A DNA stretch of 64,000 nt from Armatimonadota bacterium. Its GTDB lineage: Bacteria > Vulcanimicrobiota > JACPDS01 > JBDRKI01. The position numbers and the translations under genes were made by a program. This document shows positions 1 through 64,000 of this stretch, piece after piece. The stretch spans positions 1 to 64,000 of the forward strand of contig JBDRKI010000054.1 in assembly GCA_043814095.1 (NCBI GenBank), written 5' to 3'. The notes below the pieces were generated by a model. The model was given only the letters and a program-made list of their open reading frames with translations. It searched no databases and was not told the origin of the DNA. Positions within the stretch are counted from its first letter, which is position 1. The number at the start of each line of letters is the position of its first letter.

Positions 1-88
1 TTTTTAAAAAGAAGGAGATTTATCTATTTTAAAGAAATTTTTATCATATCATACATAATTATATTACTATTTCAGGAGAATCAATAAG

Positions 89-586
89 GTGATCTGTTTT
101 AAATGCGGACATGATAATCCGGCAACAGCCGTTAACTGCGAAAAATGTAAAACTCCTCTGCCTAAGATGCCTGCGGGCTATCAGGCGCCCAAGCCTGTTT
201 TAACTGAACGTCTGCAGAAATTCAGGGATGCCATAAATAATCTTAAAAATAATATATGGACAGCTGAAGAATTTAAAAGTTTCCTTGATAATATATCTGC
301 AGACCTTGCTGCGAGATTCGCCGATATAAAGTCAACTGACGTTCCTGTTGAGATGGAAGAAGATTTCGCGGAAGAGATGGCTCTGGGCCTTGAAGGCATT
401 ACATTATACGAACAGGGAATAAATGAGCTTTATGCGACCCTACAGGACGGAAATATAGACCATCTGGATATAGGATTTGAAATCATAGAAGAAGGCAATG
501 ACAAAATAAATGAAGCTATGAGAATAAACAGAGAGAACCGTCAGAAAATGGAAGAACTATATAACCCTGACTGGGGACCGATATAA
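89..586 (+). CDS. N-terminal zinc-ribbon protein with acidic helical domain, function unknown
   Basis: CFKC...CEKC motif; AGGAG RBS before GTG; terminator downstream. Confidence 0.75.
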   Translation: MICFKCGHDNPATAVNCEKCKTPLPKMPAGYQAPKPVLTERLQKFRDAINNLKNNIWTAEEFKSFLDNISADLAARFADIKSTDVPVEMEEDFAEEMALGLEGITLYEQGINELYATLQDGNIDHLDIGFEIIEEGNDKINEAMRINRENRQKMEELYNPDWGPI

Positions 587-607
587 ATCGATATTTATCG
601 ATAACTT

Positions 608-641
608 AAAAAGACATCCATTAAAATAGATGTCTTTTTTT
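608..641 (+). terminator. Intrinsic terminator (possibly bidirectional)
   Basis: AAAAAGACATC-N10-GATGTCTTTTT followed by more T. Confidence 0.75.
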
Positions 642-653
642 ATTTTCTGGCAA

Positions 654-689
654 AAATAAAAATCGGAGATTATAAAAACCTCCGATTTT
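654..689 (-). terminator. Intrinsic terminator for the two small minus-strand genes
   Basis: AAAATCGGAG-N11-CTCCGATTTT with A-run on the left. Confidence 0.7.
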
Positions 690-710
690 AACTTTTGCTT
701 TTATACTTTT

Positions 711-959
711 TTAACCAAGGAAAGATCTGGTTTTATCGGCTATACTCTGATTCTGTTTAGTCTGTGACTGGAAGCAAGCAATTGCCGCCTCTTTCATGGT
801 ATTAATAGCATCATTTATTGCCTTCATCTGTTCTGCTCTTTTTTTCCAGTAATCATTATAAGCTGAATATTCATTGTCACCGTTTTGAGAGCTTCCTACC
901 GATCCTGAATAATGATTATGATAATCAGCGTGAGCAGTTTGTATTGCGTTATCTCCCAT
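711..959 (-). CDS. 82-aa hypothetical helical protein; candidate filament/needle subunit or export substrate
   Basis: GGTGA RBS; polar N-terminus, amphipathic Q/N/A-rich C-terminus; cotranscribed with 990..1232 behind the repeat operator. Confidence 0.7.
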   Translation of the reverse strand: MGDNAIQTAHADYHNHYSGSVGSSQNGDNEYSAYNDYWKKRAEQMKAINDAINTMKEAAIACFQSQTKQNQSIADKTRSFLG

Positions 960-989
960 TTAAATCACCATCTTTCCTAGTTTGTGCTA

Positions 990-1232
990 TTAACCACCGA
1001 GAATTCCTTCCCATTTTTTATAAACAGCATCCTGCTGTTTAACAAAACCAAGATGTAAATCCTGCTGCTTGTTTAAAATACCGAACTGTGTTTTTGCCAG
1101 CATCTGCCAGTTATCATAGGCATATTTGTGTGACATTGCAGCACCTGTCACTAATGTACTGTTAGCAGTTAAATAATCTGTAACTGCTGCCAGCCACTGC
1201 TGGGTCTGAATTGTTTGACCGTAGAATTGCAT
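990..1232 (-). CDS. 80-aa hypothetical helical protein; candidate filament/needle subunit or export substrate
   Basis: Strong GGAGGTG RBS; no signal peptide; Q-rich; first gene behind the operator at 1305-1345. Confidence 0.75.
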   Translation of the reverse strand: MQFYGQTIQTQQWLAAVTDYLTANSTLVTGAAMSHKYAYDNWQMLAKTQFGILNKQQDLHLGFVKQQDAVYKKWEGILGG

Positions 1233-1304
1233 ACTACAGCACCTCCTTGTACTCTATTCTTGACTATATTATGCCATATAAAGGGGGGAAAGTAAATAAT
1301 ATTA

Positions 1305-1345
1305 TGTTACAAATTTGTTAAAAAAATGTTAACAAATTGTTAACA
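1305..1345 (-). promoter_or_regulatory. 4 x 11-bp direct-repeat operator (TGTTAACA core), copy 1
   Basis: Units start at 1305, 1316, 1327, 1338; -10-like CATAAT on minus strand at 1268-1273. Confidence 0.8.
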
Positions 1346-1505
1346 TTTTGGACCTATTGAGGATATAATATAGATAGAAAACATAAGGAAAATCAGTTAA
1401 AATTAGCTAAAAATCGTTATTTTAAAGAAAAATTTTGATAATTTATTTGGCAATAAATTCTTTATATTTAAGGATTATTTAAAAATTGATTCTTAAGTAA
1501 TATCT

Positions 1506-1920
1506 CTAATAAATATCTGGCTTAAAAGTATCTGGATTTTTCAGCCATTCCAATGCTTTTCTTACAGTATTCTCGCTTGATCCTATAAGTACGCTATCAG
1601 GATTATCGGGATCAGGCCTGTTATCAGCTGTCTTATAAGGGCATTCTTCTGCTTTTTCAAAAATTATATATTCGTCTCTCCCAAAATTGCATCTGCCGTT
1701 TTCTTCTTTCTTTATAATATGTTCTTCCATTATTAAATCTTTTAGAGAAGTATTGAGTTTTTTAATATTAGAAAATTCCTTAACCCCTATCTTGTATTCT
1801 TCATTATCAACCTTACCGTATTTATAGGAGGTAATATAAAAAGAGCTCCCTTTTTTATCAATACGAAGATCTAAGTCCTTAGACTGAAACTGCAACACTT
1901 TGCCTCGTTTACCCGGCTTG
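1506..1920 (-). pseudogene. Frameshifted C-terminal part of the second transglutaminase-like unit
   Basis: SKDLDLRI...VRKALEWLKNPD..IY matches unit 1 SEDLDLRI...VRKALEWLNDPD..IY; frame joins if the A8 run at 1921-1928 were A7. Confidence 0.75.
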
Positions 1921-4761
1921 TTTTTTTTCGGACCGGATAGTTTCTTCTTCTTTTATTTCCCTATCCATCCAGTAAAAAGAGGATGTATCAACAATAAACT
2001 TTCCTTTTTGAGAATCATTTACTTCAATAACGGCATGCCCTTCGGCATTGCCGTACCATTCCGCGGCTTTTCTTGTCCATGCTCTCATCTTTCCAATCCA
2101 TATGCCTAATTCCTTTTTATATTCTTCTTCTGTTTTTTGAGATGCCTTTTCCGGCTTTTCAGGATTATCCCCTATTTTTTTATAACGCAAAGCCCAGTCT
2201 TTTTTAAAAGAGCTTACATATTTTGTTTCTATGCCGGGATTTACGGCTTTAAATAACGCCTGGAATACTTTAGCATTTTCAACACACCCGTTGGTGCTGG
2301 CTGAAGCAAGTATTTTTTTGGCAGACCACTCGCAGGCATCTCTCCCTCTACCCCTATGATTTATATTTTTATTCATGAATTTAAGGACATTTAAAACCTG
2401 TCCTTTTGTCTTATCTTCCCCTTCGTTGGGCATTTGTTTAATAATAGAAACAGCCGAATCAAATATTTTGTTTTCAATATCCGGAATATTTATCTTTTCA
2501 AGTTCTGTTATTTTATCTATTTTTATATTATTCTTACCGTAGAAGCTTTTTATATCATCATAATATATCTTCATTTTTAATAAATATATTAAGTTTAAGA
2601 AATCTTCATTCATAAAGCTCGTTTTATTTAAAATATAGTCAGGAGATATTTTAGATATATCTTCTTTAAAAAGAACCATCATAGCATCTGCTTGAGGTTT
2701 TTTTGAGCGAAAATCACCTGCACATAAATATAAATTAATAAGGCTGTTCAGCATCTCCTCTTTTTGCTTTTTATCCATATTTGAAATAATAGCAGGATTT
2801 GTAAGAATACTAGTCTTTTTAAGCTTAATCAGGCTCCAGATCAGCTTTGATTTTGCCTCATAAATCATCTTGCTTAAAATAGCTTCCCTGTCTTTTTTAT
2901 TAACAACTGTAAACCTTTCGGTAAAATCTTCTGTAACTTCATTTTTTCCTATTTTACTATCGTTATTTTTATCAAACTGCTTAAATGTTTGGGGGAAATC
3001 ATAAATATTGTTATTTATAGAATTGCCCATAACGCCTCCTGAAAGGAATATAATTAATAGGAGAATGGCAATAAAAGAATTATAACCAATACGCGATTGT
3101 AAGTCCTTTTGCTTTTTCATATAAATATTCGCCTTATAATTATCGGGATCATTAAGCCATTCTAAAGCTTTTCTCACATGATCGGTTCTCATTCTTTTTT
3201 CGTCTGTGTAAAATCTATAAGCGCTTTTTGCATAAATTATGCATTCATCCTCGCCGCATTTAAAAACACCGTATCCCGGCTTACTTGAAGTTCCGTTAGA
3301 ATTATCTCCTTCTCGCTTTGTTGATGATTCTTCTTTTTTAATAAGAGACGGTTTTAAATTCTTAAAAGATTTGTCTTTATAAGCAAAGTTCTGTATATAA
3401 TCGTTAACTTCTTCAATAGTAGAAGCTTTGAATTTCTTCCTGCATTCTTTTTTATCAATACAGCGGTAATTATAATGCAGCACATAAAATTCGCCGTTTA
3501 TCTTTACAATGCGCAGATCTAAATCCTCGGATTTAATCTGCCGGACAGCACCCTTTCTACCATTAATTTTCACCTGCATTGTTTCTTCTTCTTCTATTTT
3601 CTGCACACCGGTCTCCTGAAAATTGCTGGTATTAACAATAAATATAGAATCTTCCCCTTTATCCCAGGTTTCCTTTTCATAAACCTCTATAACAGTATGC
3701 CCCCCTACGCTGCAAATACTTTTATTCAAATTTTTCTTTTCTTCAGTATCTACCCCAGTCTTCATAAGCCAAGTATTGGTTTTTTCTATCCAGTCCTGTG
3801 TCGCCTTAATCTTCTTCTCTTCTGTTTTTAAATTCTTAAAATTTGGTCTTCCAGGTTCTCCCTGAACATGTGCAAGACGTAGAGCCCATTCCTTTTTAAA
3901 AGAATGTATAAAATTACAATCTGTCTTTGGATCTATTTTTTTCAACAACTCAAAGAAACACCTTGCAGCCTCACCACAGCCGCAAAAATTGCCGCCGGCA
4001 AGTATCTGCTTTCCTGACAGAGCGCATTTATCTCTCCCGTCCCACTCATTGCCCTTTAAAGTTTGATTCATAAACTTAAGAATATTTAAAACCAAACTTT
4101 TAGTTTCTGTTTCTTCTGTTGAAGGCATAAATTTTATTATATAAACAGAGGCATTAAATATGGCTTCTTCCATTTTAGAATATGAAAAAGAACTGTCTTC
4201 TAGAATATCAATTTTATATTTATTATCAAAAGGAATATTGTTTTTTGCCAGAAAATCTTTCATATCATCATACTGTTTTTTTATTTTATAGAAATACTGT
4301 AACGCATGAAAGTCCTCCCGCAAAAAGCCTGTTTCCTTATTATTCAAAATCTTCTTTGCAAAATTTATTCTATCCAAATTAATATCTTCTTTTGCAAGAA
4401 AAGGCATGGCATCTATACACGTTTTTTTCCATTTTTTAACACTATCGGATCCGTCATCACGCACATTCTTATAAAGTTCGATAATTCTATACCTTAGTTT
4501 TTCCTTAGCGCTGGAAAACATAGCCTGCAAAATGCCTTTTCTTTCTATATCATCCAGTATTATAAAGTTTTTGGCAAAATCCTTATTTATTTCTCTTTCT
4601 TCTATCCAGTTATCTTTATTTCCGTCAAATATAGAATCTTCAAAACTTATTAATCTGTTCTTAAGGAATTCAAAATCCTGAGTATAAGCGGGTTTTGTTT
4701 TAAAAATAAAAGAAGCATTCTTTGAAATGACAGGATAATGGACATTAACATCTATCTGCAT
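1909..4761 (-). CDS. Tandem fusion of two EF-hand + transglutaminase-like (Cys-His-Asp/Asn) units; candidate effector(s)
   Basis: GCGEAARCF/GHTVIEV/IVNTS and GCVENAKVF/GHAVIEV/IVDTS; EF-hand-like DGNKDNWIEERE and DKNNDSKIGKNE; internal AGGAGG RBS + ATG at 3030. Confidence 0.65.
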   Translation of the reverse strand: MQIDVNVHYPVISKNASFIFKTKPAYTQDFEFLKNRLISFEDSIFDGNKDNWIEEREINKDFAKNFIILDDIERKGILQAMFSSAKEKLRYRIIELYKNVRDDGSDSVKKWKKTCIDAMPFLAKEDINLDRINFAKKILNNKETGFLREDFHALQYFYKIKKQYDDMKDFLAKNNIPFDNKYKIDILEDSSFSYSKMEEAIFNASVYIIKFMPSTEETETKSLVLNILKFMNQTLKGNEWDGRDKCALSGKQILAGGNFCGCGEAARCFFELLKKIDPKTDCNFIHSFKKEWALRLAHVQGEPGRPNFKNLKTEEKKIKATQDWIEKTNTWLMKTGVDTEEKKNLNKSICSVGGHTVIEVYEKETWDKGEDSIFIVNTSNFQETGVQKIEEEETMQVKINGRKGAVRQIKSEDLDLRIVKINGEFYVLHYNYRCIDKKECRKKFKASTIEEVNDYIQNFAYKDKSFKNLKPSLIKKEESSTKREGDNSNGTSSKPGYGVFKCGEDECIIYAKSAYRFYTDEKRMRTDHVRKALEWLNDPDNYKANIYMKKQKDLQSRIGYNSFIAILLLIIFLSGGVMGNSINNNIYDFPQTFKQFDKNNDSKIGKNEVTEDFTERFTVVNKKDREAILSKMIYEAKSKLIWSLIKLKKTSILTNPAIISNMDKKQKEEMLNSLINLYLCAGDFRSKKPQADAMMVLFKEDISKISPDYILNKTSFMNEDFLNLIYLLKMKIYYDDIKSFYGKNNIKIDKITELEKINIPDIENKIFDSAVSIIKQMPNEGEDKTKGQVLNVLKFMNKNINHRGRGRDACEWSAKKILASASTNGCVENAKVFQALFKAVNPGIETKYVSSFKKDWALRYKKIGDNPEKPEKASQKTEEEYKKELGIWIGKMRAWTRKAAEWYGNAEGHAVIEVNDSQKGKFIVDTSSFYWMDREIKEEETIRSEKKQAG

Positions 4762-4806
4762 AATATCCCTCCTGATTCTGATATACAGTTAACTTGCTTT
4801 ATAAAA

Positions 4807-7209
4807 TTACTTATCCAGCAACTTTATCATTTCTTTCAGGTGTTCCATTGTCTCTTTATCTATTTTTATGCCTTTTTTAGCGGCATTTGATAAAGCCTGA
4901 GCTATTTTGCTTTTTATTCTTTTTATGCTTTCCTTTGCCGCATCATTAGCTTCCTCATGATATTTCCCCTTAGAAATATCATGAAGTTTCTCAATATGAA
5001 ATTTTTGAAGCTTCTGCCTGAAATCGCCTATCTTTATTTCTTTTTTACTGTCCAGTTCCGACCCTATGCTTTTTTCCACTTCTTCAAACAACTCTGTCAG
5101 TTTGAATGCATCTTCTTTTTTATTATACCTCAGCTCGTTATCGGATATTCTTTTAAGCTTATCAGGGGAGAAGATTTTGTCTAAAACTTTTCTCTGCATA
5201 CCGCCCACTGTTTGCTTAACATTCATATTTATTTTGTTTGCAAACTTAGGACTGAAATTATAAAGGTTGGAATTCAAAACTTCTTCCAGTAAAAATTTTA
5301 CAGCTTCTTTCTGTTCTTTACCCGGTACCGGTTCATAAGGCGTTTTATCTTTCAGATCCCCTATGTTGCCCCTGTTATAATAAACACCGCCTATATATTC
5401 AGAAGCAAGATTTAAACCTTTAGTAATCTTGCCGAATCCTTTATAAAACATATCTCTGAACTTTTCATATTTTACGCCCTTTTTCTCAAAGTCAGATTCA
5501 AATCTTTTCCAGTAGTTTTTAGTTCTTTCTATTAAAGAACTACAGTATTTTAAAGGATTGCCAGCATCGCCAGTATTACAAGATGGATCTAGATTTAAAT
5601 CCTCATCAGTGCCATAAGGAATTTTTTTATCATACATATCTTTTACTATAAGATCCAGGGTATTCTTTTCTTCCTCAACTTCGGTAGCAGTATAAATGGG
5701 CTTATACCCGTATTCTATCGCTTTTTTATCATATTCGCCGGGCTTTAACTGGTAAGCGCCGTCATCTTCCGGATTATAATCCATAATCGAATACGGTACT
5801 CCGTCTTTAGATCTCAAACTGCCTTTGAAATTATGCCTTAAGCCCAGTGTATGACCGACCTCATGAAAAGTTAGAGATGTAAGTCTATCCAATATGCTCT
5901 TATCTATGTATTCCTGTTTGGCTTTTTCGTCTTTTAATTTCTGGTAGTTTTCATCAAATGCCCGGATTTCATCCGGCCCGTAATTTATACTGTCATAACC
6001 TATTGCAATATCCGCCGCGTAAATCTCTCCCGTAAAAGGATTAGACATGGAAGGCCCTATGGCTGAATACCAGTTGGTATTAAGATGCACAAAATTTACC
6101 GTATTATACCTTATATCAGAGGGATCCCAGTCCGCGTCATCAGGCTGCATATTTACCTGTATAGCCTCATTAATGCCTATTTCTTTAAAAGCTTCATTCC
6201 AAGCTAGTATTCCCTTCTTAACAGCTTCCTTGTATTTTTTAGACACGGTATTTGCCACCCAGAAAACTATCGGTTTTTCCGGTTTTCCTGTTTTCAGATC
6301 AATCCTTCCCAGATCCCAGCGGTTTATATATTCAACTCTGCGTTCTTCGGTTATCACCTTATCACAGTCATCAAAACCGTTTGTAAAATATCCTACTCTG
6401 GGATCATTTAATCTGGGGCGGTAGTCGCTTTCGGGAATCTCTGAAAAACTGAAATTATAGGTGATGCTTAGATTATCTGTGCGGTCATTTTTGGGATTAT
6501 TGTCTTTATCTTTTGGAGAAAAAGCCACAGTAGCTTTTATCTCTGAATTCTTTGAAAAGCTTTTGGGCTTTTCAATATAACTGTCTTCTTTGTTTAATTC
6601 GGCTTCATCTATCCTGTTATGCCACATAAATCTATGGCTCAGTACTTTATCTGCTTCCACTACCAGTAAATCTTTTAAATCTACCACAATATTTCCATTG
6701 TCCGCATTAATCATGCTGATTTTTGAAGAAGCGATCATTGTATCGTTTTCGCTTTTTTCCACGGCTTTATTCAAATTTATATCCCGGCTCCTCGCGTCTG
6801 TTTTTCTTCTGTAAAACTGTAATCTGTCCCCTACTCTTTTAAAATAAACGGGATAATTGCCCATCATTATATCTGCATCCAAGCTCTCATCTTTACTGCC
6901 GCTCACCCTGTAAGCGGAAAGAAGAAACATCTTATTTAACTGATCCGGTTTTATCTCCAATAAAGTCGTATTGCTTTTTTCGTTAAAATAGAAATCAAAA
7001 TAACCTGTTACATGATCAAATGATTTAAGTTTCTGAAAATATTCTTCTGCTGGCTTCTCAATTGTTTCGGCTTTATTAGGATCCCAGTAAGAAAATAACT
7101 GCCCTAATCTGTTAGCGGCATCTGCCGGGGCAGCGGAAGAAAAAGGCTGAGTTCCCTGCTTAGAAATTGTGGTATTGAATTGATCGGATGAGGTTCTATT
7201 AATCTGCAT
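4807..7209 (-). CDS. Zinc-dependent metalloprotease (metzincin, DUF5117/DUF4953-type architecture) without signal peptide
   Basis: HEVGHTLGLRH, SIMDY Met-turn, DPRVGYF, YINRW; start reassigned to ATG 7209 with GGGGGA RBS. Confidence 0.85.
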   Translation of the reverse strand: MQINRTSSDQFNTTISKQGTQPFSSAAPADAANRLGQLFSYWDPNKAETIEKPAEEYFQKLKSFDHVTGYFDFYFNEKSNTTLLEIKPDQLNKMFLLSAYRVSGSKDESLDADIMMGNYPVYFKRVGDRLQFYRRKTDARSRDINLNKAVEKSENDTMIASSKISMINADNGNIVVDLKDLLVVEADKVLSHRFMWHNRIDEAELNKEDSYIEKPKSFSKNSEIKATVAFSPKDKDNNPKNDRTDNLSITYNFSFSEIPESDYRPRLNDPRVGYFTNGFDDCDKVITEERRVEYINRWDLGRIDLKTGKPEKPIVFWVANTVSKKYKEAVKKGILAWNEAFKEIGINEAIQVNMQPDDADWDPSDIRYNTVNFVHLNTNWYSAIGPSMSNPFTGEIYAADIAIGYDSINYGPDEIRAFDENYQKLKDEKAKQEYIDKSILDRLTSLTFHEVGHTLGLRHNFKGSLRSKDGVPYSIMDYNPEDDGAYQLKPGEYDKKAIEYGYKPIYTATEVEEEKNTLDLIVKDMYDKKIPYGTDEDLNLDPSCNTGDAGNPLKYCSSLIERTKNYWKRFESDFEKKGVKYEKFRDMFYKGFGKITKGLNLASEYIGGVYYNRGNIGDLKDKTPYEPVPGKEQKEAVKFLLEEVLNSNLYNFSPKFANKINMNVKQTVGGMQRKVLDKIFSPDKLKRISDNELRYNKKEDAFKLTELFEEVEKSIGSELDSKKEIKIGDFRQKLQKFHIEKLHDISKGKYHEEANDAAKESIKRIKSKIAQALSNAAKKGIKIDKETMEHLKEMIKLLDK

Positions 7210-7283
7210 ATATCCCCCTAAATTAAAATAATACCAGAAGAGGCTTCTTATATAAATATTATATTGCAAAAGGATAAATAAAT

Positions 7284-7324
7284 TGTTGCTAAATTGTTAC
7301 TATTTTGTTAATTTTTTGTTAACA
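7284..7324 (-). promoter_or_regulatory. 4 x 11-bp direct-repeat operator, copy 2
   Basis: Units at 7284, 7295, 7306, 7317; TATAAT on minus strand at 7258-7263. Confidence 0.75.
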
Positions 7325-7356
7325 AAGTATCCCTTATGGAAAGATTCTTTAAATAG

Positions 7357-7388
7357 AAATAAGCATACTGTTAAAAGTATGCTTATTT
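7357..7388 (-). terminator. Terminator-like hairpin after flhA
   Basis: AAATAAGCATACT-N6-AGTATGCTTATTT perfect inverted repeat. Confidence 0.7.
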
Positions 7389-7431
7389 ATCTCTTTAAAT
7401 ATTACTAAATTATGCTGTAAAATAAGGATTT

Positions 7432-9552
7432 CTACATAGATACCATACCCAGAGAATTAACCTGCACGCCTGTAGCTATCTCATTCCATGATAATACTAT
7501 AAGGTTATGGAATGATCTTTCTGTTAACCTTTTAACGGCTAACCTTATTGTAGGGGCGCATAATATAATGGGCTGGAGGTTCTGTTCTTCCAGTATTGCT
7601 ATCTCTTTTCCCAGGGCAGTTAAAACATCTTTACCTATGTTGGGATCAAGGGATATAAATGAACCTCGTTCTGTGCGCTGTATTGATTGTGATATTACCT
7701 GCTCTATCTGGGGGTCTAATGTGATGCAGCTTATCGTGTTTTCATTATCAATATAGTCTTTGCATATCGTCCTTGCCAATGAGCTTCTAACACATTCCGT
7801 TAATATCTCAACATCTTTTGTGGTATGTACATTATCGGCTAAAGTTTCAAGTACGGTTATAAGGTCTCTTATTGAAACTTTTTCTTTTAAAAGGTTCTGG
7901 AGCACTTTTAATATTTCGCCTAAAGATAAATTATCCGGCAGGAGCTCTTTCACTACCGCGGGGTGGGTTCTTTTTACCGTATCCATAAGGGCCTGTAAGT
8001 CCTGCCTTCCTATGAGCTCATACGCGTGGTTCCTTATGACTTCCGAGAGCTGTGACGCTATGACGCTTACCGTATCAAAAATCATGCATCCTAATTTTTC
8101 CGCTTCCCTTACCTGATCAGGGGTAATCCACATGCCCGGCACTTTGTAGGTGGGATCTACCGTCTTTTTGCCGCGCAGTTTTTCTATTTTTTCCTCCATA
8201 CCTAATGCAAGGTACTGGTTAACCATAACCTCGGCCTGCGCTACTTCCACTTCTTTTATTTTTATAACATAGGAATTTGGTTTTAACTGGAGGTTATCCT
8301 TAAAACGAACACCCGGAACGACTATCCCCATCTCCATTGCTATGACTTTTCTTATGGCATTAACCCTGTCTAAAAGTTTAGCGCCCTGGTTGGGGTCTAA
8401 AAGAGTTAAAAGATTTCTTCCCACTTCAATTGAGAGTACGTCAACCTGCATAAGCGATATAACTGTCTCGGGACGCTTTTTAACTTCGCGCCGGGTTGCT
8501 TCCTTAACCTTTTCTTCATGCACAACGGCAACGGTCTGCTGTTTCTCAAGAGTTACCGCAATAAAGTAGGACATGAACGCAAGGACCAGGAAAGGCCAAC
8601 TGGGAAGGCCCCAGTCAACGCCTACAAACCTTAAGAGGCCCATAACACCCATAAGAGCCATAAAGCCGGCTGCGACTTTTAAAGCTTTAGGCTGGGCGGT
8701 TACCTGCTTTATGACATCTTCGCCCAGGTTGGCATCAGATGCGGCGCGGGACACCACCATACCCATTGAAGTTGACATTAGGAATGCGGGGATAGTAGTT
8801 ACAAGCCCGTTACCTATTGAAAGAATGGCGTATGTGCCGAACGCCTCCCCTGCGGGCATTTTATGGTAAAATATGCCTACCAGCACACCGCCTATGATAT
8901 TAACAATCATGATAATTGCGGCCGCCATGGCATCGCCTTTTACAAATTTGCCGGCGCCGTCCATAGAACCGTAAAAATCAGCTTCCCTTTCTATCTCCCT
9001 GCGCCTGAGCTTTGCGCCTTCAGCGTCTATAAGGCCTGAATGAAGGTCAGCATCGATTGCCATCTGTTTGCCGGGCATAGCGTCCAGTGTAAAGCGGGCG
9101 GCAACCTGCGCTATACGCTCGGCGCCGTTTGTGATAACCACAAACTGGATTATGATAAGAATGATAAATATAATTAAACCGATAACTATATTTCCCCCGA
9201 CGACAAACTGGCCGAAAGCAGGGATAACATGGCCAGCGCCGTGCGGCTCGTTGCCGTGCGCGAGAATAAGGCGGGTTGCGGATACATCCAGCGCAAGCCG
9301 GAAAATTGTAGCTATAAGGAGGGCTGTGGGGAAGACCGCGAATTCAAGCGGGTTTTTTATGTAAATAGCCATTAAAATCGTTATCATGGAGGAGCATATA
9401 TTAAGTATAAGGAGAAGATCCAGAATGCTCGGCGGGAGGGGAATGATTAACATCATAACTATACCGACAACTACTATCGCAACGCCGATATCGGAATATT
9501 TTATGTATTTTAAAAATATCGCTCCCGGTCCTTCATTTTGATTCTGTACCAT
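7432..9552 (-). CDS. flhA: Type III export gate protein FlhA (FHIPEP family)
   Basis: ARFTLDAMPGKQMAIDADL, FYGSMDGAGKFVKGDA. Confidence 0.97.
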   Translation of the reverse strand: MVQNQNEGPGAIFLKYIKYSDIGVAIVVVGIVMMLIIPLPPSILDLLLILNICSSMITILMAIYIKNPLEFAVFPTALLIATIFRLALDVSATRLILAHGNEPHGAGHVIPAFGQFVVGGNIVIGLIIFIILIIIQFVVITNGAERIAQVAARFTLDAMPGKQMAIDADLHSGLIDAEGAKLRRREIEREADFYGSMDGAGKFVKGDAMAAAIIMIVNIIGGVLVGIFYHKMPAGEAFGTYAILSIGNGLVTTIPAFLMSTSMGMVVSRAASDANLGEDVIKQVTAQPKALKVAAGFMALMGVMGLLRFVGVDWGLPSWPFLVLAFMSYFIAVTLEKQQTVAVVHEEKVKEATRREVKKRPETVISLMQVDVLSIEVGRNLLTLLDPNQGAKLLDRVNAIRKVIAMEMGIVVPGVRFKDNLQLKPNSYVIKIKEVEVAQAEVMVNQYLALGMEEKIEKLRGKKTVDPTYKVPGMWITPDQVREAEKLGCMIFDTVSVIASQLSEVIRNHAYELIGRQDLQALMDTVKRTHPAVVKELLPDNLSLGEILKVLQNLLKEKVSIRDLITVLETLADNVHTTKDVEILTECVRSSLARTICKDYIDNENTISCITLDPQIEQVISQSIQRTERGSFISLDPNIGKDVLTALGKEIAILEEQNLQPIILCAPTIRLAVKRLTERSFHNLIVLSWNEIATGVQVNSLGMVSM

Positions 9553-9583
9553 AACAATTACTCCTAAGTAAGTTCTTTATTAT

Positions 9584-10687
9584 TTACTTTCTCTTCTGGG
9601 AGACCTGCTGCCTTCTTCTTTTAAGCTCCCTTTTCCTTTTAAGCTTCATTAAATACGCCAGTATTTCCGCAACCGCTTTATACAGTTCAACGGGTATATA
9701 ATCCCCTATTTTGCATGTCGCGGCAAGCGCCCTTGCAAGCTCTATATTCTCAATAATCGGCACCTCATGGTCCTCGGCGACAATCTTTATCTGCACCGCG
9801 ACAAGCTTCTCGCCTTTGGCAACCACTTTAGGCGCGGCCATCTCCCCGGGCACGTACTGTATCGCTACCGCAAGATGCGTGGGGTTTGTTATAACCGCGC
9901 TTGCTTTAGGCACTTCTTCCATCATGCGTGACGTGGCCCTCTGGCGCATGAGCTGTCTTACCTTAGCCTTAACCTGGGGGTCGCCTTCGGTCTGCTTGTA
10001 TTCGTCTTTAAGCTCCTGTATGCTCATCTTCATCTGCTTCATAAACTGCTTTTTCTGGAACATATAGTCTGCTATGGCTATAGCCACCATGGCAATAATG
10101 GAATACCCTATTATCTTCTTCGTAATACTCCCTAAAAGGTGCAGGGTCATATGTAAATCCCATGTGGGAGAATAAACCAGTTTTGATATCTCCGCCGTTA
10201 TTACCTTATAGCATATGTATGAGACCACAATAAGCTTTGCCGCCTGCTTGGCGAACTCCATCAATGATTTTGCCGAGAATATTCTTTTAAAGCCTTCTAT
10301 AGGGCTTAATTTGCTGAGTTTCGGATTCATGGATTCTGTTGAGAATATGAATTTAATCTGCGCTATATTAGCAAGTATGGCTGTTAAAAAGGCAACGGCA
10401 AAAAGAGGAAGCACAATCTTGGCATAAGTAAACATAACATAAAAGAACCTGTCCGCACCGCCTATTTTATCAAGGGACGGCTGGGCCACCAGCCGGTACA
10501 TTGTTTTCACGAACTCCGTAATATTTACATACATCCAGCTCCCTATGGCGCCGAGGAGTCCCGCTGTGGCAAGCAGAAGAGCAGTAGCTATAATATCCTG
10601 GCTTTTGAATACCTGCCCTTTTTTACGCGCTTCCCTGAGCTTATGTTCGGTTGGTTCTTCGGTTTTATCACTGTCGCCGCCTGCCAT
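9584..10687 (-). CDS. flhB: Export switch protein FlhB
   Basis: KTEEPT..KLREARKKGQV, EGDPQVK, NPTH autocleavage motif. Confidence 0.97.
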   Translation of the reverse strand: MAGGDSDKTEEPTEHKLREARKKGQVFKSQDIIATALLLATAGLLGAIGSWMYVNITEFVKTMYRLVAQPSLDKIGGADRFFYVMFTYAKIVLPLFAVAFLTAILANIAQIKFIFSTESMNPKLSKLSPIEGFKRIFSAKSLMEFAKQAAKLIVVSYICYKVITAEISKLVYSPTWDLHMTLHLLGSITKKIIGYSIIAMVAIAIADYMFQKKQFMKQMKMSIQELKDEYKQTEGDPQVKAKVRQLMRQRATSRMMEEVPKASAVITNPTHLAVAIQYVPGEMAAPKVVAKGEKLVAVQIKIVAEDHEVPIIENIELARALAATCKIGDYIPVELYKAVAEILAYLMKLKRKRELKRRRQQVSQKRK

Positions 10688-10709
10688 TTAAAATTCACCT
10701 GCCTTTTAG

Positions 10710-11480
10710 CTACTTCATTATTTTAATTGCATTCATTATGTCAAAGAAATTTTTATCAAATAAATTGGTAAGCGCCAGCTTTATAAATCCTAAAGATAAA
10801 AGAAGCATTATGGTGCCGATCATTATGTTTAAAGGGAATGAAAGCATAAACACATTCATCTGGGGCGCAACCCTTGATAAAAGCCCAAGGGCGACCTGTA
10901 TAATAAAGAGGGCCGCGAGCATTGGAGCGGCAACCTGTATCCCTATATAGAATATCTGCCCCGTGAGCCTTATAAACTCACCCATAAGCGGGCCCGAATA
11001 GCTCATGCCCGTTAAGGGCACTATATTAAAACTCTCCTGTATCGCACGTATTAATATATGGTGGCCGCCTATCGCAAGCCAGAGGAGAAGAGCGAAATAA
11101 TACTGGAACCTGTTTAATATATTAACGCTCCCGCCCATTGAAGGATCATACACGGCAGCGGCCGACAGGCCCAGCTGGACATCAAGTATGGTCCCTGCAA
11201 ACTGCGCCCCTGCTATCACCATATTGGCTATATACCCTATAACAGAGCCAACTAAAAACTGCAGGGCAAGCACCTGCACAAAACCAACAACATCAGTGGG
11301 AAAATTAGCCGGGACCTGGATCTGGGGATAAATTACAATTGACAGAAGCGCCGCAAGCCCTATTAAACCCTGAGGGGGTATAAGGCGCGAACCGAATACG
11401 GGCGCTTGAATAAAAACACCTATTATCCTGACCATAATCAGGAAAAACACGGCGAATAATATGTACCCCTGTACGGTCAA
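10710..11480 (-). CDS. fliR: Export gate protein FliR
   Basis: AG.ILDVQLG, GLLSRVAPQMNVF; synteny. Confidence 0.95.
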   Translation of the reverse strand: MTVQGYILFAVFFLIMVRIIGVFIQAPVFGSRLIPPQGLIGLAALLSIVIYPQIQVPANFPTDVVGFVQVLALQFLVGSVIGYIANMVIAGAQFAGTILDVQLGLSAAAVYDPSMGGSVNILNRFQYYFALLLWLAIGGHHILIRAIQESFNIVPLTGMSYSGPLMGEFIRLTGQIFYIGIQVAAPMLAALFIIQVALGLLSRVAPQMNVFMLSFPLNIMIGTIMLLLSLGFIKLALTNLFDKNFFDIMNAIKIMK

Positions 11481-11487
11481 TAGTTAC

Positions 11488-11754
11488 CTACCTTACCTGC
11501 GCTACGGCCCTGAAAACCTGCTGGGCGAAAGTACCGAGCGTGCCGGCTATCCATGCCCCGCATATAAGGACCGCTAAAAACGTAGCTATAATTTTAGGCA
11601 CAAACGATAAAGTCTGTTCCTGTATCTGGGTGGTAGCTTGGAGTATTGATATAATCAAGCCCACAACCAGAGCCGATAAAAGCATCGGTGAAGATAATAA
11701 TATGATCAAGAGCAGTGCTTTGGCTGATAAATTAAGTACTTGCTGCGCATCCAT
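11488..11754 (-). CDS. fliQ: Export gate protein FliQ
   Basis: QATTQIQEQTLSFVPK. Confidence 0.97.
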   Translation of the reverse strand: MDAQQVLNLSAKALLLIILLSSPMLLSALVVGLIISILQATTQIQEQTLSFVPKIIATFLAVLICGAWIAGTLGTFAQQVFRAVAQVR

Positions 11755-11765
11755 AATTTGCCCTC

Positions 11766-12548
11766 CTATCTGTTAAAGCTTTCAACAAGGCTTTTTACGA
11801 GAAGCTGCCATCCGTCAATCATCACAAAAAGCAGCAGTTTAAAAGGCAGAGATATTGCCATCGGGGACAACATAAACATACCCATACTCATAAGTACGGA
11901 GGCTACGATCATGTCAATTATGAGAAACGGCAGAAATATTAAAAACCCTATCTGGAAAGCCGTTGTTATCTCGCTTGTTATAAAAGCGGGGGTAACAACA
12001 TACATGGGTATCTGTTCGGGTTTTTCTATTTTTTTTGTATCAAGTTTCGCCATATTCGCGAACAGGAGAAGATCATTCTCCCTGCACTGGCTCATCATAA
12101 ATTCCCTTAAAGGGATCATCGCTTTCTCAAATGCCTGTGTCTGGTTAATCTGTCCCTTTAAAAAAGGCTGGAGGGCTTCGGTATTCATGCGCGAGCCCAC
12201 CGGCATCATAACATACAGCGTTAGAAAAAGCGCCAGCCCTATGAGGATCTGGGTTGAAGGGACCTGCTGGGTGCCTAAAGCCGATCTTATGAAAGACAGA
12301 ACTATCGTTATCCTTATAAACGCCGTTGTCATTATTAAGATGTACGGCGCGACCGTTAATATCGTTATAAGGAAAAGTATCTGCAGCGGCATAGCCACTG
12401 CCTGCGGGCCTTTAGCGACCTCTCCTCCTATGTTAATATCGGGAAACGTAATCTGCGGAACCGGAGCGGCGACTGCTTTTTTAATAAATAAAAACAATAC
12501 CGCGCACAGAAGTAAAATTAAAATATTTTTTAAGTTAAAATATTTCAT
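11766..12548 (-). CDS. fliP: Export gate protein FliP
   Basis: RSALGTQQVP, FQIGFLIFLPFLIID, SLPFKLLLFV..DGW; ATG 12548 after GAGGTG. Confidence 0.97.
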   Translation of the reverse strand: MKYFNLKNILILLLCAVLFLFIKKAVAAPVPQITFPDINIGGEVAKGPQAVAMPLQILFLITILTVAPYILIMTTAFIRITIVLSFIRSALGTQQVPSTQILIGLALFLTLYVMMPVGSRMNTEALQPFLKGQINQTQAFEKAMIPLREFMMSQCRENDLLLFANMAKLDTKKIEKPEQIPMYVVTPAFITSEITTAFQIGFLIFLPFLIIDMIVASVLMSMGMFMLSPMAISLPFKLLLFVMIDGWQLLVKSLVESFNR

Positions 12549-12569
12549 GCCCACACCTCACAGAGGAAA

Positions 12570-13067
12570 TCATTCTTTGCTTTTCATAAACGGAATCTTG
12601 CTTGAAAAGAATTTTGACCAGTATTTTTTGGGATCAGCTGTCTGAGATTCTTCTTTTTCTTTTAGAAACTCTTCCGCTTCGTGCTTATTCAATTCTTTCA
12701 AAGTACTTATATTATTATCCGATACGCCTATCAATAAATATTCATGCAGAACTTTTATTATGTATAATGAATGCTTCTGGGATAAAAGCTGCCTGTCAAT
12801 AACTTTAATATTCCTGCCCTGCATCACATTAGGCAGCATATTCTTACTGCCCATGAATTTTAATATGAAATAGGCGAGAAGCCCTACAAGTATAAGGGAT
12901 ATTACCGTTACCGGGATTTTAGACACAGGGTTAAACCTTTCTGACCCGACTTCGGCTTTATCAAAATATGAACCCTCGCTCTTCTCCTGCGCGCAGCACG
13001 CGCAGAAGCAGTTCAAAACCAGGGCAATCACAATTAAAAACAGTAAAATATTTTTTGTTTTATTCAC
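12570..13067 (-). CDS. fliO: FliO/FliZ-like membrane protein
   Basis: TM helix then IKVIDR..L.....LYIIKV...YLLIGVS; lies between fliN and fliP. Confidence 0.85.
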   Translation of the reverse strand: MNKTKNILLFLIVIALVLNCFCACCAQEKSEGSYFDKAEVGSERFNPVSKIPVTVISLILVGLLAYFILKFMGSKNMLPNVMQGRNIKVIDRQLLSQKHSLYIIKVLHEYLLIGVSDNNISTLKELNKHEAEEFLKEKEESQTADPKKYWSKFFSSKIPFMKSKE

Positions 13068-13080
13068 TATTCACCGTTCG

Positions 13081-13413
13081 CTATCTATTTATAACTTCTA
13101 TGATTCTCACGCCGAAGTTGCCGTCAATCTCAACCACTTCGCCCCTGGCTATTAACTTGTTATTAACCAGAATATCAACGGCTTCACCCGCTTCTTTTTC
13201 CAGCTCAATAACCGCGCCTACTCCGAGTTTTAAGATGTCTTTCACCATCATTTTGGTTCTTCCGAGCTCGGCCGTAACGGTTAACGGTACATCCTTTAAA
13301 AGATCTATGGAGCTGGGTACGTTTGAAGGCGCCTTTTCCTGGATCTGTGAAAACTGCACTGCCTTTACCTGGGATTTTTCTTGTTTTTCATTTTCATTCT
13401 TCAAATTCTTCAT
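13081..13413 (-). CDS. fliN: C-ring protein FliN (SpoA domain)
   Basis: DVPLTVTAELGRT, ARGEVVEIDGNFGVRI. Confidence 0.95.
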   Translation of the reverse strand: MKNLKNENEKQEKSQVKAVQFSQIQEKAPSNVPSSIDLLKDVPLTVTAELGRTKMMVKDILKLGVGAVIELEKEAGEAVDILVNNKLIARGEVVEIDGNFGVRIIEVINR

Positions 13414-14326
13414 CCTCCTCCGTTAATACTTTTGTAACCTGTACGGCCACTCCGTCTTCCCTTAATCCGGGCCGGCCTAAAAATTTTGTTTTGTCATTGA
13501 CTTTTATCCTCATATCGCTCCCAAGTTCCTGTTCCAGCTTTATTATGTCTCCGGGCTCTACCTGGAGTATATCCTGGAAGAAAACTTCCACCCTCCCGAG
13601 TTCCACCACAAGCGGAACTTTTGCCACTTCAAGATTCTTGGCGAACATGGGTATTGAGGTCTGCGACTCGTCTTTTACCGAAGTTTTCGTGAGCAGGTAT
13701 TCGTCAAAACTTTCTTTGGGCAGAATTTTCTTAAGGTAGGAATAAGGCATGCAGAGCTCAACAACGCCGGTTGTCTTTACTATCGTGGCCTCAAAAGAAG
13801 CGATGACAAGATGCTCGCCGGGGTCGGCGATATGAACCACCTGGGGATTAAACTCTGTCCCTGCGAACTGGGCATTGACTTCAACTACGTCTTTCCACGC
13901 GGTATTATAGCTTTCCATAACTTTGTTATATGCCGTTTTTAATACCGCGGATTCTATCTCCGTAAAATACCTTATCTCGTCAATTGTCTGGCCCCTGCCT
14001 CCCATAAGCCGGTCAATAAGGGCGAAACTTAACGCGAAATCCATAAAGATAAGCCCTTTGGTCTCGGGATCAATTTTAAACTCTATCATATTGCTGGGAT
14101 CGGAAAGAGAATTAAAATATGCTCTGTGAGATGAGACCCTGACCTGCTTTAATTTCATTGATACTTTTCCGTGAATAAGGGAACTTACATTCACGCTGAA
14201 CTTATCCGAGAAAATTTCAAATATCTTTCTTAAGAAATCCTGCTGGTCAAATGTAAATTTAACAGTCTGCCTTAAGTCATAAGAGCTTACGCTTTTCTGC
14301 CTGCTTTTTTTCTTGTAATCTGTCAC
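13394..14326 (-). CDS. fliM: C-ring protein FliM lacking the N-terminal CheY-binding peptide
   Basis: IDRLMGG.G, FTEIE, EFNPQ, C-terminal SpoA domain; GGGGG RBS before GTG. Confidence 0.92.
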   Translation of the reverse strand: MTDYKKKSRQKSVSSYDLRQTVKFTFDQQDFLRKIFEIFSDKFSVNVSSLIHGKVSMKLKQVRVSSHRAYFNSLSDPSNMIEFKIDPETKGLIFMDFALSFALIDRLMGGRGQTIDEIRYFTEIESAVLKTAYNKVMESYNTAWKDVVEVNAQFAGTEFNPQVVHIADPGEHLVIASFEATIVKTTGVVELCMPYSYLKKILPKESFDEYLLTKTSVKDESQTSIPMFAKNLEVAKVPLVVELGRVEVFFQDILQVEPGDIIKLEQELGSDMRIKVNDKTKFLGRPGLREDGVAVQVTKVLTEEDEEFEE

Positions 14327-14531
14327 AAGGCCCCCTTAATTTAACAATAAGGAACAAGGGACGGAGTTTAATATAATATACTCCTCCTAATTATTAATTA
14401 ATTTATTTAAAATAATAAAAAATCCTGCTATAAAGTATTATTTTATTAAATAATATCACTCGTATAGTTTAACTATTAAAAGTATTGATAATATCAATAA
14501 AATGCGGGTTGAATATGCTTGCGGGTAAAGA

Positions 14532-14561
14532 AATAGCCGGGAATTTTACTTCCCGGCTATT
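14532..14561 (-). terminator. Intrinsic terminator after the flgG/E-like gene
   Basis: AATAGCCGGGAA-N6-TTCCCGGCTATT. Confidence 0.8.
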
Positions 14562-14582
14562 GTAATTTGTTTAATTAAGGGG

Positions 14583-15404
14583 TTATCTTATCATGTTAGT
14601 TGCGCTTTTTATAAGCTCATCCTGCACCTGCAGTATCTTCATGCCTGTTGACTGCTGCTGTTTTATGCGGCTCGCGTGGTAAGTCTGCTGTATGTAATCA
14701 ACATTTGACATCTCAAGATGGCTGGGCTTTACCGATCCCAATGCTCCTTCTCCCGCGTAGCCGACAATTGCCGGTCCTGAATTAGTGGTAGGCACAAATG
14801 TAGTCGCTCCCGCGGGTTTTAAGCCCGATGCGTTCGCAAAAGACGCGATCGCTACCTGGTAAATCGGAACTTCGGTCGTAACCGCGTTTTTAGTTACCGG
14901 ATCAACCATTGTCTCTGTGCCGTAGAGTATTCCGGCTTCATCAAATTTATATCCTGTATATCTTCCGGAATATAATTTTGTTTCGGGATCTAAGCCCATC
15001 TCTATCGCTACCGGGTCGCCTGCAAGCTGGCCGTTCTCATCTAATTTATATCCTTTGACTTTTAAACCGTTCTGGGCTGTTAAGACACCGTCTTTAACCG
15101 AGAATTTGCCGTTTCTTGTGTAAGCATCATTTGTTCCGTCAGTGACAACAAAGAAACCGTTTCCTTCTATTGCAAGATCCGTAGGAGATTTTGTCTTTGT
15201 AAGCTTGCCCTGTGAAAAATCAACTTCGGTAACGGCGTGTCTGGGCGCAGTTCCGCCGACGGGAACATATTCGCTGTAAACATCTACAAATTGAGTGTTA
15301 ACAGCTCTTGCGCCGGGAGTATACATGTTCTGCATATTTTCATAATATGCTTCCATCTCCTGCTGGCTGTAAACCTGCTGGTTATAAATTACATCGTTAA
15401 ACAT
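14583..15404 (-). CDS. Divergent flagellar rod/hook-family protein (FlgG/FlgE-like, FlgG-sized)
   Basis: DLAIEGNGFF, YTRNGKF, FANASGL, LEMSNVD; degenerate N-terminal motif (YENMQNMYTPG instead of ANNIAN.NTPG). Confidence 0.85.
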   Translation of the reverse strand: MFNDVIYNQQVYSQQEMEAYYENMQNMYTPGARAVNTQFVDVYSEYVPVGGTAPRHAVTEVDFSQGKLTKTKSPTDLAIEGNGFFVVTDGTNDAYTRNGKFSVKDGVLTAQNGLKVKGYKLDENGQLAGDPVAIEMGLDPETKLYSGRYTGYKFDEAGILYGTETMVDPVTKNAVTTEVPIYQVAIASFANASGLKPAGATTFVPTTNSGPAIVGYAGEGALGSVKPSHLEMSNVDYIQQTYHASRIKQQQSTGMKILQVQDELIKSATNMIR

Positions 15405-15535
15405 AATTAATTCCCCCTTTTTATGATAAGGAGTAAGCCCTACATCCGGATACCTGTCTGTATGAAAAACACAGCCAGATAAGGAATATATGCCTTTTCT
15501 TCTGATTATATTATAGCATTAAAGGTGCGTGATTT

Positions 15536-15576
15536 TGTTAACAAAATGTTAACAAAATGTTAACAAAATGTTAACA
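15536..15576 (-). promoter_or_regulatory. 4 x 11-bp direct-repeat operator, copy 3 (perfect cores)
   Basis: TGTTAACA at 15536, 15547, 15558, 15569; TATAAT on minus strand at 15510-15515. Confidence 0.85.
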
Positions 15577-15601
15577 TTTTACCCTTTATATAATCCTTAT
15601 T

Positions 15602-16486
15602 TCAAGCTATTTCTTCCACCAGTTCGGCGGAAATGCCAGATAATACTAAATTCTGGCCCTTTAAAGCCTCTGAAAGCTCTTTCTCACTGCCTGATATTAT
15701 GTCTTTTACCACTTTTGATGTGGTCTCAAATTTAGCCGAAACTTTGTTATCCTTTACTTCAAGTATGACTTTTAACTGGCCCAGGTATTCCGGGTTCATC
15801 CTTATTACTATTTCTTTATCTTTCGCGCCGACGCTTCTTATAAGTATCCGGTCTATAACCTGCTTTATAACTTCTTCTCTTTTTAAGTCTTTGTTAATTT
15901 TAACTTTCTCAAAAACATTCATTTTCTCGGTGTCTTTTTCTTTTGATTCCATTGTTGAGGCGGAGGTCTTTATTCCTTTTTTCTCCCTTGCCAGTTTATC
16001 AAGAAACATTCCAAGCTGTGATTCATCATGCATCCTAATAAGTTTTTCAACTTCTTTTGAATTAAGGTCATTGATATTCAAACCGCGGGCAGAGAGCATA
16101 TCTCTTAATTTCGCGGTATCTACTTTGCCTGTATCTAAATCTTTTATTCCTATCATCTGTTTTTCCGATATGCTTAATGCGTCGGGATTTTTTATTATGA
16201 GCTGGTATAGGTAATTTAAAAGAGATGAGAGCCCGAAATCGTTCTGCTGCATTGACTTTGCGAGCTTTTCAACCTTCTCCTGGTTTTCTTTTGCCTTGGA
16301 CTCATCATGGATAAGCTTATCCGCCTGTTTCGTGTCTTTTTTTCCCGATGCATCTTCTGTCTTCTCTTTTAAAAGAGAAGAGAACTGTTTGTCGTCTTTT
16401 ACCTGATTTTTCTCTTCAAACTTTATCTTGTTCTCGTTCTGCAGAGAAAAAAGTAAAGATGTAATATCGTTTCTGTTGTTATGCAT
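15602..16486 (-). CDS. fliK: Length-control (ruler) protein with FliK C-terminal domain
   Basis: IRMNPEYLGQLKV...VSAKF...L..AL; synteny. Confidence 0.8.
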   Translation of the reverse strand: MHNNRNDITSLLFSLQNENKIKFEEKNQVKDDKQFSSLLKEKTEDASGKKDTKQADKLIHDESKAKENQEKVEKLAKSMQQNDFGLSSLLNYLYQLIIKNPDALSISEKQMIGIKDLDTGKVDTAKLRDMLSARGLNINDLNSKEVEKLIRMHDESQLGMFLDKLAREKKGIKTSASTMESKEKDTEKMNVFEKVKINKDLKREEVIKQVIDRILIRSVGAKDKEIVIRMNPEYLGQLKVILEVKDNKVSAKFETTSKVVKDIISGSEKELSEALKGQNLVLSGISAELVEEIA

Positions 16487-16512
16487 AATAATGCCTCCTT
16501 GTATAATAATAC

Positions 16513-17091
16513 TTAACCCTGTTCGCTTTTAAATTTTTCGTAATACCCTATTACTTTGACAACATAATTTCTTGTTTCGGAATAAGGCGGCACCCCGCCG
16601 TATCTTTTAACTGCGCCGGGTCCGGCGTTATAGCCGGCAACGGCCAGTTTAACATTCCCGTTAAATCTTTCAAGAAGGCCTTTTAAATATCTTGTGCCTC
16701 CGAATATATTCTCCCTGGGATCATAAGCGTTTTTAACGCCCAGTGATTTGGCGGTTTCGGGCATAAGCTGCATTAAACCCATTGCCCCGCACCATGATCT
16801 CGCTGTCGGCTTAAAGTTGGATTCCTGTTTTATTACAGCCCTTATTAAAGCCGGATCAACCCCGTACTCTTTTGATGCTTCGTTTATAATATCGGCAAAA
16901 TCGCCGGAAACCTGAACGAATTCTTCTTTCTTTGCGACTCCTTCAATCTGGCTAACGCTGTTTAATATAGATGAAAAATTAATGCCTGATGTGGGCACAA
17001 CGGGCTTTGTTGTTTGTTCAAACCCGCCGAATTTGTTCTGTATGCCCTGAATCTTTGAGTTAATCTGCCTCATTCTTTCAAATATGCTCAT
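16513..17091 (-). CDS. Lytic transglycosylase (SLT domain)
   Basis: [31 protein letters not shown]. Confidence 0.95.
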
Positions 17092-17555
17092 GATTCCTCC
17101 CTCTTTTCTTTCCTCGCGTATTTCATTGTAGCCAGCTCGTCTATAAACTTTCTTTCTTCCATGTCCGCTTCTTTATCAAATTCTTCTTTTTTCTTTTCTT
17201 TCAATCTTTCATAAGTCTTGCGCTCCTGCGCGGCTTTAATAAGTATCTCTCTCTGCTTTTCCGCGGCGCGCCTTGCGTCTTGGACGCATATTTTCTGGTG
17301 TTCTATCCTGTCTTCCAGTCTCTCAAGATGCAGTTGGTACATCTTAAGTTCATCTATGTCAAGACCGCCCTTGCTTTTTTTCTTTTTTATATATTCAACG
17401 CTGTTTCTCTTGTCTTCCTCAAGCTTTCTCAGTTTTTCTTCTTCTTTTTCAAGCTTCCTGAAGCAGGCCGCGAGTTTTTCTTTTTCCTCGTCTTCTTTTT
17501 TCTTTTTCAGTATCAATATGTTTTCTAATTTAAATTTAAATTTCTTTGATTTCAT
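17088..17555 (-). CDS. fliJ: Export stalk protein FliJ
   Basis: FKFKLE.IL, coiled coil, E.K..DE.A; follows fliI. Confidence 0.9.
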
Positions 17556-17599
17556 ATAATTATATAATCATCTCTTTTAAATTTTAATATTTTATCAAA

Positions 17600-18931
17600 T
17601 TACCGATCCATTAAATCTATAAGTTTATCTATTGTTTCCTTATAGACACTGGGCTCTGCCTTTTTCTGGCATAAAAATTCATGCACGGACTTTATCATCT
17701 TCTTCGCGTAATCCACATCTGAGTTAGACCCGTCTTTATAGGCGCCTATATTTATAAGGTCTTCTTTTTCTTTATAAGTGGCAAGCACTTTCCGCAAGTC
17801 CCCTGCCGCGTCCTGGTGTTCATCCTGTGCAACTTCCGGGAAAAGCCTGCTCACACTCTCAAGAACATCAATCGCCGGATACCTGTTCTGCGCCGCAATC
17901 CCTCTTGACAGTACGATATGGCCGTCAAGTATTGATCTTACCGTATCGGCAATGGGTTCGTTCATGTCATCGCCTTCCACAAGCACCGTATATATCGCGG
18001 TTATGGATCCTTTTGTAGAAGTGCCGCTGCGTTCCAAAAGCTTAGGCAGAAGCGCGAACACGCTGGGCGTATAGCCACGCGTTGCAGGGGGCTCGCCCAC
18101 GGCAAGTCCCACTTCACGCTGCGCCATGGCAAACCTTGTCACCGAATCCATCATAAACATCACGTCATAACCCTGATTCCTGAAGTATTCGGCTATCGCG
18201 GTTCCCACATAAGCGCCTTTCATCCTTACAAGAGCGGGCTGGTCGCTTGTGGCGCAGACCACTACCGATCTTTTTAATCCTTCTTCTCCGAGATCCGTTT
18301 CTATAAAATCACGCAACTCTCTGCCGCGTTCCCCGACCAGCGCTATCACATTAACGCTTGCGGTTGTATTTCTCGCTATCATGCCAAGGAGCGTACTTTT
18401 TCCTACACCGCTTCCCGAGAAAATACCTATCCTCTGGCCTTTGCCGAAGGTAAGCAGTCCGTCTATCGCCCTTACGCCGGTTGCTATAGGATCTTTTATC
18501 CTGGGCCTTGTTATGGGGTTGGGCGGTGAATTATATATGGGATATTCTTCTTCCGTTTCTATAGGGCCCTTGCCGTCAATGGGATTCCCCAGCCCGTCAA
18601 TAACTCTTCCAAGAAGGCCTTTACCCACATTGACAAGAAGCGGCCTTCCGGTAGTGCGCACCTCGCACCCGGGACCTATGCCCGACATCTCGCCAAGGGG
18701 CATAAGAAGCACTTTATTATTCTTAAACCCCACGACTTCCGCGTGGATGGGTTTTTTGCCCTCTGTGGGGTAAACATTACAAAGATCCCCCACCCTTACT
18801 TCCGGGCCTTCTGATTCCACGATAAGGCCTATCACCTGGCTTACTTTGCCGTGTACTTTTATAAGTTTGGAACTGTGGAGGGCTTTATAATACTTGCTTA
18901 AATCAAGCTGTTTTTCATTCGGATTCTTCAT
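17600..18931 (-). CDS. fliI: Type III export ATPase FliI
   Basis: GSGVGKS Walker A, GERGRE, DSVTRFA, GEPPATRGY. Confidence 0.97.
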   Translation of the reverse strand: MKNPNEKQLDLSKYYKALHSSKLIKVHGKVSQVIGLIVESEGPEVRVGDLCNVYPTEGKKPIHAEVVGFKNNKVLLMPLGEMSGIGPGCEVRTTGRPLLVNVGKGLLGRVIDGLGNPIDGKGPIETEEEYPIYNSPPNPITRPRIKDPIATGVRAIDGLLTFGKGQRIGIFSGSGVGKSTLLGMIARNTTASVNVIALVGERGRELRDFIETDLGEEGLKRSVVVCATSDQPALVRMKGAYVGTAIAEYFRNQGYDVMFMMDSVTRFAMAQREVGLAVGEPPATRGYTPSVFALLPKLLERSGTSTKGSITAIYTVLVEGDDMNEPIADTVRSILDGHIVLSRGIAAQNRYPAIDVLESVSRLFPEVAQDEHQDAAGDLRKVLATYKEKEDLINIGAYKDGSNSDVDYAKKMIKSVHEFLCQKKAEPSVYKETIDKLIDLMDR

Positions 18932-19745
18932 CGTAATTTTTGCTCGCTTCTTCAAAAGCTATCTCAAGTGCTTTTAACTGGGTTTCTATAGTGGCATCCA
19001 CATTGCCCAGGTTAGTGCTTACCCTGCATCCCCCGCGCGTCATAGAAGGGTCTCCTTTTACGGTTAATATTTCAAGGTCCACCATGCCTGCGAAAATTTC
19101 TTTTCTTTCTTCCACTATTTTTTTATCTTCCGGGTTTACATAAACCGTTACTTGTTTTGTGCTTGACCCTTTGGCAAGGTCAACTGCTTTGGTTGCCACG
19201 GCAAGAACAACTTCCGGATTTATTTTAATCTCTTCTTCCAGAATCTCCTTGACACAGGCAAGAGTAAGGTCTGCTATCTCCTGCTTTGCGTTCTCCATTA
19301 TCAGGTTTCTTTCTTCTATAAGCTTATTAAATACGTCTTTAAGATTATCCGCAAGACCCGCAAGCTCCCTGCGGCCTTCGGCTTTTCCTTCTTCTATGCC
19401 CTGCTTCCTGCCTTCCCTCTGAGCTTCTTCAAAACGCTCATGCACAAGCAGCTTGGCAGAGTCAATAATTCTTTTGGCTTCCTGCTTCGCGTTCGCGTAG
19501 AGCTGCGCGACTTTTACTTTCGCCTGCTCCATTATTTTCTGCGCGTCCTGGGTGGCCTGTTTCTCCGGGGTATGAACCTTTTTGGTTATCCCGTCAAGCT
19601 TCTCCTTAACCTGCTTTGTTTCTTCCGGGGTTACGGGAATCTTCGTAAACTCGGCTTTTTTAACATCGATATCTTTTTTAATCGCGGACTTTTTCATATC
19701 ATCCGGCTTTTCCGGTGTACCGCCCACGCCTTTAATAATTGACAC
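18915..19745 (-). CDS. fliH: ATPase regulator FliH
   Basis: GxxxG repeats (EGRKQGIEEGKAEG), VNPED, GGC.V.T..G.VDA. Confidence 0.92.
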   Translation of the reverse strand: MSIIKGVGGTPEKPDDMKKSAIKKDIDVKKAEFTKIPVTPEETKQVKEKLDGITKKVHTPEKQATQDAQKIMEQAKVKVAQLYANAKQEAKRIIDSAKLLVHERFEEAQREGRKQGIEEGKAEGRRELAGLADNLKDVFNKLIEERNLIMENAKQEIADLTLACVKEILEEEIKINPEVVLAVATKAVDLAKGSSTKQVTVYVNPEDKKIVEERKEIFAGMVDLEILTVKGDPSMTRGGCRVSTNLGNVDATIETQLKALEIAFEEASKNYDEESE

Positions 19746-19771
19746 GAGACGACCTCCATGAAACTTTATTC

Positions 19772-20731
19772 CTATTTCACAAACCTTATCTTACCTAAGG
19801 CGACCAGCCCTCTTAATATATTTCTTATCTGCTGCTTCGCGGCTATAATCCTGTCATGGGAAACACTCTCAAGACTCATGGCATCCCCGCGCAGGGCTTT
19901 GGCCGTATCAGGCGGCAGAACATTGTATATCCGTTCGGACAGAACAAGCGAAGAACCCTTAATTGCCATCGCTATGTCCTTAATATCCGCGAGTCTTAAT
20001 ACCTGCTTTAAAGAAGCTTCATCAACCTTTTCAATGTCTTCATACACGCAGAGATTTCCTTCAATATCATTCGCGAGCTTGGGCGCTTCTTTAACTATGC
20101 CTGATATAATCTTCTGTTCGGTATGCCTGTCCGTACCGCTTAATATATCCACCAAACGCTCTTTGCTTTCTTTAAAATCCGCTCTTCCTTCAACTATGTC
20201 TAGCACGCGTTCTTCCAGGACTTTTTCTATCTCCTCTAAAATATCCGGAGGTATTTTATCAATATCGGCAAGCCTCTTTGCAACATCACTCTGTAATGAA
20301 CCCGGAAGCTCCGCCAGAATAGACGAGGCTTTTGAAGAATCAAGCTGGGAAAGTATAACCGCTATGGTCTGCGGGTGTTCTTTCCTTACCACCCTTGCCA
20401 GCTGAGCCGGGTCTATTTTGTATAAAAACCCCAGCGGCTTATTAATAGAAGAAGCTTCAAAAGCAGAATCTTGTGAAGCTCCCTGAGTAAACGGACTAGT
20501 AAAAGTAACTGTGCCTTCTTTTCCGACTTCCAGTATATTAGAGGTCTCCAAGAATTCGTTTAAAATGCTTTCTTTTACTTCTTCCGGTATATTTTTTAGT
20601 TTGTTTAATTCTTCCTGTATCTCGCTCTGGGTTGTGCCCAGATCCTCCATGATTTGATTCGCAACTTCAGGAGGCAGAGTTGTCAGCAATATAGCTGCTT
20701 TCTGTTTGGCCGTAAGATTATCCTTATTAAT
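19772..20731 (-). CDS. fliG: Divergent rotor protein FliG; probable ATT start
   Basis: LTAKQKAAILL in frame upstream of the annotated TTG; EHPQTIA motif; synteny. Confidence 0.9.
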   Translation of the reverse strand: MNKDNLTAKQKAAILLTTLPPEVANQIMEDLGTTQSEIQEELNKLKNIPEEVKESILNEFLETSNILEVGKEGTVTFTSPFTQGASQDSAFEASSINKPLGFLYKIDPAQLARVVRKEHPQTIAVILSQLDSSKASSILAELPGSLQSDVAKRLADIDKIPPDILEEIEKVLEERVLDIVEGRADFKESKERLVDILSGTDRHTEQKIISGIVKEAPKLANDIEGNLCVYEDIEKVDEASLKQVLRLADIKDIAMAIKGSSLVLSERIYNVLPPDTAKALRGDAMSLESVSHDRIIAAKQQIRNILRGLVALGKIRFVK

Positions 20732-20738
20732 TTTAAAT

Positions 20739-22340
20739 TCACCTCTCTCTATCGGCCAACCAGGTGCTCTTTAAAAGTTCAGCAACTCGAGTGGGTTTCT
20801 CCTTTGCCAGCATTTCTAACTTAAAAGCGGTACTTGTTCCTGTATTCTCGCGGTTCCCCGCATCTATCTGTGTAGCTGAGGGTATGTTCTGGGTGTTAAA
20901 CCTTACTTCGGGTATAACATTTCTCTGTCTCAGCATGAAGTATGCCGCTATTATTATCAGCATTAACATCGGTGTTAAAGCAAGTGTCAGGAGCAGTGCG
21001 CTGTTTAACGCGGGATTCGCGCTTACCGGATTAGCGGGTACTTTGCCGCTTATCAGATTTTCTCTCATATTCTGGAATAAAGCAGATGAGAAAGGTATGC
21101 TTACAACAGCTACTTTATCTCCTCTTGCTTCATCTATGCCGATAGCGCCTGCCACTAATTCTTTAATATTGCCTGCTTCGCTCGGCTGGAGGTTGTCCAC
21201 CGCTACGCTTGCCGTTATTCTCTTAATTTCCCCGGCGGCCGTTACAGTTCTTTTTGTAACTTTATCTACAGCGTATGTAGACTTATCGGACTTCTTCACA
21301 TATTGACCTTGAGATCCTTTTAAGTCTGTTGCTCCTCCTATCTGAGTAGCATCTTTGGCTTCGGGCATATTGGAGAACGATTCCTCGGAAGTATCTTCCT
21401 TGGCTTTTACCGTGCCCTCTACATTGGCGGGACCGCCGTATGTTTCTGATGTCATATCGCTCTGTGAGTTATCAAACTCAACATTTAAAGCTACGGTATA
21501 TTTGTTGGGGTCCAGCACGCCGTTTAATGCTTCTCTTACTTTTTCCTTGAGTCTATTCTCGTAGGCGATCGCTTTCTCCTCCCCAACCGGCTGCATTGCC
21601 ATGCCTTCTTTGCCGAGGTATTTTGTGTCAACGGCGTAAGGAACGCCGTCCATTCCTATAATCTTAACGTTTTCCACCGGCAGGTTGCGTACTGAGTTTG
21701 CCACAAAGTGGGCAATACCTGCAACCTGAGCGGGATTTAATCTTTCATAACCGGGCTGGAGTTTTACCATAACCGCGGCTGTTGCCTGATTATCATTTCC
21801 GAAAAGTACTTCTTTAGGGGTAGTGATTTTAACTATGGCGTCCGCGACACCCTGTATCTCTCTTATGCCGTATATAAGCTGGGCTTCCAGTTTTTCTTTA
21901 TTGTTCTGCTCCAGTTCCTGAGGAGACTGGGGCATAAAACCCTCTTTTGGCGCGGATATCGCAACAGGAGTCCTGGGCAGGCCGTATAAAGCAAGGTCCA
22001 TCCTGGCTTTATTTAACTGCCCGGGAGAAACTAAAATAGTTCTTCCCGTAGTATCAATCTCATAAGAGATTTTCATTGTCCCCAGTTTATCCGCTATAGC
22101 CTTAACGTCATTGGGGTTAAGCTCGGAATAAAGAGGAACAAAAGTGTTGACTTTAATAAATACATTGATAATTAAAGCCAATGCTATAATCCCCACTATC
22201 ACCGAGGTGCCTATGAGTTTCTGTTTCGGCGTAAGCGACTTGAGTTTATCAAGCAGCCCTCCGAAAAAGGAACCCGCGCCCTGAGGACCCTGGGTGGGCA
22301 GTCCGCCCGTTCTTAAATTTGTTTTGATATTAGTAGCCAT
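20739..22340 (-). CDS. fliF: MS-ring protein FliF
   Basis: Two TM helices, ARMDLA..GLP, ATAAVMV, V.NL..ENV.I, GID..RGD.V.V. Confidence 0.93.
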   Translation of the reverse strand: MATNIKTNLRTGGLPTQGPQGAGSFFGGLLDKLKSLTPKQKLIGTSVIVGIIALALIINVFIKVNTFVPLYSELNPNDVKAIADKLGTMKISYEIDTTGRTILVSPGQLNKARMDLALYGLPRTPVAISAPKEGFMPQSPQELEQNNKEKLEAQLIYGIREIQGVADAIVKITTPKEVLFGNDNQATAAVMVKLQPGYERLNPAQVAGIAHFVANSVRNLPVENVKIIGMDGVPYAVDTKYLGKEGMAMQPVGEEKAIAYENRLKEKVREALNGVLDPNKYTVALNVEFDNSQSDMTSETYGGPANVEGTVKAKEDTSEESFSNMPEAKDATQIGGATDLKGSQGQYVKKSDKSTYAVDKVTKRTVTAAGEIKRITASVAVDNLQPSEAGNIKELVAGAIGIDEARGDKVAVVSIPFSSALFQNMRENLISGKVPANPVSANPALNSALLLTLALTPMLMLIIIAAYFMLRQRNVIPEVRFNTQNIPSATQIDAGNRENTGTSTAFKLEMLAKEKPTRVAELLKSTWLADRER

Positions 22341-22372
22341 AATTATTCACGCCCCTTTATGAATAAATTAAA

Positions 22373-22690
22373 TTATATCTGCATCTGCATCAGCGTTTTG
22401 AAATCCATCGCCAATGAGCTCATGACTTTCGTTGCCAGTTTTAAAAGCACATCTGCTTTCGCGTTTTCAATTGAAATTCTATGCAGATTGTCAATATCTC
22501 CCGTAGCAAGATCTCCCGCCAGTTTGTCGGGAGCCGCAACGGCTTCCGTTACTTTGGATAATTCATTCGTTAAGAATGATGCAAAACTGCCTTCTCCCGA
22601 AGCAACGGGACTCGTTGAATTCTGTGTAAAGATACTCGAAAAATCGCCTAACGGCTGTATCGGTTGTATCGGTAAAAACGGACTACTCAT
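22373..22690 (-). CDS. fliE: Basal-body protein FliE
   Basis: SFASFL, LATGD..NLH, C-terminal MQI. Confidence 0.9.
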   Translation of the reverse strand: MSSPFLPIQPIQPLGDFSSIFTQNSTSPVASGEGSFASFLTNELSKVTEAVAAPDKLAGDLATGDIDNLHRISIENAKADVLLKLATKVMSSLAMDFKTLMQMQI

Positions 22691-22705
22691 ATTAAATCCC
22701 CCTCC

Positions 22706-23161
22706 TTACGCGTTTCTTCCTATATCTAACGCTCTCATTGCCATATATTTTGTAGCGTCAACAACGGCGGCATTTGCTTCATAAGCTCTGCTTGCCGTTA
22801 TGAGGTTTGTCATTTCTTCTATTATATTAATGCTGCTTTTCGCAACATACCCTTTCCACTTGCCTTCTGTTATCGCAAGCGGGTTGTCGGGATCATATAC
22901 ATATTTAGTTTCTGAATCTACTTCCGTAATACCTGCAACTTCGACGCCCGAACCGGATGAAAGACCGGAGCCCATGGATGCCTGCACGAAAGGAGGCAGG
23001 AACTGCGCGAAAGTCGGGGCCCCTTCAGGCCTTATAATCGCAACCTGCTTCTTGCTTCCGGGAACATTGCCGTGAGCTATATTGTGGCTTATAACATCCA
23101 TCTGGGTCTGGGCCACATTCATTCCCTGTGCCGCTGCGTCAAATGATTTAAATATACCCAT
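22706..23161 (-). CDS. flgC: Proximal rod protein FlgC
   Basis: YDPDNPLA, GYV, EMTNLITASRAYEAN. Confidence 0.95.
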   Translation of the reverse strand: MGIFKSFDAAAQGMNVAQTQMDVISHNIAHGNVPGSKKQVAIIRPEGAPTFAQFLPPFVQASMGSGLSSGSGVEVAGITEVDSETKYVYDPDNPLAITEGKWKGYVAKSSINIIEEMTNLITASRAYEANAAVVDATKYMAMRALDIGRNA

Positions 23162-23182
23162 AAGATTCCTCCTTAAACACCA

Positions 23183-23575
23183 TTAACCCTGGAACATGCT
23201 AAGTACGGTATTTAATCTAGAAAACATTTTTCCAATACCCTGTGAAACTATAGTCTGGTACCATATCTGGTTCTTCGCGAGATTTGACATCTCTGTATTA
23301 ATATTAACTTTACCGCCTGTGGAGTAAACGGCCGGCTGGATGCTTGCCAGATCATTGAGAATCATTCCTCCGTTATATGAGGCAAGCTGGCAGCCGTTAT
23401 TGTTTTCCGCCTGCGCGATATAATCTTTCATAATATCTTCAAACGCAACCGCGCGTGAAGTATAATTAGGCGTATTAATGTTAGCAATGTTATTTGATAT
23501 AACATCATTGCGCAGGCTTGCCGCGTCCAGCGCTTTTGTTAATATTTCCAGATTCATGTTGCTGAAAAGATCCAT
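23183..23575 (-). CDS. flgB: Proximal rod protein FlgB
   Basis: SNNIANINTPNY, V....EM..LAKNQI.Y; ATG 23575 after AGGTGG. Confidence 0.93.
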   Translation of the reverse strand: MDLFSNMNLEILTKALDAASLRNDVISNNIANINTPNYTSRAVAFEDIMKDYIAQAENNNGCQLASYNGGMILNDLASIQPAVYSTGGKVNINTEMSNLAKNQIWYQTIVSQGIGKMFSRLNTVLSMFQG

Positions 23576-23690
23576 AATTTTTACACCACCTTTTGTACTT
23601 TTATAGTACAAACATATATGTAATAATACACAACTTTTACCCCTCCCGAGAGAGGTGTTCTTTTCTTCTGTCTATATAATACAACATTTA

Positions 23691-23731
23691 TATTAACATT
23701 CTGTTACAAAAATGTTAACAAATTGTTAACA
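23691..23731 (-). promoter_or_regulatory. 4 x 11-bp direct-repeat operator, copy 4, upstream of the flgB operon
   Basis: Units at 23691, 23702, 23713, 23724; -10-like TATTAT on minus strand at 23676-23681. Confidence 0.8.
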
Positions 23732-23856
23732 TTTCGGCCCTTTTAATTTTTTTTTTGAGTGCAAAAAAAGGCTAAAAGTTAGATATTTTCCTTATTTTAA
23801 GCTGTTTTTTAAGAAAAAACATGGTTCTTTTTTGAAAATCCCCCCAAAAAAAATTT

Positions 23857-25098
23857 TTACGCTTTTGGTTTTATAACGGCAAAAGCGCAGTTTTCCATGT
23901 CAATGTACTTATCCGCGATCTCGCGTATATGCCTCGGCGTGATCTTATTCACGGCCGCAGAAAACTCACAAGAGTAATTAAAACCCCTCCCTACCAGTTC
24001 ATGGTAGGCGTAATCCGACGCCTTACTGGCCTTTCTCTGCTCCTGAATACTTTTAAGACCCAGCAGGTATCTTTTGTAAGTTTCAAGTTCCTTATTTGTT
24101 AATTCTTTGTATTTTAATTTATTTAACTCCTGAATAAGAATTGATTCGGCAAGCTCAAGCTTATCGGGGCTTGTTCCCAGAAAAACTTTAAAAACTCCCG
24201 TATCCAGATACGCTTCATAATCGGCATCCACCATATACGCAAGCCCGTAATTGTCCCTGAGCTCTATAAAAAGCCTTGAGCTCATGCCGGACAAAAGATG
24301 CTCCAGAACTTCAAATGCCGGATAATCATCGCTGTTTATGTCCGGCGCGAAAAATCCCAGGCACATAACAACCTGCTTTTTATCCCTTTCAATAATGACC
24401 TGCCTCTTGCCTATCGGAAGTTCGGCGAACGGTGATGCCGGCCTTTCCACGTTTCTTAATTTTGTCATTTTTAATTTCTCAACTATATGCTCTTCAACAT
24501 ACTCAGTCTTAAAATCGCCCACTATACTTATAACAAGGTTGTCGGGGCTGTAAAAATTTTTATGCCAGTTAACCAGGTTTCTCCTGTTAATTCTGGCAAC
24601 CGATTCAAATGAACCCGAGATAAGCATGCTGTAGGGATGGTTCTGGAATAAGGCTTTATCGCATTCATCTTTGCAGAATTCGGTAACGTTATCCATGCTG
24701 TTGTATATATTCGCCAGAATAATTTTGCGCGTTTTCTCTATCTCGTCCTGCTTAAAGGCGGGAGACGCGACAACATCAAGAAATATATCAAATCCTTCAA
24801 TAAAATTTCTTGACAGAATATTCATTGAAAGCCCCATGGAATCTTTACTGGTAAACGGCTCTATGTCCGCGCCTAAAAACTCCAGGTCTTTTGAAAGTTT
24901 TATATTGTTTCTTCCGTTTGTGCCCTTAAGCAGCATTTCCTGGCAGAAATGCGACACCCCCGCGTTATTAAAAGTCTCGTATCTTGTACCGCCGTTAGCG
25001 TACAAAGAAACCGAAATAATCGGGGAAGAATGATCTTCCGTTAAAATCAGCCTTATGCCGTTCGGGAGCTTGCGTTTTTTAACAACTGTTTTCTGCAT
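23857..25098 (-). CDS. M16 (pitrilysin-family) peptidase, non-catalytic partner subunit
   Basis: M16 fold motifs, SSRLF.ELR; HxxEH replaced by HFCQE. Confidence 0.88.
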   Translation of the reverse strand: MQKTVVKKRKLPNGIRLILTEDHSSPIISVSLYANGGTRYETFNNAGVSHFCQEMLLKGTNGRNNIKLSKDLEFLGADIEPFTSKDSMGLSMNILSRNFIEGFDIFLDVVASPAFKQDEIEKTRKIILANIYNSMDNVTEFCKDECDKALFQNHPYSMLISGSFESVARINRRNLVNWHKNFYSPDNLVISIVGDFKTEYVEEHIVEKLKMTKLRNVERPASPFAELPIGKRQVIIERDKKQVVMCLGFFAPDINSDDYPAFEVLEHLLSGMSSRLFIELRDNYGLAYMVDADYEAYLDTGVFKVFLGTSPDKLELAESILIQELNKLKYKELTNKELETYKRYLLGLKSIQEQRKASKASDYAYHELVGRGFNYSCEFSAAVNKITPRHIREIADKYIDMENCAFAVIKPKA

Positions 25099-25120
25099 TT
25101 ACAAACCCTTAATGTTTTTT

Positions 25121-26380
25121 TTACTTGGGCAGATATACCGCGACAGAGCAGTTCTCCCTGTTCAGGTAATCCTGAGCCACTTTGCGCATGTCTTTTGCTT
25201 CTACTTCCAGCATTCTTTTCGGGAACTCCTCGGAAAGCATACAGTCGCCGGCTATCTCGTAATAACCTATGTTCTCGGACTGCTCCTCAACCGCTTCCTG
25301 GGAAAAAATATAGTCGCTTAAAAAAAGATTCTTGGCTTTCTTTAATTCCTGGTTCGGTATAAGCTTATATTTTACTTTATCAATTTCTTTAAATATTTCT
25401 TCTACGGCTTTTTTAACGTCTTCTTTATCAAGGTTGGCTTCTATTAAAAAGAGCCCCGGATAATTACCCGATAAAATCCCGGTATAAATATAGTTAACAA
25501 GCATCTTTTTTTCTTTCAGAACCACATTAAGGCGCGAGCTTAATCCTTCCCCCATGGCGACAGCGAGAAGGTCAAGAGCGTATATGTCCCTGTGCAGGAG
25601 GGTGGGTATATGGAACGCCATCATAAGGTAAGCTTTTTTAACGTCCCCTGTATATTCTTTGTACCTGAATCCTGCCTGGCGGGGTTCGTCGGCGTCAAAT
25701 AAGTTTACCGATAACGGAACATTTTTAAGCCCCCCGTATAAATTGGTTACTGATTTTATAACTTCTTCGCTTTTTATGTCCCCCACTGCCGTTATTACTA
25801 TGTTATTCGGAACATATTTTTCCGTATAATATTTTTTTAAAGTGTTTTTATCTATCTTGTTCAGAATATCTTCGTATCCCAGTATTGAATGCCTTAAAGG
25901 ATGTTTTTTATACGCTTCTTCCAGCAGCTTGTCAAACAGGAAATTAGAGGGCGAATCCATGCCCATTTTTATCTCTTCTAAAATAACTTTTCTTTCTTTT
26001 TCTATGTCGTAATCATCAAAAATGGGATTTAAGACCGCGTCTGTCTGTATGTCCAGGGCCACGTCAAAATACTTGCTCGGGACAACAACCCAGTAGTTGG
26101 TAAACGTATAAGAAGTTGATCCGTTAAGATAGCCGCCCAGGGCGTTTATCTGGCGCGATATCTCGCCAAGCCCTCTTTTGGGAGTTCTTTTAAAAAGCAT
26201 ATGTTCTACAAAATGGGAAATCCCCTTAAGATCTTCCGGCTCGTCAATTGAACCTGATCTTATCCATACCCCGAAACAGGCAACCTTGGCCGGATATATT
26301 TCTTTTGTGATAATTGTTACCCCGTTGGGCAGCTGCATCCTTATAATATCCGATGTCAGGTAAGCTTTTTCTAAAAACAT
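25121..26380 (-). CDS. M16 zinc peptidase, catalytic subunit
   Basis: GISHFVEHMLFK (HxxEH), ER.VILEE. Confidence 0.92.
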   Translation of the reverse strand: MFLEKAYLTSDIIRMQLPNGVTIITKEIYPAKVACFGVWIRSGSIDEPEDLKGISHFVEHMLFKRTPKRGLGEISRQINALGGYLNGSTSYTFTNYWVVVPSKYFDVALDIQTDAVLNPIFDDYDIEKERKVILEEIKMGMDSPSNFLFDKLLEEAYKKHPLRHSILGYEDILNKIDKNTLKKYYTEKYVPNNIVITAVGDIKSEEVIKSVTNLYGGLKNVPLSVNLFDADEPRQAGFRYKEYTGDVKKAYLMMAFHIPTLLHRDIYALDLLAVAMGEGLSSRLNVVLKEKKMLVNYIYTGILSGNYPGLFLIEANLDKEDVKKAVEEIFKEIDKVKYKLIPNQELKKAKNLFLSDYIFSQEAVEEQSENIGYYEIAGDCMLSEEFPKRMLEVEAKDMRKVAQDYLNRENCSVAVYLPK

Positions 26381-26500
26381 GTTTTTTCCTTGGATCTTTA
26401 TTTTAAAATAATCTTTTCTTGTTTGTTGTATTTATTCCTTTTATTATGTATACATTTAAATAAAAGGATAATAGTTATTCTGATAGAATTTTTTATTATT

Positions 26501-27568
26501 ATGCTCTCTACTATTAAAACATATATAAATAAACTATTCAACAGGGAATATATACGTAAATTTAAAAGTATTTTTGTTAAAAGATTCATATTCTTTTATA
26601 TTATTTTTATTATTTTACTTATTTATTTAATTTCTTTAAGTCTGAATTACATAAAAAGCTTTAATTTTGAAGCAGGAAAAGAAAGATATATACTACTCTT
26701 TAACAAAGTGCCCAGTTCAATATTAATATTAAACGACAAAAACCCCGCGCCAAGATATGTATTTACAAACTCCCCCGGTGTTATAATTAATAATTCCTTC
26801 TCCGGCAAAACTTATTTTCTCTCTGAAGACGGGCATATATATTCCATTGACCTTAAAAATGAAAGATTCCCGTCAACTTACATGCTGAATTTCAACCCCG
26901 CCAGTGGTGTTTTCACTTCCCCGGCGACTTTATATATATCAAATAAAAATGAACCCTTTATATACCATTATTCCATGCTTAAAAGAAAAGTCATAGACCG
27001 GCTTAAATTTAAAAATTCCCAGTCTTATTTCGCTACCGATCAAAATAATAAAAAAGTTGTATCTTATGAAGAAAAAGATAAAAGTTTAAATATTGTTAAT
27101 GTACGCTATAACGAATTTATAAAAAACATACCTTTGAATAAGGATATTATAAAAATGCTGCCGTCCGGTTATTCTCAAAAGTTATACATTTTAACTCCCG
27201 GCAGCGGTTTTATAATCTTCAACATAGACTCTATGGCTGTTGAAAAGAAGTTTAATATAGGAACAAACATTGTTGACTTTGACACAGGTAAAGGCAGGCA
27301 GTCCGGTGATCTGATATTCGCAATAGATAAAAGCGAGAATAAATTATATATTTTAAAATCTAATAAAATCATTAAAGAACACATACTGGGCAAACAAAAT
27401 CCATCCCTTATATCATTAAGCCCCGAAGGATACTGCGTTTATATATATTACGGCGGGACAAATGAAGTAGAAAAGATTAACCTGAAAAATTCAAGAGTGT
27501 TAAAAACTTACAAGCTTAATCCCATAAAGCCTTCACAGCTTATGGTTCTTCCGGCGGATGAAAATTAA
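26501..27568 (+). CDS. Membrane-anchored beta-propeller (YncE-like) protein
   Basis: N-terminal TM, repeated beta-strand blades, LSPEG..VY; start uncertain. Confidence 0.6.
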   Translation: MLSTIKTYINKLFNREYIRKFKSIFVKRFIFFYIIFIILLIYLISLSLNYIKSFNFEAGKERYILLFNKVPSSILILNDKNPAPRYVFTNSPGVIINNSFSGKTYFLSEDGHIYSIDLKNERFPSTYMLNFNPASGVFTSPATLYISNKNEPFIYHYSMLKRKVIDRLKFKNSQSYFATDQNNKKVVSYEEKDKSLNIVNVRYNEFIKNIPLNKDIIKMLPSGYSQKLYILTPGSGFIIFNIDSMAVEKKFNIGTNIVDFDTGKGRQSGDLIFAIDKSENKLYILKSNKIIKEHILGKQNPSLISLSPEGYCVYIYYGGTNEVEKINLKNSRVLKTYKLNPIKPSQLMVLPADEN

Positions 27569-28686
27569 TAAACATTCTGCCAGGTTACTGCCTCAACCGA
27601 ACCGGTTGAACTGCTCCCCAATAAACTTGCAAGATTGGCATCGTAAATTACCTGCGCGGTACCTCCGGTAGTCACTATAAATCCTATAGCCGCCCCGTGA
27701 AGGTCGCTCGTCCCCCTGAAATCAACAGTTGCGCTGGGAAGATAAACTCCGAAAAAAGAGTTTGATCCTCCTTGTATATTAGCCGCAACACAGCCTGTTG
27801 TGCCGTAAAAAATACACTGGGTAGCGTCCTGAGAAGTATTTGATACGCTCAGTCCTGTTAATTTTAAATTCCCGTTAACGTATATATAAACAGGGCCTGA
27901 AGCTATGGCAATTTTTCCCTTGCTCTGTAAATCAATACTTGTAAACGAATAAGTGCCTGCGGTAAGCGTTACCGTGTCTCCCTCGCTCCCGCCGCCGGAT
28001 AACGATATAGAACCGTATTTGCCGGGCGAAAGAGTGCATGTTGTAGAAATATTTTCGCCGCTCGGTGAGGAAGCCAGAGGATCTTCAACTAAAGGTTTTG
28101 CTTCTCCCGCGTTGGTTTTTGTTTCACCCGTGACGGTTGAAGAACCGTCTACCGTTAAAGAAGTCGTGTTCGTGCCTATATCGCCTACGACATCGCTGGT
28201 ACCGCCTATAGATATGCTGTTATACCCGAAAAGAGCGTAATTCCACGGAGGGGTTAAACTGGAGATATCTGTCTTTATCATCGCGCCTATTCTGTTTATT
28301 CTGCCGCCGCACTTGCCGGTGCCGATTACATAAGCGCATCCGGCCGGAACAACCACGCCGTCTGCTCTTGTAACAGCCGCTGAACCAAGCAAGTTATTGG
28401 TAGAATCATAAGCGCCTGTCCCGAATGTAATTGTGTATGTGGCACTGACCTCGGATAAAGCCGCATTATTAAAACCTGTAGTCCATGCGGGGTTTGAATT
28501 TAAACTATCCATAGCATTTGCGATGCCCGCTTTTGCCGCATAGCCGGCAATTACGGTATCCCTGTAGCCGCTTACGGTTCTTAAGTTAAATATACCTATT
28601 GAGCCTACTGATACGGCAATTACGATTAAGATTAACAGTATAAGAAGGCCTACAACAAGAGCTATGCCTTTTTGATTCTTTTTCAT
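27565..28686 (-). CDS. PilX-like minor pilin, paralog 1
   Basis: KG|IALV prepilin site without Glu5, A.YAAKAGI; Ser/Gly/Thr-rich beta domain. Confidence 0.8.
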   Translation of the reverse strand: MKKNQKGIALVVGLLILLILIVIAVSVGSIGIFNLRTVSGYRDTVIAGYAAKAGIANAMDSLNSNPAWTTGFNNAALSEVSATYTITFGTGAYDSTNNLLGSAAVTRADGVVVPAGCAYVIGTGKCGGRINRIGAMIKTDISSLTPPWNYALFGYNSISIGGTSDVVGDIGTNTTSLTVDGSSTVTGETKTNAGEAKPLVEDPLASSPSGENISTTCTLSPGKYGSISLSGGGSEGDTVTLTAGTYSFTSIDLQSKGKIAIASGPVYIYVNGNLKLTGLSVSNTSQDATQCIFYGTTGCVAANIQGGSNSFFGVYLPSATVDFRGTSDLHGAAIGFIVTTGGTAQVIYDANLASLLGSSSTGSVEAVTWQNVY

Positions 28687-28702
28687 AAATTATCCTTCTG
28701 TC

Positions 28703-29830
28703 CTAATATATATTCTGCCAGGTTATTACATCAAGATAACTGCTGCCGCCGCTTACTAAAGTAGCAAGATTGGAATCATAAATTATCTGAGCGGTACCGC
28801 CGGCCGCCGCGGTCTGGCCTACGGCAGATCCGTGAAGGTCGCTCGTCCCCCTGAAATCAACAGCAGCGCCGGGCGTGTAAATTCCGAAATATGCGTCCGC
28901 TCCTCCGCGGACATCTACCGAGGTGCAGCTGGTCGTGCCGTAAAACAGGCACTGTGTGGCGTCATGAGATGTGTTTGTCACGCTCTGACCGGTTAATTTT
29001 AAATCGCCGTTAACGTATATATAAACAGGGCCTGAAGCTATTGCAATTTTTCCCTTGCTCTGTAAATCAATACTTGTAAACGAATATGTGCCGGCGCTGA
29101 GTGTTACTGTTTTACCGGAAGAACCGCCGCCTGATAAAGATATTGAACCGTACTTTCCGGGAGGAATACTGCAGGTACTGGTAACATCTCCTCCGCTTGG
29201 AGAAGAAGCCAAAGGATCTGTAACCGCGGGCTGGGCTTGATCCGCATTTGTATCCGTGCCGCCGCTTACCGTAGAAGCTCCGCCGACGCTTAAAGAAGTG
29301 GTATTTGTCCCTATATCGCCGACGACATCGCATGTGCCGCCGACAGAAACGCTGTTATACCCGAAAAGAGCGTAAAGCCAGGGAATACCGCCGCCGCTCG
29401 AGTTCATAGACATAACCGCGACCCTGCGAACAACCCCGTTGCAGTCGCCCGTACCTATTATATAAGCATGGGCGGCCGGAACGGTTATTCCGTCACTTCT
29501 TGTAACGGATGTTGAGCCGTTTAAATTGTTTGTGGAATCATATACCCCTGAACCGAAAGAGACGCTGTAAGTCGCGTTAGCGCTGGACAGAGAAACACTG
29601 CTGAAACCGGTTGTCCACGAAGAGTCCGAATGCATAGCGTCTAATGCCTGAGCTATCCCTGCTTTCGCGGCGTAATAAGCAACCGTAGAATCCCTGTGGT
29701 AGCTTACCGCTTTTAAATTGTATACGCCTATAGATCCTATTGATACAACAAGAACAACTAAAATCAATAGGAGCAGTAATGTAACCGCCAGCGCGATACC
29801 TTTCTGTTTTCTTCTTTTATACTTTTCCAT
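28703..29830 (-). CDS. PilX-like minor pilin, paralog 2
   Basis: KG|IALA, AYYAAKAGI; highly similar to 27565..28686. Confidence 0.8.
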   Translation of the reverse strand: MEKYKRRKQKGIALAVTLLLLLILVVLVVSIGSIGVYNLKAVSYHRDSTVAYYAAKAGIAQALDAMHSDSSWTTGFSSVSLSSANATYSVSFGSGVYDSTNNLNGSTSVTRSDGITVPAAHAYIIGTGDCNGVVRRVAVMSMNSSGGGIPWLYALFGYNSVSVGGTCDVVGDIGTNTTSLSVGGASTVSGGTDTNADQAQPAVTDPLASSPSGGDVTSTCSIPPGKYGSISLSGGGSSGKTVTLSAGTYSFTSIDLQSKGKIAIASGPVYIYVNGDLKLTGQSVTNTSHDATQCLFYGTTSCTSVDVRGGADAYFGIYTPGAAVDFRGTSDLHGSAVGQTAAAGGTAQIIYDSNLATLVSGGSSYLDVITWQNIY

Positions 29831-29885
29831 AACAGCATATTCTTTCTAAAAACATATAAAATAAAGTTAAAGATTGAGAACATAT

Positions 29886-30560
29886 TTAATTAAGCACATC
29901 AACACTGCTTACCGTAGTCATGGTGTTTTCTTTGCCGATTGATTCGTCTTCGGCCGTAACACTTATATAAACCGGGTTGTCTGACGGAGTTCCATAACTT
30001 TTGATTGAACCATCCATCCAGTATAAATCAAAATCGCTTATATCATTAGCTATAACTTTATGAGATAAACCCGACCCGCCTCCGGTTGCAAAATAGCTTG
30101 TAGTGTAAGTGGAAGAACTGTATGGAGCGCTCGCCGGGGTAACCGCTATTTCTTTTCTGTATATCATGTTTTTAGCGGGGTTTTCCGGGTCCGCATACAT
30201 ATAATAACATATAAACTTCTGCCAGTAAGGCTGGCCTTCATATCCTGAGGTAGAATTATATTCTACGGTATTATCGGTTTTCCTGGGAGACATAAACACA
30301 ACGCCTTTAGGTGATGAACTGTAAAGAATAACCGAGTCCAGACTGGATTCAAAAAGCTCCCTGGAAAGCTGGTTAATGGCGTTAAGGGATGCCTGCTGGA
30401 CCCATATATTTGATTTCGTGACATGGTAATATTTAATTGACGCGTTAAACACCATGTAAATGCCGGTAAACACAAGACCGAATAAAGCCGCGTACACCAG
30501 CATCTCAACAATAGTCGCGCCTTTTCTTTTTTTATTCTTCTCTTGCAACATCCGTCTCAA
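29886..30560 (-). CDS. Type IV minor pilin (PilW-like)
   Basis: KG|ATIVEMLV prepilin motif; start may be a few codons downstream. Confidence 0.8.
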   Translation of the reverse strand: MRRMLQEKNKKRKGATIVEMLVYAALFGLVFTGIYMVFNASIKYYHVTKSNIWVQQASLNAINQLSRELFESSLDSVILYSSSPKGVVFMSPRKTDNTVEYNSTSGYEGQPYWQKFICYYMYADPENPAKNMIYRKEIAVTPASAPYSSSTYTTSYFATGGGSGLSHKVIANDISDFDLYWMDGSIKSYGTPSDNPVYISVTAEDESIGKENTMTTVSSVDVLN

Positions 30561-30948
30561 TTTTCACATACCTCTCGGGCCTGCTTGTCACGTAAACAAT
30601 GACCACTATATTTTTTGTGGTAGCGGATACTACCGCCGCCTGAGTGTCAGGAGTAAAAGTAACGCTGTAAGTAAACTCTGTCGTGGTATTCGCGTCATTC
30701 ACTATGCTTGTTAAAGTAGCTGTCCCTGAAGCTAAGCTCAAGCCGTAATCGTCAAAATCATTATATATCGCCTGCTCCATCTTCTGCTGTGCCACGTGCG
30801 TCGCGAATAACATATCCTTGCCGTGCTTTACGCTTTTCATGCTAACGGGAAATACACCTAAAATCATAAGGAAACCCACTGCCAGAATGGCAAGAGCTAT
30901 CATAAGTTCAATTAAAGACGCTCCCTTTTTATTTTCATTCTTTCCCAT
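30532..30948 (-). CDS. Type IV minor pilin (PilV-like)
   Basis: KG|ASLIELMIALAIL, A...AQQKME. Confidence 0.85.
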   Translation of the reverse strand: MGKNENKKGASLIELMIALAILAVGFLMILGVFPVSMKSVKHGKDMLFATHVAQQKMEQAIYNDFDDYGLSLASGTATLTSIVNDANTTTEFTYSVTFTPDTQAAVVSATTKNIVVIVYVTSRPERYVKIETDVAREE

Positions 30949-31085
30949 CTTAACTTTTTATATTGCACTTCCGCAATAATTTTCCTTTAAAAATATATTA
31001 TAAAAATTCTTAAAATTAAAAATACTGTAAAATAAATAAATTTTTCCCTGCAGGAAAGTCGGCTGGAAATTAGAATTTTCAGGTT

Positions 31086-32969
31086 ATGAGCTATAAACTG
31101 CGTATCGGTTCAATTGTAAAAGACAGATATGTTATAAAAGATATAATCTCCAGTGCCGAAATAGCTTCCGTTTACCTGGCTTACGATAAAAAGGTAACGG
31201 CAAAATTATGGATACTGAAAGAATTTACATTTGCCGAAGAACTCTCCGAAGAAGATATAAAAAAACGCAGAGAGAAAATAGCCGAGGCAGTGGAAGCCCT
31301 GCGGATATATGAACATAAAAATCTGGCCAATATTCTTGATTATTTTGTATTCCACCAGAAAGATTACATAGTAATGGAATACCTGGAAGGCCGTACTTTA
31401 GAAGAACTGTCTCAAAAAACTCTGGAATACTTCCCTGAAGAACAAATAGTAAAATGGGCATGCCAGATATGCGACGGCTTAGAATACTTAAATAACCGTC
31501 CAGTCCCGTATGTATTCGGCATTCTTGACCCATCAAGAATAATAGTTGAAAACAACGGTAATGTTAGGCTCTTAAACTACGGATTAAGCCGGCTTTTCGG
31601 GATAATAGAACCTGTTATCTTTTCCAAAGATACCGTTTACTTTTCTAAAGAACTTAACTCTTTCGCGTCCCTTTTAATATTTCTAACTACAAAACAAAAA
31701 ACAACAGATATATCCGTCCTGGAAAATTATTCGATATCCGACCAAATGAAGAAAGACATAGCACAATTTTCAAACCCTAAAGCTTTTATGGTTTATTCCT
31801 CATTTATAGACATAAAAATTATTTTAGAAAATCTTATCCCGAAGCCCTTTGTGCCCGATACCGCAACCGTTAAGGCAAAGCGGGAGTTTAAAAAAATAAG
31901 TGAAAAAATTAAAATCAAACTGGACAACCTGCTTTTTACAGTTTCCGAACAGAAACCTCTCTATATAGTGTTTGAAGCCGCCGGAATTATTTTTCTTGCG
32001 GTATTTTTATATATAACGCTAAACCCTTCATATAATTACACAAAAAAAAGCGAGACGGTTTACGTTTTATGCGGCGGCAAAGAGATAGTCTGTATAGACG
32101 CGCAGACCAAAAAAATTATTGATAAAATTAAACTGGATTTACCTGTAAATTTTATTAAAAGCGACGTGTTAAAGGAAAAACTATACCTATCCGTATCAAA
32201 CAACACTCACATAAATGAAATACGGCAGATAAACTGTTTAGATAATAAGCCGGATCCGGATATTAAGATAAAGGTGGATATTGATCCGCAAAACATACTT
32301 ATAAATTATAAAAAAAACCTTCTGTATGTTTTAAACAGAAAAAGCAACAATATATCCGTAGTTGATCTTGGTGAAAATAAAATGACGGGGATCCTGCCCA
32401 CCGGGAAAAGGCCGTCTGACATAAAGGAAAGTCCGGGGCGGCCGTTCCTTTATGTGGCCAATTCGGCTTCGGACACAATATCAATATATGATACGGAAAA
32501 AAAAGAACAGGTAGACTTGATCCCCGCGTCGGGAATGCCTTACTTTCTTCTGCCGGTCAGAGAAGAAAAGAAAAATATGCTTTTCGCGGTATGCCGCAAA
32601 TCCAATGACGTAAATATTTACCAGATTCACTATGATTATCAAAAAAACATGTCGCATAAAATGCTGGCTTATCTCAATACCGAAGGCGTAAAGCCATCTT
32701 CTATTTATCTGGATAAAGAAGGCGCCTTTCTTTACGCGGCAAACAGCGCGAGTAACGATGTATCCGTAATGGATCTGGCTGACAAAAAAATAAAAACAAA
32801 AATTTATGTGGGCAAGACGCCTGTTGACATGCTTTTTATAAAGCCTAATTACTTATGGGTAGTTAATAATGAAGGCGGAAATATCGCCATAATTGACACT
32901 TTTGCCCATAAAGTCATGGAAAATATTTACGTTGGCAAAAACCCCACATGTATAACTTACGTGCCTTAA
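31086..32969 (+). CDS. Ser/Thr pseudokinase-TM-YVTN beta-propeller receptor-like protein
   Basis: VYLAYD, LKE, YIVMEYLEG kinase motifs with HRD/DFG degenerate; TM; LYVAN..S.TIS..D repeats. Confidence 0.85.
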   Translation: MSYKLRIGSIVKDRYVIKDIISSAEIASVYLAYDKKVTAKLWILKEFTFAEELSEEDIKKRREKIAEAVEALRIYEHKNLANILDYFVFHQKDYIVMEYLEGRTLEELSQKTLEYFPEEQIVKWACQICDGLEYLNNRPVPYVFGILDPSRIIVENNGNVRLLNYGLSRLFGIIEPVIFSKDTVYFSKELNSFASLLIFLTTKQKTTDISVLENYSISDQMKKDIAQFSNPKAFMVYSSFIDIKIILENLIPKPFVPDTATVKAKREFKKISEKIKIKLDNLLFTVSEQKPLYIVFEAAGIIFLAVFLYITLNPSYNYTKKSETVYVLCGGKEIVCIDAQTKKIIDKIKLDLPVNFIKSDVLKEKLYLSVSNNTHINEIRQINCLDNKPDPDIKIKVDIDPQNILINYKKNLLYVLNRKSNNISVVDLGENKMTGILPTGKRPSDIKESPGRPFLYVANSASDTISIYDTEKKEQVDLIPASGMPYFLLPVREEKKNMLFAVCRKSNDVNIYQIHYDYQKNMSHKMLAYLNTEGVKPSSIYLDKEGAFLYAANSASNDVSVMDLADKKIKTKIYVGKTPVDMLFIKPNYLWVVNNEGGNIAIIDTFAHKVMENIYVGKNPTCITYVP

Positions 32970-33004
32970 AATATTGATAAATCAAGCTTTATTTGCTAAA
33001 AGCC

Positions 33005-33032
33005 TTGACAAAACTATTTTTTTAAATACAAT
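33005..33032 (+). promoter_or_regulatory. Sigma70-type promoter
   Basis: TTGACA (33005) - 16 bp - TACAAT (33027). Confidence 0.55.
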
Positions 33033-33097
33033 TAAGAATTAGGACAGTCTTTTTGCAAATAAAGCTTCAACGTTGTCTCCTAAAAGGAGAGATTTGC

Positions 33098-33535
33098 TTG
33101 AATAAAAGCAGTAAAAATCTCAGCAAAGCGGTATATATAATACTCATACTGGCTGTAATAGGGGGAGCTCTTTTATTTCCTTTAAAATACCAAAAAAACA
33201 TTAAATCACAAAGCTTTGTAGCCTGTCCTATAAAAGGAACCTGCCTTTATAAATGCCCGAACTCCTGCGGATGGAAAACTTTTGAAAACAAATCAACCGT
33301 ACTTCCTCTGGATTCGTCTGTAATGACAAAAGAAAATTCCAAGCTGGGTTTAATTTTATCAAAGGATACCTGTATATATGTTACCGAAAACTCCGAAATA
33401 AAAGTGCGGCTGCGTCATAAAAGATGCGGGAACGCGTTGATCAACTTATACAAACTGGCAAAAAGAGATATAACAAACATACTCGGCAGGAAAAATTTTA
33501 AACTGACTAATCCCACTGTATTATCAACAATATAA
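33098..33535 (+). CDS. Membrane-anchored hypothetical protein, weak FecR-like domain
   Basis: AGGAG RBS before TTG 33098; N-terminal TM; T.ENS...L...D.....ENSEI and F.L.NPT patterns. Confidence 0.55.
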   Translation: MNKSSKNLSKAVYIILILAVIGGALLFPLKYQKNIKSQSFVACPIKGTCLYKCPNSCGWKTFENKSTVLPLDSSVMTKENSKLGLILSKDTCIYVTENSEIKVRLRHKRCGNALINLYKLAKRDITNILGRKNFKLTNPTVLSTI

Positions 33536-33607
33536 AGTCAAAATGGATTAACTAGAAATAGCGGTCAGGCCTTAAAAAAGCATGGCCTTTTTAATTTGGA
33601 TTTTATT

Positions 33608-34690
33608 ATGAAAAAAGAAAGAGTAATTGTAGAACTAAGCGGCGGGGTGGATTCCTCCGTTGCCGCATACCTTCTTAAAGAATCCGGATATGATGTAATA
33701 GCCGTAACATTCAGCGTATGGAAGCCCGGTAATGTTTCTGATTGCGGTGAAAAAAACTGCTGTGACGCGGAGACCGCGCTCGTGGCAAAAAGAGTCGCCG
33801 TACAGCTAGGGATACCCCATTATAATATCTGTCTTAAAGAGGTTTTTTACGATAAAGTAGTCAAAGATTTTATTGATAATTATAAAACAGGGCTGACTCC
33901 CAATCCCTGTGTAAGATGCAATCAATTTATAAAATTCAACCTGCCGGCCGGTAAATTAAAACACCTCTCCCCCTTTAAAACTGCGACCGGCCATTACGCC
34001 AAAATAATATATGATGAAAAAACCAAAAGATACAAACTTTATAAGGGAAAGGATATTAAAAAAGACCAGTCTTATTTCCTTTACTGCCTTAGTCAGGAAG
34101 CGCTTAAAAACACTTTATTCCCCCTGGCTGATATGACAAAAGAAAACGTGAGAAAAACCGCACATGAACAGAACCTGCCCACAAAATCAAAAAGAGAAAG
34201 CCAGGAAATATGCTTTGTACCCGGCGCGGATTACAAAAAATTCTTTGAAGATATGGAAATAACATCCCCGAAAGGCGCCATTTTAGATAAAAACGGAGTT
34301 AAGCTGGGCGAACATAACGGGATATTAAATTACACCGTAGGACAGAGGCGCGGCATGGGTATATCAGCGGATAAACCCCTTTACATAATAAAAATTAACG
34401 CAAAAGAAAATACTTTGATCGCGGGTAAAAATAAAGACCTGTTTACCGATACTGTATGCGTTCGGGATATAAACTGGATAAGCTTTGATAAGCCCGACAA
34501 ACAAATCCACGCAAAAGTGCGTATAAGATATAACATGAAAGAACAGGATGCCTCTATAAAGCCTACGGGTAAAAATAAAGCCGAGGTTAAATTTAAAAAC
34601 CCGGTAAGAGCCGTAACCCCCGGGCAGTCTGCGGTATTTTACGGCGGCGATGAGGTCCTCGGAGGCGGAATAATAACGTTAAGAGGATAA
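33608..34690 (+). CDS. mnmA: tRNA-specific 2-thiouridylase MnmA
   Basis: SGGVDSS, TPNPCVRCN, ATGHY, KDQSYFL, ESQEICF, TPGQSAVFY. Confidence 0.97.
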   Translation: MKKERVIVELSGGVDSSVAAYLLKESGYDVIAVTFSVWKPGNVSDCGEKNCCDAETALVAKRVAVQLGIPHYNICLKEVFYDKVVKDFIDNYKTGLTPNPCVRCNQFIKFNLPAGKLKHLSPFKTATGHYAKIIYDEKTKRYKLYKGKDIKKDQSYFLYCLSQEALKNTLFPLADMTKENVRKTAHEQNLPTKSKRESQEICFVPGADYKKFFEDMEITSPKGAILDKNGVKLGEHNGILNYTVGQRRGMGISADKPLYIIKINAKENTLIAGKNKDLFTDTVCVRDINWISFDKPDKQIHAKVRIRYNMKEQDASIKPTGKNKAEVKFKNPVRAVTPGQSAVFYGGDEVLGGGIITLRG

Positions 34691-34740
34691 TCTCTTTAAA
34701 TTAAGAAATATTTGCATTATTAATAAAAGGAATTAATACA

Positions 34741-34950
34741 ATGTATTTATCGTCTTCAGAAATACATCAATTAAATTTTCTTAAGAAGAAAAAACCTTCT
34801 GAGAGATTTCAATTAATGGTACAATTAATTGAAGAACAATTTGAAGCCATGAAAGCAGGGCTTAAATATAAAAATCCCGGGATTGATGACGAGGAGCTTA
34901 TGAAATGCCTGAAAACAAAAATGATAAAAATATATTCCTTGAAACTTTAG
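34741..34950 (+). CDS. Small protein, putative partner/antitoxin of the downstream nucleotidyltransferase
   Basis: PSERF...AGLK..NP....EEL pattern; overlaps next gene. Confidence 0.6.
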   Translation: MYLSSSEIHQLNFLKKKKPSERFQLMVQLIEEQFEAMKAGLKYKNPGIDDEELMKCLKTKMIKIYSLKL

Positions 34951-35477
34951 AATGGATATGCCGCAAATTAGAAACTTCTGATATCCCTTATATGATTACA
35001 GGCGGTTCTGCCGTGGGCTTTTGGGGATACATTAGAACCACAATGGATATTGATATTATAATTCAAATTCAAAGTAAAAAGGTTGAACAATTTTTGAAAG
35101 GCCTTGAAAACGAAGCATATATTAATATTGATGAAGCCGAAAAATCTATTCGCGATAAAAAAATGTTTAATATCATTCTCAATAAAAGCTGTTTTAAAAT
35201 AGATATTATCCCCTTAAACGAAAAAGATGAATATGAAAAAGAAAAATTTAAAAATAAAGTTAAAATTAATTTTCAAAGCAAAGAAATATTCATAATAAGC
35301 CCGGAGGATCTTATTATTTCAAAGCTTATCTGGAATAGACTGTCCGGCGGATCAGAAAGACAACTTAAGGACTGCGAAAGCATATATAAATTAAATAGTG
35401 AAAATTTAAATTTAGACTATATAACAAAATGGGTAAAAATATTAAAACTTGAAGAAACATTTAATAAGATAGTTTAA
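34905..35477 (+). CDS. Nucleotidyltransferase-fold protein (DUF6036-like)
   Basis: YMITGGSA, RTTMDID, PEDLIISKL, ERQLKD. Confidence 0.85.
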   Translation: MPENKNDKNIFLETLEWICRKLETSDIPYMITGGSAVGFWGYIRTTMDIDIIIQIQSKKVEQFLKGLENEAYINIDEAEKSIRDKKMFNIILNKSCFKIDIIPLNEKDEYEKEKFKNKVKINFQSKEIFIISPEDLIISKLIWNRLSGGSERQLKDCESIYKLNSENLNLDYITKWVKILKLEETFNKIV

Positions 35478-35489
35478 CTTCCGGCAGAA

Positions 35490-35963
35490 TCAACACACGG
35501 TACTCTCTTTTAAACTTAATTTCCTTAACTTCACACCGGCTTCATGGTAAAGGTTTTTAACCGCATCTGAAACAGGATATTCATCGCTGTAAATAACTTC
35601 CTTTATACCCGCGTTTATTATCATTTTCGTACACATAAGACACGGTGAAAAAGTGGAATACAATATGGAATCTTTTATGCTGACACCGTGATAAGCCGCC
35701 TGGGTTATGGCGTTTTCTTCCGCGTGCGAGCACAGGCATTCATCAAGCGCCGAACCCGAAGGAGCCATGCTGTTGCATCTGGGGCATCCCCCCTCATCAC
35801 AGTTTCTCGTGCCTCTCGGCGTTCCGTTATAGCCTGTTGAAATAATTCTCTTGTCTTTTATTATTACGGCGGCAACCTGCCTTTTCATGCAGTTGGAGCG
35901 TTCCGCCACTACCTTTGCTATATTTATAAAATATTCGTCCCATGAAGGCCTTTTTTTGATCAT
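35490..35963 (-). CDS. dCMP deaminase family protein
   Basis: RPSWDEYF, GYNG, HAEENAI, PCLMC. Confidence 0.95.
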   Translation of the reverse strand: MIKKRPSWDEYFINIAKVVAERSNCMKRQVAAVIIKDKRIISTGYNGTPRGTRNCDEGGCPRCNSMAPSGSALDECLCSHAEENAITQAAYHGVSIKDSILYSTFSPCLMCTKMIINAGIKEVIYSDEYPVSDAVKNLYHEAGVKLRKLSLKESTVC

Positions 35964-36508
35964 AATTTCTTCCCCGTTAAAAAATAATCTATTTTTTTAT
36001 AAAGCTCTTCTAATCCCGAGTTATTTTCTATGACATGATCCGCGAGCTCTATTGTTTTATCTACCTGCTGTTTAACCGGATCTGTATTATTAATTTCCCT
36101 TTTCTCATACGCCGTAAATTCCTCAAAGCTAACGGCATCTCCCTGCCTGTGGCGGCTGCACATTCTTTCATGCCTTATTTTATCATCCGCCCTTATCTCC
36201 ACCAGGGTAAAGTTATCAATACTTCTTAACGAAGCCACTTCCGCGGGGTTTCTTATGGAATCTATAACATAATCTTTATCTTTATTAATCTTGCTCAGAA
36301 GCCGGTCGGCAAGAACAGACGGCCCGAAATCGCCTCTGAGCTTATTGCCCATCTGTATAAGAGTTTCCCTTGATTCGGGAATATTCCGCAGGCTTAATTC
36401 CTCCCTTATCTCATCAGAAAGGGAATAGTATATAAAACCTTTTTTCTTCAGGTATTCGGCAAGCTCGCCCTTACCCGAACAGTTCCTGCCGGTTATGCCT
36501 ATAACCAT
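35960..36508 (-). CDS. P-loop nucleotide kinase (dephospho-CoA/dNMP kinase-like)
   Basis: GITGRNCSGKG, DSIRNPAE; coupled to dCMP deaminase. Confidence 0.8.
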   Translation of the reverse strand: MVIGITGRNCSGKGELAEYLKKKGFIYYSLSDEIREELSLRNIPESRETLIQMGNKLRGDFGPSVLADRLLSKINKDKDYVIDSIRNPAEVASLRSIDNFTLVEIRADDKIRHERMCSRHRQGDAVSFEEFTAYEKREINNTDPVKQQVDKTIELADHVIENNSGLEELYKKIDYFLTGKKL

Positions 36509-36514
36509 AAATAC

Positions 36515-37102
36515 CTACCAATTTTCACATAAAATTTCATAATAATCCCGGGGATGATCGCATGCGGGGCAGACAAGAGGCGCTTCGGCTCCTTCATATA
36601 CATACCCGCAGTTACCGCATCTCCATTTTACGGATTGCGTTTTCTTAAACACCGTATTCTTTTCTATATTAGCAAGAAAAGCTCTGTATCTTTTCTCGTG
36701 CTGTTTTTCCGCGACGGATACGGCTTTAAAAACATCCGCTATTTCCTTAAATCCTTCTTCTTCGGCGGTTTTCGCGAATTCCGCGTAAAGGGTAGTCCAT
36801 TCAAGGTTTTCACCGTCCGCGGCTTCTTTTAAATTTTCCGCGGTTCTTCCTATAACGCCAGCGGGGAATGCGGCGGTAATCTCAACTTCACCGCCTTCTA
36901 AAAATTTAAAGAATCTTTTCGCGTGCTCTTTCTCGTTATCGGCTGTTTCGGTAAATATATTGGAAATCTGAATATACCCTTCTTTTTTCGCCTGTGAGGC
37001 AAAATAAGTGTAGCGGTTCCGGGCCTGGGATTCACCCGAGAAAGCTTTGAGAAGATTCTGTTCTGTTTTTGTGCCCTTTAATGACTTCACTTTTACCTCC
37101 AT
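36515..37102 (-). CDS. rbr: Rubrerythrin
   Basis: [18 protein letters not shown]-terminal CGNC/CPAC. Confidence 0.96.
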
Positions 37103-37104
37103 TA

Positions 37105-37614
37105 TTATGCTCCTGCGGAAAGATGTATTTTTCTTTTGGCAAGCTCTTTGTCTGTAATAGCAATACCGGCGTCTTCTTCGCCGTTTCTGTTTATCATCTC
37201 TATAACTTCCGAGGCGGACTCTTCTTCTTCTACCTGCTCTTTAACAAACCAGTCTAAGAATTTTCTTGTTTCTATGTCCTGTTCCTCATCCGCAAGCTTA
37301 ACCAGGTCATTTATAAGGCCGGTAACTTTCTGTTCGTGCTTATATACCTCTTCAAACACATTTAAGGGTGAAGACCACTGCGCCTGGGGAGCGGGAATTT
37401 CCATCATTATGGCCCTGTAATCATTTTGCGCAAGATAATCGTAAATTTTCATGGCATGGGTAAGTTCCTCATAAAACTGCGCGCGCAAAAAATGCGAGAA
37501 GCCTTTCAACTTCATTGAATCAAGATACGCGGCCATAGCCAGATAAAGATAAGCCGAATAAAGCTCCCGGTTAATCTGCTTATTTAAAGCCTGTCCCATT
37601 TTTTCTTTTAACAT
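37105..37614 (-). CDS. ftn: Non-heme ferritin
   Basis: [34 protein letters not shown]. Confidence 0.95.
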
Positions 37615-37646
37615 AATAGCCTCCTGTTTTTTTTAAAAAAAATAAT

Positions 37647-37808
37647 TTATTCCTGTTCTGTGAACAGATCTTTCGTTGCCCCGCACACGGGACAAACCCA
37701 GTCCGCGGGAAGCTCGCTAAAAGGCGTTCCCTCGGGTATATCGCTCTCGGGATCACCCAGTGTAGGATCATACACGTAACCGCATATGGAACATACATAC
37801 TTTCCCAT
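37647..37808 (-). CDS. Rubredoxin (53 aa; not in ORF track)
   Basis: Manual translation [15 protein letters not shown]...[18 protein letters not shown]. Confidence 0.95.
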
Positions 37809-37811
37809 ATT

Positions 37812-38324
37812 CTATCCCTCCTTATTGATATAGGTTGGCGCCGTTTTCGGGGAAGTTCCCCTTTTCACTTCATGGTAATAAGCATAAGTCATGGGTTCTT
37901 CGCTGTTTAATATTTCGCCTTCTGCTACTTCTGCTAAAAATACGGTATGAGAACCCGCGTCAAAACTGTTTACAACCTTTGCTTCTATATATCCTATTAC
38001 ATTGTCTAAAACTATCGGGGAACCCGTACTCCCTATTTTATAATTTACATCTTTGAATTTATCGGTATCTCTTCCTGACTTGAACCCGAACTGCCCTATT
38101 AATTTTAAGGGGGCTTCTTTTGAAAGAACAGACACGGAGAAAACTTTGCTTTCTTTTATATACTCATGAGTTAAATTCTGTTTGTTTATGCTTGCGGCTA
38201 TAGCCTGCGGCTCTGAGGTTATCTGCATAACAGCGTTCGCCGTCTGAGCATTTATTTTACCGTCACTTACAGAACCCACAATATACATGCCGTAGCTTAT
38301 CTTATGCAGAACGCTGGAATCCAT
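37812..38324 (-). CDS. Flavin reductase-like (flavoredoxin) protein
   Basis: ISYGMYIV, FGFKSGRDTDKF, GSHTVF, PMTYAYYH; start at MDSS. Confidence 0.9.
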   Translation of the reverse strand: MDSSVLHKISYGMYIVGSVSDGKINAQTANAVMQITSEPQAIAASINKQNLTHEYIKESKVFSVSVLSKEAPLKLIGQFGFKSGRDTDKFKDVNYKIGSTGSPIVLDNVIGYIEAKVVNSFDAGSHTVFLAEVAEGEILNSEEPMTYAYYHEVKRGTSPKTAPTYINKEG

Positions 38325-38328
38325 AAAT

Positions 38329-39879
38329 TTACTCCTTACTCTTAGCTCGGCGCGGGCAAGGTTTGTCCCCGTCCCCGCACGGATGCCCGCATTCGGTAAA
38401 GGTGCTTTCCTCTGACTTATCTGTTTTAATTTCCTTATTTTTATCAAGATAGTTCCTTATCGCATTATGCAGGGCGTCAGTGCCCAGGTTGGAGCAGTGC
38501 ATCTTCTGCGGGGGAAGCCCTCCCAGGGCTTTCGCTATTTCATCTTTTGTTATCTTAAGAGCTTCTTCTATTGTTTTTCCTATTGCCATCTCCGAAACTA
38601 TTGAAGAGACGGCAATAGCGGCGCCGCAATTATGCACCGCAAATCCTTTCACAAGATATGTATTTGGTTCAAAAGCAACCTGAAAATTATATACTTTCCC
38701 AAAGTAGGATTTTGTATCAATTTTTTTAACAGGAACTAAAAAATAACTATCCTTTGAATGAACAAACCTATGCTTCCTGTCTAATTTAAATGATATTAAA
38801 AATTGGTGCGAATCGGATAATTTTCTTCCTTCTATAACACAGTTCTTCTTCCAAATTTCCCTTATTGAAGCAAAAATTTTTCCCCTCGCAAGAATTTGCT
38901 GCATCTGCATCGCTAAAATTTCGGATGTAGTAGTAACTCTATAAGTCTCGCTGTCCGTGCCCCTTCTTTTATATTTATCTCCGTCTCCAAGCAAATAAGT
39001 TTTAAACATTTCCCATTGTTTTGCAAACGGCAAATAAAGAACATCTCGCGATAATTTTTTGGCTTTGGCATATTTTCCGCAATGTTCAATTAAAAAATCT
39101 GCCAATTTTCTGCTACATACATAGACTTCAGAAACATTGTTTCGTATGCGTTCTTGGGCTTTCTTTTTTGTACAATAAAATATTAGATTCTTTGTTTCAT
39201 TTATCAATTTTTTTTCTGTTTTATTAAACGAAAAACATACTACACTATTATTTGCACTCATATATCCTTCTGACAAATAATAACCCAAAAGCCGCATTAG
39301 TTTTAAATCAAAAGATTTAATATCTTTAGTTTGGATATTATAGCCATAAATCAAATAATCTCCTTTTTCTACATCCTTTGCCGGAATAAAATCAGGTTTT
39401 TGCAATAATAGATTCTTATGTTTTACTCTTAACCATTTACATTTTTTACTGGAATAACGAGCCCCCTTCACCCATTCTCTTTTAATGCACAATACGGGAT
39501 GATTTGCAGTTAGAGAAAATGCGTTATAAGGTGAAACAAAAGGCAACATTCTAAGTAACTTGCCTTTAAATTTGCTTTCATAAGTTTCCGCAACAAATGT
39601 AGTTTTTCCCAAAGAATTGATAACTTTGTCGCCCTTTTCTATCTTATTTATCTGCTGCAAGCCGACTGGATTTGTTATCACCTTTTCCGATGCCGGAAGA
39701 CATCCGAAGGTTTTAAATTTCACGTCATCAAGCTTACCGTCTTTTACTTTTATGTAAAATGTCATTATATCCCCGCACTGGGGATTCCCTACTTCACCCA
39801 CGCCGTCCGCGCCGGGTATTTCCCCCACATTTCTGGGGTTCTGGAAATGATCCATAACTTTATCCGAATAAAAAGACAT
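38329..39879 (-). CDS. iscU: Fe-S scaffold IscU/NifU-N interrupted by an intein
   Basis: HFQNPRNVG, NPQCGD, KFKTFG|intein|CGAAIA, LPPQKMHCSNL. Confidence 0.93.
   Translation of the reverse strand: MSFYSDKVMDHFQNPRNVGEIPGADGVGEVGNPQCGDIMTFYIKVKDGKLDDVKFKTFGCLPASEKVITNPVGLQQINKIEKGDKVINSLGKTTFVAETYESKFKGKLLRMLPFVSPYNAFSLTANHPVLCIKREWVKGARYSSKKCKWLRVKHKNLLLQKPDFIPAKDVEKGDYLIYGYNIQTKDIKSFDLKLMRLLGYYLSEGYMSANNSVVCFSFNKTEKKLINETKNLIFYCTKKKAQERIRNNVSEVYVCSRKLADFLIEHCGKYAKAKKLSRDVLYLPFAKQWEMFKTYLLGDGDKYKRRGTDSETYRVTTTSEILAMQMQQILARGKIFASIREIWKKNCVIEGRKLSDSHQFLISFKLDRKHRFVHSKDSYFLVPVKKIDTKSYFGKVYNFQVAFEPNTYLVKGFAVHNCGAAIAVSSIVSEMAIGKTIEEALKITKDEIAKALGGLPPQKMHCSNLGTDALHNAIRNYLDKNKEIKTDKSEESTFTECGHPCGDGDKPCPRRAKSKE
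38629..39702 (-). mobile_element. Intein (358 aa) with LAGLIDADG homing endonuclease
   Basis: Starts CLPASE, block B LTANHPVL, LLGYYLSEG and YLLGDG motifs, block F VYNFQV, ends VHN before Cys+1. Confidence 0.95.
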
Positions 39880-39882
39880 ATA

Positions 39883-41307
39883 TTAAATCTCCTTCTCGCC
39901 TATCGCTTTTTCTTCCTTATTCAGGAAAATCATCTTTACCGGCTTGCCTTTATCGTCATAAACGTATTTTATTATTGCCGCGCCCGACGACCTTAACTCT
40001 TTAAGTTTTCTGTCAGAACCGAAAAACCTTGCTTCGGTTATATCGCCTTTATCGTCATAAACGCATGTCATAACGGCAAAACCCAGATCGGGTCTTTCCT
40101 TAAGCGCCTCGTCGGCGCCGAAAAATTCCACCTGCGTTATGTTCCCGTTTTTATCGTATTCCCACTTCTGCCGGGCGACCCCGCAGAGAGCGTCTTCTTT
40201 TAATTTATCATCAGAGCCGAAATACCTTTCTTCTATTTTATTCCCGGCTTTATCGTACTTTGACCTTATAACGGCGTAGCCGGTATTTTTGTTTTCCTTC
40301 AGCTTTTTATCAACTCCCAAAAATTTCTTTTCTATCTCATTGCCGTCTTTATCGTACAGGGTAGCAACCACCGCGGCGCCGGTAACCTCGTCTTCTTTTA
40401 AGCCGCCTTTTTCATCAAGAGCCGAAACTTCCGTAAGATTGCCGAACTGGTCATATTTGCAAACCATGCCGGCGGAACCGTGAATCTTATCAAGCTTGGG
40501 CTTCCCGTCAGCGCCGAAATATTTAACTTCCACGACATTGCCGTTAGCATCGTATTTAACCCGCATTACTGCAACCCCGTAAACGGTATCTTCTTTTGGT
40601 TTGTTATTTTCGTCATAATAACTTGTTTCAATTTTATTACCGTATTTATCATATTTATAGGACTGTCTGGCAATGCCGATCTGGATATTTTCTTTTAATT
40701 TTTTATCCATGCCCAGATATCTTACTTCTTTTATGTTGCCGTCATTATCATAATTATATTCAAGCTCATATAAGCCGTTCTTGTCTATTATCCTGTTCCC
40801 GGAGGGGTCCATCCTTACGGATTTTATCCTGCGCCCGTCTTTATCGGTTATATAAAAATACTGGGCAACACCGTACCTGTCTTTTATTATTCCGCCGTTT
40901 TTGTCATGATTGGCTACAAGAAGCTTATGCTTGACAGGATCCCTTTTTATGGTAAGAAAATACACGCCGTCGGAATTATAAACCGGACTGTCGCTTGAAT
41001 CCAGATATATCCACTTCTCTTCTGCGGGAGAATATTCTATCTTTATACAGGCAGCTCCGAATTTCAGATCCGGCCTCGGCTTGCCGTTGTGAAAATAGTT
41101 AATTTTTACGGGTTTTCCTTCTTCATTAAATGCAATTTCATAACATCCTGTTTTGGAGGCCGTATTTTCATCAACCTCATATTTTCCTTTAAGTTCATAC
41201 TTATCATCTATATACAACTGCCGGTAATGCCCCGAAGAGGCGTAAGCCGTACTTATAAAACACAAAAAAACCGTTATAATTAATACCGTAAAAAGTATTT
41301 TTTTCAT
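39883..41307 (-). CDS. Secreted protein with ~33-aa YD-like tandem repeats
   Basis: Signal peptide ending AYA; repeats YDK.GN..E..Y/FFG.D.KLKE....G.A. Confidence 0.8.
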   Translation of the reverse strand: MKKILFTVLIITVFLCFISTAYASSGHYRQLYIDDKYELKGKYEVDENTASKTGCYEIAFNEEGKPVKINYFHNGKPRPDLKFGAACIKIEYSPAEEKWIYLDSSDSPVYNSDGVYFLTIKRDPVKHKLLVANHDKNGGIIKDRYGVAQYFYITDKDGRRIKSVRMDPSGNRIIDKNGLYELEYNYDNDGNIKEVRYLGMDKKLKENIQIGIARQSYKYDKYGNKIETSYYDENNKPKEDTVYGVAVMRVKYDANGNVVEVKYFGADGKPKLDKIHGSAGMVCKYDQFGNLTEVSALDEKGGLKEDEVTGAAVVATLYDKDGNEIEKKFLGVDKKLKENKNTGYAVIRSKYDKAGNKIEERYFGSDDKLKEDALCGVARQKWEYDKNGNITQVEFFGADEALKERPDLGFAVMTCVYDDKGDITEARFFGSDRKLKELRSSGAAIIKYVYDDKGKPVKMIFLNKEEKAIGEKEI

Positions 41308-41331
41308 AAAATCCTCGCTTCGCGGATTTTG

Positions 41332-41568
41332 CTATATCCCGAGCTCATGGGATATAGCTTCTTTATTAAAGCCCACGATCAATTTACCGTCTACATCTAT
41401 AACGGGCACAGCGCGCTGGTTTGATTTTTCAATCATCTCCCTGGCGGCTTCCCGATCCGAAGAAACATCTTTATTTTCAAAATCAATATTGTTCCGGCTT
41501 AAAAATTCCTTGGCCATTATACAGTAAGGGCATGTAGGGGTCGTATAAATCTTAACTTTTTTAGACAT
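41332..41568 (-). CDS. Glutaredoxin-like protein (NrdH/YruB type)
   Basis: CPYC, VPVI. Confidence 0.92.
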   Translation of the reverse strand: MSKKVKIYTTPTCPYCIMAKEFLSRNNIDFENKDVSSDREAAREMIEKSNQRAVPVIDVDGKLIVGFNKEAISHELGI

Positions 41569-41590
41569 ATTTACACCTCTGCCTTTATTT

Positions 41591-42004
41591 TTATATCTGG
41601 ACCTCGCTCATCCATCTGCCGTGAACATTGCAGAACTCAATAACCGTAAATTTTCCGCTTTCAACCTTAAGATGGATTGAAAGCTCCGGATTTAAAGCAG
41701 CACCCGGTGCCATATGGTATCTTGCCATGAATTTATAATCATGGTAGATATCTATATATACTATATAGTGCTTTTCTTCCATAACATGTATAATTTCGCC
41801 TATTTTTATCTGAGCATCAGTCTTAAAGTCTATAACCGGTATATGCTTCTTATCTCCTTCGGTTAAATTATCCGGATCTGCGGGTTTTTTAAAAGCATCC
41901 GGGGTCAGAACAAAACTTTCCTTTCTCGCCCCGCATACCGGACACTTTTCGGGCACTTCACCAAAAACGGCATGACCGCATACCTTGCATACAAAAATAT
42001 CCAT
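41591..42004 (-). CDS. Superoxide reductase/desulfoferrodoxin-like protein with N-terminal rubredoxin-like domain
   Basis: CKVCG..CPVCG; KKHIP, HVMEEKHYI, CNVHG. Confidence 0.85.
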   Translation of the reverse strand: MDIFVCKVCGHAVFGEVPEKCPVCGARKESFVLTPDAFKKPADPDNLTEGDKKHIPVIDFKTDAQIKIGEIIHVMEEKHYIVYIDIYHDYKFMARYHMAPGAALNPELSIHLKVESGKFTVIEFCNVHGRWMSEVQI

Positions 42005-42016
42005 AACAATATCTCC

Positions 42017-42199
42017 TTAGATTATTATCGCAACAACCGGGCATTCCTCTGCTGCCTGCCTGCAGCAATCTTCAAGCTCCTTAGGAACCGCATCTAAGCG
42101 GACCACCGCCCTGTTGCCCTCTATCTCAAACATTTCGGGACATATAGAGACACATGTCCTGCATCCCACACATTTTATCCAGTCAACCTTTGCGCGCAT
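42017..42199 (-). CDS. Single-cluster ferredoxin
   Basis: CVGCRTCVSICP...CPV.AI. Confidence 0.9.
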   Translation of the reverse strand: MRAKVDWIKCVGCRTCVSICPEMFEIEGNRAVVRLDAVPKELEDCCRQAAEECPVVAIII

Positions 42200-42214
42200 A
42201 AAAGTGTCTCCTTC

Positions 42215-42373
42215 CTACATCTTTTCAAACATGTCTTTGCCGACCCCGCACACGGGATAAACCCAGTCATCGGGGAGACTCTCAAAAGCCGTGCCCGGAC
42301 TAACTCCGTTATCAGGATCCCCTATCTCAGGGTCATACACATACTGGCATACCGTACATAAATATTTGTCCAT
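42215..42373 (-). CDS. Rubredoxin (52 aa; not in ORF track) with Cys39->Tyr
   Basis: Manual translation [60 protein letters not shown]. Confidence 0.9.
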
Positions 42374-42393
42374 TTTCCCTCCTGGTATATTTT

Positions 42394-43608
42394 TTATCGT
42401 TTTTGCATTTCGTAAGTTTTATTTTTTACATTCTCCGCGAAATTCTTCCCGAATTCATAACATTTTTCAAGTTCGTTCCGGTCCGGAACATACTGCAGGC
42501 CTAATGAGGGCTGTATAATCTCTATTCCGGCAATTTTTAAAAATTCTTCTATTTGCTTCACCGCTCCCCCTGCCCATCCGTAAGAACCGAATGATGCTCC
42601 TATTCTATTTTTTGGCTTAAAGCCCTTTACAAGCTCCAAAAATCCCGCAAGATTAGGGAGCATGTTGTTATCATGGGTTGACGAACCGGCAATATACCCT
42701 CGACTTAAAAGCATATCCTTTATTACTTCCGTCCTGTCGGAAACATTTATATCGTAAAGCTTTACGCTTACCCCCGCGGCGGTTATGCCTTCTACTATTT
42801 TATCGGCCATCTTCTTTGTGGCGCCCCACATTGTTTCATAAATAACCACGATATTTTCCCGGGGGTTGTTTTCAGCCCATCCGGCATACGCGTTTATTAT
42901 CTTTAACGGATCTGCTCTCCATATAATGCCATGGCTCGGGGCAATCATCTTTATAGGGATGTTTAATTTCTTAATCTCCTCTATTTTCCTTAAAACAAGA
43001 CCGCTGAAAGGCCATAAAATATTAGCGTAATACTTTACCGCTTCCTCCATTAATGCGCCCTGGTCAACCTCATTATCAAATCTTCCGGATGAAGCATAAT
43101 GCTGGCCGAACGCGTCATTGGGAAAGAGTATCTGGTCTTCGGCAATGTATGTAAACATGCTGTCAGGCCAGTGAAGCATTGGGGCTTCAATAAAGGTAAG
43201 GTTTCTTTTTCCTAAATTTAACTTATCTGCGGATTTTACGATATTAAAATCCCAGTCTTTAAAATAATGTTTATACAGGCCTTCTTTGCATTTCGCCGTG
43301 CAGAAAATTTTCGCGCCGGGACAGTGCTCCATAATATGGGGGAGCGCTCCCGAGTGATCGTCTTCAACATGGTTCGCGACAACATAATCTATTTTTGAAG
43401 GGTCAACCACCTGCCTTATACTATCAATGAGCTTTTCTTTAAAACCCGCGTGCACGCCGTCTATCAATGTAATTTTTTCATCCATAATTAAATATGAATT
43501 ATATGTAGTGCCCCTTCTTGTAGTATAGGTATGTCCGTGAAAGTTCCTTATATTCCAGTCAACAGCCCCTACCCAGTAAACATTTTCCGCTATTTTTACA
43601 GCTGACAT
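42394..43608 (-). CDS. fprA: Flavodiiron protein (FprA family)
   Basis: GTTYNSY, NHVEDDH, HWPDSM, DAFGQH, GSYGW flavodoxin domain. Confidence 0.95.
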
Positions 43609-43638
43609 TTTTATTTTCTCCTTTTTTGATTTACATAT

Positions 43639-44037
43639 TTATAAACATTTTTTGCATATGCCTTTGAAGTAGCCGTGAATCTCTTCTATTTTATTTCCTT
43701 CTATCGCCTTCTTCTTAATATGGGGACACGGTATATCTATATCTATTATCTTTCCGCACTTTTTACATAAAAAATGATGGTGGGTTAATGTATCAGGATC
43801 GTACCTTGCCTCATCGGCGGTTATAGTCAATTCATTTATAATATTATTTTCAGCAAATGTATTAAGAGTATTGTAGATAGTGGTTTTTGAAATACCCGGT
43901 ATCTGTTTTAATATATCATTATATATTCTGTCTGCCGTAGGGTGATCTTTTCTTCCCGTAATGTTCTTAAGGATAATACACCTCTGGTAGGAATAACTTA
44001 TCCCTTTTGATTCCATAAGCTCTTTTAGGTCTTTCAC
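43639..44037 (-). CDS. Fur/PerR family transcriptional regulator
   Basis: HPTAD, TIYNTL, HHHFLC..C, C..C; heads the oxidative-stress operon. Confidence 0.92.
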   Translation of the reverse strand: MKDLKELMESKGISYSYQRCIILKNITGRKDHPTADRIYNDILKQIPGISKTTIYNTLNTFAENNIINELTITADEARYDPDTLTHHHFLCKKCGKIIDIDIPCPHIKKKAIEGNKIEEIHGYFKGICKKCL

Positions 44038-44053
44038 GGGGCACCCTCTCTGT

Positions 44054-44117
44054 TTGCAATGATTGCAATATTGTAACGATTACAAATTTATTATACCTAC
44101 ACATCTAGTTTTGTCAA
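44054..44117 (-). promoter_or_regulatory. Sigma70 promoter with two tandem palindromic operators (putative PerR boxes)
   Basis: TTGACA (44112-44117) - 16 bp - TATAAT (44090-44095) on minus strand; TTGCAA-TGA-TTGCAA 44054-44068 and TTGTAA-CGA-TTACAA 44071-44085. Confidence 0.8.
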
Positions 44118-44125
44118 GTTTAGAC

Positions 44126-46816
44126 TTAAAAAGTATCGTCCGAGAATTTTTTAAATCTTACCGGCTTTAAAATCTGCCCGGCAACAAGAGGAATTAAGCT
44201 CATCCCCAGAATAAGCATCCATCCTTTAAGTCCGGGACCTGTAAGTTTTAAAACCCGGCTCAATACGGGCACATAAACCGCGCAGAGCAGAAGCCCGATA
44301 CATAAAACTATTGAACCCCAGACATAAATATTTTTAGTAACGGAATTAACGAAAAAGTTTGAATCGTTATCGCGCATGTTAAAAACATGCCATAACTGGC
44401 TCATCGCCAGAACCATAAAAGAAACGGTTACGGCACCGCGCTCATGCATACCTAAAAAATTCATCGCGATAAATAAAGCGCCGAGCACCGAAACCGTTAT
44501 TAAAAAACCGTATAAAGCCACACCCAACCAGTGTTTTTTTGTTAAAATCTGTTCGGTACTCTTGCGCGGCTTCTGATATTTTATATCAGGATCGCCCTCT
44601 CCTGCCCCCAGGGCAAGAGCGGGAAACACATCGGTCACAAGATTTAGAAACAGTATCTGAAGGGGCAGTATGGGCAGGGGGAGCGTTAAAACAGAAGCCA
44701 GAAAAACCGTCATAACCTCGCTTACATTGCATGATATAAGGTAGAAGACAAATTTACGGATATTATTAAAGATAATGCGCCCCTGTTCAATGGCCGCGAC
44801 AATGGTAGAGAAAGAATCATCTTTTAAAATCATATCCGAAGCTTCCTGGGCAACCTGCGTGCCCCGCTGGCCCATCGCGATGCCTATATCGGCTTTTTTA
44901 AGCGCCGGGGCATCATTCACTCCGTCCCCTGTCATCGCCACAACAGACCCGTTTTTCTGGTGGATTTCTATAAGATCAAGCTTCTGTTTCGGTGTAACCC
45001 TTGCAAAAATCTTTGTCTCGATGATTTTTTCCCGGTCGCTCTGAGTCATCTCTTCGGGGGATATAAATTCCCTGCTTTCAACGACCTGCCTGCTTTCATC
45101 TTCAATAATCCCCAGAACCAGCGCGATATTTTTCGCGGTCTTAGACTGATCTCCCGTTACCATAACAACTTCTATGCCGGAGCGTTTACACTGCTCTATC
45201 GCGCCTTTAACATCACTGCGCGGAGGGTCAAGAAGCCCCGCAAAACCGACAAATACCAGATCTTCATACGGATTAACATCTTTATTTCCGGTAACTTTAT
45301 ACGCGAAAGCAAGAATTCTTAACCCCTGCTCCGCCATTGTGTCATTGCCCTTTATAAAATTTGCTTTATCCTCACCGGTTATTTCCGCAACCCCTTTATC
45401 GGTTAAAACCGAGCTGCACGCATTAAGTATGGACTCAGGCGCTCCTTTAACCGCGACATAATATCCGTCACTGTTTTTATGAAAAGTCGCCATCATCTTA
45501 ATATCCGAATCAAAAGGCTCTTCCATTGCTTCAGGCATATCCTTAATAAGTCCGGCTCTGTCCATACCGGCTTTTAAGCCCGCTATTATAAGGGAGACTT
45601 CCAGAGGATCGCCGACAGGCTTGCCTTTGTCAAATGACGCATTATTACATAAGACACCTATCTTTAAAATTTCTTTAAGCCCGTTATCATCCGCGGGCTG
45701 AACAAGTCTTCCGTCTTTTTTAAATTCTCCTGAAGACCCAAGAGCATCGCCCGATACCGATATATCCGATGAAGGCGTGATTATGTTTGTCACTGTCATC
45801 CTGTTCTCTGTGAGGGTACCGGTTTTGTCGGTACATATCACGCTTGTAGCGCCGAGGGTTTCAACGGCGGAAAGCCTGTTTATAATGGCATTGCGCCGTG
45901 CCATCCGCAAGACGCCTCTCGCGAGCGCGATTGTGGCCACTATCGGGAGGCCTTCCGGTATAGCCGCAACAGCAAGAGCTATTGCTGTTTCTATCATTAA
46001 AAAGAGTTTTTTGCCCGTGAGAATACCGGCAACTGCCACTATGAAAGCGATAATAAGAGTTACCCATATAAGCTTGCGCCCGAGCTGGTCAAGCCGCTTC
46101 TCTAAAGGAGTAACCTCTTCTTCCGCTTCTTCAACAAGCGCGGATATTTTTCCCAGCTCTGATTCCATACCGGTCGCCACAACAACACCTTGAGCGGAGC
46201 CCCTTGTTGCCGCAGTACCGCTGAAAAGCATATTTGTCCTGTCAACAACGGAAGAATCTTCTTTAACCGGGTTTACGCTCTTGCCCACAGGGAGAGATTC
46301 ACCTGTTAAGGTAGACTCGTCAATCTGCAGTTTAGATGCATGAACAAGCCTTATATCAGCGGTAATAATATCCCCGCCCTCAAGTATTACAATATCTCCC
46401 GGCACAAGCTCTTGGGCGGGAATTTCTTTTACCTGCCCTGACCTTCTTACCTTTGTATTAACAACGGTAAGCTTCCTTAACGCCTCCATTGACCGCACGC
46501 TTTTTAATTCGGTGAAAAATCCGATAAGTGTATTTATAATGATAACTGCTATAATAGCGGCACCCTCAAGCCAGTCCCCGAAAACAAATGCTACAACCGC
46601 GGCCGCCGCAAGAAGAGCTATGATTAAACTTTTAAACTGGCTTATAAATACTATCCACGCGCTTTTTCTTTTGGTTTCGCGTATGGCATTAGGACCGTAT
46701 TCCTGCAGTCTCTTCCCTGCTTCCTCTTCAGATAAACCCGTATCCACAGAAACATCCAGTTCCTTAACTATATCTTCCCACGGCCTGCTCCAGGGAGAGC
46801 CGGACAATTTAATCAT
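44126..46816 (-). CDS. P-type cation-transporting ATPase (type IIA, Ca2+-like)
   Basis: TGES, PEGL, DKTGTLT, TGDGVND. Confidence 0.95.
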   Translation of the reverse strand: MIKLSGSPWSRPWEDIVKELDVSVDTGLSEEEAGKRLQEYGPNAIRETKRKSAWIVFISQFKSLIIALLAAAAVVAFVFGDWLEGAAIIAVIIINTLIGFFTELKSVRSMEALRKLTVVNTKVRRSGQVKEIPAQELVPGDIVILEGGDIITADIRLVHASKLQIDESTLTGESLPVGKSVNPVKEDSSVVDRTNMLFSGTAATRGSAQGVVVATGMESELGKISALVEEAEEEVTPLEKRLDQLGRKLIWVTLIIAFIVAVAGILTGKKLFLMIETAIALAVAAIPEGLPIVATIALARGVLRMARRNAIINRLSAVETLGATSVICTDKTGTLTENRMTVTNIITPSSDISVSGDALGSSGEFKKDGRLVQPADDNGLKEILKIGVLCNNASFDKGKPVGDPLEVSLIIAGLKAGMDRAGLIKDMPEAMEEPFDSDIKMMATFHKNSDGYYVAVKGAPESILNACSSVLTDKGVAEITGEDKANFIKGNDTMAEQGLRILAFAYKVTGNKDVNPYEDLVFVGFAGLLDPPRSDVKGAIEQCKRSGIEVVMVTGDQSKTAKNIALVLGIIEDESRQVVESREFISPEEMTQSDREKIIETKIFARVTPKQKLDLIEIHQKNGSVVAMTGDGVNDAPALKKADIGIAMGQRGTQVAQEASDMILKDDSFSTIVAAIEQGRIIFNNIRKFVFYLISCNVSEVMTVFLASVLTLPLPILPLQILFLNLVTDVFPALALGAGEGDPDIKYQKPRKSTEQILTKKHWLGVALYGFLITVSVLGALFIAMNFLGMHERGAVTVSFMVLAMSQLWHVFNMRDNDSNFFVNSVTKNIYVWGSIVLCIGLLLCAVYVPVLSRVLKLTGPGLKGWMLILGMSLIPLVAGQILKPVRFKKFSDDTF

Positions 46817-46951
46817 AATACCGCCTCTTAAATATTTTATGTCATAATTTTATGTTTTATTTCATCATAAAACAATAAAAACCTTTCACAAAAGGAGAAC
46901 TGCGCAAAATATAGAACTTTAACGGTAAAAATTATAATAAGGAAGTTAAAA

Positions 46952-47659
46952 ATGTTTATTAAAAAAAATAAAATTGCCATTCTGGTTGTTTTTCTTTTGC
47001 TTGCCTGTAATTACGCAAACGCGGATCTTAGCTCAAATTTTACCCTGACACATATAAATATTGACAGTCCGACAAACGGAAATCTATTCAAATACAAAGA
47101 TCCTTTTCACGCCCACGCCTTCATACAGGGAACAGGCACAGGAACAATCCTGGGATACTGGTATATGGATGACATACCTCTTGATTATTTCTACTGCAAT
47201 ATGACAAACGGAAGGACTGTGCAGATTTCAACAAAAAACAACCTCTTTACATCTGACGGGGGGTCGCATAACCTTTATATTAAGATAATAAGCCCCGACA
47301 ACACGGTCTCAAACACCGTCTTTTATAATGTAACCGAAGCCTCTTCCAATACGGCGAAACTATTCGCACCTAAAATGGGAGCCGTATTTGCCGGAAAAGA
47401 TCCTCCCCCTTCATTTCAATGGACACCTGTCCCCAATATGCTTAAATACAAAATTGCGCTTGTTGAAAACACGGACCATTTTGACGAGATTAACTGGCAG
47501 GATGTACCCGCAAATTCATGGACACCTTCTAAAGAATACTGGGAAAAACTTTCCCCTGGAACATATTACTGGGCTGTTAAAAGCATCGGTACGGATAATC
47601 ATGAATATCCCTTAAGCAAAGTCTCTTATTTCAGGATAATTGACAGTAGTTCTTTATAA
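46952..47659 (+). CDS. Secreted Ig-like module protein (shortest paralog)
   Basis: Signal peptide; GYWYMDDIPLDYF and PGTYYWAVK motifs shared with the next two genes. Confidence 0.8.
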   Translation: MFIKKNKIAILVVFLLLACNYANADLSSNFTLTHINIDSPTNGNLFKYKDPFHAHAFIQGTGTGTILGYWYMDDIPLDYFYCNMTNGRTVQISTKNNLFTSDGGSHNLYIKIISPDNTVSNTVFYNVTEASSNTAKLFAPKMGAVFAGKDPPPSFQWTPVPNMLKYKIALVENTDHFDEINWQDVPANSWTPSKEYWEKLSPGTYYWAVKSIGTDNHEYPLSKVSYFRIIDSSSL

Positions 47660-47683
47660 AAGTTTTAATTTTAAAATTATTTT

Positions 47684-47723
47684 AAAAAATCCTTGAGATT
47701 TTCTACAATTTTCAAGGATTTTT
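47684..47723 (+). terminator. Terminator-like hairpin
   Basis: AAAAATCCTTGA...TCAAGGATTTTT. Confidence 0.6.
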
Positions 47724-47779
47724 TATTTTAACATAGAAAAGCAAAATTATTGTATTAATTTGCGAAAGGAAGTCTTATT

Positions 47780-49177
47780 ATGCTGAAGATTTTAAATAGG
47801 AAATTATTCATTATTTATATTATAGTTCTGCTTTTATTCCTGTTCTTTTCATTCTCCGCAGTAATGGCAGACGGGGTAATAACATCCACCACCCCGGGAA
47901 GCGGAGCAACCGGAGTTGCTCTTAACCAGGTAATAAGGGTAACCTTTGATAAGCCATGTGATATTGCTTCTGTCCCCGCTAATCCTTTAACAAATACAAA
48001 CTCAGGAGGTGCGGTGCCGGGCGCGGTAAGCTTCGCGGACGCCAACAGAACTATGGTATTTACCTCTTCTTCCGGCTTATCCATTAATACCAATTATACA
48101 ATGTGCGTTGCGGGAACCACTTTTACCGGGGGCGCTGAAAATCTCGCAGGCGCAACAAGTTTTACATTTACGACAATTAACACCCCCGCAAGCGTAAATG
48201 TTTCCGTGGTGCCGGATTCAACGCATATAGGCATAGACCAGCCCATAGTGGCAACATATATATTCACGGAGCATACCGGAGTAAATATAAATATTACAAA
48301 CTCAAGCGCTTCTTTTTTAAACAGCAGTATGAACATTATAGGAACGGCAAACATTCCCGTAAATTTCAGCATTCCCGGCGGGAGGCAGAGCCGCTACAGC
48401 GACCATGTTTATATCCCGAACAATGCAAAGAACAGCCTGCGCGACGGAAGATTAACTTACAGAAGGTATTTTTACGGCACCGATGCGGGCGGGAATTCCA
48501 TAACGGTTTCCGGGGATGTAAACATTACGGTTACTTCGTCTTTAGGAGCTAAGTTTACCGTGACCCAGATTACCATAGATGTTCCTACCAATAATTCACT
48601 GTATAACCATCATGAATTTTTCTCAGGCAGGGCATTTATAGAGGGTACCGGGAGCGGGATAGTTGAAGGATACTGGTATATGGATGATATACCGCTTGAT
48701 TATTTTTACAGCCATATGACAAACGGCGTAACTTTACAGGTATTTACCCAGAATAAACTTTTCACATCAAACTACGGCACTCATAAATTATGGATAAGAA
48801 CAGTCTCTCCCAATCCCCTTGATTCAAACAAACTTTATTATTCCGTTACGGATGGAGTTCCGGGAGCTGTGGTATTAAGCACGCCCGCGAAAGGCAAAAC
48901 CTTTGAAAAAGGAGATACTGTGCCGGCATTTACATGGTCAGCGGCATCAAACAGTTTAGGATACAAGATTGCGATTGTTACAGATAAAAAAGATTTTGAC
49001 AAGGCCGAATGGATAGAAGTTAAAAACAACAGATGGGTGCCGTCTGTGGACTTCTGGCAGAAATTATCACCCGGTACATACTACTGGGCGGTTAAAAACA
49101 TAGGGCTTGATAATAAAGCCGGAGAAAGAAGCAAGGCTTTCTATTTTAAGATAAAAGAAAAAGCCAAGCGAAAATAA
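47780..49177 (+). CDS. Secreted protein: SbsA/Big_5-type Ig domain + Ig modules
   Basis: Signal peptide; TTPGSGATGV..N..I.VTF; shared GYWYMDDIPLDYF module. Confidence 0.82.
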   Translation: MLKILNRKLFIIYIIVLLLFLFFSFSAVMADGVITSTTPGSGATGVALNQVIRVTFDKPCDIASVPANPLTNTNSGGAVPGAVSFADANRTMVFTSSSGLSINTNYTMCVAGTTFTGGAENLAGATSFTFTTINTPASVNVSVVPDSTHIGIDQPIVATYIFTEHTGVNINITNSSASFLNSSMNIIGTANIPVNFSIPGGRQSRYSDHVYIPNNAKNSLRDGRLTYRRYFYGTDAGGNSITVSGDVNITVTSSLGAKFTVTQITIDVPTNNSLYNHHEFFSGRAFIEGTGSGIVEGYWYMDDIPLDYFYSHMTNGVTLQVFTQNKLFTSNYGTHKLWIRTVSPNPLDSNKLYYSVTDGVPGAVVLSTPAKGKTFEKGDTVPAFTWSAASNSLGYKIAIVTDKKDFDKAEWIEVKNNRWVPSVDFWQKLSPGTYYWAVKNIGLDNKAGERSKAFYFKIKEKAKRK

Positions 49178-49192
49178 TTTGAGGGTCAATTT

Positions 49193-52100
49193 ATGATTAT
49201 AAAAAAGCAGCTAGTAAGGCATATTGTAATCACAGCGGTTGTTCTGCTGTTTTTATTCGCCGCTTCCGCATTGCATGCGGAAGCGTTCCAGCTTGTAAGC
49301 AGTGACCCGGCTACCGGCGCGACGGGTGTCGCAAGAACAGCCACAATAAGACTGACATTTGACTATGACTTAGCTCCTACAACCGTAGACCTTGCGGTCC
49401 TGCGCGATTCACAGGGAAATACTGTAAGCTATTCTTCAAACTACACATATCCCGGATATACGGTATATTACACTACTTATCCTATGTCATACAACACAAC
49501 TTACACATTTGACTTCAGCAATGTGAAATTTAATGATATGAGTTCCCAGGCAGGCGCAACATCCATATCCTTCACCACAGTTGCGGCGCCGGTTATATCA
49601 AGCACAACGCCCGCAAGCGGGGCAACAGGCGTTGCTGTAAATCAAGCGGTAACGGTAAATTTCAACAGAGCTTATGACGCAACAAGCGTCCCGGCAAGCC
49701 CCTTAACTAATTCAAATACTGGCGGGCGCATAGCGGGAGCATGGTCATATCCCAGCACTACCTCGGCAACTTTTACCCCTACCGCAAGATTAGATTACAA
49801 CACCAATTATTTAATGGAAATGGCGGGCACAACCTTTAATGCGGGAGCCGAGACCTTAACGGGAACAACAAATTTCAGGTTCCAGACATTAAATACCCCT
49901 GCGAACATAAATCTTACGGTAACGCCTTCTACCGCGTCCATTGCCGTAGACCAGCCCATAGCAGCCACCTATATATTCACGGAGACCACCGGGCGCAGTG
50001 TAACAATAACCAGGTCAACCGCGGACTTTTTAAACAGCAGCAACTCTATTGTGGCGCAGGAAAACATATCAAATAATTTTACCATCACAGGGGGCGGCCA
50101 GAGCCAGTACAGCGACAGGATGTATATACCCGACAGGATAAGAAGCAGCTTCCCTGACGGACAGCTTACTTACCGGAGAACTTTTTACGGCACGGACTCC
50201 GGAGGCAACGCTGTTACCGTATCGGCAGATGTTGCCGTTAACATTACATCATCTCTGGGAGCTACATTCAGTGTAAATAAAATAACAATTGATACGCCTA
50301 CCAATAACACCATATTTAAATACCTGGGAGATTTCTCAGCCCGCGCGTTTATAGAAGGCTCCGGCACGGGCGCGATTGAAGGGTACTGGTATATGGATGA
50401 TATACCCCTTGATTATTTCCGTATAAATATGTTAAACGGCGTTACAACACAGGCATTTACGAATAACCGGCTTTTCACGACCAACTACGGGGATCATAAG
50501 CTCTCAATAAGACTGATACAGCCGAATTCCATTGATTCAAACACAGCGCATTACAATGTAAGTACGGGAGCTTCAAATATAGCGGAATTAAATACCCCGG
50601 CGAAGGGTGCGGCTTTCAGATACGCCGGAACCCCGCCCGCGTTTACATGGGCGGCAGTCCCTAAAATACTGGGATATAAAATCGCGATTGTAAAAAATCC
50701 CAATGAATTTGAATCTGCGATGTGGCAGAGATCCAATAATAACTACTGGAAGCCGCTTGAAAGCTACTGGAAAAACTTAGAACCCGGAAAATATTACTGG
50801 GCGGTCAAAGTAATCAGCCTTGACGGCAGGGATTCTCCCTTAAGTAAAATATTTTACTTCACGATAAAAGAAGAGCTGACAAGTTCACGGAAAAAACCCG
50901 ATGAAAAACTTTTAGCATACCTGCCGGACAGCAAAGATACAAATTTCTTCTTTGCCTCTCCGAGAAGCAACGGCAACAGCTTCGCTTACACGGCCGACGC
51001 GGAGGAAGAAGGCGAAAAAACGCCCCTTATCCAGGGGAACATGAACTCAACTTTTATATCAAGCGAAGCGCTTAACACAAGAACCCCTTTATACAACCGC
51101 ACACACAACTTAACAATAAACCAGCCGTTTAAAAACGGGAGCTTTTCCTTTACCGGAAACTGGGCTACCAACCCGAACGATTACGAAGTCGGCACGCAGG
51201 TAAGCGACTATAATTTCTCGTTAAACTACGGACCGGGAAATGTATCTTTCGGAACACTCGGCTTTAACCAGTCCGAATTCTCGCTTTATTCGCAGAGCAA
51301 ACCCGGAACTTCTGGCGACATACAGATAGGAAGCGCTAAGATATACTTTAACAGAATATCCGATAACGGCAGGGACGCATTATACAAATCCGCCTCCGGC
51401 AAGCTTACCGAGATGGAATGCTGGGCCGTTGAACCGTTTAAAACAAGCGGGAGCGAAGCGCTTAAGGTGGTTTATCTCAAAGGCAAGGAAAGGCCGGATC
51501 TTGAAGTTCCCAATTCAACTTATATTAACCCGACCGACAGCAAAGTTATATCTTTTATGGCGCAGAAATCATTTCTTAACGATAAGTTTACCCTGGGAGG
51601 CGAGCACTGCAGGGGCTATTACAACAAAAACTTAACCCTTGATCTTACAAGATATGATAATGCTACAAAGCTTGAAGCGGGTGCGCAGGCCGGAGATTTT
51701 GAATTTAATTCAAACTACAGGTATCTGGGGTCTAATTTCGGCACAATCGGCAACCCCTACCTTGAAAAAGACCAGTGCAGTTTTGAAAACTCCGCCGGCT
51801 GGAAGCTCGGGGAAGACGCAAGAGCAAGGTACCTGTTCGGCAAGACCTTTAACAAGCTGGATAATTCCCCGTTAACGGTTGGAGCCCAGAGCAATAATAA
51901 TGAAATCGGCATAGAACTCAACCCTAAAGGCAAAGGCTGGCCTTCAATGATATCCTTTAACCAAAGCTTAAATAATGTTAACACAGAGCCCACAGCATGG
52001 GCCAACTCGTCAATAACCGAAACAAGCACATCTGCCTATAACATGAGCTGGCCGGTAAGCGACACTATAAGTTTAAATATGGGCCATACTTTTACCCACT

Positions 52101-52531
52101 ACAACGATCTTTCAAACCAGAACTCCGATACCGCGACAAATTCGGTAAATATGGGCGCTATGGTTATGGGTAAAAAATTCAGTCTCTCCTGCAACTACTC
52201 AAGCAATGTAAGCAGGAACCTCGATACAAGCATTGACAGCATATTCGGCTCTGTTTACCTTCAGGCAAACTACACCCTTATACCAAATAAACTTACGCTG
52301 AACCTGACACATTCAAAAAGCATGAGCGAAGGCACATGGTCCAAAAACAATAATGATATAACCGACTTCAGGGTGGATTATAAGCTAACAAGCCGCATTA
52401 TCAACCGTGACGAAGAATTCACAATTACAATGCTGTATAAACTCAAAAACACCGTTGATTTTATGTACCCTGACGTAAACGCGAGTTTGGGCAATATCGT
52501 GCTCCAGATAACAAACTTGTTTAATTTCTAA
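49193..52531 (+). CDS. Large surface protein: 2 Big_5-type domains + Ig modules + probable C-terminal outer-membrane beta-barrel
   Basis: Two P..GATGV repeats, shared module, YRYLGSNF...GNP, alternating beta strands, terminal Phe. Confidence 0.8.
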   Translation: MIIKKQLVRHIVITAVVLLFLFAASALHAEAFQLVSSDPATGATGVARTATIRLTFDYDLAPTTVDLAVLRDSQGNTVSYSSNYTYPGYTVYYTTYPMSYNTTYTFDFSNVKFNDMSSQAGATSISFTTVAAPVISSTTPASGATGVAVNQAVTVNFNRAYDATSVPASPLTNSNTGGRIAGAWSYPSTTSATFTPTARLDYNTNYLMEMAGTTFNAGAETLTGTTNFRFQTLNTPANINLTVTPSTASIAVDQPIAATYIFTETTGRSVTITRSTADFLNSSNSIVAQENISNNFTITGGGQSQYSDRMYIPDRIRSSFPDGQLTYRRTFYGTDSGGNAVTVSADVAVNITSSLGATFSVNKITIDTPTNNTIFKYLGDFSARAFIEGSGTGAIEGYWYMDDIPLDYFRINMLNGVTTQAFTNNRLFTTNYGDHKLSIRLIQPNSIDSNTAHYNVSTGASNIAELNTPAKGAAFRYAGTPPAFTWAAVPKILGYKIAIVKNPNEFESAMWQRSNNNYWKPLESYWKNLEPGKYYWAVKVISLDGRDSPLSKIFYFTIKEELTSSRKKPDEKLLAYLPDSKDTNFFFASPRSNGNSFAYTADAEEEGEKTPLIQGNMNSTFISSEALNTRTPLYNRTHNLTINQPFKNGSFSFTGNWATNPNDYEVGTQVSDYNFSLNYGPGNVSFGTLGFNQSEFSLYSQSKPGTSGDIQIGSAKIYFNRISDNGRDALYKSASGKLTEMECWAVEPFKTSGSEALKVVYLKGKERPDLEVPNSTYINPTDSKVISFMAQKSFLNDKFTLGGEHCRGYYNKNLTLDLTRYDNATKLEAGAQAGDFEFNSNYRYLGSNFGTIGNPYLEKDQCSFENSAGWKLGEDARARYLFGKTFNKLDNSPLTVGAQSNNNEIGIELNPKGKGWPSMISFNQSLNNVNTEPTAWANSSITETSTSAYNMSWPVSDTISLNMGHTFTHYNDLSNQNSDTATNSVNMGAMVMGKKFSLSCNYSSNVSRNLDTSIDSIFGSVYLQANYTLIPNKLTLNLTHSKSMSEGTWSKNNNDITDFRVDYKLTSRIINRDEEFTITMLYKLKNTVDFMYPDVNASLGNIVLQITNLFNF

Positions 52532-52608
52532 AAATACATTTTCCCGCTTTTTTATAATTTAAATATTATAAAGAAATACCACCTATTTTATACAAGGAGA
52601 AGTAAATT

Positions 52609-53868
52609 ATGGATCCGGAAAAAGAGAATATAACGGAAAGAATGCAAAAACTCGAAAAACTGCAGGAAATAACGCTGTTTTTAAGCTCTACTCTTGACCT
52701 TAATAATCTCATAGAAAGAATAATAAAAACGGCCAAATTAAATCTAAATGTGGAAGATTCTTCTTTAATGCTTCTTGACGAAGAAAAAATGGAGCTCTAT
52801 TTCCGCTATATTGACCCGGAAAACATGAGTGAAGAGCAGTGCAGATCACTGAGATCAATAAGGTTAAAAATCGGCGAAGGTATAGGAGGGTTTGTCGCGA
52901 AAACAGGCGAGCCGCTGATTATATCGGATGTCCAGCATGATCCGAGGTTCTCCGTAAAGGGAGATAAGTCCACCGGAAAGATAACTCAAAACATGCTTTG
53001 CGTCCCCATAAAATATAATAAAAATATTATCGGGGTGCTTGAACTGATAAATAAAAAAGACGGCAACTTCACCGAAACAGACGTTTCCGACTCGCAGGCG
53101 CTCGCGAACATTGCCGGTGTTGCGATCCAGAACGCCAATCTTCACGAAAAAACCTTAAAAAGTTTAAACAGAATCACCGAACTTGAAGAATCAAAAACAA
53201 AATTCACGTCAATAATATCTCATGAGCTGAATACCCCTTTAACGGCCGTAAGGGGCTATGCCGATTTATTCTCCGAAGAAATTGACGGGATACCGCCGGA
53301 AACCGCGAAAGAATATCTAGATACGATTATAAGGGAATCGTCGCGCCTCGCGGTCTTAATAAATGACATTTTCATAATAAATGATATAGACTGTATACAG
53401 GAGCAGATGTCTTTGAAAGAGCACAATATACCCGAGATTGTAAATAAAACAGTGGAAAAATTTAAAGAAAATTGCCCCGGCCGGAAAATAACGGTATCTG
53501 CCGGCAAAGAAGACATAAAAGCGGTTATAGACAGCGATAAAATAGCTCACTGCTTAGAACATCTTCTTGATAACGCGGTTAAATTCTCAGGCGAAGATAC
53601 CGTAATAAATGTAAATATTGAGAAAAAGGATAACTTCATAGAAATTACCGTTGAAGATAAAGGATGCGGCATACCGGAAAATGAACAAAAAAACATATTC
53701 AATAAGTTCTACCAGGTTGATATGTGCTCCACCAGATGCTTTGAGGGAATCGGAAACGGCCTTTTTATATGCAAAAAACTGGTAGAAGCGCATAGGGGAG
53801 AAATAACCTGCAAAAGTACGCCGGATGTAGGATCGCGTTTTTTATTAAAATTTCCCGCGGAGCGGTAA
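52609..53868 (+). CDS. GAF-domain sensor histidine kinase
   Basis: GEGIGG..A.TG, SHELNTPL, LLDNAVKFS, D.G.GI, G.G.GL. Confidence 0.93.
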   Translation: MDPEKENITERMQKLEKLQEITLFLSSTLDLNNLIERIIKTAKLNLNVEDSSLMLLDEEKMELYFRYIDPENMSEEQCRSLRSIRLKIGEGIGGFVAKTGEPLIISDVQHDPRFSVKGDKSTGKITQNMLCVPIKYNKNIIGVLELINKKDGNFTETDVSDSQALANIAGVAIQNANLHEKTLKSLNRITELEESKTKFTSIISHELNTPLTAVRGYADLFSEEIDGIPPETAKEYLDTIIRESSRLAVLINDIFIINDIDCIQEQMSLKEHNIPEIVNKTVEKFKENCPGRKITVSAGKEDIKAVIDSDKIAHCLEHLLDNAVKFSGEDTVINVNIEKKDNFIEITVEDKGCGIPENEQKNIFNKFYQVDMCSTRCFEGIGNGLFICKKLVEAHRGEITCKSTPDVGSRFLLKFPAER

Positions 53869-53870
53869 AA

Positions 53871-54953
53871 ATGAAAAAATCATACGCTAACCTGCCCCTT
53901 CACGGAGGCAAAGCACCCGCATGGCTTTTCTCAAGGATGAGGCTCCTTGCAAGAGAGATAGCTATAGCGATAGTCAGCGAATATAATTCAAAAGAGCTTT
54001 TAAACCGGCTTTCCGACCCTTTCTGGTTCCAGGCATTCGGATGTGTGCTGGGTTTTGACTGGCATTCGTCAGGCGTAACGACAACGACACTGGGCGCTTT
54101 AAAAGACGGAACAAAAGAAATAGATAAAGACCTCGGCGTATTTATCGCGGGGGGGAAAGGCAGAACATCAAGAGGCACGCCTCAGGAGATTGAGAAAATC
54201 ATTGATAAAAATTCTTTAAGCCTTGAGGCGGAAAAACTTAAATATGCCAGCAGGATGTCCGCGAAAGTGGATTCTAACGCCCTTCAGGACGGTTTTTCCA
54301 TTTACCACCACAACTTATTATTTACAAAAGACGGATCATGGTCGGTAATCCAGCAGGGCATGAAAGAAACTTCCCGCATGGCAAGACGCTACCACTGGCT
54401 TAGCGAAAACCTTAAGGACTTTGTCTGCGAGCCCCATCTTGCCGTATGCTGCGATAAAAAAACAAATGTATTAAACCTTGTGGCAGAAGAGGGCAAAGAG
54501 AACAGATCGGCTTCGTGTTTTGTCGCGGGCGAGAAACCCGAAAAAATAATAAAAGATTTAAATAAGCTTAAAGAACTTACACTGCCTGAAAGACACCACA
54601 TACTTTTAAGCGATATAAACCCCGAAAGACTTAAAACTATTTTCTTAAAAACCTACCTGGCTCAGCCCAAAAACTTTGAAGAACTTCTGGGCATTACAGG
54701 CGTGGGCGCTAAAACCATGCGCTCTCTCTCCCTTATATCAGAACTTGTATACAACGCGCCTGCAAGCATAAAAGACCCTGTAAGATTCAGCTTCGCGCAC
54801 GGAGGGAAAGACTCTTTCCCCTATCCCGTGGACAGAGATACTTACGATCTTTCAATAGAAATATTAAATAAAGCGATTAATAAAGCAGGCATAGACCATA
54901 CGGAAAAAATAAAGGCGTTTAAAAGACTGGGAAAATATAACCGGGAGAACTAA
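53871..54953 (+). CDS. DUF763 family protein (HhH motif)
   Basis: LPLHGGKAP.WL, FDWHSSG, ARRYHW, GVGAKT, FAHGGKD. Confidence 0.88.
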   Translation: MKKSYANLPLHGGKAPAWLFSRMRLLAREIAIAIVSEYNSKELLNRLSDPFWFQAFGCVLGFDWHSSGVTTTTLGALKDGTKEIDKDLGVFIAGGKGRTSRGTPQEIEKIIDKNSLSLEAEKLKYASRMSAKVDSNALQDGFSIYHHNLLFTKDGSWSVIQQGMKETSRMARRYHWLSENLKDFVCEPHLAVCCDKKTNVLNLVAEEGKENRSASCFVAGEKPEKIIKDLNKLKELTLPERHHILLSDINPERLKTIFLKTYLAQPKNFEELLGITGVGAKTMRSLSLISELVYNAPASIKDPVRFSFAHGGKDSFPYPVDRDTYDLSIEILNKAINKAGIDHTEKIKAFKRLGKYNREN

Positions 54954-54954
54954 C

Positions 54955-57231
54955 ATGAAAAAAAACATCTTTTTAAAAATACTTATTATACTCTTTAGTT
55001 TTTGTATTTTATCGGGATTAAGCGCTTTTGCCGATGACGCTCAAGACTATGCCCTTACCGCTTCCGAGCTTCCAGGCGGGTGGAAAATCCTTGAAGGCAA
55101 GTATTTAATTAATGATGACGATTATGTGCAGTTTGAAAAAAACACAAAATGGACAAGAAAAGGCACGGCCGATTTCCCCCGTGAAAATTACGCGCAGGTT
55201 TTAGAAACAGATAATAAAATACGCATACTTGTCGCCGTTAATCTTTACCCCGACATAGAAACGGCAAGAAAAGCTCTTAACAACGATACGGGAACAAAAA
55301 TGAACATAGCCGATGAAGGGCTTAAGGTTGATACTAAAAAAGGGGTCCATTTTTATGAATTCAGGATAGGAAGATACTGTATAGGAGTAATATCCAGAAT
55401 AGATAAAAGAGCCAAACAAACAATTGATTTAATACTGAAAAAAATAAAAGGCGCGCCTCTCTACACGCCCAGCCCCGACCCGACAGACAATTACTCAAAA
55501 ACAGAATATCCTTATGAAAAACCCTATAAAGAACCATATAAAGAGAAGAAACCCTTTAAAGTAAATCCCTTAGCGGTTATCGCGGGCATACTGGGCGCAG
55601 CCGCGGGTCTTGCCGGCCTTATATACCTTTTAGCCAAGCTTGCGGGAGCAAAGGCCGCATCAATTACACCTAAAAAACTGCCTGAAGTACAGTTTAAAAA
55701 ACCTAAAAAAACGCCTAAAATACAGTTTGAGAAAAAAGCTAAACCTAAAATAGAGTTTAAAAAAGATGAATCTTCCAAAGAAAAAGACAAGGATAAAGAA
55801 GAAAAACAGAAAGCGTTCTTTATAGATGTCTCCGCGAATAAGACAGACCTTAACGCGGACGGTAAAGATAGCGCGAAAATTACCGCTTATGTTACCGACT
55901 TTGAAGGCAACCCGGTACCCGGCATAGCAGTTCTTTTTACCGCATCAAGACCCAATAGATCCGTGCCCCCTTCCATGGCAACGGACTCAAACGGGACTGC
56001 GAGCTTTAATTATATTTCCTCCGCATCTTCAGGAACCCAGTTAATACAGGGAAGACTTGCTTCTGACCCTTTGAAAGAATCCTCGGCAAGAATTGACGAA
56101 GAAAAAAGAAAGATAGCACAAATAGAGCTTGATATATCGCCGGAAGAAGTCCCTGCGGACGGCGAAAGTAAGGCCGAGGTAAGAATCTTCGCTTCTGACA
56201 ATAAGGGGGGGACAGCTAAGAACGAAAAAATAGAGCTCTGGTTTAAAAATTATGACGGCAGCAAAATTGAACCGGGAACCGTAATAACTGATGAAAACGG
56301 TGAGGCCCGCGCTGAATTTACATCCGGCAAACACCCCGGGGAACAGAAAATATCGGCAGCTTCCTTATCAGATTCAAATGTTGCAAATTCAATCTCTATA
56401 CAGCTTAAAAAAGAAATATGTTATGAGGCAAGGGATTCCTGGACCAATTACGCGGTAAGGGTAATCCTGCGCGAAGAAGGCATAAGAAAAGTAACAGATA
56501 AGGACATTGTATCCGCGAAAGTAATTGATCCGGCGGGAAATAAAACAGCTTCCGGCTTCGGTGATGACCTTTTATCCTTAGCGGCCGTTATCGGCAATTA
56601 CGGTGTAACGCCCGCCGATGAGATATTTTATAAACAGAGAGCGGATAAATGGGAAGAAGTGAATGAGAAATGCAGAAAATCACTGAAAGATCTTGAGAAT
56701 GCCGGAACCATAGGTGATACTGTCCAGGCAATGTGCATTATATCCGTCCTTGCAGAAATCGGATTCTCCCTTGCGGGAGATAAACTTGCCGGTGACGCCA
56801 TAGGCGGGGCAATGCTTAAATACTTCCCTGCCGTTATGAAAAAAGTGCGGGACGGCTTCTCTAAGGGATCGGCCGAAAACCAGGAAATTATCATGAAAAA
56901 AATAGAAAGGCAGAAAAAAGACATACACCATATGGAAAGATTGTCAAAAGAGATAGCGGATATATGGAAAAATTTATCCTACAGCAGGGGCAATTCCAAA
57001 GATGCGGCTAAATGGATAGAAAAAGATTATGAATCGGATTTCTACATAAACAATATTCTTCTTCTTGAAGACGCTTTAGATGCCGGCAGAAAGGCCGGAA
57101 TTCTTTCTGCCCCCGAAGAAGCAAAATACAACCTTGAACTTGAGGGTATAAGAACAAGGCTCGGCGCCGGGATGGATGATATTAACAAGATAAAGGAATT
57201 AAGGCAGAAAATAAGGTCGTCTATACGATAG
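54955..57231 (+). CDS. Membrane protein with two invasin-type Big_1 domains
   Basis: Signal peptide, internal TM, ADG...A.I...V.D..GN/TD.NG.A repeats. Confidence 0.8.
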   Translation: MKKNIFLKILIILFSFCILSGLSAFADDAQDYALTASELPGGWKILEGKYLINDDDYVQFEKNTKWTRKGTADFPRENYAQVLETDNKIRILVAVNLYPDIETARKALNNDTGTKMNIADEGLKVDTKKGVHFYEFRIGRYCIGVISRIDKRAKQTIDLILKKIKGAPLYTPSPDPTDNYSKTEYPYEKPYKEPYKEKKPFKVNPLAVIAGILGAAAGLAGLIYLLAKLAGAKAASITPKKLPEVQFKKPKKTPKIQFEKKAKPKIEFKKDESSKEKDKDKEEKQKAFFIDVSANKTDLNADGKDSAKITAYVTDFEGNPVPGIAVLFTASRPNRSVPPSMATDSNGTASFNYISSASSGTQLIQGRLASDPLKESSARIDEEKRKIAQIELDISPEEVPADGESKAEVRIFASDNKGGTAKNEKIELWFKNYDGSKIEPGTVITDENGEARAEFTSGKHPGEQKISAASLSDSNVANSISIQLKKEICYEARDSWTNYAVRVILREEGIRKVTDKDIVSAKVIDPAGNKTASGFGDDLLSLAAVIGNYGVTPADEIFYKQRADKWEEVNEKCRKSLKDLENAGTIGDTVQAMCIISVLAEIGFSLAGDKLAGDAIGGAMLKYFPAVMKKVRDGFSKGSAENQEIIMKKIERQKKDIHHMERLSKEIADIWKNLSYSRGNSKDAAKWIEKDYESDFYINNILLLEDALDAGRKAGILSAPEEAKYNLELEGIRTRLGAGMDDINKIKELRQKIRSSIR

Positions 57232-57595
57232 AAACTTTAGTATTTGCCGTTATTATCTTCCCTTCTTCGGGGATAATTTTAGATACTTTAAGTTTTATAT
57301 TTTCAAATACAAGAGTCTGCCCTTCTTCTGTCTTTTTACCCATTAAAAATGAAGCAAGTTCATCTGATCTTGCTTCAAGAATATTTACATCTGCGGATTC
57401 TATGTTAAATTCTATTATTTCAATATCCGGTTCTTCTTCTGTTGCGGAAGAGCTTACAATCCTTATCCTTGGCCTACCGTAAGAAGAAACAGAAGTTTTT
57501 TTATTCCTCGGCTTTAATAAAAAATAAATCATTACCGCCGCGCAGATAATAAGAATAAGTAAAATGAATATAAAAACAATAAATCCGATCATCAT
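57221..57595 (-). CDS. Membrane-anchored protein with Cdc48_2-like small domain
   Basis: N-terminal TM; L.GK...EG..L.F....LKV....P..G.IIT..T. Confidence 0.6.
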   Translation of the reverse strand: MMIGFIVFIFILLILIICAAVMIYFLLKPRNKKTSVSSYGRPRIRIVSSSATEEEPDIEIIEFNIESADVNILEARSDELASFLMGKKTEEGQTLVFENIKLKVSKIIPEEGKIITANTKVSIV

Positions 57596-57606
57596 AAGCC
57601 CGTCCC

Positions 57607-58638
57607 CTATCTTATTTTCTTGGAATAAGCGTCAGTCCAGCCTTTTTCTTTTGCTGTTTTCTGATTTTTAACCGCTTGATCTTTATTATCGGCAACGGAA
57701 ACCACCACTATATAATAGCCCGGCTTTAACGCGGGATAATCGGAAGAGAGCAGTATATCAGGAAAAAATCCCTGCCTGTAAGCCTGCCATTTTTTATCCT
57801 GAGCCACTGCCTGGTCTTTTGTGCTTGCGATTATCGTAAACCACATATGTTCGGGCGCCGATAAAACTTTATATTTTATAATATAATTATGTCCCCCGCC
57901 TATATACCAGAGATGTATCTTTGAGCCCATATCCGCGATTACGGGCCACTCTTTGCCAGGGAGGCGCTCCCTTTCCTTAAAATACTGCTCCTGCTCTTCT
58001 TTAGTTAAAAAATCAAGGCTCGGGGTTATACTGAAAATCCTTGTTTTTTTGTCAGCGGTTCTAAGAGTAACTTCGCATGAATCAGTGCCTATAACTGCCT
58101 TTATAATCCTGCCTTCTATCTGGCCTATATTTAATTTATTCTCATTCTGAGGAACGGCCTGAGCAGCTGGTTTTTCTTCCTCAAATATCTTCTCCTCCAC
58201 GGTCTCAGAAACCACAGGTGCGGCAGAAGTTTCTTCACCGGACTGCTTCTTCGCGAAAAGCCCGGTACTCCTTGCAAAAAATAAAACAAGAACAATTACC
58301 GCAGCCGCGCATACCAGCATTGCAACAATTTTTGAAAAGCTTAATCCTGATTTTTCTTTGTGTTTTTCATGATGAACTTCCGCAAACGGTTCTTCTTTTT
58401 TAAACTCTATTTTTTCTTCAGTCTCGGTAATTGATATGATTGTCTCTCCTGTTATTACGCCCTGACCGGGAGACAGATTCGCCGCTTTAAGATAAATACC
58501 GTTAAAATCTAAAACTTCACCTTCCTGTATATGCCTGCCGCTTAAGAAAGTGGAAAGTCCCTCCTGGGCCAGCTTAATTCTTTCAAGATCAGTTCTGTAT
58601 ACCTTAAGTTCTAAAGACTGAATATTCATAATATCCAC
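57607..58638 (-). CDS. Membrane protein: Cdc48_2-like N-domain, TM, C-terminal SPOR-like domain
   Basis: N-domain similar to 57221..57595; LLSSDYPALKPGYYIV..DAYSK. Confidence 0.6.
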   Translation of the reverse strand: MDIMNIQSLELKVYRTDLERIKLAQEGLSTFLSGRHIQEGEVLDFNGIYLKAANLSPGQGVITGETIISITETEEKIEFKKEEPFAEVHHEKHKEKSGLSFSKIVAMLVCAAAVIVLVLFFARSTGLFAKKQSGEETSAAPVVSETVEEKIFEEEKPAAQAVPQNENKLNIGQIEGRIIKAVIGTDSCEVTLRTADKKTRIFSITPSLDFLTKEEQEQYFKERERLPGKEWPVIADMGSKIHLWYIGGGHNYIIKYKVLSAPEHMWFTIIASTKDQAVAQDKKWQAYRQGFFPDILLSSDYPALKPGYYIVVVSVADNKDQAVKNQKTAKEKGWTDAYSKKIR

Positions 58639-58699
58639 CTCATTAATATTTTATAAATAATGATTTCTACAACAAAAATAATATTCCTATAATTTATAC

Positions 58700-59989
58700 T
58701 TATTTAGCCAGATCTGTTATTTTCTGCAAATCCTCAAAACTTATATGCGGGGATTTATACATTCTGTAAGTATTATTATGCAGAAGAGGGTCTGCATTAT
58801 CAGAAAGCATTTTATCCCCCATAAGAGTATGAGGTATTGGTGAAAACTGTGTCAGCTTTACTTTTATTTTAAACGTTTTTACAAATTCAACCGTCTTTAT
58901 AATTTCTTCATAAGTCTGTCCCGGCAGACCTGTCATTACATACACCCCTATATCTTTAGCGGAAAAGCCCGCAGATAAAAGGTTATTTACGGCTTCTTCC
59001 AGATCATTATTTGTTACTTTCCCGCCTGTCTCTTTCTGAAGAGCAGGGTTCTGTGTCTCAAGACTCAGCCGCATGGTTTTAAACCCTGATTTTTTCAAAA
59101 GATATGCAAGCTCTTTATCTATATATCTTGCATGAAGCCCGTTGGGGGTATGAAAATTTATGTCCAATCCTTTCTTAATTACACCTTCCAGTATCTTTAT
59201 AATATGATTTTCTTTATTAAAAAAAAGAGCGTCATCATAAAAAGCAATATTTTTAATACCTCTTTTATAATACGATTCCACCTCATTAATAACTTCATTG
59301 TAATCCCGCTGACAAAACTTATCATATAAAAAACTTGAAGCGCAGTAACTGCACCTAAACGGGCATCCCCTTGATGTAAGAATACAGGCATATTCTAATT
59401 CCGGATAAAGATAATACGCAGGAACAATGTCTTTGACAATATTAATGTCATGGGTATGCCCTGTTAATTTAGCAATAAGTTCAGAGAATTCTTTGAAGTT
59501 AAATTTCTTAATTACATAATCAGTACCGGAGAACTCTTTTGCATGATCATAGCAGAGAGAAGCATATATCCCCCCTAGCACAACAGGCACCCCGGGAAAG
59601 GCCTCTTTTGCAATCTTAATAACTTCAAATGCCCCTTTATACCAGTATGTCATAACTGATGTAACTAATATAACTTCAGGAGCGGAGATACTTCTTAATT
59701 CCTCTTTAAAAGCTTCTAAAGAAATACCGTACCTTTTATACTTCCTGGGTATGTCTTTATAAAGATGGGGTTTTTCTATTTCTTCATGATAATATTTGCC
59801 TGTGCCGTAGAGATCAGATTCTGTTTTGCTCTTTAAAGATATGTGGTTTCTGTCCGTACAATCAATAAAATTTATATCATATCCCGATTTTTTAAGAAAA
59901 TCGGCCGCATAAAGAAGGCCTAAAGGCTTAAGCCAGAGATCATACGCTTTAAAGTCATATATCCATGGATTTATAAGGAGAATGTTCAT
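58700..59989 (-). CDS. B12-binding radical SAM protein
   Basis: PLGL.Y, VLGG..AS, TSRGCPFRCSYC. Confidence 0.92.
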   Translation of the reverse strand: MNILLINPWIYDFKAYDLWLKPLGLLYAADFLKKSGYDINFIDCTDRNHISLKSKTESDLYGTGKYYHEEIEKPHLYKDIPRKYKRYGISLEAFKEELRSISAPEVILVTSVMTYWYKGAFEVIKIAKEAFPGVPVVLGGIYASLCYDHAKEFSGTDYVIKKFNFKEFSELIAKLTGHTHDINIVKDIVPAYYLYPELEYACILTSRGCPFRCSYCASSFLYDKFCQRDYNEVINEVESYYKRGIKNIAFYDDALFFNKENHIIKILEGVIKKGLDINFHTPNGLHARYIDKELAYLLKKSGFKTMRLSLETQNPALQKETGGKVTNNDLEEAVNNLLSAGFSAKDIGVYVMTGLPGQTYEEIIKTVEFVKTFKIKVKLTQFSPIPHTLMGDKMLSDNADPLLHNNTYRMYKSPHISFEDLQKITDLAK

Positions 59990-60037
59990 ATATTGTAAAA
60001 ATAGAAGCTTCCGCAGGATTTCATAAAAAACATAGCA

Positions 60038-60280
60038 TTATGCCACTTTATAATTTTTTCCAAACGGTTCAAAATCAGAGGTTTGCTGTCTTTCCAGTTT
60101 GGCTCTGATCTCTTCAAACTTTCTTACGACATCTTCAGAATATAAGCGTTCGCCGCAATGCATGCAAACTTCCGCCTCTGCTTTCAAAATAGCGGTATCA
60201 TTGCCGCCGCGAATTATTTTTTCAACTTCTTTTTTAATTAATTCCCCCCCGCACACAGGGCATTTTTCAAACGGCTTCAT
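60038..60280 (-). CDS. YgiT-type zinc-finger protein (antitoxin-like)
   Basis: CPVCGG, VCMHCGE; ATGA-coupled to the upstream frame. Confidence 0.85.
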   Translation of the reverse strand: MKPFEKCPVCGGELIKKEVEKIIRGGNDTAILKAEAEVCMHCGERLYSEDVVRKFEEIRAKLERQQTSDFEPFGKNYKVA

Positions 60281-60639
60281 TTTGGCTTTCTCCTTTCACA
60301 CCAATCAATCCATCTTTCCGGATCAGGTCTGTAAACAGTAATCAAAACTGCCCAACCGCTATTATTATACGCCTAAACACTGTGCACCGGATCACCATTA
60401 AATGTTTTGCCGTATATAAGACAACTGGGATAGGGTTTATCCTTTATATACTCTTCTACAATCTCCCCGTGAATAACGGAAAAGTATACTTCATTAAAAG
60501 TTATACAATCCGCCTGAGCTTCTTCATCAGCATGATCGGTAATTTTAATTTTATTTAATCTAATCGCGTTGATAATATTATCAATATTCGCGCTTTTTTC
60601 CTTAAAACCATATTTTCTCAATAATAACAAATTTTCCAT
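60277..60639 (-). pseudogene. DUF4258 toxin-like gene interrupted by an in-frame TAG
   Basis: ITDHA.EE, EIVEEY..DKPYPSCLI, HSV*AYN...LITVYRPDPERW continues in frame to TGA at 60277. Confidence 0.8.
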
Positions 60640-60658
60640 TATGTGTAAAGAAAACTTT

Positions 60659-61807
60659 TCATAACAAACTCAACTGCTGATACTTTTTTAGGTCGGCTAG
60701 TTTTTTGCCGTTGATTAATATAAATGGTTCTGCTCTTTTTATGACAGCTCCTGTCTGCTTCAATTCATCGGAAGTCGTAAATCTGTTTCTCCTGCGCAGT
60801 TTGGCTATTTTCTGAGCCGATACGGGACCTATGCCCGGTATCCTTATCAACTCTTCCATAGGCGCTTTATTTATCTCCACGGGAAACCTGTCCTGAGATT
60901 TCAACGCCCAGTTAAGTTTAGGATCAAGCTCAAGCGAAAGATTATTGCCGGCCTCAAATACCAGCTCTTTATTTGAAAAGCCGTAAAACCGCATAAGATA
61001 ATCTGCCTGATACAAGCGGTGCTCGCGGGTTAAGGGCACAAGCGGGTTGTTTTCCATAGGCGTGCCGGGCACCGGTTGAAAAGCCGAAAAATAAGTGCGC
61101 CAGAGTTTAGTTTCTTTATACAGAGCATCTGAGGCATCAAGAAGTTCTTTATCCGTCTCCTCTCCTGCCCCTACCAGAAACTGGGTTGTCTGGGACCTTG
61201 CCCTTATGCCGGGTTTGCCCAGAAAACCGCCTATGGTCTTTAATGATTTTACAAGATCTGAATCAAATTTTTTCTCAGGGGCTATCTTATCAAGATGGCT
61301 CTGGGAGCAGGATTCTAAATTAAGGGATACCCTGTTCGCGAGCCTCATTGCTTTTTCTATAAGGGAGGCTGCCGCGCCGGGCAGAACCTTTATATGAATA
61401 TACCCTTTAAATTGATACTTATACCTTATAATCTCAGCTGTCTTAACCATCTTCTCCATTGTGGGGTTAACGCCCCACGCAGCCCCTGAAGATAAAAATA
61501 ATCCGAATACTTTCCTTTTATAAAACAGATCCATAAACCCGCGGGAAAGCTCGGAAGGAGTAAAGCTTAAGCGGCGGCAGTCAGACCCTGCCCTATTAAC
61601 ACAGTACCTGCAATTATTCTCACATTCATTGCTTAAAAGAATCTTTAATATAGGCAGTATGCCGCCGTTAGGCAGAACCGCTGGATATATCCAGCGGTGT
61701 TCGGAATCTTTAAAATCCCTTTTCCTTCCTTTGTCAACACAGGACGTAAGACATACATCATACCTTGCTGATTCTCCCAGTATCTTTATCTTCTCAAATG
61801 TATCCAT
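60659..61807 (-). CDS. Putative DNA modification/repair radical SAM protein with HhH (TIGR03916-like)
   Basis: CENNCRYC, GLFLSS, YIHIK, REHRLYQADYL.RFYGF, IPGIG. Confidence 0.9.
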   Translation of the reverse strand: MDTFEKIKILGESARYDVCLTSCVDKGRKRDFKDSEHRWIYPAVLPNGGILPILKILLSNECENNCRYCVNRAGSDCRRLSFTPSELSRGFMDLFYKRKVFGLFLSSGAAWGVNPTMEKMVKTAEIIRYKYQFKGYIHIKVLPGAAASLIEKAMRLANRVSLNLESCSQSHLDKIAPEKKFDSDLVKSLKTIGGFLGKPGIRARSQTTQFLVGAGEETDKELLDASDALYKETKLWRTYFSAFQPVPGTPMENNPLVPLTREHRLYQADYLMRFYGFSNKELVFEAGNNLSLELDPKLNWALKSQDRFPVEINKAPMEELIRIPGIGPVSAQKIAKLRRRNRFTTSDELKQTGAVIKRAEPFILINGKKLADLKKYQQLSLL

Positions 61808-61977
61808 AATTATCCGCCGCTCATTTAGCATACAAAGTGAATACTTCTGTATACTTTATTCTGTATGATACACCCCATATCCTCTTTTTTCTTTAAACTT
61901 GATTAAAAACCGCCATTTATACTATAATAAAGCTGTTATAAATGCAAAAAGAATAAAGACTCTTTTTGGGGAAACTT

Positions 61978-62484
61978 ATGTTAATTAACACAAATTTAGG
62001 AACATTTACCGATCCCTTAATATCTATCGGTTCTAATAAAAAAAAAGTAATACATAAACCTATCTATAAAGAAAAAATAGGGCGTGCCAGTGTGGTTAAG
62101 TATGAAACTTCTTCCAAAGGCCAAGTCAAGATATATAAATATATAATTAAGCCCGGGAGCAGTTTAATACAAAGAAAAATACAGCTAAATATAGCTACAG
62201 ATAAAACAAATATAAAAATATTTGTTCATACTTACAAGACTCCTGAGATATCTGTTTCTGAAAGATCTCCTATATATTGCTATAGCTGTACCCTGAAAAA
62301 ATCTAATGGTAAATACATAGTTACCCAAAAACCTTATTATACCCATACCGGCAACCTACTGGATAATAATCAAAAATCGGATATGTCTAAACTATTAAAT
62401 CTTATACTTCTTTCCAAAAAAGATAAAAACAAAACACATAAAACCATATTACATATAATCAAAAAAGCGGTAGATACGCTTTAA
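61978..62484 (+). CDS. Hypothetical basic protein, very AT-rich
   Basis: Open frame with GGGGA RBS before ATG; no recognised motifs. Confidence 0.5.
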   Translation: MLINTNLGTFTDPLISIGSNKKKVIHKPIYKEKIGRASVVKYETSSKGQVKIYKYIIKPGSSLIQRKIQLNIATDKTNIKIFVHTYKTPEISVSERSPIYCYSCTLKKSNGKYIVTQKPYYTHTGNLLDNNQKSDMSKLLNLILLSKKDKNKTHKTILHIIKKAVDTL

Positions 62485-62669
62485 TAATAAAAATATAGAA
62501 TTAATTATCCTTCAGTGCTTTATCATTTCCCCATAAATATCCATTTTTCCCATAATTAAACTTCAAAAATAATGCTTCCTTAATTCGCAAAACCTTTGCA
62601 GGAAATTTATTGTCCCTGCTGAAATTTAAAAAATAGGTATTATATTTTTAGAGAAATAAAGGAGGAAAA

Positions 62670-63815
62670 ATGATTAGCACGACAAGCAACACAACAAGTA
62701 TCGTATTGAGGCTGAGAAACATGGTAGATGCAAATGAGGCGTATAAAATAGAGCTTGAAAAATGCATTACAGATGCAAACTGGACGCCCCCCTACCGCGA
62801 CACCCCTATCTCCAATCTAGACGGCTTCTATGAGTACCTGGATAAAATGCTGGTCACCACACCCGTTGATGCGACATTCAGCGACCTGTTCCACGGACTC
62901 TATTTCATTATCAGCCAGAGGGGCAATAAATTTCAGAAAGATCCAAAATTTGCCGATTTTAAAAACTGGATGATAATATACGCCCAGCAGTACGGTGCTT
63001 TCCTGAACAGCCCTCAGTCAGCCAATGACCTGCAGTCATTTATTGATGACAAGGGCTTTGTAATTGAAAATTTCATGGTTCCGCCGGGCGGCTTTAATAA
63101 TTTTAATACTTTTTTCTGCAGGCATATTAAGCCCGGCAAGCGCCCTATCGGCGCTAAGACTTTAGCCTACGAGAATGCCGCCACAGGTCTTGCCCCAAAC
63201 CCAAAGGAAGACCCAAACGAAATACACAAAAACATGGCTGACGATAAAGTAATCACAGTGCCGGCAGACAGCGTATTTAGGGGTTCGTGGAAAATAAGCG
63301 AAAAGGACACAATTACCGTATCCAAAGGCAATACCTATAAGATCGAAACATTATTAAAACACAGCAAATATGCAGACAGATTCAAAAACGGCATATTCAC
63401 CCACAGCTACCTGACGGTTTTAACTTATCACAGATACCATACGCCGGTAAGAGGCACCGTTTTGGAAACAAGTGTGCTCTCCGGAGATGTCTTTGCCAGC
63501 GTCACCAAAGACAAACAGGGACATCTGGGGGCCTCTGACGGCACCGATTACCAGTTCACACAGGAACGCGGCCTACTGGTCTTGGACTCCCCTGTGGGTC
63601 TGGTTGCCTGTCTGCCGATCGGCATGGATGTCATTTCATCCTGTAATTTCAGCGTCGACGAAGGCGACTATCTGAACAAGGGCGACGAATTCGGTAATTT
63701 CCTGTTTGGCGGTTCCGACATGATAATGCTGTTCGAACGGGACGACATCGATATACAGGTAACAGAAATAGGTAAACTGTACAAACTGGGTCAGGTGTTC
63801 GGCAGAGTCAAATAA
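62670..63815 (+). CDS. psd: Phosphatidylserine decarboxylase-family protein
   Basis: FNTFF.R..KPG.RP, PADS, YHRYH.P, KGDEFG.F.FGGS; AAGGAGG RBS. Confidence 0.85.
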   Translation: MISTTSNTTSIVLRLRNMVDANEAYKIELEKCITDANWTPPYRDTPISNLDGFYEYLDKMLVTTPVDATFSDLFHGLYFIISQRGNKFQKDPKFADFKNWMIIYAQQYGAFLNSPQSANDLQSFIDDKGFVIENFMVPPGGFNNFNTFFCRHIKPGKRPIGAKTLAYENAATGLAPNPKEDPNEIHKNMADDKVITVPADSVFRGSWKISEKDTITVSKGNTYKIETLLKHSKYADRFKNGIFTHSYLTVLTYHRYHTPVRGTVLETSVLSGDVFASVTKDKQGHLGASDGTDYQFTQERGLLVLDSPVGLVACLPIGMDVISSCNFSVDEGDYLNKGDEFGNFLFGGSDMIMLFERDDIDIQVTEIGKLYKLGQVFGRVK

Positions 63816-63842
63816 ATAAAAATCAGTTTGAGTATTTTTTAT

Positions 63843-63888
63843 AAACCTTGCAACTTATGGGACAATCCATAAGTTGCAAGGTTTTTTT
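63843..63888 (+). terminator. Intrinsic terminator
   Basis: AAACCTTGCAACTTATGG-N6-CCATAAGTTGCAAGGTTT plus T-run. Confidence 0.85.
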
Positions 63889-63952
63889 ATTTTTTCAGAT
63901 AAGCTTTTACCTGTTTTTATTATAATTTCTTTATATCGCAAAATCAAAGCCG

Positions 63953-64000
63953 CTACTGCACTTTAAATCCCGAGAAAAGCGCCTGAGCGATTATACCCGC
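63953..64000 (-). CDS. Possible 3' end of a convergent gene running off the window
   Basis: Frame AGIIAQALFSGFKVQ* ends near the terminator. Confidence 0.3.
   Translation of the reverse strand, partial: AGIIAQALFSGFKVQ

Follow-up and report, generated by a model that had tools for sequence, protein, structure and literature searches.

A conserved flagellum-derived gene cluster in an Armatimonadota bacterium that probably encodes a non-rotating machine

What does a bacterium do with a flagellar basal body and export gate when the genes for filament, hook cap and stator are not found in its genome? This question is raised by a stretch of 64,000 nucleotides (the window; positions 1 to 64,000 of contig JBDRKI010000054.1, here C54, assembly GCA_043814095.1) from an Armatimonadota bacterium, in which a Pfam search placed 19 flagellar-type genes at 7432-23611 on the minus strand. 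We call this cluster, together with its relatives, system B. An earlier note on this DNA had listed an export gate, an ATPase complex, rings, a rod, fliK and a lytic transglycosylase, and the Pfam search recovered each of them in its place.

All genes and operator arrays given below lie on the minus strand, and the genes are listed in their direction of reading. The cluster opens with the proximal rod genes flgB (23183-23611; Flg_bb_rod, 34.6 bits) and flgC (22706-23161; Flg_bbr_C, 46.7 bits), followed by fliE (22373-22690; FliE, 47.4 bits), the MS-ring gene fliF (20739-22340; YscJ_FliF and YscJ_FliF_C) and fliG, which spans 19772-20689 when counted from the first ATG, GTG or TTG. Because the fliG frame is open to 20770 and its extension encodes the usual N-terminal helix, an ATT start, which stands behind GAGAGG, is probable. 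Next come fliH (18915-19745; FliH, 85.5 bits), the export ATPase gene fliI (17600-18955), fliJ (17088-17555; FliJ, 71.4 bits), an in-operon gene for an SLT-domain lytic transglycosylase (16513-17091; SLT, 108.8 bits), the ruler gene fliK (15602-16486; Flg_hook, 48.3 bits) and a gene for a 273-aa axial protein of the FlgE/F/G family without a D2 domain (14583-15404; LlgE_F_G_D1). The remaining genes are fliM (13394-14326; FliM and FliMN_C), fliN (13081-13413; FliMN_C, 93.6 bits), fliO (12570-13067; FliO, 54.9 bits), fliP (11766-12554; FliP, 263 bits), fliQ (11488-11754; Bac_export_3), fliR (10710-11480; Bac_export_1), flhB (9584-10687; Bac_export_2, 404 bits) and flhA of the system B clade (7432-9552; FHIPEP, 825 bits). 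Every core gene is single-copy, and the window holds the sole export cluster of the genome. The operon slots that had been described as empty are indeed so, with no ORF of at least 60 aa in the usual places of flgD, fliL, cheY, flhF, flhG, motAB and fliA.

The export proteins were compared with the NCBIfam models for flagella and injectisomes. FlhA scored 792.9 against a flagellar cut-off of 772.1, while its SctV score of 612.5 stayed below 692.25. FlhB passed in the same way (377.4 against 349.25; SctU 338.3, below 358), as did FliF (152 against 129.75; SctJ 48.9, below 161.95); FliP passed the fliP equivalog and failed SctR (181.8, below 208.6), and FliI passed FliI_clade2 (675.2 against 629.8). 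In the FlhA tree four SctV rows were set apart with a support of 100, so the view that the parts are flagellar-like and separate from injectisomes held. The 273-aa axial protein passed the FlgEFG subfamily model (142.9 against 70.25) and reached none of the FlgE, FlgF and FlgG equivalog cut-offs; it is a subunit of the distal rod or else of a mini-hook. Its gene is kept in 23 related loci.

The system extends beyond the window. Another contig (C55) carries a second fliK (fliK2), a gene for an FlhB-C protein, flgF, flgG and flgJ, and this second locus was kept in 14 of the 14 loci examined. The window itself holds one rod/hook-like gene, as had been noted, and part of the system lies outside it.

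The absence of filament, hook-cap, junction and L/P-ring genes had been noted for the window, and it extends to the whole genome, the completeness of which is estimated at 98.97%. Genome-wide searches gave no match for Flagellin_N, FlgD, FlgI and FlgH (L/P rings), FliS or FlgM. FliD_C reached only 13.5 bits, under its cut-off; the best MotB_plug score was 11.5 bits, which is no match; and MotA_ExbB gave 0 matches at E values up to 0.01, so that no protein of the MotA/ExbB/TolQ family was found. Four matches each were obtained for Flg_bb_rod and Flg_bbr_C, and since all of them are rod or FlgE-like proteins, the genome has no protein of the FlgK or FlgE type. Of a flagellum, therefore, the export gate, the ATPase complex, the MS and C rings and the rod proteins FliE, FlgB, FlgC, FlgF and FlgG were found, and the hook (FlgE/FlgD), FlgK/FlgL, flagellin/FliD/FliS and MotA/MotB were not. 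A set of flagellin, hook-cap, junction and stator genes elsewhere in the genome would have spoken for an ordinary flagellum, and no such set is there. Chemotaxis genes, which had been named alongside, are partly present, as two CheW-type matches and CheA-like genes; that they work with type IV pili is only a guess.

Downstream of flhA lie genes for a met-zincin of the DUF5117+DUF4953 type (4807-7269), for a 950-aa protein whose two halves resemble each other and which contains a hydrophobic segment (1909-4761), for a 130-aa paralogue of the middle part of that protein (1506-1898; 34 bits, E 9.6e-9) and for two small proteins, p80 (80 aa, 990-1232) and p82 (82 aa, 711-959). The proteins after flhA had been called signal-less, and inspection of the N-termini by eye, including that of the zincin, agreed with this. 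The true start of the zincin is probably an ATG 20 codons inward, because the TTG has an operator array 15 bp in front of it. The 950-aa protein has no Pfam match, and the Atlas offers a weak lead towards a transglutaminase-like fold. The p82 frame is an orphan with a composition similar to that of p80, and the p80 profile does not match it. The zincin and 950-aa genes are absent from 55 of the 55 related loci examined; the two are lineage-specific passengers that may or may not be substrates, and the zincin is only a candidate cargo. In a metatranscriptome run, 13 of 17 aligned contigs were at least 99% alike, and pieces of the RNA library with 0-2 mismatches fell on fliR, fliM/N, the flgE-like gene, the zincin and the 950-aa gene, both observations being made without a silent-stretch control.

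These genes share an operator with the cluster. Rows of three to four (G/T)TAACA boxes in an 11-bp phase stand ahead of flgB (four boxes, 23691-23729), the flgE-like gene (four TTAACA boxes, 15536-15576), the zincin gene (four TTAACA-type boxes, 7284-7322) and p80 (four TTAACA boxes, 1305-1345). The array upstream of flgB indicates where the first transcription unit has its promoter region, and such arrays occupy at least four of the five promoter regions of the cluster as well as the promoter of the C55 locus. The shared operator is thus real, but it is not private: arrays occur at 65 places genome-wide, against 0 in five shuffles, and those of the cluster belong to this large regulon, with about 60 places elsewhere. 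Terminator-like hairpins were found between the flgE-like gene and fliM (12 pairs, 14532-14561), directly 3' of flhA (13 pairs, 7357-7388) and 3' of p82 (13 pairs followed by a T run on the minus strand, 659-689).

The torque and chemotaxis motifs of FliG and FliM had been described as lost. For FliG we used the list of charged torque-helix residues from E. coli work. At the conserved Arg the FliG of the window has Asp, and at the first acidic residue Gly; the Arg column holds Asp or Glu in all 19 B rows, as compared with Arg in all 12 rows from true flagellar (A) loci of the phylum. The N-terminal CheY-docking peptide was not found in the window FliM by motif count, and the motif was counted in 49 of the 56 outgroup rows, in 3 of the 4 A rows (and seen by eye in the remaining one) and in 0 of 25 B rows. 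The docking peptide is gone, and in FliG one charge is the opposite of the usual one and one acidic residue is missing, but the FliG motif is not lost as a whole: B FliG keeps the conserved Lys and, for the most part, the acidic pair, and its C-terminal domain is strongly conserved. These differences agree with a non-rotating machine, and the kept residues and domain would also fit a partner of some kind pushing on FliG.

To place the cluster, 41 genomes of the same phylum were compared; most are fragmented assemblies, probably metagenome bins, and absences among them are to be read against completeness estimates. By score and gene order the flhA loci were sorted into A, B and a more reduced type C. 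FHIPEP was present in 41 of 41 genomes, with B-type loci in 31, the present genome among them, C-type loci in 8 and A-type loci in 15, and B or C in 39 of 41. Gene order was kept over 30 loci, FlhA identity across families reached up to 69%, and the position of the SLT gene was kept in both B and C loci. The markers of motility followed type A: flagellin occurred in 14 of 15 genomes with A and 0 of 26 without, strong MotB_plug matches likewise in 14/15 and 0/26, FlgD in 13/15 and 0/26, and FlgI in 15/15 and 0/26; weak MotB_plug matches of 27-29 bits were seen in 3 of the 26. Among the 26 genomes without A, 24 gave three to four Flg_bbr_C matches and a 69%-complete one (G037) gave none, as compared with 6-9 in genomes that also have A. 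In FlhA trees B formed one clade (SH-aLRT 94) and B with C another (99), and in the tree of FliP, FliR and FlhB the B clade had a support of 100. Fifteen genomes have the reduced system next to the true flagellar set, and 14 of these also have flagellin. The synteny in relatives that the earlier note had proposed to examine was thus found, and a system so conserved, and present next to a true flagellum, is not a relic. Since it is kept across the phylum even beside a normal flagellum, system B most likely does something other than swimming.

The comparison of the 41 genomes also defined p80 as a family. Its profile was found in 27 of 41 genomes in 1-7 copies, often in tandem, and the C-terminal half is conserved. 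A small acidic protein, u10, was found in 26 of 41 genomes, always as one copy, and adjoins p80 even in loci where the pair is detached from flhA; by profile search it is absent from this genome. The AF2 model of p80 predicts one helix over residues 3-79 (pLDDT 82, pTM 0.40). The protein has the size of a needle subunit (SctF in injectisomes) and is predicted to form a single long helix, and it has no sequence match to PDB chains (best E at least 0.8). Both p80 and u10 are absent from three B genomes of one family (f9) and from all C genomes, so p80 cannot be a universal substrate. By its position, its copy number and analogy, p80 is the best candidate for an exported subunit.

We consider, with a probability of roughly 0.6, that system B is a flagellum-derived and probably non-rotating machine, the type III gate of which exports something other than flagellin, p80 being the best candidate. 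The gene set can build an MS ring of FliF and a C ring of FliG, FliM and FliN, together with the export gate of FliOPQR, FlhB and FlhA and the ATPase complex FliHIJ. The rod would consist of FliE, FlgB and FlgC from the window and FlgF, FlgG and the rod cap FlgJ from C55, with the SLT enzyme cutting the cell wall; the parts list is completed by the 273-aa axial protein of the FlgE/F/G family and a pair of rulers of the FliK type. Basal body and rod would then assemble without turning, and p80 would leave through the gate either to be secreted or to serve as the subunit of a thin distal structure, with the chaperone-like u10 adjoining p80 in most lineages and not in this genome. Secretion and effector delivery by system B are our inference from these parts.

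An envelope structure, such as an anchor, a scaffold or a membrane-tube or vesicle device that exports only its own rod and axial parts and no cargo, would account for several of the same facts. The conserved set is almost wholly structural, the zincin and 950-aa genes are not conserved alongside it, and roles of type III cores beyond flagella, in membrane tubes and a hat-shaped complex, are mentioned from other work in 10.1101/2021.09.03.458937. No outer-membrane component was found for system B, C54 has no secretin and the four secretins of the genome sit on other contigs, which leaves no recognised route for release outside the cell. However, the u10-p80 module after flhA, with p80 in multiple copies, resembles a late substrate and its helper rather than a basal-body part, the presence of two rulers and a further FlhB-C protein points to retained substrate switching, and the group-3-type sigma factor in the second locus of most B lineages is like late-gene control; we regard a cargo-free structure as unlikely.

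It is more improbable still that system B is a working flagellum, the filament and stator of which have diverged beyond recognition, for example into a filament of p80-domain proteins and an unrelated ion channel acting on FliG. Proteins of about 250 aa with a p80 domain in one genus (g5) have, by eye, a flagellin-like N-terminus and short internal stretch, flagellin genes are often multi-copy and in tandem as p80 genes are, and B FliG keeps a well-conserved C-terminal domain with the Lys and the acidic pair. Chthonomonas calidirosea is moreover stated to be motile in one account (PMC7509429), given which a genome with only system C may belong to a motile organism. Against this, hhalign of the p80 profile with the phylum's flagellins gave probabilities of 0.03% and 0.15% (below 1%), the stator, hook-cap, junction, FliD and FliS genes are missing as described, the CheY peptide is missing from all B rows, CheW is also absent from 12 of the 24 B- or C-carrying genomes without flagellin, and the 14 genomes with a complete ordinary flagellum beside B argue for a different job. 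A decaying, functionless remnant of a lost flagellum would explain why so many flagellar genes are missing, why the B proteins of this genome have the longest terminal branch (0.51-0.56) in the 13-row core B clade, and why its FliG_C score of 66.1 bits is the lowest among full-length FliG matches. We find this hardly credible: the 19 window genes and the five on C55 are all intact with tightly packed ORFs, the same set and order recur in 30 other genomes from 15 families, 14 genomes have an intact flagellum as well, the B-specific FliG residues are conserved rather than random, and the RNA library, read without a silent-stretch control, holds matching contigs.

Among known systems, the flagellum of the Terrabacteria fla/che type shares with system B the order flgB-flgC-fliE-fliF-G-H-I-J ... 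fliM-N-O-P-Q-R-flhB-flhA, the rod proteins, FliG and the equivalog assignments of FlhA, FlhB, FliI, FliP and FliF. It differs in that system B has no flagellin, FlgD, FlgK/L, FliD, FliS, FlgM, FlgH/I or MotAB, its operon has no FliL, FlhF, FlhG or CheY, its FliG has Asp or Glu for Arg and its FliM has no CheY peptide, whereas the in-operon SLT gene, u10, p80, the second FliK and the FlhB-C protein are additions; system B is also a clade separate from the phylum's own flagellum. The aphid symbiont Buchnera likewise has a flagellar basal body without flagellin or motor proteins, which has been proposed to export proteins. That body is the remnant of the only flagellum in a shrinking symbiont genome and keeps the hook and the L/P rings, whereas system B appears to be an ancient paralogue passed down vertically, with its own accessory genes and in hosts that are probably free-living; in 14 of the 41 genomes it is found next to a full flagellum. 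A Buchnera-type origin, by loss from a sole flagellum, does not fit system B, as its clade is separate from A and the two occur together in 15 genomes. Like the injectisome, system B is a type III apparatus related to the flagellum in which the motility parts are lost, but no SctC, SctD, SctF, tip or translocon genes could be recognised with it, and its proteins fail the SctV, SctU, SctR and SctJ cut-offs. The secretin-less NF-T3SS of Myxococcales, described in a passage of PMC3459982 as being without FlgBCDEK, FliE, FliG, FlgH and MotAB, shares the lack of a secretin; FlgB, FlgC, FliE, FliG, FliF, FlgF and FlgG distinguish system B from these and from injectisomes. The hat-shaped complex that Kaplan et al. 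(2021) report from tomograms of many species with and without flagella (10.1101/2021.09.03.458937) is imaged, with no dedicated gene cluster tied to it in that account, whereas system B is a dedicated, complete gene set known from genes alone.

In our literature search no paper describing system B was found. Under the rule of Abby and Rocha (2012), as given in PMC3459982, a flagellum is called by at least 10 flagellar genes with FliE/FlgB/FlgC present and no secretin, so that system B would score as a flagellum, and it does not fit the NF-T3SS rule of the same source (a secretin in or with the locus; no FliE/FlgB/FlgC). We suggest tentatively, and with more doubt than confidence, that system B and the reduced system C together form a third ancient class of type III machine, a basal body with a rod that does not rotate, polymerises or secretes p80 with a dedicated chaperone and has been inherited vertically throughout the phylum. 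If so, current detection tools, which score it as a flagellum, would hide it. The first step of the scenario outlined by Abby and Rocha (PMC3459982) is a loss of motility genes with export kept, and system B resembles that step; as a third class, it would represent in living form the intermediate without motility that they postulated between flagellum and injectisome.

The flagellum-like cluster of the window consists of 19 tightly packed genes on the minus strand, running from 23611 down to 7432. When the proteins were scored against NCBIfam models, FlhA (792.9; cut-off 772.1), FlhB (377.4; cut-off 349.25), FliP (275.1; cut-off 217.45) and FliF (152; cut-off 129.75) passed the flagellar models, and the FliI clade 2 model was also passed (675.2; cut-off 629.8). 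The window proteins all stayed below the cut-offs of the injectisome models SctV, SctU, SctR and SctJ, and the SctN cut-off was narrowly exceeded (611.6 vs 604.75). FliM fell below its equivalog cut-off (196.7 vs 219.6), and the FlgE-like protein matched at the FlgEFG subfamily model only. The gate and ring proteins are assigned by NCBIfam to the flagellar side. The genes 3' of flhA encode a met-zincin (DUF5117+DUF4953), a 950-aa protein that had no match in a Pfam search and a 130-aa paralogue of its middle part, followed by ORFs of 80 and 82 aa. Hairpins were found 3' of flhA, of the FlgE-like gene and of the last small ORF, and their positions, combined with those of the promoter arrays, suggest that the cluster and its downstream genes form five transcription units.

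The arrays each contain three to five (G/T)TAACA boxes in a row at 11-bp spacing and are located 5' of flgB, the FlgE-like gene, the zincin gene and the gene for p80, a helical protein of about 80 aa (1305-1345, 7284-7322, 15536-15576 and 23691-23729). All four arrays of this contig fall within the cluster, and a further one precedes fliK2 in a second locus of the genome (C55:15562-15600). In the whole genome, 65 places carry 3-5 boxes at the 11-bp phase, as compared with 0 in five shuffles. Through the arrays, the cluster and its neighbours are connected to a single large regulon that extends beyond the flagellum-like system. The earlier note described effector genes as co-regulated with the cluster; the arrays do not mark out the neighbours as effectors.

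Several features of individual genes were recorded. The frame of fliG (19772-20770, minus strand) extends without a stop for 27 codons 5' of its first ATG/GTG/TTG, and the N-terminal helix typical of FliG is encoded there. At about 10 nt 3' of a GAGAGG that overlaps the fliF stop codon there is an in-frame ATT, and fliG probably has a non-canonical start at this ATT. The 950-aa ORF (1909-4761, minus strand) has the appearance of two similar genes joined into one: the end of its first half resembles the C-terminus of the 130-aa paralogue, a hydrophobic segment similar to a signal peptide comes next (at about residue 570), and a Cys...His pattern is present in each half. A weak Atlas lead connects this ORF to transglutaminase-like cores (scores 0.86-0.88, TM under 0.45). 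The genes immediately 5' of the cluster (23857-26380 and 27565-28686, minus strand) encode two peptidases of the M16 family and a pilin-like protein (PilX_N/DUF7305), for which no link to the flagellum-like system was seen. Among sequencing runs, words from the cluster occurred in small shares (0.10 and 0.05) in two only, one metatranscriptome and one DNA run, from groundwater. Thirteen of the 17 RNA-run contigs placed on the cluster were at least 99% alike, and eight pieces among those listed, each with 0-2 mismatches, fall on fliR, fliN/fliM, the FlgE-like gene, the zincin gene and the 950-aa gene. As this run has no silent-stretch control, only presence in an RNA library is shown, and the parts of the cluster without placed contigs are uninformative.

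The contig of the window is 78.7 kb long, and the window covers its first 64 kb; the assembly has 2.50 Mb in 129 contigs and is rated 98.97% complete. Each core gene is present once in the whole genome, and the window cluster is therefore its only export cluster. Contig C55 has the second locus, with genes for a 496-aa FliK-like protein (fliK2), a 96-aa protein corresponding to the FlhB C-terminal domain, FlgF-like and FlgG-like rod proteins, the FlgJ rod-binding protein and a TPR protein. Whole-genome profile searches found no Flagellin_N, FlgD, FlgI, FlgH, MotA_ExbB, FliS or FlgM; the best score was 11.5 bits for MotB_plug and 13.5 bits, below the cut-off, for FliD_C. The two terminal domains common to rod, hook and junction proteins gave four matches each, all explained by FlgB, FlgC, FlgF, FlgG and the FlgE-like protein. 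The genome has four secretins, all on contigs other than that of the window. The absence of flagellin, FlgD, FlgH/I and stator genes, which had been noticed for the window, thus holds for the genome; chemotaxis genes do not follow this pattern and are represented by two CheW-domain matches. One of these (G000:C84:10507-10908, G000 being the genome of the window) lies within a 683-aa CheA-like frame with one in-frame TAG; the frame may be two genes or one that is broken, or the TAG may stem from an error in the assembly. The genome also encodes detached gate domains: a 458-aa protein that consists solely of the C-terminal domain of FlhA (FHIPEP positions 322-653; contig C4, L217:6190-7566, minus strand) and a 422-aa protein in which the last subdomains of FlhA (positions 455-654) are fused to a C-terminal domain of FlhB (contig C67, L218:5432-6700, minus strand). 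Similar partial FHIPEP matches occur in most of 41 genomes of the phylum, with about 15 per genome in genus g14, and we know of no described family of stand-alone export-gate cytoplasmic-domain proteins.

These 41 genomes, G000 included, represent one phylum, 17 family codes and 29 genus codes. FHIPEP was found in 41/41 and flagellin in 14/41; among the 31 high-quality genomes, the numbers were 31 and 9. All 55 full-length flhA regions were fetched, their ORFs were scored with the window proteins, and the loci fell cleanly into three kinds. System B, the window type, has FlhA scores of 795-1062 bits to the window protein and the window gene order, including the in-operon SLT and short FlgE-like gene, and is present in 30 other genomes and G000. 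System A (553-665 bits; 15 genomes) has ordinary flagellar neighbours, and system C (509-566 bits; eight genomes) is further reduced with the SLT kept; FliG_C had no match in the six genomes with C only. The two genomes without a full-length B or C gene are 75% and 69% complete, and one of them has the second locus. Flagellin was detected in 14 of the 15 genomes with system A, FlgD in 13 and FlgI in all 15, and each in 0 of the 26 without it. Strong MotB_plug matches were confined to the same 14 genomes as flagellin, and three weak ones (27-29 bits) lie outside them. Rod/hook C-terminal domains number 6-9 per genome with A and 3-4 in 24 of the 26 without; G037, a 69% complete genome without A, has none. 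The constant element of the phylum is system B or C, which persists even in genomes with a full flagellum. In 14 second loci, the flgF-flgG pair was always present, flgJ in 13, fliK2 in 12 and the FlhB C-terminal protein in nine. A sigma-70-family gene (regions 2, 3 and 4) follows flgJ in 12 of the 14; G000 has the TPR gene at this position and no such sigma gene adjoining. In wider genome contigs, a search for related loci found only ordinary flagellar FlhA at no more than 49% identity and one partial match at 61% (L082). One genome (G003) has an A-type locus (L113) with FlgD and FlgI but without flagellin, MotB plug or A-type FliG; here a true flagellum may be on its way to loss, while system B is intact.

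The switch proteins of system B were compared with those of system A. The window FliG was aligned with solved FliG structures, 12 A-type and 18 other B-type sequences, using the torque-helix residues known from E. coli. The Arg of this helix is present in 12/12 A rows; 19/19 B rows have Asp or Glu at the position, with Pro immediately before it. B-type FliG mostly retains the conserved Lys and the acidic pair, with Gly at the first acidic position in the window FliG, and a second Arg column is variable in A and B alike. The C-terminal domain of B-type FliG is well conserved overall, a pattern that indicates selection, perhaps for another partner. In FliM, the N-terminal CheY-docking peptide was found in 49 of 56 outgroup and three of four A-type sequences (the fourth by eye), in 0 of 25 B-type sequences and not in the window. 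These differences in FliG and FliM would fit a changed role of the machine.

All trees were quick searches with SH-aLRT support only, and their outgroup rows were the best tblastn matches to the window FlhA (26 of 80 loci in the 82-row tree, 17 in the 53-row tree), a biased sample with whole flagellated phyla missing. In the 82-row FlhA tree, one starred branch (99) parted B and C from the 15 A rows and 26 outgroup flagellar FlhA of a dozen phyla. With four SctV in the 53-row tree, SctV stood apart (100, starred), and support was 99 (starred) for B plus C, 94 for B and 91 for A plus outgroups. The FliP+FliR+FlhB tree of 41 rows contained a B clade and a C clade (both 100, starred), which were not joined, on a backbone without resolution, and a single clade of all A, B and C rows of the phylum was not rejected by the AU test (p 0.185). 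A deep placement of B outside all flagella was dropped, since neither this backbone nor the AU result gives it any backing. We make no claim that system B predates the phylum; the trees would allow a split from A within the phylum or earlier. The internal branching of B follows the family codes, and we take the trees to show that B is separate from A, an old lineage passed on vertically.

The accessory proteins of system B include p80 and u10, an acidic, chaperone-like protein of about 105 aa. Genes for u10 and p80 (80-90 aa, one to three copies) were found 3' of flhA in 18 and 17 loci, respectively, the latter including the window. By profile, p80 is present in 27/41 genomes in 1-7 copies, often in tandem, and u10 in 26/41, always single; the pair adjoins even when detached from flhA (G007:C157, G013:C11 and G019:C23). 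G000 has p80 (990-1232), and a genome profile search found no u10. Here the zincin, 950-aa and 130-aa genes stand between flhA and p80, in a stretch of 33-34% G+C as compared with 40-47% for most of the operon. None of the three has a homologue in any of 55 related loci, and the zincin and 950-aa protein were rejected as conserved effectors for this reason. The C-terminal half of p80 is strongly conserved, and an AF2 model from 16 sequences predicts one helix over residues 3-79 (pLDDT 82, pTM 0.40). The predicted u10-p80 complex scored 0.03 against a mark of 0.32, which speaks neither for nor against binding. No Atlas match to p80 reached 0.8, and the p80 and u10 profiles found nothing under E 0.4 among PDB sequences. 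In genus g5 (L138, L140, L141, L143 and L144), the short p80 is accompanied 3' of flhA by two longer classes, of about 250 aa and 260-350 aa, with the p80 domain C-terminal after low-complexity Pro/Ser/Ala/Gln-rich regions. The 250-aa class has a flagellin-like N-terminus and a 13-residue stretch by eye only, without hhalign support; against four flagellins of the phylum, hhalign gave probabilities of 0.15% for this class and 0.03% for p80. Identity of p80 with FlgM was rejected, because the genome has no FlgM Pfam match, p80 reaches seven copies per genome and G000 has no sigma factor beside flgJ.

Textbooks describe two machines that are based on the type III export gate, the flagellum and the injectisome. 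Conversion between them is an open question, and we know of no living intermediate that keeps rod and C ring. When tested for membership, system B falls outside the motility flagella, the injectisomes and the secretin-less systems of Myxococcales. Our reading, to which we give a probability of about 0.6, is that system B is a non-rotating, filament-less export machine that does not serve motility and exports something other than flagellin. A basal body and rod would be retained with a working type III gate, rulers and switch, and p80 would be the leading candidate for the exported protein in most lineages; in p80 as the exported protein we have less confidence than in the export machine as such. 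System B could instead be a structure that exports only its own parts, an explanation that we consider unlikely; the conserved p80 genes 3' of flhA speak against it.

That system B is a cryptic motile flagellum is more doubtful still. The distribution over the 41 genomes indicates that the motility parts belong to system A. The rule of Abby & Rocha (PMC3459982) would nevertheless class system B as a flagellum, which may be why it went unnoticed. Decay of a flagellum could account for the missing filament, hook cap and stator; B or C is constant and occurs together with a full flagellum, which rules out decay in its simple form and leaves decay in general very improbable. A literature search outside subscription journals yielded no description of a flagellar system lacking flagellin in this phylum. 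Papers on the phylum mention 'complete flagellum pathways' or motility (PMC5629041, PMC7509429), and 'flagell' does not occur in the main text of the genome paper on Fimbriimonas, whose supplementary tables list motility and secretion genes (PMC4072686).

With FHIPEP in 41/41 genomes vs flagellin in 14/41, counts of 'flagellar genes' over-predict motility in this phylum. System B is a conserved system across the phylum in which the rod, the MS and C rings and the rulers are kept, and the filament, hook cap, P/L rings and stator are lost. Its presence beside a normal flagellum in some genomes makes testable the question of what role a flagellar basal body has when it no longer drives swimming.

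Follow-up and report, generated by a model that had tools for sequence, protein, structure and literature searches.

Class II flagellar promoters are driven by the OmpR-family regulator CtrA, whose site there lies at the -35 position, and the repeat core of ArcA reads TGTTA. ArcA sites are made up of two to five direct repeats spaced 11 bp centre to centre, and most sites have more than two (PMC3798270). The PHO box of Bacillus subtilis, attributed in PMC11870197 to Eder et al. (1999), consists of four boxes resembling TT(A/T/C)ACA that recur every 11 bp, and PMC4168254 gives the WalR consensus as TGTWAH-N5-TGTWAH. Flagellar export machines without a filament are represented by the basal bodies of Buchnera aphidicola (PMC8109811) and, in Lysobacter enzymogenes, by an FT3SS remnant (PMC7688988).

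The tandem arrays described here, found in an uncultured bacterium of the Armatimonadota, are of the TTAACA hexamer class of B. subtilis PhoP and share the 11-bp period and the typical number of four units that PMC11870197 reports for its boxes; the set comprises about 68 promoters, compared with the more than 30 genes which that paper assigns to the B. subtilis Pho regulon. Two adjacent units, TGTTAA-N5-TGTTAA, fit the published WalR consensus exactly, but WalR sites as given in PMC4168254 are pairs, whereas the arrays are rows of three to six units. Like the sites of ArcA, a global regulator of the OmpR/PhoB family, the arrays (three to six units at 68 loci) are multi-repeat elements with 11-bp spacing; unlike them, as far as PMC3798270 describes ArcA, they are phase-locked to a -10 box, and ArcA mostly represses. 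The initial annotation of this DNA had likened the best units to the CtrA box. Neighbouring units do spell TTAA-N7-TTAAC, but the match is only formal, since any two units 11 bp apart yield it; the arrays are rows of four and not a single pair, and the listed PDB matches of the genome's three OmpR-family regulators (60, 46 and 60 rows) include no CtrA-named chain. Like the Buchnera and Lysobacter machines as portrayed in the papers cited above, the apparatus encoded here retains the genes for the export gate, ATPase complex, MS/C-ring and rod and is missing flagellin. It differs from those portrayals in standing beside a second gene set in seven relatives, in having a conserved dedicated operator and in its apparent co-regulation with dozens of unknown proteins.

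Array structure and register with the -10 box

The window, by which we mean the whole 64,000-nt stretch that was analysed, contains arrays at 1305-1345, 7284-7324, 15536-15576 and 23691-23731, and their sequences read as the initial annotation had described them, each upstream of minus-strand genes. A search of the 64-kb window for three TGTTAM units at 11-bp spacing with at most two mismatches gave 13 overlapping matches, all within the four arrays, against a chance expectation of 0.02 (maximum 1 in 100 shuffles). The same pattern search revealed no other array in the 64,000 nt, as had been claimed, and the whole-genome search found none in the remainder of the 78.6-kb contig.

On the minus strand, the four units of array 1 (1305..1345) read TGTTAACA, TGTTAACA, TTTTAACA and TTGTAACA; a -10-like hexamer, CATAAT (1268..1273, minus strand), follows the array after 31 nt, and a TTTACT -35-like hexamer stands 17 nt upstream of it. 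Array 2 (7284..7324, minus strand) also has four units, the two promoter-proximal ones being degenerate (TAGTAACA and TAGCAACA), and is followed after 20 nt by TATAAT (7258..7263, minus strand). Four perfect TGTTAACA units, matching at 32/32 positions, form array 3 (15536..15576, minus strand), again with TATAAT 20 nt beyond it (15510..15515, minus strand). The minus-strand units of array 4 (23691..23731) are TGTTAACA, TGTTAACA, TTGTAACA and TGTTAATA, and TATTAT (23676..23681, minus strand) lies only 9 nt away. All four offsets equal 9+11n, in agreement with the register noticed at the outset (a unit beginning 21 bp beyond the hexamer end, or 32 bp at array 1), and arrays 1, 2 and 4 accordingly belong to classes 31, 20 and 9.

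When an array locus was defined by at least 25 of 32 matching unit positions, the whole 2.5-Mb genome was found to hold at least 68 of them. The proposal that four copies define the regulon is therefore not supported. The reversed pattern, used as a genome-wide control, gave 0 matches. All 68 arrays are intergenic: ORFs of at least 100 aa make up 87% of the genome, yet none of them contains an array. The first ORF starts no more than 150 nt from the -10 box in 64 of 67 cases.

The period is exactly 11 bp in 68/68 arrays, each of which repeats an octamer of the form T-G-T-T-A-A-C-A, with three A/T bases after it, three to six times head to tail. In a frequency matrix of 272 units with the core TGTTAACA, A occupies positions 5 and 6 in 97-98%, A position 8 in 94% and T position 4 in 90%, while A or T fills positions 9-11 in 91-97%. 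Conservation falls on G2, C7 and the TTAA core; the spacer is free to vary (AAA, ATT, TTT), in this genome as well as from one relative to another. Overall, the unit comes close to a palindrome, and in the best units TGTTAACA is a perfect one, but degenerate units decay asymmetrically, retaining positions 5-8 while positions 1-3 and 7 drift in promoter-proximal units.

In the 45 nt flanking each side of the 68 arrays, exact TATAAT hexamers occur 79 times, and 46 of these are at offsets 9, 20 or 31 (11, 23 and 12 boxes, respectively, with no choice of strand), where simple arithmetic predicts about 5 given an even spread over 45 offsets. With a spacer of 16-18 bp, the closest approach to TTGACA is just 1-3/6 in all 45 promoters of classes 9 and 20, compared with 4-5/6 in 9 of the 14 class 31 promoters. 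A usable -35 hexamer is thus absent from 45/59 promoters, and array units cover the -35 position in 45/59, extending to 9 nt from the -10 box in class 9; class 31 arrays lie entirely upstream of an intact -35-like hexamer. The -10 box is of the TGn-extended type in 25 of the 59. In the sole RNA run containing this organism, a low-depth contig crosses promoter 3 and continues into its array, and for that reason is uninformative about transcription starts.

Genes behind the arrays and their conservation

Array 1 precedes two small genes (711..1232, minus strand) encoding proteins of 80 aa (990-1232) and 82 aa (711-959). No Pfam family was assigned to either; the 80-aa protein belongs, as a divergent member, to a conserved family of proteins about 78 aa long. 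Behind array 2 is an operon (1506..7269, minus strand) for a Met-zincin with DUF5117 and DUF4953 (4807-7269, minus strand; 800 aa from its likely start at 7209) and for two unknown proteins of 950 aa (1909-4761, minus strand) and 130 aa (1506-1898, minus strand). The operon behind array 3 (7432..15404, minus strand) comprises a short FlgE-like gene followed by fliM, fliN, fliO, fliP, fliQ, fliR, flhB and flhA, and that behind array 4 (15602..23611, minus strand) comprises flgB, flgC, fliE, fliF, fliG, fliH, fliI, fliJ, an SLT transglycosylase gene and a fliK-like gene. The arrays thereby link a flagellum-type export cluster with neighbouring small proteins and enzymes, the coupling on which the initial annotation had centred.

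That annotation had also proposed testing for an enrichment upstream of signal-less hypothetical proteins, and one was found. Of 20 genes taken at random, 14 have a Pfam family, whereas 11 of 55 array genes do (Fisher p = 1.6e-4), leaving 44/55 first genes with no known family, and by a crude test an N-terminal signal is absent from 56 of 67 products. The further suggestion that the motif predicts substrates is not supported as worded: because the regulon also includes Sec-signal lipoproteins, type IV pilin-like genes and glycosyltransferases, the array predicts co-regulated genes and not substrates as such. Matches related to the cell wall are the SLT gene in the flgB operon and, among the first genes, weak peptidoglycan-binding and Hedgehog-type matches. 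Many products are large and lineage specific, without signal peptides and with N-termini rich in N, Q, S and T; some start in a flagellin-like manner (M-x-I-N), and some are normally secreted enzymes.

In contrast to the machine genes listed above, the flagellin, stator, hook-cap, filament-cap and P/L-ring families had no match in the genome. In seven relatives this gene set accompanies a second, paralogous one, and six of the seven also have flagellin genes. At the orthologous flgB promoter, the site of array 4, four phased units, 9 nt and a -10 box are present in 14/17 relatives. The flgB promoters of this genome and of 14 relatives from nine families, 15 in all, share one alignment of four units, 9 nt and TATnAT, whose conserved columns fall within the units and the -10 box. 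The score of this footprint was equalled by at most 1 of 200 shuffles; as a paralogous control, six flgC loci of the second set scored 11-14/24, a value reached by 73-200 of 200 shuffles. Conservation across about ten families implies that the link between array and machine is old. At the position of array 3, an array is retained in 7 of 18 loci of relatives. A relaxed array pattern was matched in 15/20 relatives, with 0-12 matches per relative vs 135 in this genome, and three relatives of one family (f5) fail it, holding only degenerate TGTTTACA-type arrays.

Candidate regulator and rival readings

Just three Trans_reg_C proteins were found in the genome, on contigs C97, C20 and C36. Orthologues of the C97 regulator (C97:38444-39139), with 68-76% identity, are present in 17/20 relatives, whereas for the C20 regulator only one of the 20 has a close homologue, and for the C36 regulator none does (E <= 1e-70). 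The C97 orthologue occurs in 14 of the 15 relatives matching the relaxed pattern, and two relatives (G011 and G017) have no C97 orthologue, no array and no FlgC/FliM of the type found here. It also occurs in the three f5-family relatives that fail the relaxed pattern, and this co-occurrence is drawn from related genomes, which are non-independent observations. The recognition-helix region is nearly invariant across all 18 orthologues, so that its variation cannot serve as a test.

Among PDB matches of the C97 regulator, the receiver domain of ArcA is a distant one (1.7e-26, compared with 1.5e-69 for RegX3). The C97 DNA-binding domain taken alone has RegX3 as its closest solved relative (3.5e-28), followed by VicR/WalR/YycF and MtrA (~2e-23) and PhoB (5e-16). 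The WalR/VicR match and the cell-wall enzyme in the flgB operon (SLT) are points of likeness to that system; the closer relationship to RegX3 and a regulon made up chiefly of a secretion machine and unknown proteins set it apart. Two genes for putatively cytoplasmic histidine kinases, of PAS-HisKA-HATPase and HisKA-HATPase architecture, directly follow the C97 regulator gene, and no array precedes its operon. On sequence grounds, the conserved RegX3/WalR/MtrA-like C97 protein is the most likely regulator of the arrays.

The initial annotation recognized an OmpR/PhoB-type anatomy, and this is borne out: the arrays show direct repeats with an 11-bp period, a spacer of A/T bases and constant phasing relative to the -10 box. 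We consider it probable that the arrays are multi-site operators of an OmpR/PhoB-family regulator, likely C97, which would activate the machine operons and about 65 further transcription units. Units one helical turn apart would present the same face of the DNA, with the array either overlapping the -35 position or lying further upstream. The phosphorylated regulator may polymerize along the array and recruit RNA polymerase, as PhoB and PhoP do at PHO boxes, and would thereby switch on the flagellum-derived export operons together with some 65 further units, mostly encoding lineage-specific signal-less proteins. Of the single activator first proposed, the regulator-operator anatomy stands; binding by the C97 protein and activation, as opposed to repression, are proposed here, and the products may be exported.

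A repressor would read the same arrays differently, coating the -35 region and keeping the regulon silent until release. The coverage of the -35 position in 45 of 59 promoters, in class 9 to within 9 nt of the -10 box, would suit this, as would the example of ArcA, whose sites of two to five 11-bp-spaced direct repeats serve, in the account of PMC3798270, mostly for repression. We nevertheless regard repression as unlikely. Strict helical phasing at 9, 20 and 31 nt is a requirement for an activator that contacts polymerase but not for simple occlusion; promoters that are missing a -35 hexamer should be weak unaided; and class 31 arrays, wholly upstream of an intact -35-like hexamer, would have little to block. 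There is a similarly small chance that a protein of another family reads the near-palindromic 8-bp unit and polymerizes, either as a small dimer on tandem palindromes or as a regulator encoded within the regulon itself, the likeness to OmpR sites being coincidental. The perfect palindrome TGTTAACA of the best units is consistent with such a reader, and a regulator of a new type could hide in the regulon because 44/55 first genes have no known family. However, asymmetric decay of the units suits head-to-tail reading and not symmetric dimers, the 11-bp period with its A/T spacer is the OmpR/PhoB signature, and a suitably conserved OmpR-family protein is present in C97.

The PHO-box formula raises the question of whether the C36 protein, of PhoB/PhoP type, binds the arrays in a phosphate starvation response. 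Class 9 arrays occupy roughly what we take to be the region of the B. subtilis PhoP core site, and the C36 regulator gene (C36:18475-19176) adjoins a kinase gene and a pstS-like gene. The four TTAACA boxes at 11-bp spacing match the B. subtilis PHO box as formulated in PMC11870197. Even so, this reading appears quite improbable: the promoter of the pstS region has TTCACA-N5-TTCACA and not TTAACA and stands outside the 68 arrays, genes for phosphate scavenging or transport number 0 among the 59 first genes run through Pfam, and the C36 regulator is without a close homologue in 20 relatives, of which 15 carry arrays. Least credible of all is an array with no protein reader, in which phased A/T tracts would curve the DNA and stimulate promoters as an UP element does. 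Runs of A or T do recur every 11 bp (positions 9-11), and the arrays do lie upstream of promoters; yet the letters conserved are G2, C7 and TTAA, while the A/T spacer varies freely, and curvature would not need an exact octamer.

Significance of the array-linked regulon

As a DNA element, the array is an ordinary kind of response-regulator operator, and its value lies in what it connects. It allows a regulon of at least 139 genes behind about 68 promoters to be defined from sequence alone in an uncultured bacterium. It also points to a single regulator open to testing and ranks a list of proteins as candidates for export.

We raise only tentatively the idea that the array acts as master switch for a flagellum-derived secretion system not yet described, copied in this groundwater bacterium to the front of roughly 65 further units that encode the system's cargo. 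Should this be true, the operator would read out an entire effector repertoire from sequence alone. If even part of the candidate list is cargo, the arrays would mark a new example of a flagellar machine repurposed for secretion, and the more than tenfold enlargement of the operator set within a single lineage would clearly exemplify regulon expansion.

Arrays as promoter-phased elements across the genome

The four arrays of the window, rows of octamer units at 11-bp spacing (array 1, 1305-1345; array 2, 7284-7324; array 3, 15536-15576; array 4, 23691-23731), are present in the sequence as the initial annotation described them, and each lies, as it stated, upstream of minus-strand genes. A search of the window for three TGTTAM motifs at 11-bp spacing, with up to two mismatches, gave 13 matches, every one within these intervals; 0.02 were expected by chance, with a maximum of 1 in 100 shuffles. 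Array 4 precedes flgB, flgC, fliE, fliF, fliG, fliH, fliI, fliJ, an SLT transglycosylase gene, and a fliK-like gene, and array 3 precedes a short FlgE-like gene, fliM, fliN, fliO, fliP, fliQ, fliR, flhB, and flhA. Behind array 2 are genes for a DUF5117+DUF4953 Met-zincin and for 950-aa and 130-aa proteins without a Pfam family, and behind array 1 are two genes for small proteins (80 and 82 aa), also without a Pfam family. The single register claimed for the arrays and a -10-like hexamer likewise held, the hexamer starting 9 nt from the last unit of array 4, 20 nt from arrays 2 and 3, and 31 nt from array 1, that is, at 9 + 11n.

In a subset of arrays, a purine-rich flank, (TATA)AGGGnnGAAA, lies just upstream of the promoter-distal unit (for example, at 23732-23745 and 15577-15590, minus strand); it might represent an additional half-site, a site for a second factor, or the trace of a promoter duplication. 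Short contigs identical to the window, at a depth of 2 to 4, occur both in a metatranscriptome from groundwater (X1) and in a DNA run (X2). One contig of the RNA library corresponds to 15359-15560, taking in the gene start, the -10 box, and two units of array 3; it could reflect transcription continuing from the operon upstream or carried-over DNA, and it is mute on start, strand, and expression level.

The proposal that these four arrays define the whole regulon did not survive a scan of the entire genome (G000; 2.50 Mb in 129 contigs, 39% G+C, 99% completeness; the window spans the first 64 kb of contig C54), in which the extent is at least 68 promoters. Scored against TGTTAACA as four octamers at 11-bp spacing, 68 loci had at least 25 of 32 matches, and the reversed pattern, run as a control, gave none. 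No array of the 68 lies inside an open reading frame (ORF) of at least 100 aa, though such ORFs make up 87% of the genome. When exact TATAAT hexamers within 45 nt were counted on both sides of the arrays, 46 of 79 fell at offsets of 9 (11 hexamers), 20 (23 hexamers), or 31 nt (12 hexamers), compared with about 5 under an even spread; this count, made without a choice of strand, is the unbiased measure, because scoring by the strand with the best in-register box favors the register. By the latter procedure, 59 of 68 arrays have a hexamer at exactly 9 (16 arrays), 20 (29 arrays), or 31 nt (14 arrays). The first ORF starts within 150 nt of the -10 box at 64 of 67 loci, with a median of 39 nt. At C122:8688-8794, two arrays (L061 and L062) stand back to back, 25 bp apart, between divergent genes, forming a bidirectional control region.

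Over 272 units, the octamer reads T (81%), G (75%), T (83%), T (90%), A (97%), A (98%), C (82%), A (94%), and the next three positions are A/T. The promoter-distal units are the best, and the promoter-proximal units decay to TGGCAAYA, TTGTAACA, or TGTTAATA while retaining positions 4 to 6 and 8, a distal-to-proximal asymmetry that would suit head-to-tail reading. In promoters with spacings of 9 and 20 nt, units cover the -35 position, and all 45 match TTGACA at only 1 to 3 of 6 positions with a 16- to 18-bp spacer. With the 31-nt spacing, a -35-like TTTAC hexamer lies downstream of the end of the array, and a match of 4 to 5 of 6 is seen in 9 of 14 promoters. A TGn-extended -10 box is found in 25 of 59 promoters. 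Three spacing classes set apart by whole helical turns, together with the missing -35 hexamer, give these sites the look of activator-dependent promoters. The unit fits both the consensus for WalR, TGTWAH-N5-TGTWAH, as presented in PMC4168254, and the Bacillus subtilis PHO box of four TT(A/T/C)ACA at 11 bp, as presented in PMC11870197; ArcA is described in PMC3798270 as a global regulator of the OmpR/PhoB family able to use 2 to 5 repeats at 11 bp.

Conservation of the arrays at a flagellum-type locus

With a strict pattern (three perfect-type units, at most two mismatches), G000 has 56 matches per strand and each of 300 genomes of the phylum has at most 4; any match at all occurs in 17 of the 300, a tally that, like the other phylum-wide counts, takes in 8 genomes marked unpublished, all from families without the array. 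A relaxed directional pattern, GTTAACA-N5-TTAACA-N3-TGNTAA with at most one mismatch, gave 67 and 68 matches on the two strands of G000 and 0 to 12 in each of 20 relatives, 15 of which have at least one; reversed, it gave none in any genome. The array set appears to have grown more than tenfold in the lineage of G000. Two relatives (G015 and G021) share the architecture of G000, with four good units, a TGTTAATA-like unit, a GGCAAYA-like unit, 9 nt, and TATAAT. Three orthologous pairs are array controlled in both genomes: the FliK-like plus rod operon (in G002), a 182-aa protein at C23:55561-56109 (46% identity, in G002), and a 529-aa protein at C46:4696-6285 (30% identity, in G009).

The association is clearest at flgB. 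In the 400 nt upstream of this gene in the 17 relatives with a G000-type flgBC locus, three-unit scores of 17 to 21 out of 24 were found in 14, values that no more than 1 of 200 shuffles attains; in each of the three f5 family genomes the score is 16, attained by 1 to 5 of 200 shuffles. Aligned on the first unit, 15 flgB promoters read.GTTAACA-Aaa-t.TTAACA-atT-TG.TAATa-a.a-t.TTAAtA, exactly 9 nt, TAT.AT, with spacers and flanks varying freely. The site of array 3, before the FlgE-like gene and fliM, is retained in 7 of 18 relatives' loci. In the same genomes, six further flgC loci from a second, more distant set score 11 to 14, reached by 73 to 200 of 200 shuffles. Curved DNA without a binding protein was considered as a reading of the arrays and set aside. 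The array is a real, conserved, promoter-phased predicted operator of the OmpR/PhoB kind.

A second flagellar locus with an array, C55:12163-15510 (L036), encodes a FliK-like protein (below the Pfam cutoff), a small protein like the FlhB C terminus, and two rod proteins. Flagellin_N, Flagellin_C, MotA_ExbB, FlgD, FliD_C, FlgI, and FlgH have no match in the 99%-complete G000, and Flg_bbr_C is confined there to FlgC and the two rod proteins of C55. The encoded machine therefore comprises an export gate, an ATPase complex, an MS-ring, a C-ring, and a rod, and nothing in it points to a hook cap, junction, filament, stator, or outer rings. In G000, the cluster of flagellar type seems to be on its own. 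In seven relatives, the G000-type cluster (window 7432-23611) stands beside the second, more distant, array-less flgC locus, and 6 of the 7 have flagellin genes; the cluster of G000 may be a separate flagellum-derived system and not a decayed flagellum. Its FlhA has matches of 42 to 49% across many phyla and one of 61% in a rumen bacterium.

A candidate regulator

G000 encodes three winged-helix proteins of the OmpR type, on contigs C97, C20, and C36. The C97 gene is preceded by a radical-SAM gene and followed by two kinase genes (PAS-HisKA-HATPase and HisKA-HATPase), the C20 gene adjoins efflux and ABC-type genes, and the C36 gene adjoins a kinase gene and a pstS-like gene. An orthologue of the C97 protein is present in 17 of 20 relatives at 68 to 76% identity; a close homologue of the C20 protein is present in 1 of 20 and of the C36 protein in none. 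Among the 15 relatives with a relaxed-pattern match, 14 have the C97 orthologue, the exception being G002, which is 62% complete. G011 and G017 lack the orthologue and also G000-type FlgC and FliM, and the strict pattern is found in none of the 207 genomes of their family. Because the genomes are related, the co-occurrence of arrays and C97 orthologue amounts to a few events instead of twenty.

The recognition-helix stretch LWGYDYLGDTRTVDVH(M/V)RR(L/I)RQK is otherwise invariant in all 18 C97 orthologues and different in the C20 and C36 proteins. The units of family f5 are TGTTTACA-type; comparison of helix and motif variants is uninformative because the region of the helix scarcely varies among the 18 orthologues. 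Taken alone, the C97 DNA-binding domain is closest to RegX3 (3.5e-28), followed by VicR, WalR, YycF, and MtrA (2e-23 to 2e-22), with PhoB (5e-16) and OmpR (1e-13) farther off. Autoregulation was set aside, as no array lies before any of the three regulator operons. At C36:20900-20950 (L181), the promoter of porin-like and pstS-like genes carries TTCACA-N5-TTCACA and then a TTTATA unit, which has the appearance of a separate PHO box of the neighboring PhoB-type regulator. A Pho regulon reading of the arrays was set aside, given these TTCACA repeats in the pstS region and the lack of a close homologue of the C36 regulator in any of the 20 relatives. The C97 protein is the single best candidate regulator of the arrays.

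Proteins encoded behind the arrays

Pfam families were sought in the first genes of 55 of the 63 loci with a first ORF outside the window, 8 being omitted as products of at most 70 aa or as cut by a contig end; one more locus has no ORF. A family scores above the cutoff set by Pfam itself in only 11 of these 55: an ATLF/M90-type metallopeptidase, three caspase-domain proteins, HD_5, SLBB, YHS, GNAT, GH114, NAGPA, and a GT2 glycosyltransferase. The other 44, proteins of 600 to 1100 aa among them, have no Pfam family. A seeded random sample of ORFs of at least 150 aa, which includes one regulon first gene and one second gene of an array operon, gave a family in 14 of 20; genes behind arrays are enriched for family-less proteins (Fisher P = 1.6e-4), a positive outcome for the check on hypothetical proteins that the initial annotation proposed. 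One member of the random sample, an FtsH homologue at C102:127855-130326 (L073), has an intein splicing domain within its AAA module.

A crude hydrophobicity test assigned a signal-like N terminus to 11 of 67 first-gene products, several of these being lipoproteins with Cys and then a glycine run; type IV pilin-like proteins are encoded in one array operon. Over their first 30 residues, 64 first-gene products are richer in N/Q/S/T than 2000 other ORFs (27.4% versus 18.4%; P = 4e-12) and poorer in Leu (7.7% versus 10.9%). An M-x(0-3)-[IL]-N start is found in 15 of 64, compared with 102 of 2000 (P = 1e-6), an enrichment that falls to P = 1e-3 if the background is free to use any start codon in the first 40 codons. 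Flagellins typically begin M-x-I-N. The Met-zincin (4807-7269, minus strand) starts MQINRTSSDQ and has a polar stretch of about 137 residues before its first domain; members of this DUF5117+DUF4953 family usually carry signal peptides, and its own N terminus is not signal-like by the crude test. The M-x-I-N start is common to several other regulon proteins (for example, MQIINTN at C42:5522-6025). Paralogy among first-gene products is limited to a few. An array drives a 493-aa protein at C27:11090-12571 (L012), with no signal peptide and a C-terminal ATLF/M90-type zinc metallopeptidase domain; three small genes lie downstream of it. Array-driven caspase-domain (Peptidase_C14) proteins are encoded at C28:1336-4071, C36:46980-48944, and C88:5409-8363, two with a lipoprotein-type start and one with no signal. 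An attractive reading is that the array-driven proteins are candidate cargo of the export machine.

The 80-aa protein behind array 1 (990-1232, minus strand) belongs, as a divergent member (23 to 28% identity), to a conserved family whose proteins are about 78 aa long, with an almost invariant C-terminal half and nothing above any Pfam cutoff. Members (L250:32-265, L258, L252, L259, L251, and L256) were found in 8 of 20 relatives, frequently as tandem pairs or triplets, and by coordinate comparison a copy lies directly downstream of flhA in G002, G004, G012, and G018. Most of the relatives' copies have their own TTTAC-N17-GATAAT-type promoter and no array; weak arrays (18 to 19 of 24) accompany two copies in G006. 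An AlphaFold model from 13 sequences is one long helix over residues 4 to 79 (pLDDT 77, pTM 0.37), and the protein might serve as a structural subunit or be exported as an abundant cargo.

Our findings establish the true extent of the array, at least 68 promoters, and a conserved tie between it and a flagellum-type export apparatus without a filament gene match. They further describe an apparent more-than-tenfold expansion of the array in the lineage of G000 and provide one best candidate, the C97 protein, as its predicted regulator.

Follow-up and report, generated by a model that had tools for sequence, protein, structure and literature searches.

Among proteins of Fe-S cluster biogenesis, the described precedent for an intein-bearing host is SufB (Pps1). 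The M. tuberculosis SufB intein has been reported as 359 aa in length (2022 paper), and the +1 cysteine of SufB aligns to C254 of the E. coli protein, a residue described as a persulfide acceptor. A possible link between splicing and redox state is provided by the MoaA and Pol II inteins of P. abyssi, for which review passages describe how oxidising conditions can lock the catalytic cysteines into a disulfide; the organism is an anaerobe and the host protein oxygen-sensitive. Structurally, the solved endonuclease-bearing inteins TliVMA (7qsu), PI-SceI (1vde), PI-PfuI (1dq3) and PI-PkoII (2cw7) all combine a HINT fold with a nested LAGLIDADG endonuclease, in hosts that comprise V-ATPase, RNR and DNA polymerase. 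As for the host considered here, A. fulgidus IscU/NifU-1 (4eb5_C) and other minimal NifS-NifU scaffolds are free of inteins. By contrast, the gene described in this work, found in a 64,000-nucleotide stretch of an Armatimonadota bacterium contig (the window), encodes a scaffold of this type that is interrupted by an intein (Table 1).

The scaffold was recognised through NifU_N, which was found as two stretches in the 516-aa ORF (152.7 bits, Pfam), and its best family match was TIGR03419, the NifU_clost type, which is likewise divided in two by the intein and, at 185.6 bits, fell just short of its 187.9 cut-off. The intein lies between G59 and C418, with junctions that read ..KFKTFG/CLPASE.. 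on the N side and ..GFAVHN/CGAAIA.. on the C side (slashes mark the splice points). C35, D37, C418, H461 and C462 occupy all of the NifU_N ligand positions, comprising three Cys, an Asp and a His, with C35 and D37 conserved in 120/120 homologues, representing the best 120 database clusters. The exteins are contiguous on solved IscU/NifU chains: aa 4-59 correspond to residues 2-57 of 4eb5_C, while C418, the second cluster-ligand cysteine, aligns to residue 58 of this chain, and to residue 63 of both 7c8m_A and 2z7e_A. Intein-less alleles of relatives run ..KFKTFGCGAAIA.. uninterrupted, and alignment to these orthologues and the solved chains shows the insertion to be exact and in frame. Relative to A. 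fulgidus IscU/NifU-1, the window exteins can be aligned over their full length (E 2.8e-48) without loss of any ligand position, and once modelled they superpose with a TM of 0.86 and an rmsd of 1.4 (Foldseek). They differ from minimal NifS-NifU scaffolds in that the window nifU is not beside nifS, and in the Cys-rich C-terminal tail (aa 484-516), for which pLDDT was below 50 in the AF2 model. The boundaries predict a spliced product of 158 aa, from a 59-aa N-extein and a 99-aa C-extein. This mapping bears out the original prediction, made from the nucleotide sequence, that a 358-aa homing-endonuclease intein interrupts an IscU-like scaffold, that splicing yields a 158-aa protein, and that the second ligand cysteine serves as the +1 nucleophile.

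Table 1. Features of the interrupted scaffold gene, its intein and the surrounding cluster, in window coordinates.
Feature	Coordinates	Strand	Basis or conservation
nifU/iscU-type scaffold precursor gene	38329..39879	minus	ORF list; 516 codons + stop
N-extein, aa 1-59, with first ligand Cys35 and Asp37	39703..39879	minus	aligns to 4eb5_C residues 2-57
Intein, 358 aa (aa 60-417): HINT splicing domain with nested LAGLIDADG endonuclease	38629..39702	minus	
C-extein, aa 418-516 (99 aa): +1 Cys as second ligand, His461/Cys462, Cys-rich disordered tail	38332..38628	minus	
Cys1 codon (block A nucleophile, C60)	39700..39702	minus	Cys in 120/120 homologues
Block B ..LTANHPVL.., T124 and H127	39490..39522	minus	T, H in 120/120
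First LAGLIDADG motif ..LLGYYLSEGY.., acidic E204	39259..39297	minus	E in 118/120; Pfam LAGLIDADG_3
Second LAGLIDADG motif ..YLLGDGDK.., acidic D299	38974..39003	minus	D in 117/120
Block F ..VYNFQV.., Asn398 where many inteins have Asp	38674..38700	minus	N in 120/120 NifU homologues
Block G ..GFAVHN and Cys418 (+1) codon	38626..38649	minus	H416, N417, C418 in 120/120
Co-directional cluster	36515..43608	minus	Pfam and NCBIfam matches
Fur-family regulator (Pfam FUR)	43639..44037	minus	best matches PerR models, NF052545 8.8e-27, all below cut-offs
Sigma-70-like consensus promoter, 12/12 hexamer positions, upstream of PerR-like gene	44090..44117	minus	pattern match only

The intein retains the complete residue set of class 1 (C60, T124, H127, H416, N417 and C418), together with both acidic residues of a two-motif LAGLIDADG endonuclease (E204 and D299), and its LAGLIDADG_3 match reached 40.6 bits against a Pfam cut-off of 22.5. 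The AF2 model (pLDDT 88.2, pTM 0.83) has the HINT fold, matching endonuclease-bearing inteins of solved structure with Foldseek E values from 9.2e-20, for 7qsu, to 2.7e-11, and I-DmoI-type endonucleases were also matched; query-normalised TM-scores were around 0.45, as the exteins are part of the query model. The predicted arrangement of domains is that of the solved inteins, whose sequence identity to the window intein is 9-17%, and whose hosts are other than NifU; PI-PkoII was the sole PDB match by sequence (4.3e-07). From the conserved residues and the predicted fold, we infer that the intein both splices and cleaves DNA. At 0.32, the G+C of the intein is below that of the exteins (0.44 and 0.49), which was considered as a sign of recent transfer and rejected, as the intein had lower G+C than its exteins at 21/21 other loci.

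The same allele is widespread. The best 120 database clusters all combine NifU_N with LAGLIDADG_3 in the same architecture, at 51-70% identity. Carriers include Omnitrophota, Caldiserica, Patescibacteria, Planctomycetia, Thermoplasmatales and DPANN archaea, and 30 named loci from metagenome-assembled genomes (MAGs) in both domains have the same allele, with Clostridia and Aerophobetes also represented. Intein length varied only from 356 to 360 aa across 108 extracted family members. On these sequence comparisons, the architecture and catalytic residues shared by the best 120 clusters are far beyond chance, and the window intein is part of a large allele family, termed NifU-b. Hence the suggestion that this is an uncommon host protein applies to the literature but not to the databases, where the best 120 clusters and 30 MAG loci make it common. 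No NifU/IscU intein was described in the literature searched, neither NifU nor IscU appears in the main text or supplement file 2 of Novikova 2016, and nothing relevant was found on inteins in Omnitrophica or candidate phyla; the NifU-site intein is apparently undescribed.

The SufB intein, cited in the original prediction as a precedent, proved closer than had been assumed, as inteins of SufB are the nearest relatives found outside NifU. SufB proteins constituted 22 of the 35 longer matches, and double-intein NifU proteins another 11. The inteins in these 22 SufB proteins were 35-43% identical to the window intein over 100% of the intein (E down to 4e-68), with homology being full-length, and encompassing both splicing halves and the endonuclease. 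SufB inteins from two MAGs were 356-357 aa long, compared with 358 aa in the window. Environmental SufB inteins and the window intein have in common a Gly at -1, the Cys1-Leu-Pro start, block B, the GYYL.EG and GDG motifs, the VYN block F and the GFAVHN/C end. The M. tuberculosis SufB intein, represented by a supplement sequence compared by eye at motif level only, has these same motifs. In both hosts the +1 cysteine handles sulfur or a cluster, although SufB is non-homologous to NifU/IscU.

In a 96-sequence tree, the NifU-b inteins grouped with one PorB intein (support 0.962), and that group was sister to the SufB inteins (0.997); NifU-b and SufB inteins formed reciprocally separate clades in both trees that were constructed. 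These were FastTree phylogenies, each rooted on a single outgroup, with the second retaining 30 SufB inteins at random out of 95. As judged from these trees, the NifU-b inteins are sister to one PFOR-beta intein, and the two together are sister to the SufB-Cys254 inteins, to which the M. tuberculosis SufB type belongs. The window intein is homologous in sequence to the SufB-Cys254 (Pps1) allele, but is not inserted in SufB before Cys254; with NifU as its host, in a genome without SUFBD_core, it is therefore a sister of this allele and not a member. The sister relation of the NifU, PFOR-beta and SufB inteins is a clear instance in which a single lineage of inteins has passed from one host gene to others that are not homologous to it. 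Likeness between DNA target sites was rejected as the cause of the jump between NifU and SufB, as only 14-18 of 48 positions were identical. The inteins at site a of NifU, which lie at the first ligand Cys, were also considered as members of the same lineage and rejected: the first tree, with its single outgroup, was uninformative on this point, and the wider tree separated them from the lineage, beside inteins whose hosts include a Pyr_redox_2 protein.

Within the window's own phylum, no match to the intein at E<=1e-10 was found in any of 400 other genomes, which argues that the window's lineage acquired it horizontally, the transfer presumably having been into this lineage. Matches to nifU were present in 37/40 relatives, and none of these matches covered the intein. 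In the window, nifU is one of a set of closely spaced minus-strand genes that make up a PerR-type oxidative-stress cluster, in agreement with its original placement in a peroxide-stress operon. The other genes of this cluster encode a flavodiiron protein, a ferredoxin, a desulfoferrodoxin, a glutaredoxin-like protein, a secreted YD-repeat protein, a flavin reductase, a ferritin and a rubrerythrin. A gap of 3 nt precedes the nifU ATG, which has AAGGAG upstream, and a gap of 4 nt separates the nifU stop from the flavin reductase ATG (38324). Rfam and tRNA scans of the window produced no matches. Homologues of the PerR-like, FprA, Dfx, Grx, flavin reductase, ferritin and rubrerythrin genes were found at none of the 30 other NifU-intein loci, where a ferredoxin match occurred once and nifS lay inside the locus in 19 cases, and nifU was in such a stress cluster in 0/7 phylum relatives. 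The PerR-type context is real, yet specific to this genome, and does not travel with the intein.

The interrupted gene appears to be the sole source of its scaffold. Its two halves were the only NifU_N matches in the genome (a 98.97%-complete assembly of 129 contigs), and SUFBD_core had no match, whereas 14/14 control genomes were matched. The partner cysteine desulfurase expected of a U-type scaffold is present as one strong NifS (Aminotran_5, 3.6e-87), on contig C48 and not adjacent to nifU. With neither SufB/D nor a second NifU found, it follows that all U-type scaffold must come from splicing; as the assembly is in 129 contigs, a SUF operon or second nifU may sit in unassembled DNA. If splicing is obligatory for the production of any U-type scaffold, then Fe-S biogenesis in this bacterium depends on a mobile element, and the same dependence held in 10 other carriers checked, in which no SufB/D was found.

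The element is best read as a selfish homing intein for which splicing is obligatory. After translation, Cys60 (Cys1) would undergo an N-S acyl shift, and the thioester would be attacked by Cys418 at the +1 position; Asn417 would then cyclise, and an S-N shift would restore the peptide bond. In the resulting 158-aa scaffold, Cys418 would serve as the second cluster ligand. Once released, the intein would work as a site-specific endonuclease that cleaves nifU alleles lacking it, and such homing would explain the patchy, cross-domain spread of the family; candidate homing sites in seven relatives were identical to the window's flanks at 30-39 of 48 nt. Considering the sequence and predicted fold jointly, the window very probably contains a splicing-competent homing class-1 intein with an intact LAGLIDADG endonuclease, horizontally acquired, in the sole U-type scaffold gene. 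The points against it are that Pfam Intein_splicing scored below its cut-off on the intein (19.4 vs 35.8 bits), and that block F has Asn in place of the commoner Asp, which is a clade-wide trait. Both would fit a degenerate intein that is unable to splice, leaving a dead scaffold gene, yet this is very improbable given a frame that is open for 516 codons, and catalytic residues that are all present and kept in 120/120 relatives. Furthermore, the block-F Asn is invariant both in the NifU family and among the SufB inteins of alignment A2, and recurs in the M. tuberculosis SufB intein, within its VYN block; the 2022 paper treats that protein as splicing. Neither a further U-type scaffold nor SufB/D turned up in the genome. 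It is scarcely credible that a chimeric contig joined the intein to nifU, even in a metagenome-style assembly of 129 contigs, as the best 120 independent clusters have the same architecture and junctions. Additionally, one public DNA run contains a 151-nt contig that is identical to positions 39669-39819 and bridges the N-extein/intein junction, although this run may be the sample from which the window was assembled. Public reads otherwise covered only small shares of an 8.8-kb stretch, in groundwater runs; among their short, shallow contigs, none joined the exteins across the intein, once two joints with sides of 22-24 nt were disregarded. RNA-library contigs were present at 38334-38485 and 38987-39275, although such libraries can contain DNA.

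Alternatively, the intein may be an adaptive redox or metal switch, in which Cys1 and/or Cys+1 are oxidised or metal-bound, such that splicing pauses under oxidative stress and new scaffold is withheld until reducing conditions return, with the PerR-type operon adding a second, transcriptional layer of control. Both nucleophiles are indeed cysteines, with the +1 Cys itself a cluster ligand and further ligand cysteines nearby; the gene encodes the sole scaffold found in the genome, is tightly packed among PerR-like, rubrerythrin, ferritin and flavodiiron genes, and its intein is homologous to those of SufB. Review passages describe the trapping of other archaeal inteins by disulfides, but the likeness to the MoaA and Pol II inteins of P. 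abyssi is limited to a possible mode of action, and these are without the sole-scaffold context of the window intein. Nevertheless, such a role is unlikely. The stress setting is peculiar to this genome, being absent from the other NifU-b loci and phylum relatives surveyed, and the host lineage manages without the intein in 400/400 phylum relatives. The conserved endonuclease residues fit an ongoing selfish homing cycle, not a domesticated switch, and even in vitro sensitivity of Cys/Cys inteins to oxidants would not alone prove a benefit to the host.

A broader possibility is that one intein lineage has specialised on iron- and sulfur-handling cysteines, gating de novo Fe-S assembly through the +1 thiol; this is quite doubtful. 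In NifU/IscU the +1 residue of this lineage is the second cluster ligand; in SufB it is Cys254, the persulfide acceptor, and in one PFOR beta-subunit it is Cys46. The last of these we take to be a [4Fe-4S] ligand, a role for which the literature search found no paper. Where an anaerobe is SUF-less, as here, and its only scaffold is interrupted by the intein, oxidation or metal occupancy of the precursor's +1 thiol would control all de novo Fe-S assembly at the post-translational level, with the PerR-type operon, including ferritin and rubrerythrin, contributing a second control layer in this genome.

The NifU allele complements the SufB intein with another system, from a non-pathogen, in which to ask whether inteins of Fe-S assembly proteins respond to redox state or metals; in this case a metal ligand doubles as the +1 nucleophile. 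NCBIfam intein 'exception' models exist for some other hosts, with none for intein-containing NifU among the matches here, and such genes are now annotated plainly as 'scaffold protein' or 'hypothetical'.

Splicing of the nifU precursor would yield a product of 158 aa, from the lengths of its two exteins. The scaffold domain NifU_N is split between two separate stretches of the 516-aa frame (Pfam, 152.7 bits), which also matches LAGLIDADG_3 above its cut-off (40.6 against 22.5 bits) and Intein_splicing below it (19.4 against 35.8 bits), and its top NCBIfam model, TIGR03419 for the clostridial-type NifU scaffold, is likewise matched in two pieces (185.6 bits, cut-off 187.9). Solved IscU and NifU chains align end to end with the exteins, identifying the +1 residue, Cys418, as the second of the scaffold's three conserved cysteines, equivalent to residue 58 of A. 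fulgidus 4eb5_C and residue 63 of both 7c8m_A and 2z7e_A. This second cysteine of IscU is a cluster ligand. The originally predicted anatomy of an intein within an IscU-like scaffold is thus borne out, with the open frame, split NifU_N, junctions and +1 residue at this cysteine all present in the sequence. A double zinc ribbon occupies the position of the C-terminal tail in a relative from the same order and in several of the homologues with an intein, and the tail may therefore be what is left of one.

Locations of the nifU intein, its neighbours and related features (contigs C belong to the genome containing the window, loci L to other genomes; P numbers are database proteins)
Feature	Location	Strand	Remarks
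nifU/iscU-type scaffold precursor	38329-39879	-	single open frame, 516 codons
N-extein	aa 1-59	-	junction reading
Intein	38629-39702 (aa 60-417)	-	358 aa; junction reading
C-extein	aa 418-516	-	junction reading
Intein block F	38674-38700	-	VYN
NifU C-terminal tail	38332-38430 (aa 484-516)	-	Cys-rich (C-x3-C-x6-C), predicted disordered
Gene cluster containing nifU	44037 down to 36515	-	every gene on this strand
YD/RHS-repeat protein	39883-41307	-	474 aa, signal-peptide-like N-terminus, directly upstream of nifU; odd operon member
P-loop kinase-like ORF (182 aa) and zinc deaminase ORF (157 aa)	35490-36508	-	4-nt overlap
Only strong nifS (cysteine desulfurase) and the one Nfu-type carrier	C48:72300-73391 and C48:66692-66889		coordinates given as a pair
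Three further inteins and free-standing LAGLIDADG ORF	C102:129001-129525, C109:585-980, C55:57970-59031, C36:109174-109740		translations read by eye
Methanomassiliicoccales NifU with intein at first ligand Cys	L008:5989-7611	+	likewise L007, L009, L013, L030, L034
Double-intein NifU proteins	P0063, P0094, P0096, P0101, P0105, P0110, P0122-P0126		loci L117, L127

The residues expected for splicing, namely Cys1, the block-B Thr and His, the terminal His-Asn and Cys+1, are all present and each kept in 120/120 best homologues, as are the acidic residues of the LAGLIDADG motifs in nearly all (E204 in 118/120, D299 in 117/120). Family members have an intein of 356-360 aa (108 of 150 proteins, extracted by regular expression). 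Many inteins have Asp at the block-F position; here it is Asn, as in 120/120 NifU homologues and all aligned SufB inteins, and this residue appears to mark the clade formed by SufB inteins and those at the second ligand cysteine of NifU (NifU-b). An AlphaFold2 model, built from a 20-sequence alignment, had a mean pLDDT of 88.2 and pTM of 0.83, with disorder in the C-terminal tail only. Foldseek comparison with solved endonuclease-bearing inteins ranked TliVMA first (7qsu, 9.2e-20), then PI-SceI, PI-PfuI and PI-PkoII, with I-DmoI-type endonucleases also matched, and the modelled exteins fitted IscU 4eb5_C with a TM score of 0.86, normalised to the target. By sequence, PI-PkoII was the intein's sole PDB match (4.3e-07). 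We infer that the window intein both splices and cleaves DNA.

The original view of NifU/IscU as an uncommon host protein finds no support in sequence databases, as the same allele occurs in the best 120 protein clusters and in 30 loci of metagenome-assembled genomes (MAGs) from both domains. Of 8000 candidates scored from 5.8 billion clustered proteins, 1308 matched at E<=1e-5. The best 120 of these matches all combine NifU_N with LAGLIDADG_3 at 51-70% identity, the few named members among them being Omnitrophica and Thermoplasmatales. The 30 loci (L108-L137), from a family-alignment scan of species-representative genomes, have hosts in the bacterial Omnitrophota, Caldiserica, Clostridia, Planctomycetia and Aerophobetes, in the Patescibacteria (Gribaldobacteria, Nealsonbacteria and Saccharibacteria), and in the archaeal Thermoplasmatales, Methanobacteriota, Aenigmatarchaeota, Nanoarchaeota, Woesearchaeota, Pacearchaeota and Iainarchaeum. 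The intein tree pairs the window copy, as sister, with one from a Caldiserica MAG, within an Omnitrophota-rich bacterial group. These sequences are already public, named as plain scaffold proteins, and no description of an intein in NifU or IscU was found in the accessible portions of the literature, including a 2016 intein survey, InBase being outside the search. One divergent NifU-b representative, P0165 (583 aa), apparently has Ser instead of Cys at its intein start (..RTFG/SL..), a boundary taken from an HMMER alignment alone.

At E<=1e-10, 35 longer proteins match the intein: 11 NifU with two inteins, 22 SufB (27-43% identity across 100% of the intein) and two with other or unknown hosts. 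In two fully read genes (loci L144 and L164), the SufB intein lies between ..EG and CTAP.., and the +1 Cys of SufB inteins aligns with Cys254 of E. coli SufB (5awf_A), the initial persulfide acceptor according to a 2026 preprint. Invariant positions common to 11 SufB inteins and the window intein extend from Gly-1 and Cys1 through both endonuclease motifs to ..YLVKGF.VHN/C. The M. tuberculosis SufB precursor is given in a 2022 paper as 846 aa (252 + 359 + 235) with a conserved His at -5, and its intein, compared by eye, shares with the window intein its start, block B, GYYL.EG, GDG, VYN and GFAVHN blocks. SufB and NifU DNA target sites are dissimilar (14-18/48 positions identical).

Searched exhaustively with HMMER, 1.84 billion representatives contained 3368, 1029 and 32 matches at E<=0.001, 1e-10 and 1e-30, respectively, with 22 of the top matches assigned by Pfam to 2 NifU, 10 SufB (one through SufBD_N alone), 2 PFOR beta, 1 Pyr_redox_2 and 1 glycosyltransferase hosts, and 6 with none detected. 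In a first tree (FastTree, LG+gamma; 127 inteins, 357 columns, rooted on the ribonucleotide-reductase intein of the window's own genome), NifU-b (22 sequences, support 0.996) and SufB inteins (95 sequences, 0.845) were sister groups (0.845). A second tree of 96 sequences, including 30 of the 95 SufB inteins at random and 34 representatives from other hosts, grouped NifU-b with two divergent NifU representatives (0.887), joined one PFOR-beta intein to them (0.962), and placed this NifU and PFOR-beta group as sister to all SufB inteins (0.997). Judged by its sequence, the window element is a canonical intein in mechanism, and a sister allele of the well-studied SufB one. The PFOR/OFOR beta-subunit intein is found in P0157 (640 aa) and P0171 (..SGIG/C..HN/CGS..), and its +1 Cys aligns with Cys46 of 5b46_B, a probable [4Fe-4S] ligand.

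NifU is also interrupted at its first ligand cysteine. The 11 double-intein proteins (624-650 aa) have a mini-intein there (GNPV/C..HN/CGD; 151 aa in L117 and L127, the two loci used for extraction) and a full-size intein at the second, and therefore two of three ligand cysteines are +1 nucleophiles. In Methanomassiliicoccales NifU, a full-size LAGLIDADG intein of 371-380 aa occupies the first ligand cysteine, and the second site is uninterrupted. These first-site inteins are not close to the NifU-b and SufB clade, being placed elsewhere in the second tree.

Matches to nifU were obtained in 37 of 40 relatives, one from the same order and 39 from the same phylum, all with contiguous extein halves and none covering the intein body. 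The intein as sole query had no match at E<=1e-10 in 400 further genomes, drawn from 20 families and 115 other genera of the phylum. At the DNA level, the uninterrupted site of seven relatives is identical to the window flanks at 30-39 of 48 nt. Sequence comparison therefore indicates that the window intein is horizontally acquired. Its G+C of 0.32, low beside that of the exteins (0.44 and 0.49), was ruled out as a sign of recent arrival, because the same offset is common to 21/21 other loci.

In the 2.5-Mb genome that contains the window (129 contigs, 98.97% complete), NifU_N matches the two halves of this gene and nothing else. An A-type carrier was looked for and not found, SUFBD_core was absent from the genome's matches in a search positive in 14/14 control genomes, and nifS and the Nfu-type carrier share a contig with no nifU beside them. 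SUF absence is common among its relatives, with SUF found in 14/30 and not found in 16/30, the closest included. SUFBD_core was likewise found in none of 10 other NifU-b carrier genomes, of unstated completeness, and the intein-bearing gene is the sole NifU_N in 3/5 of these carriers. The NifU-b intein typically interrupts its host's only scaffold, and therefore splicing must work.

The nifU cluster runs from a Fur-family regulator through a flavodiiron protein, ferredoxin, desulfoferrodoxin, YruB-type glutaredoxin-like protein, secreted YD-repeat protein, nifU, flavin reductase and ferritin to rubrerythrin. PerR models are the regulator's top NCBIfam matches, all under their cut-offs, and the rubrerythrin equivalog model is above its own. 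A sigma-70-like promoter pattern (12/12) lies just upstream of the regulator, nifU starts 3 nt past the preceding stop with AAGGAG upstream, and its stop is 4 nt from the flavin reductase ATG. From this gene content, promoter pattern and tight spacing, the predicted peroxide/oxygen-stress operon seems a fair description. Homologues of the PerR-like, FprA, Dfx, Grx, flavin-reductase, ferritin or rubrerythrin proteins were found in none of the 30 other NifU-b loci (E<=1e-8), several of which are short with incomplete flanks, and were similarly absent across all 86 loci compared; ferredoxin was matched in 1/30. The locus includes nifS in 19/30, mostly directly upstream, and among seven phylum relatives nifU adjoins nifS in three, lies elsewhere in the others, and is never in a stress cluster. 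The stress-gene context belongs to the window's genome, not to the intein. Because most other carriers have nifS directly upstream of nifU and this genome does not, its nifU seems to have moved into the stress cluster.

The best-supported reading is that of a selfish, horizontally acquired homing intein, which would exploit an essential, highly conserved site in nifU, and would therefore have to splice efficiently. That the intein instead acts as a redox gate on scaffold production is improbable: although its homology to the SufB intein, which a review describes as sensing oxidative and nitrosative stress, the sole scaffold and the stress-operon setting of nifU are consistent with gating, the intein is patchily distributed, its endonuclease is conserved, and the operon context is not conserved among carriers.

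The genome has three further inteins, in FtsH-like protease, UDP-glucose-dehydrogenase-like and ribonucleotide-reductase-like hosts (named by eye), the last with LAGLIDADG, and a free-standing double-LAGLIDADG ORF of 240 aa. The kinase and deaminase ORFs of the window may be a split anti-phage dCTP deaminase or an ordinary dCMP deaminase pair, the kinase part matching the N-terminal half of the NCBIfam model of the former below its cut-off.
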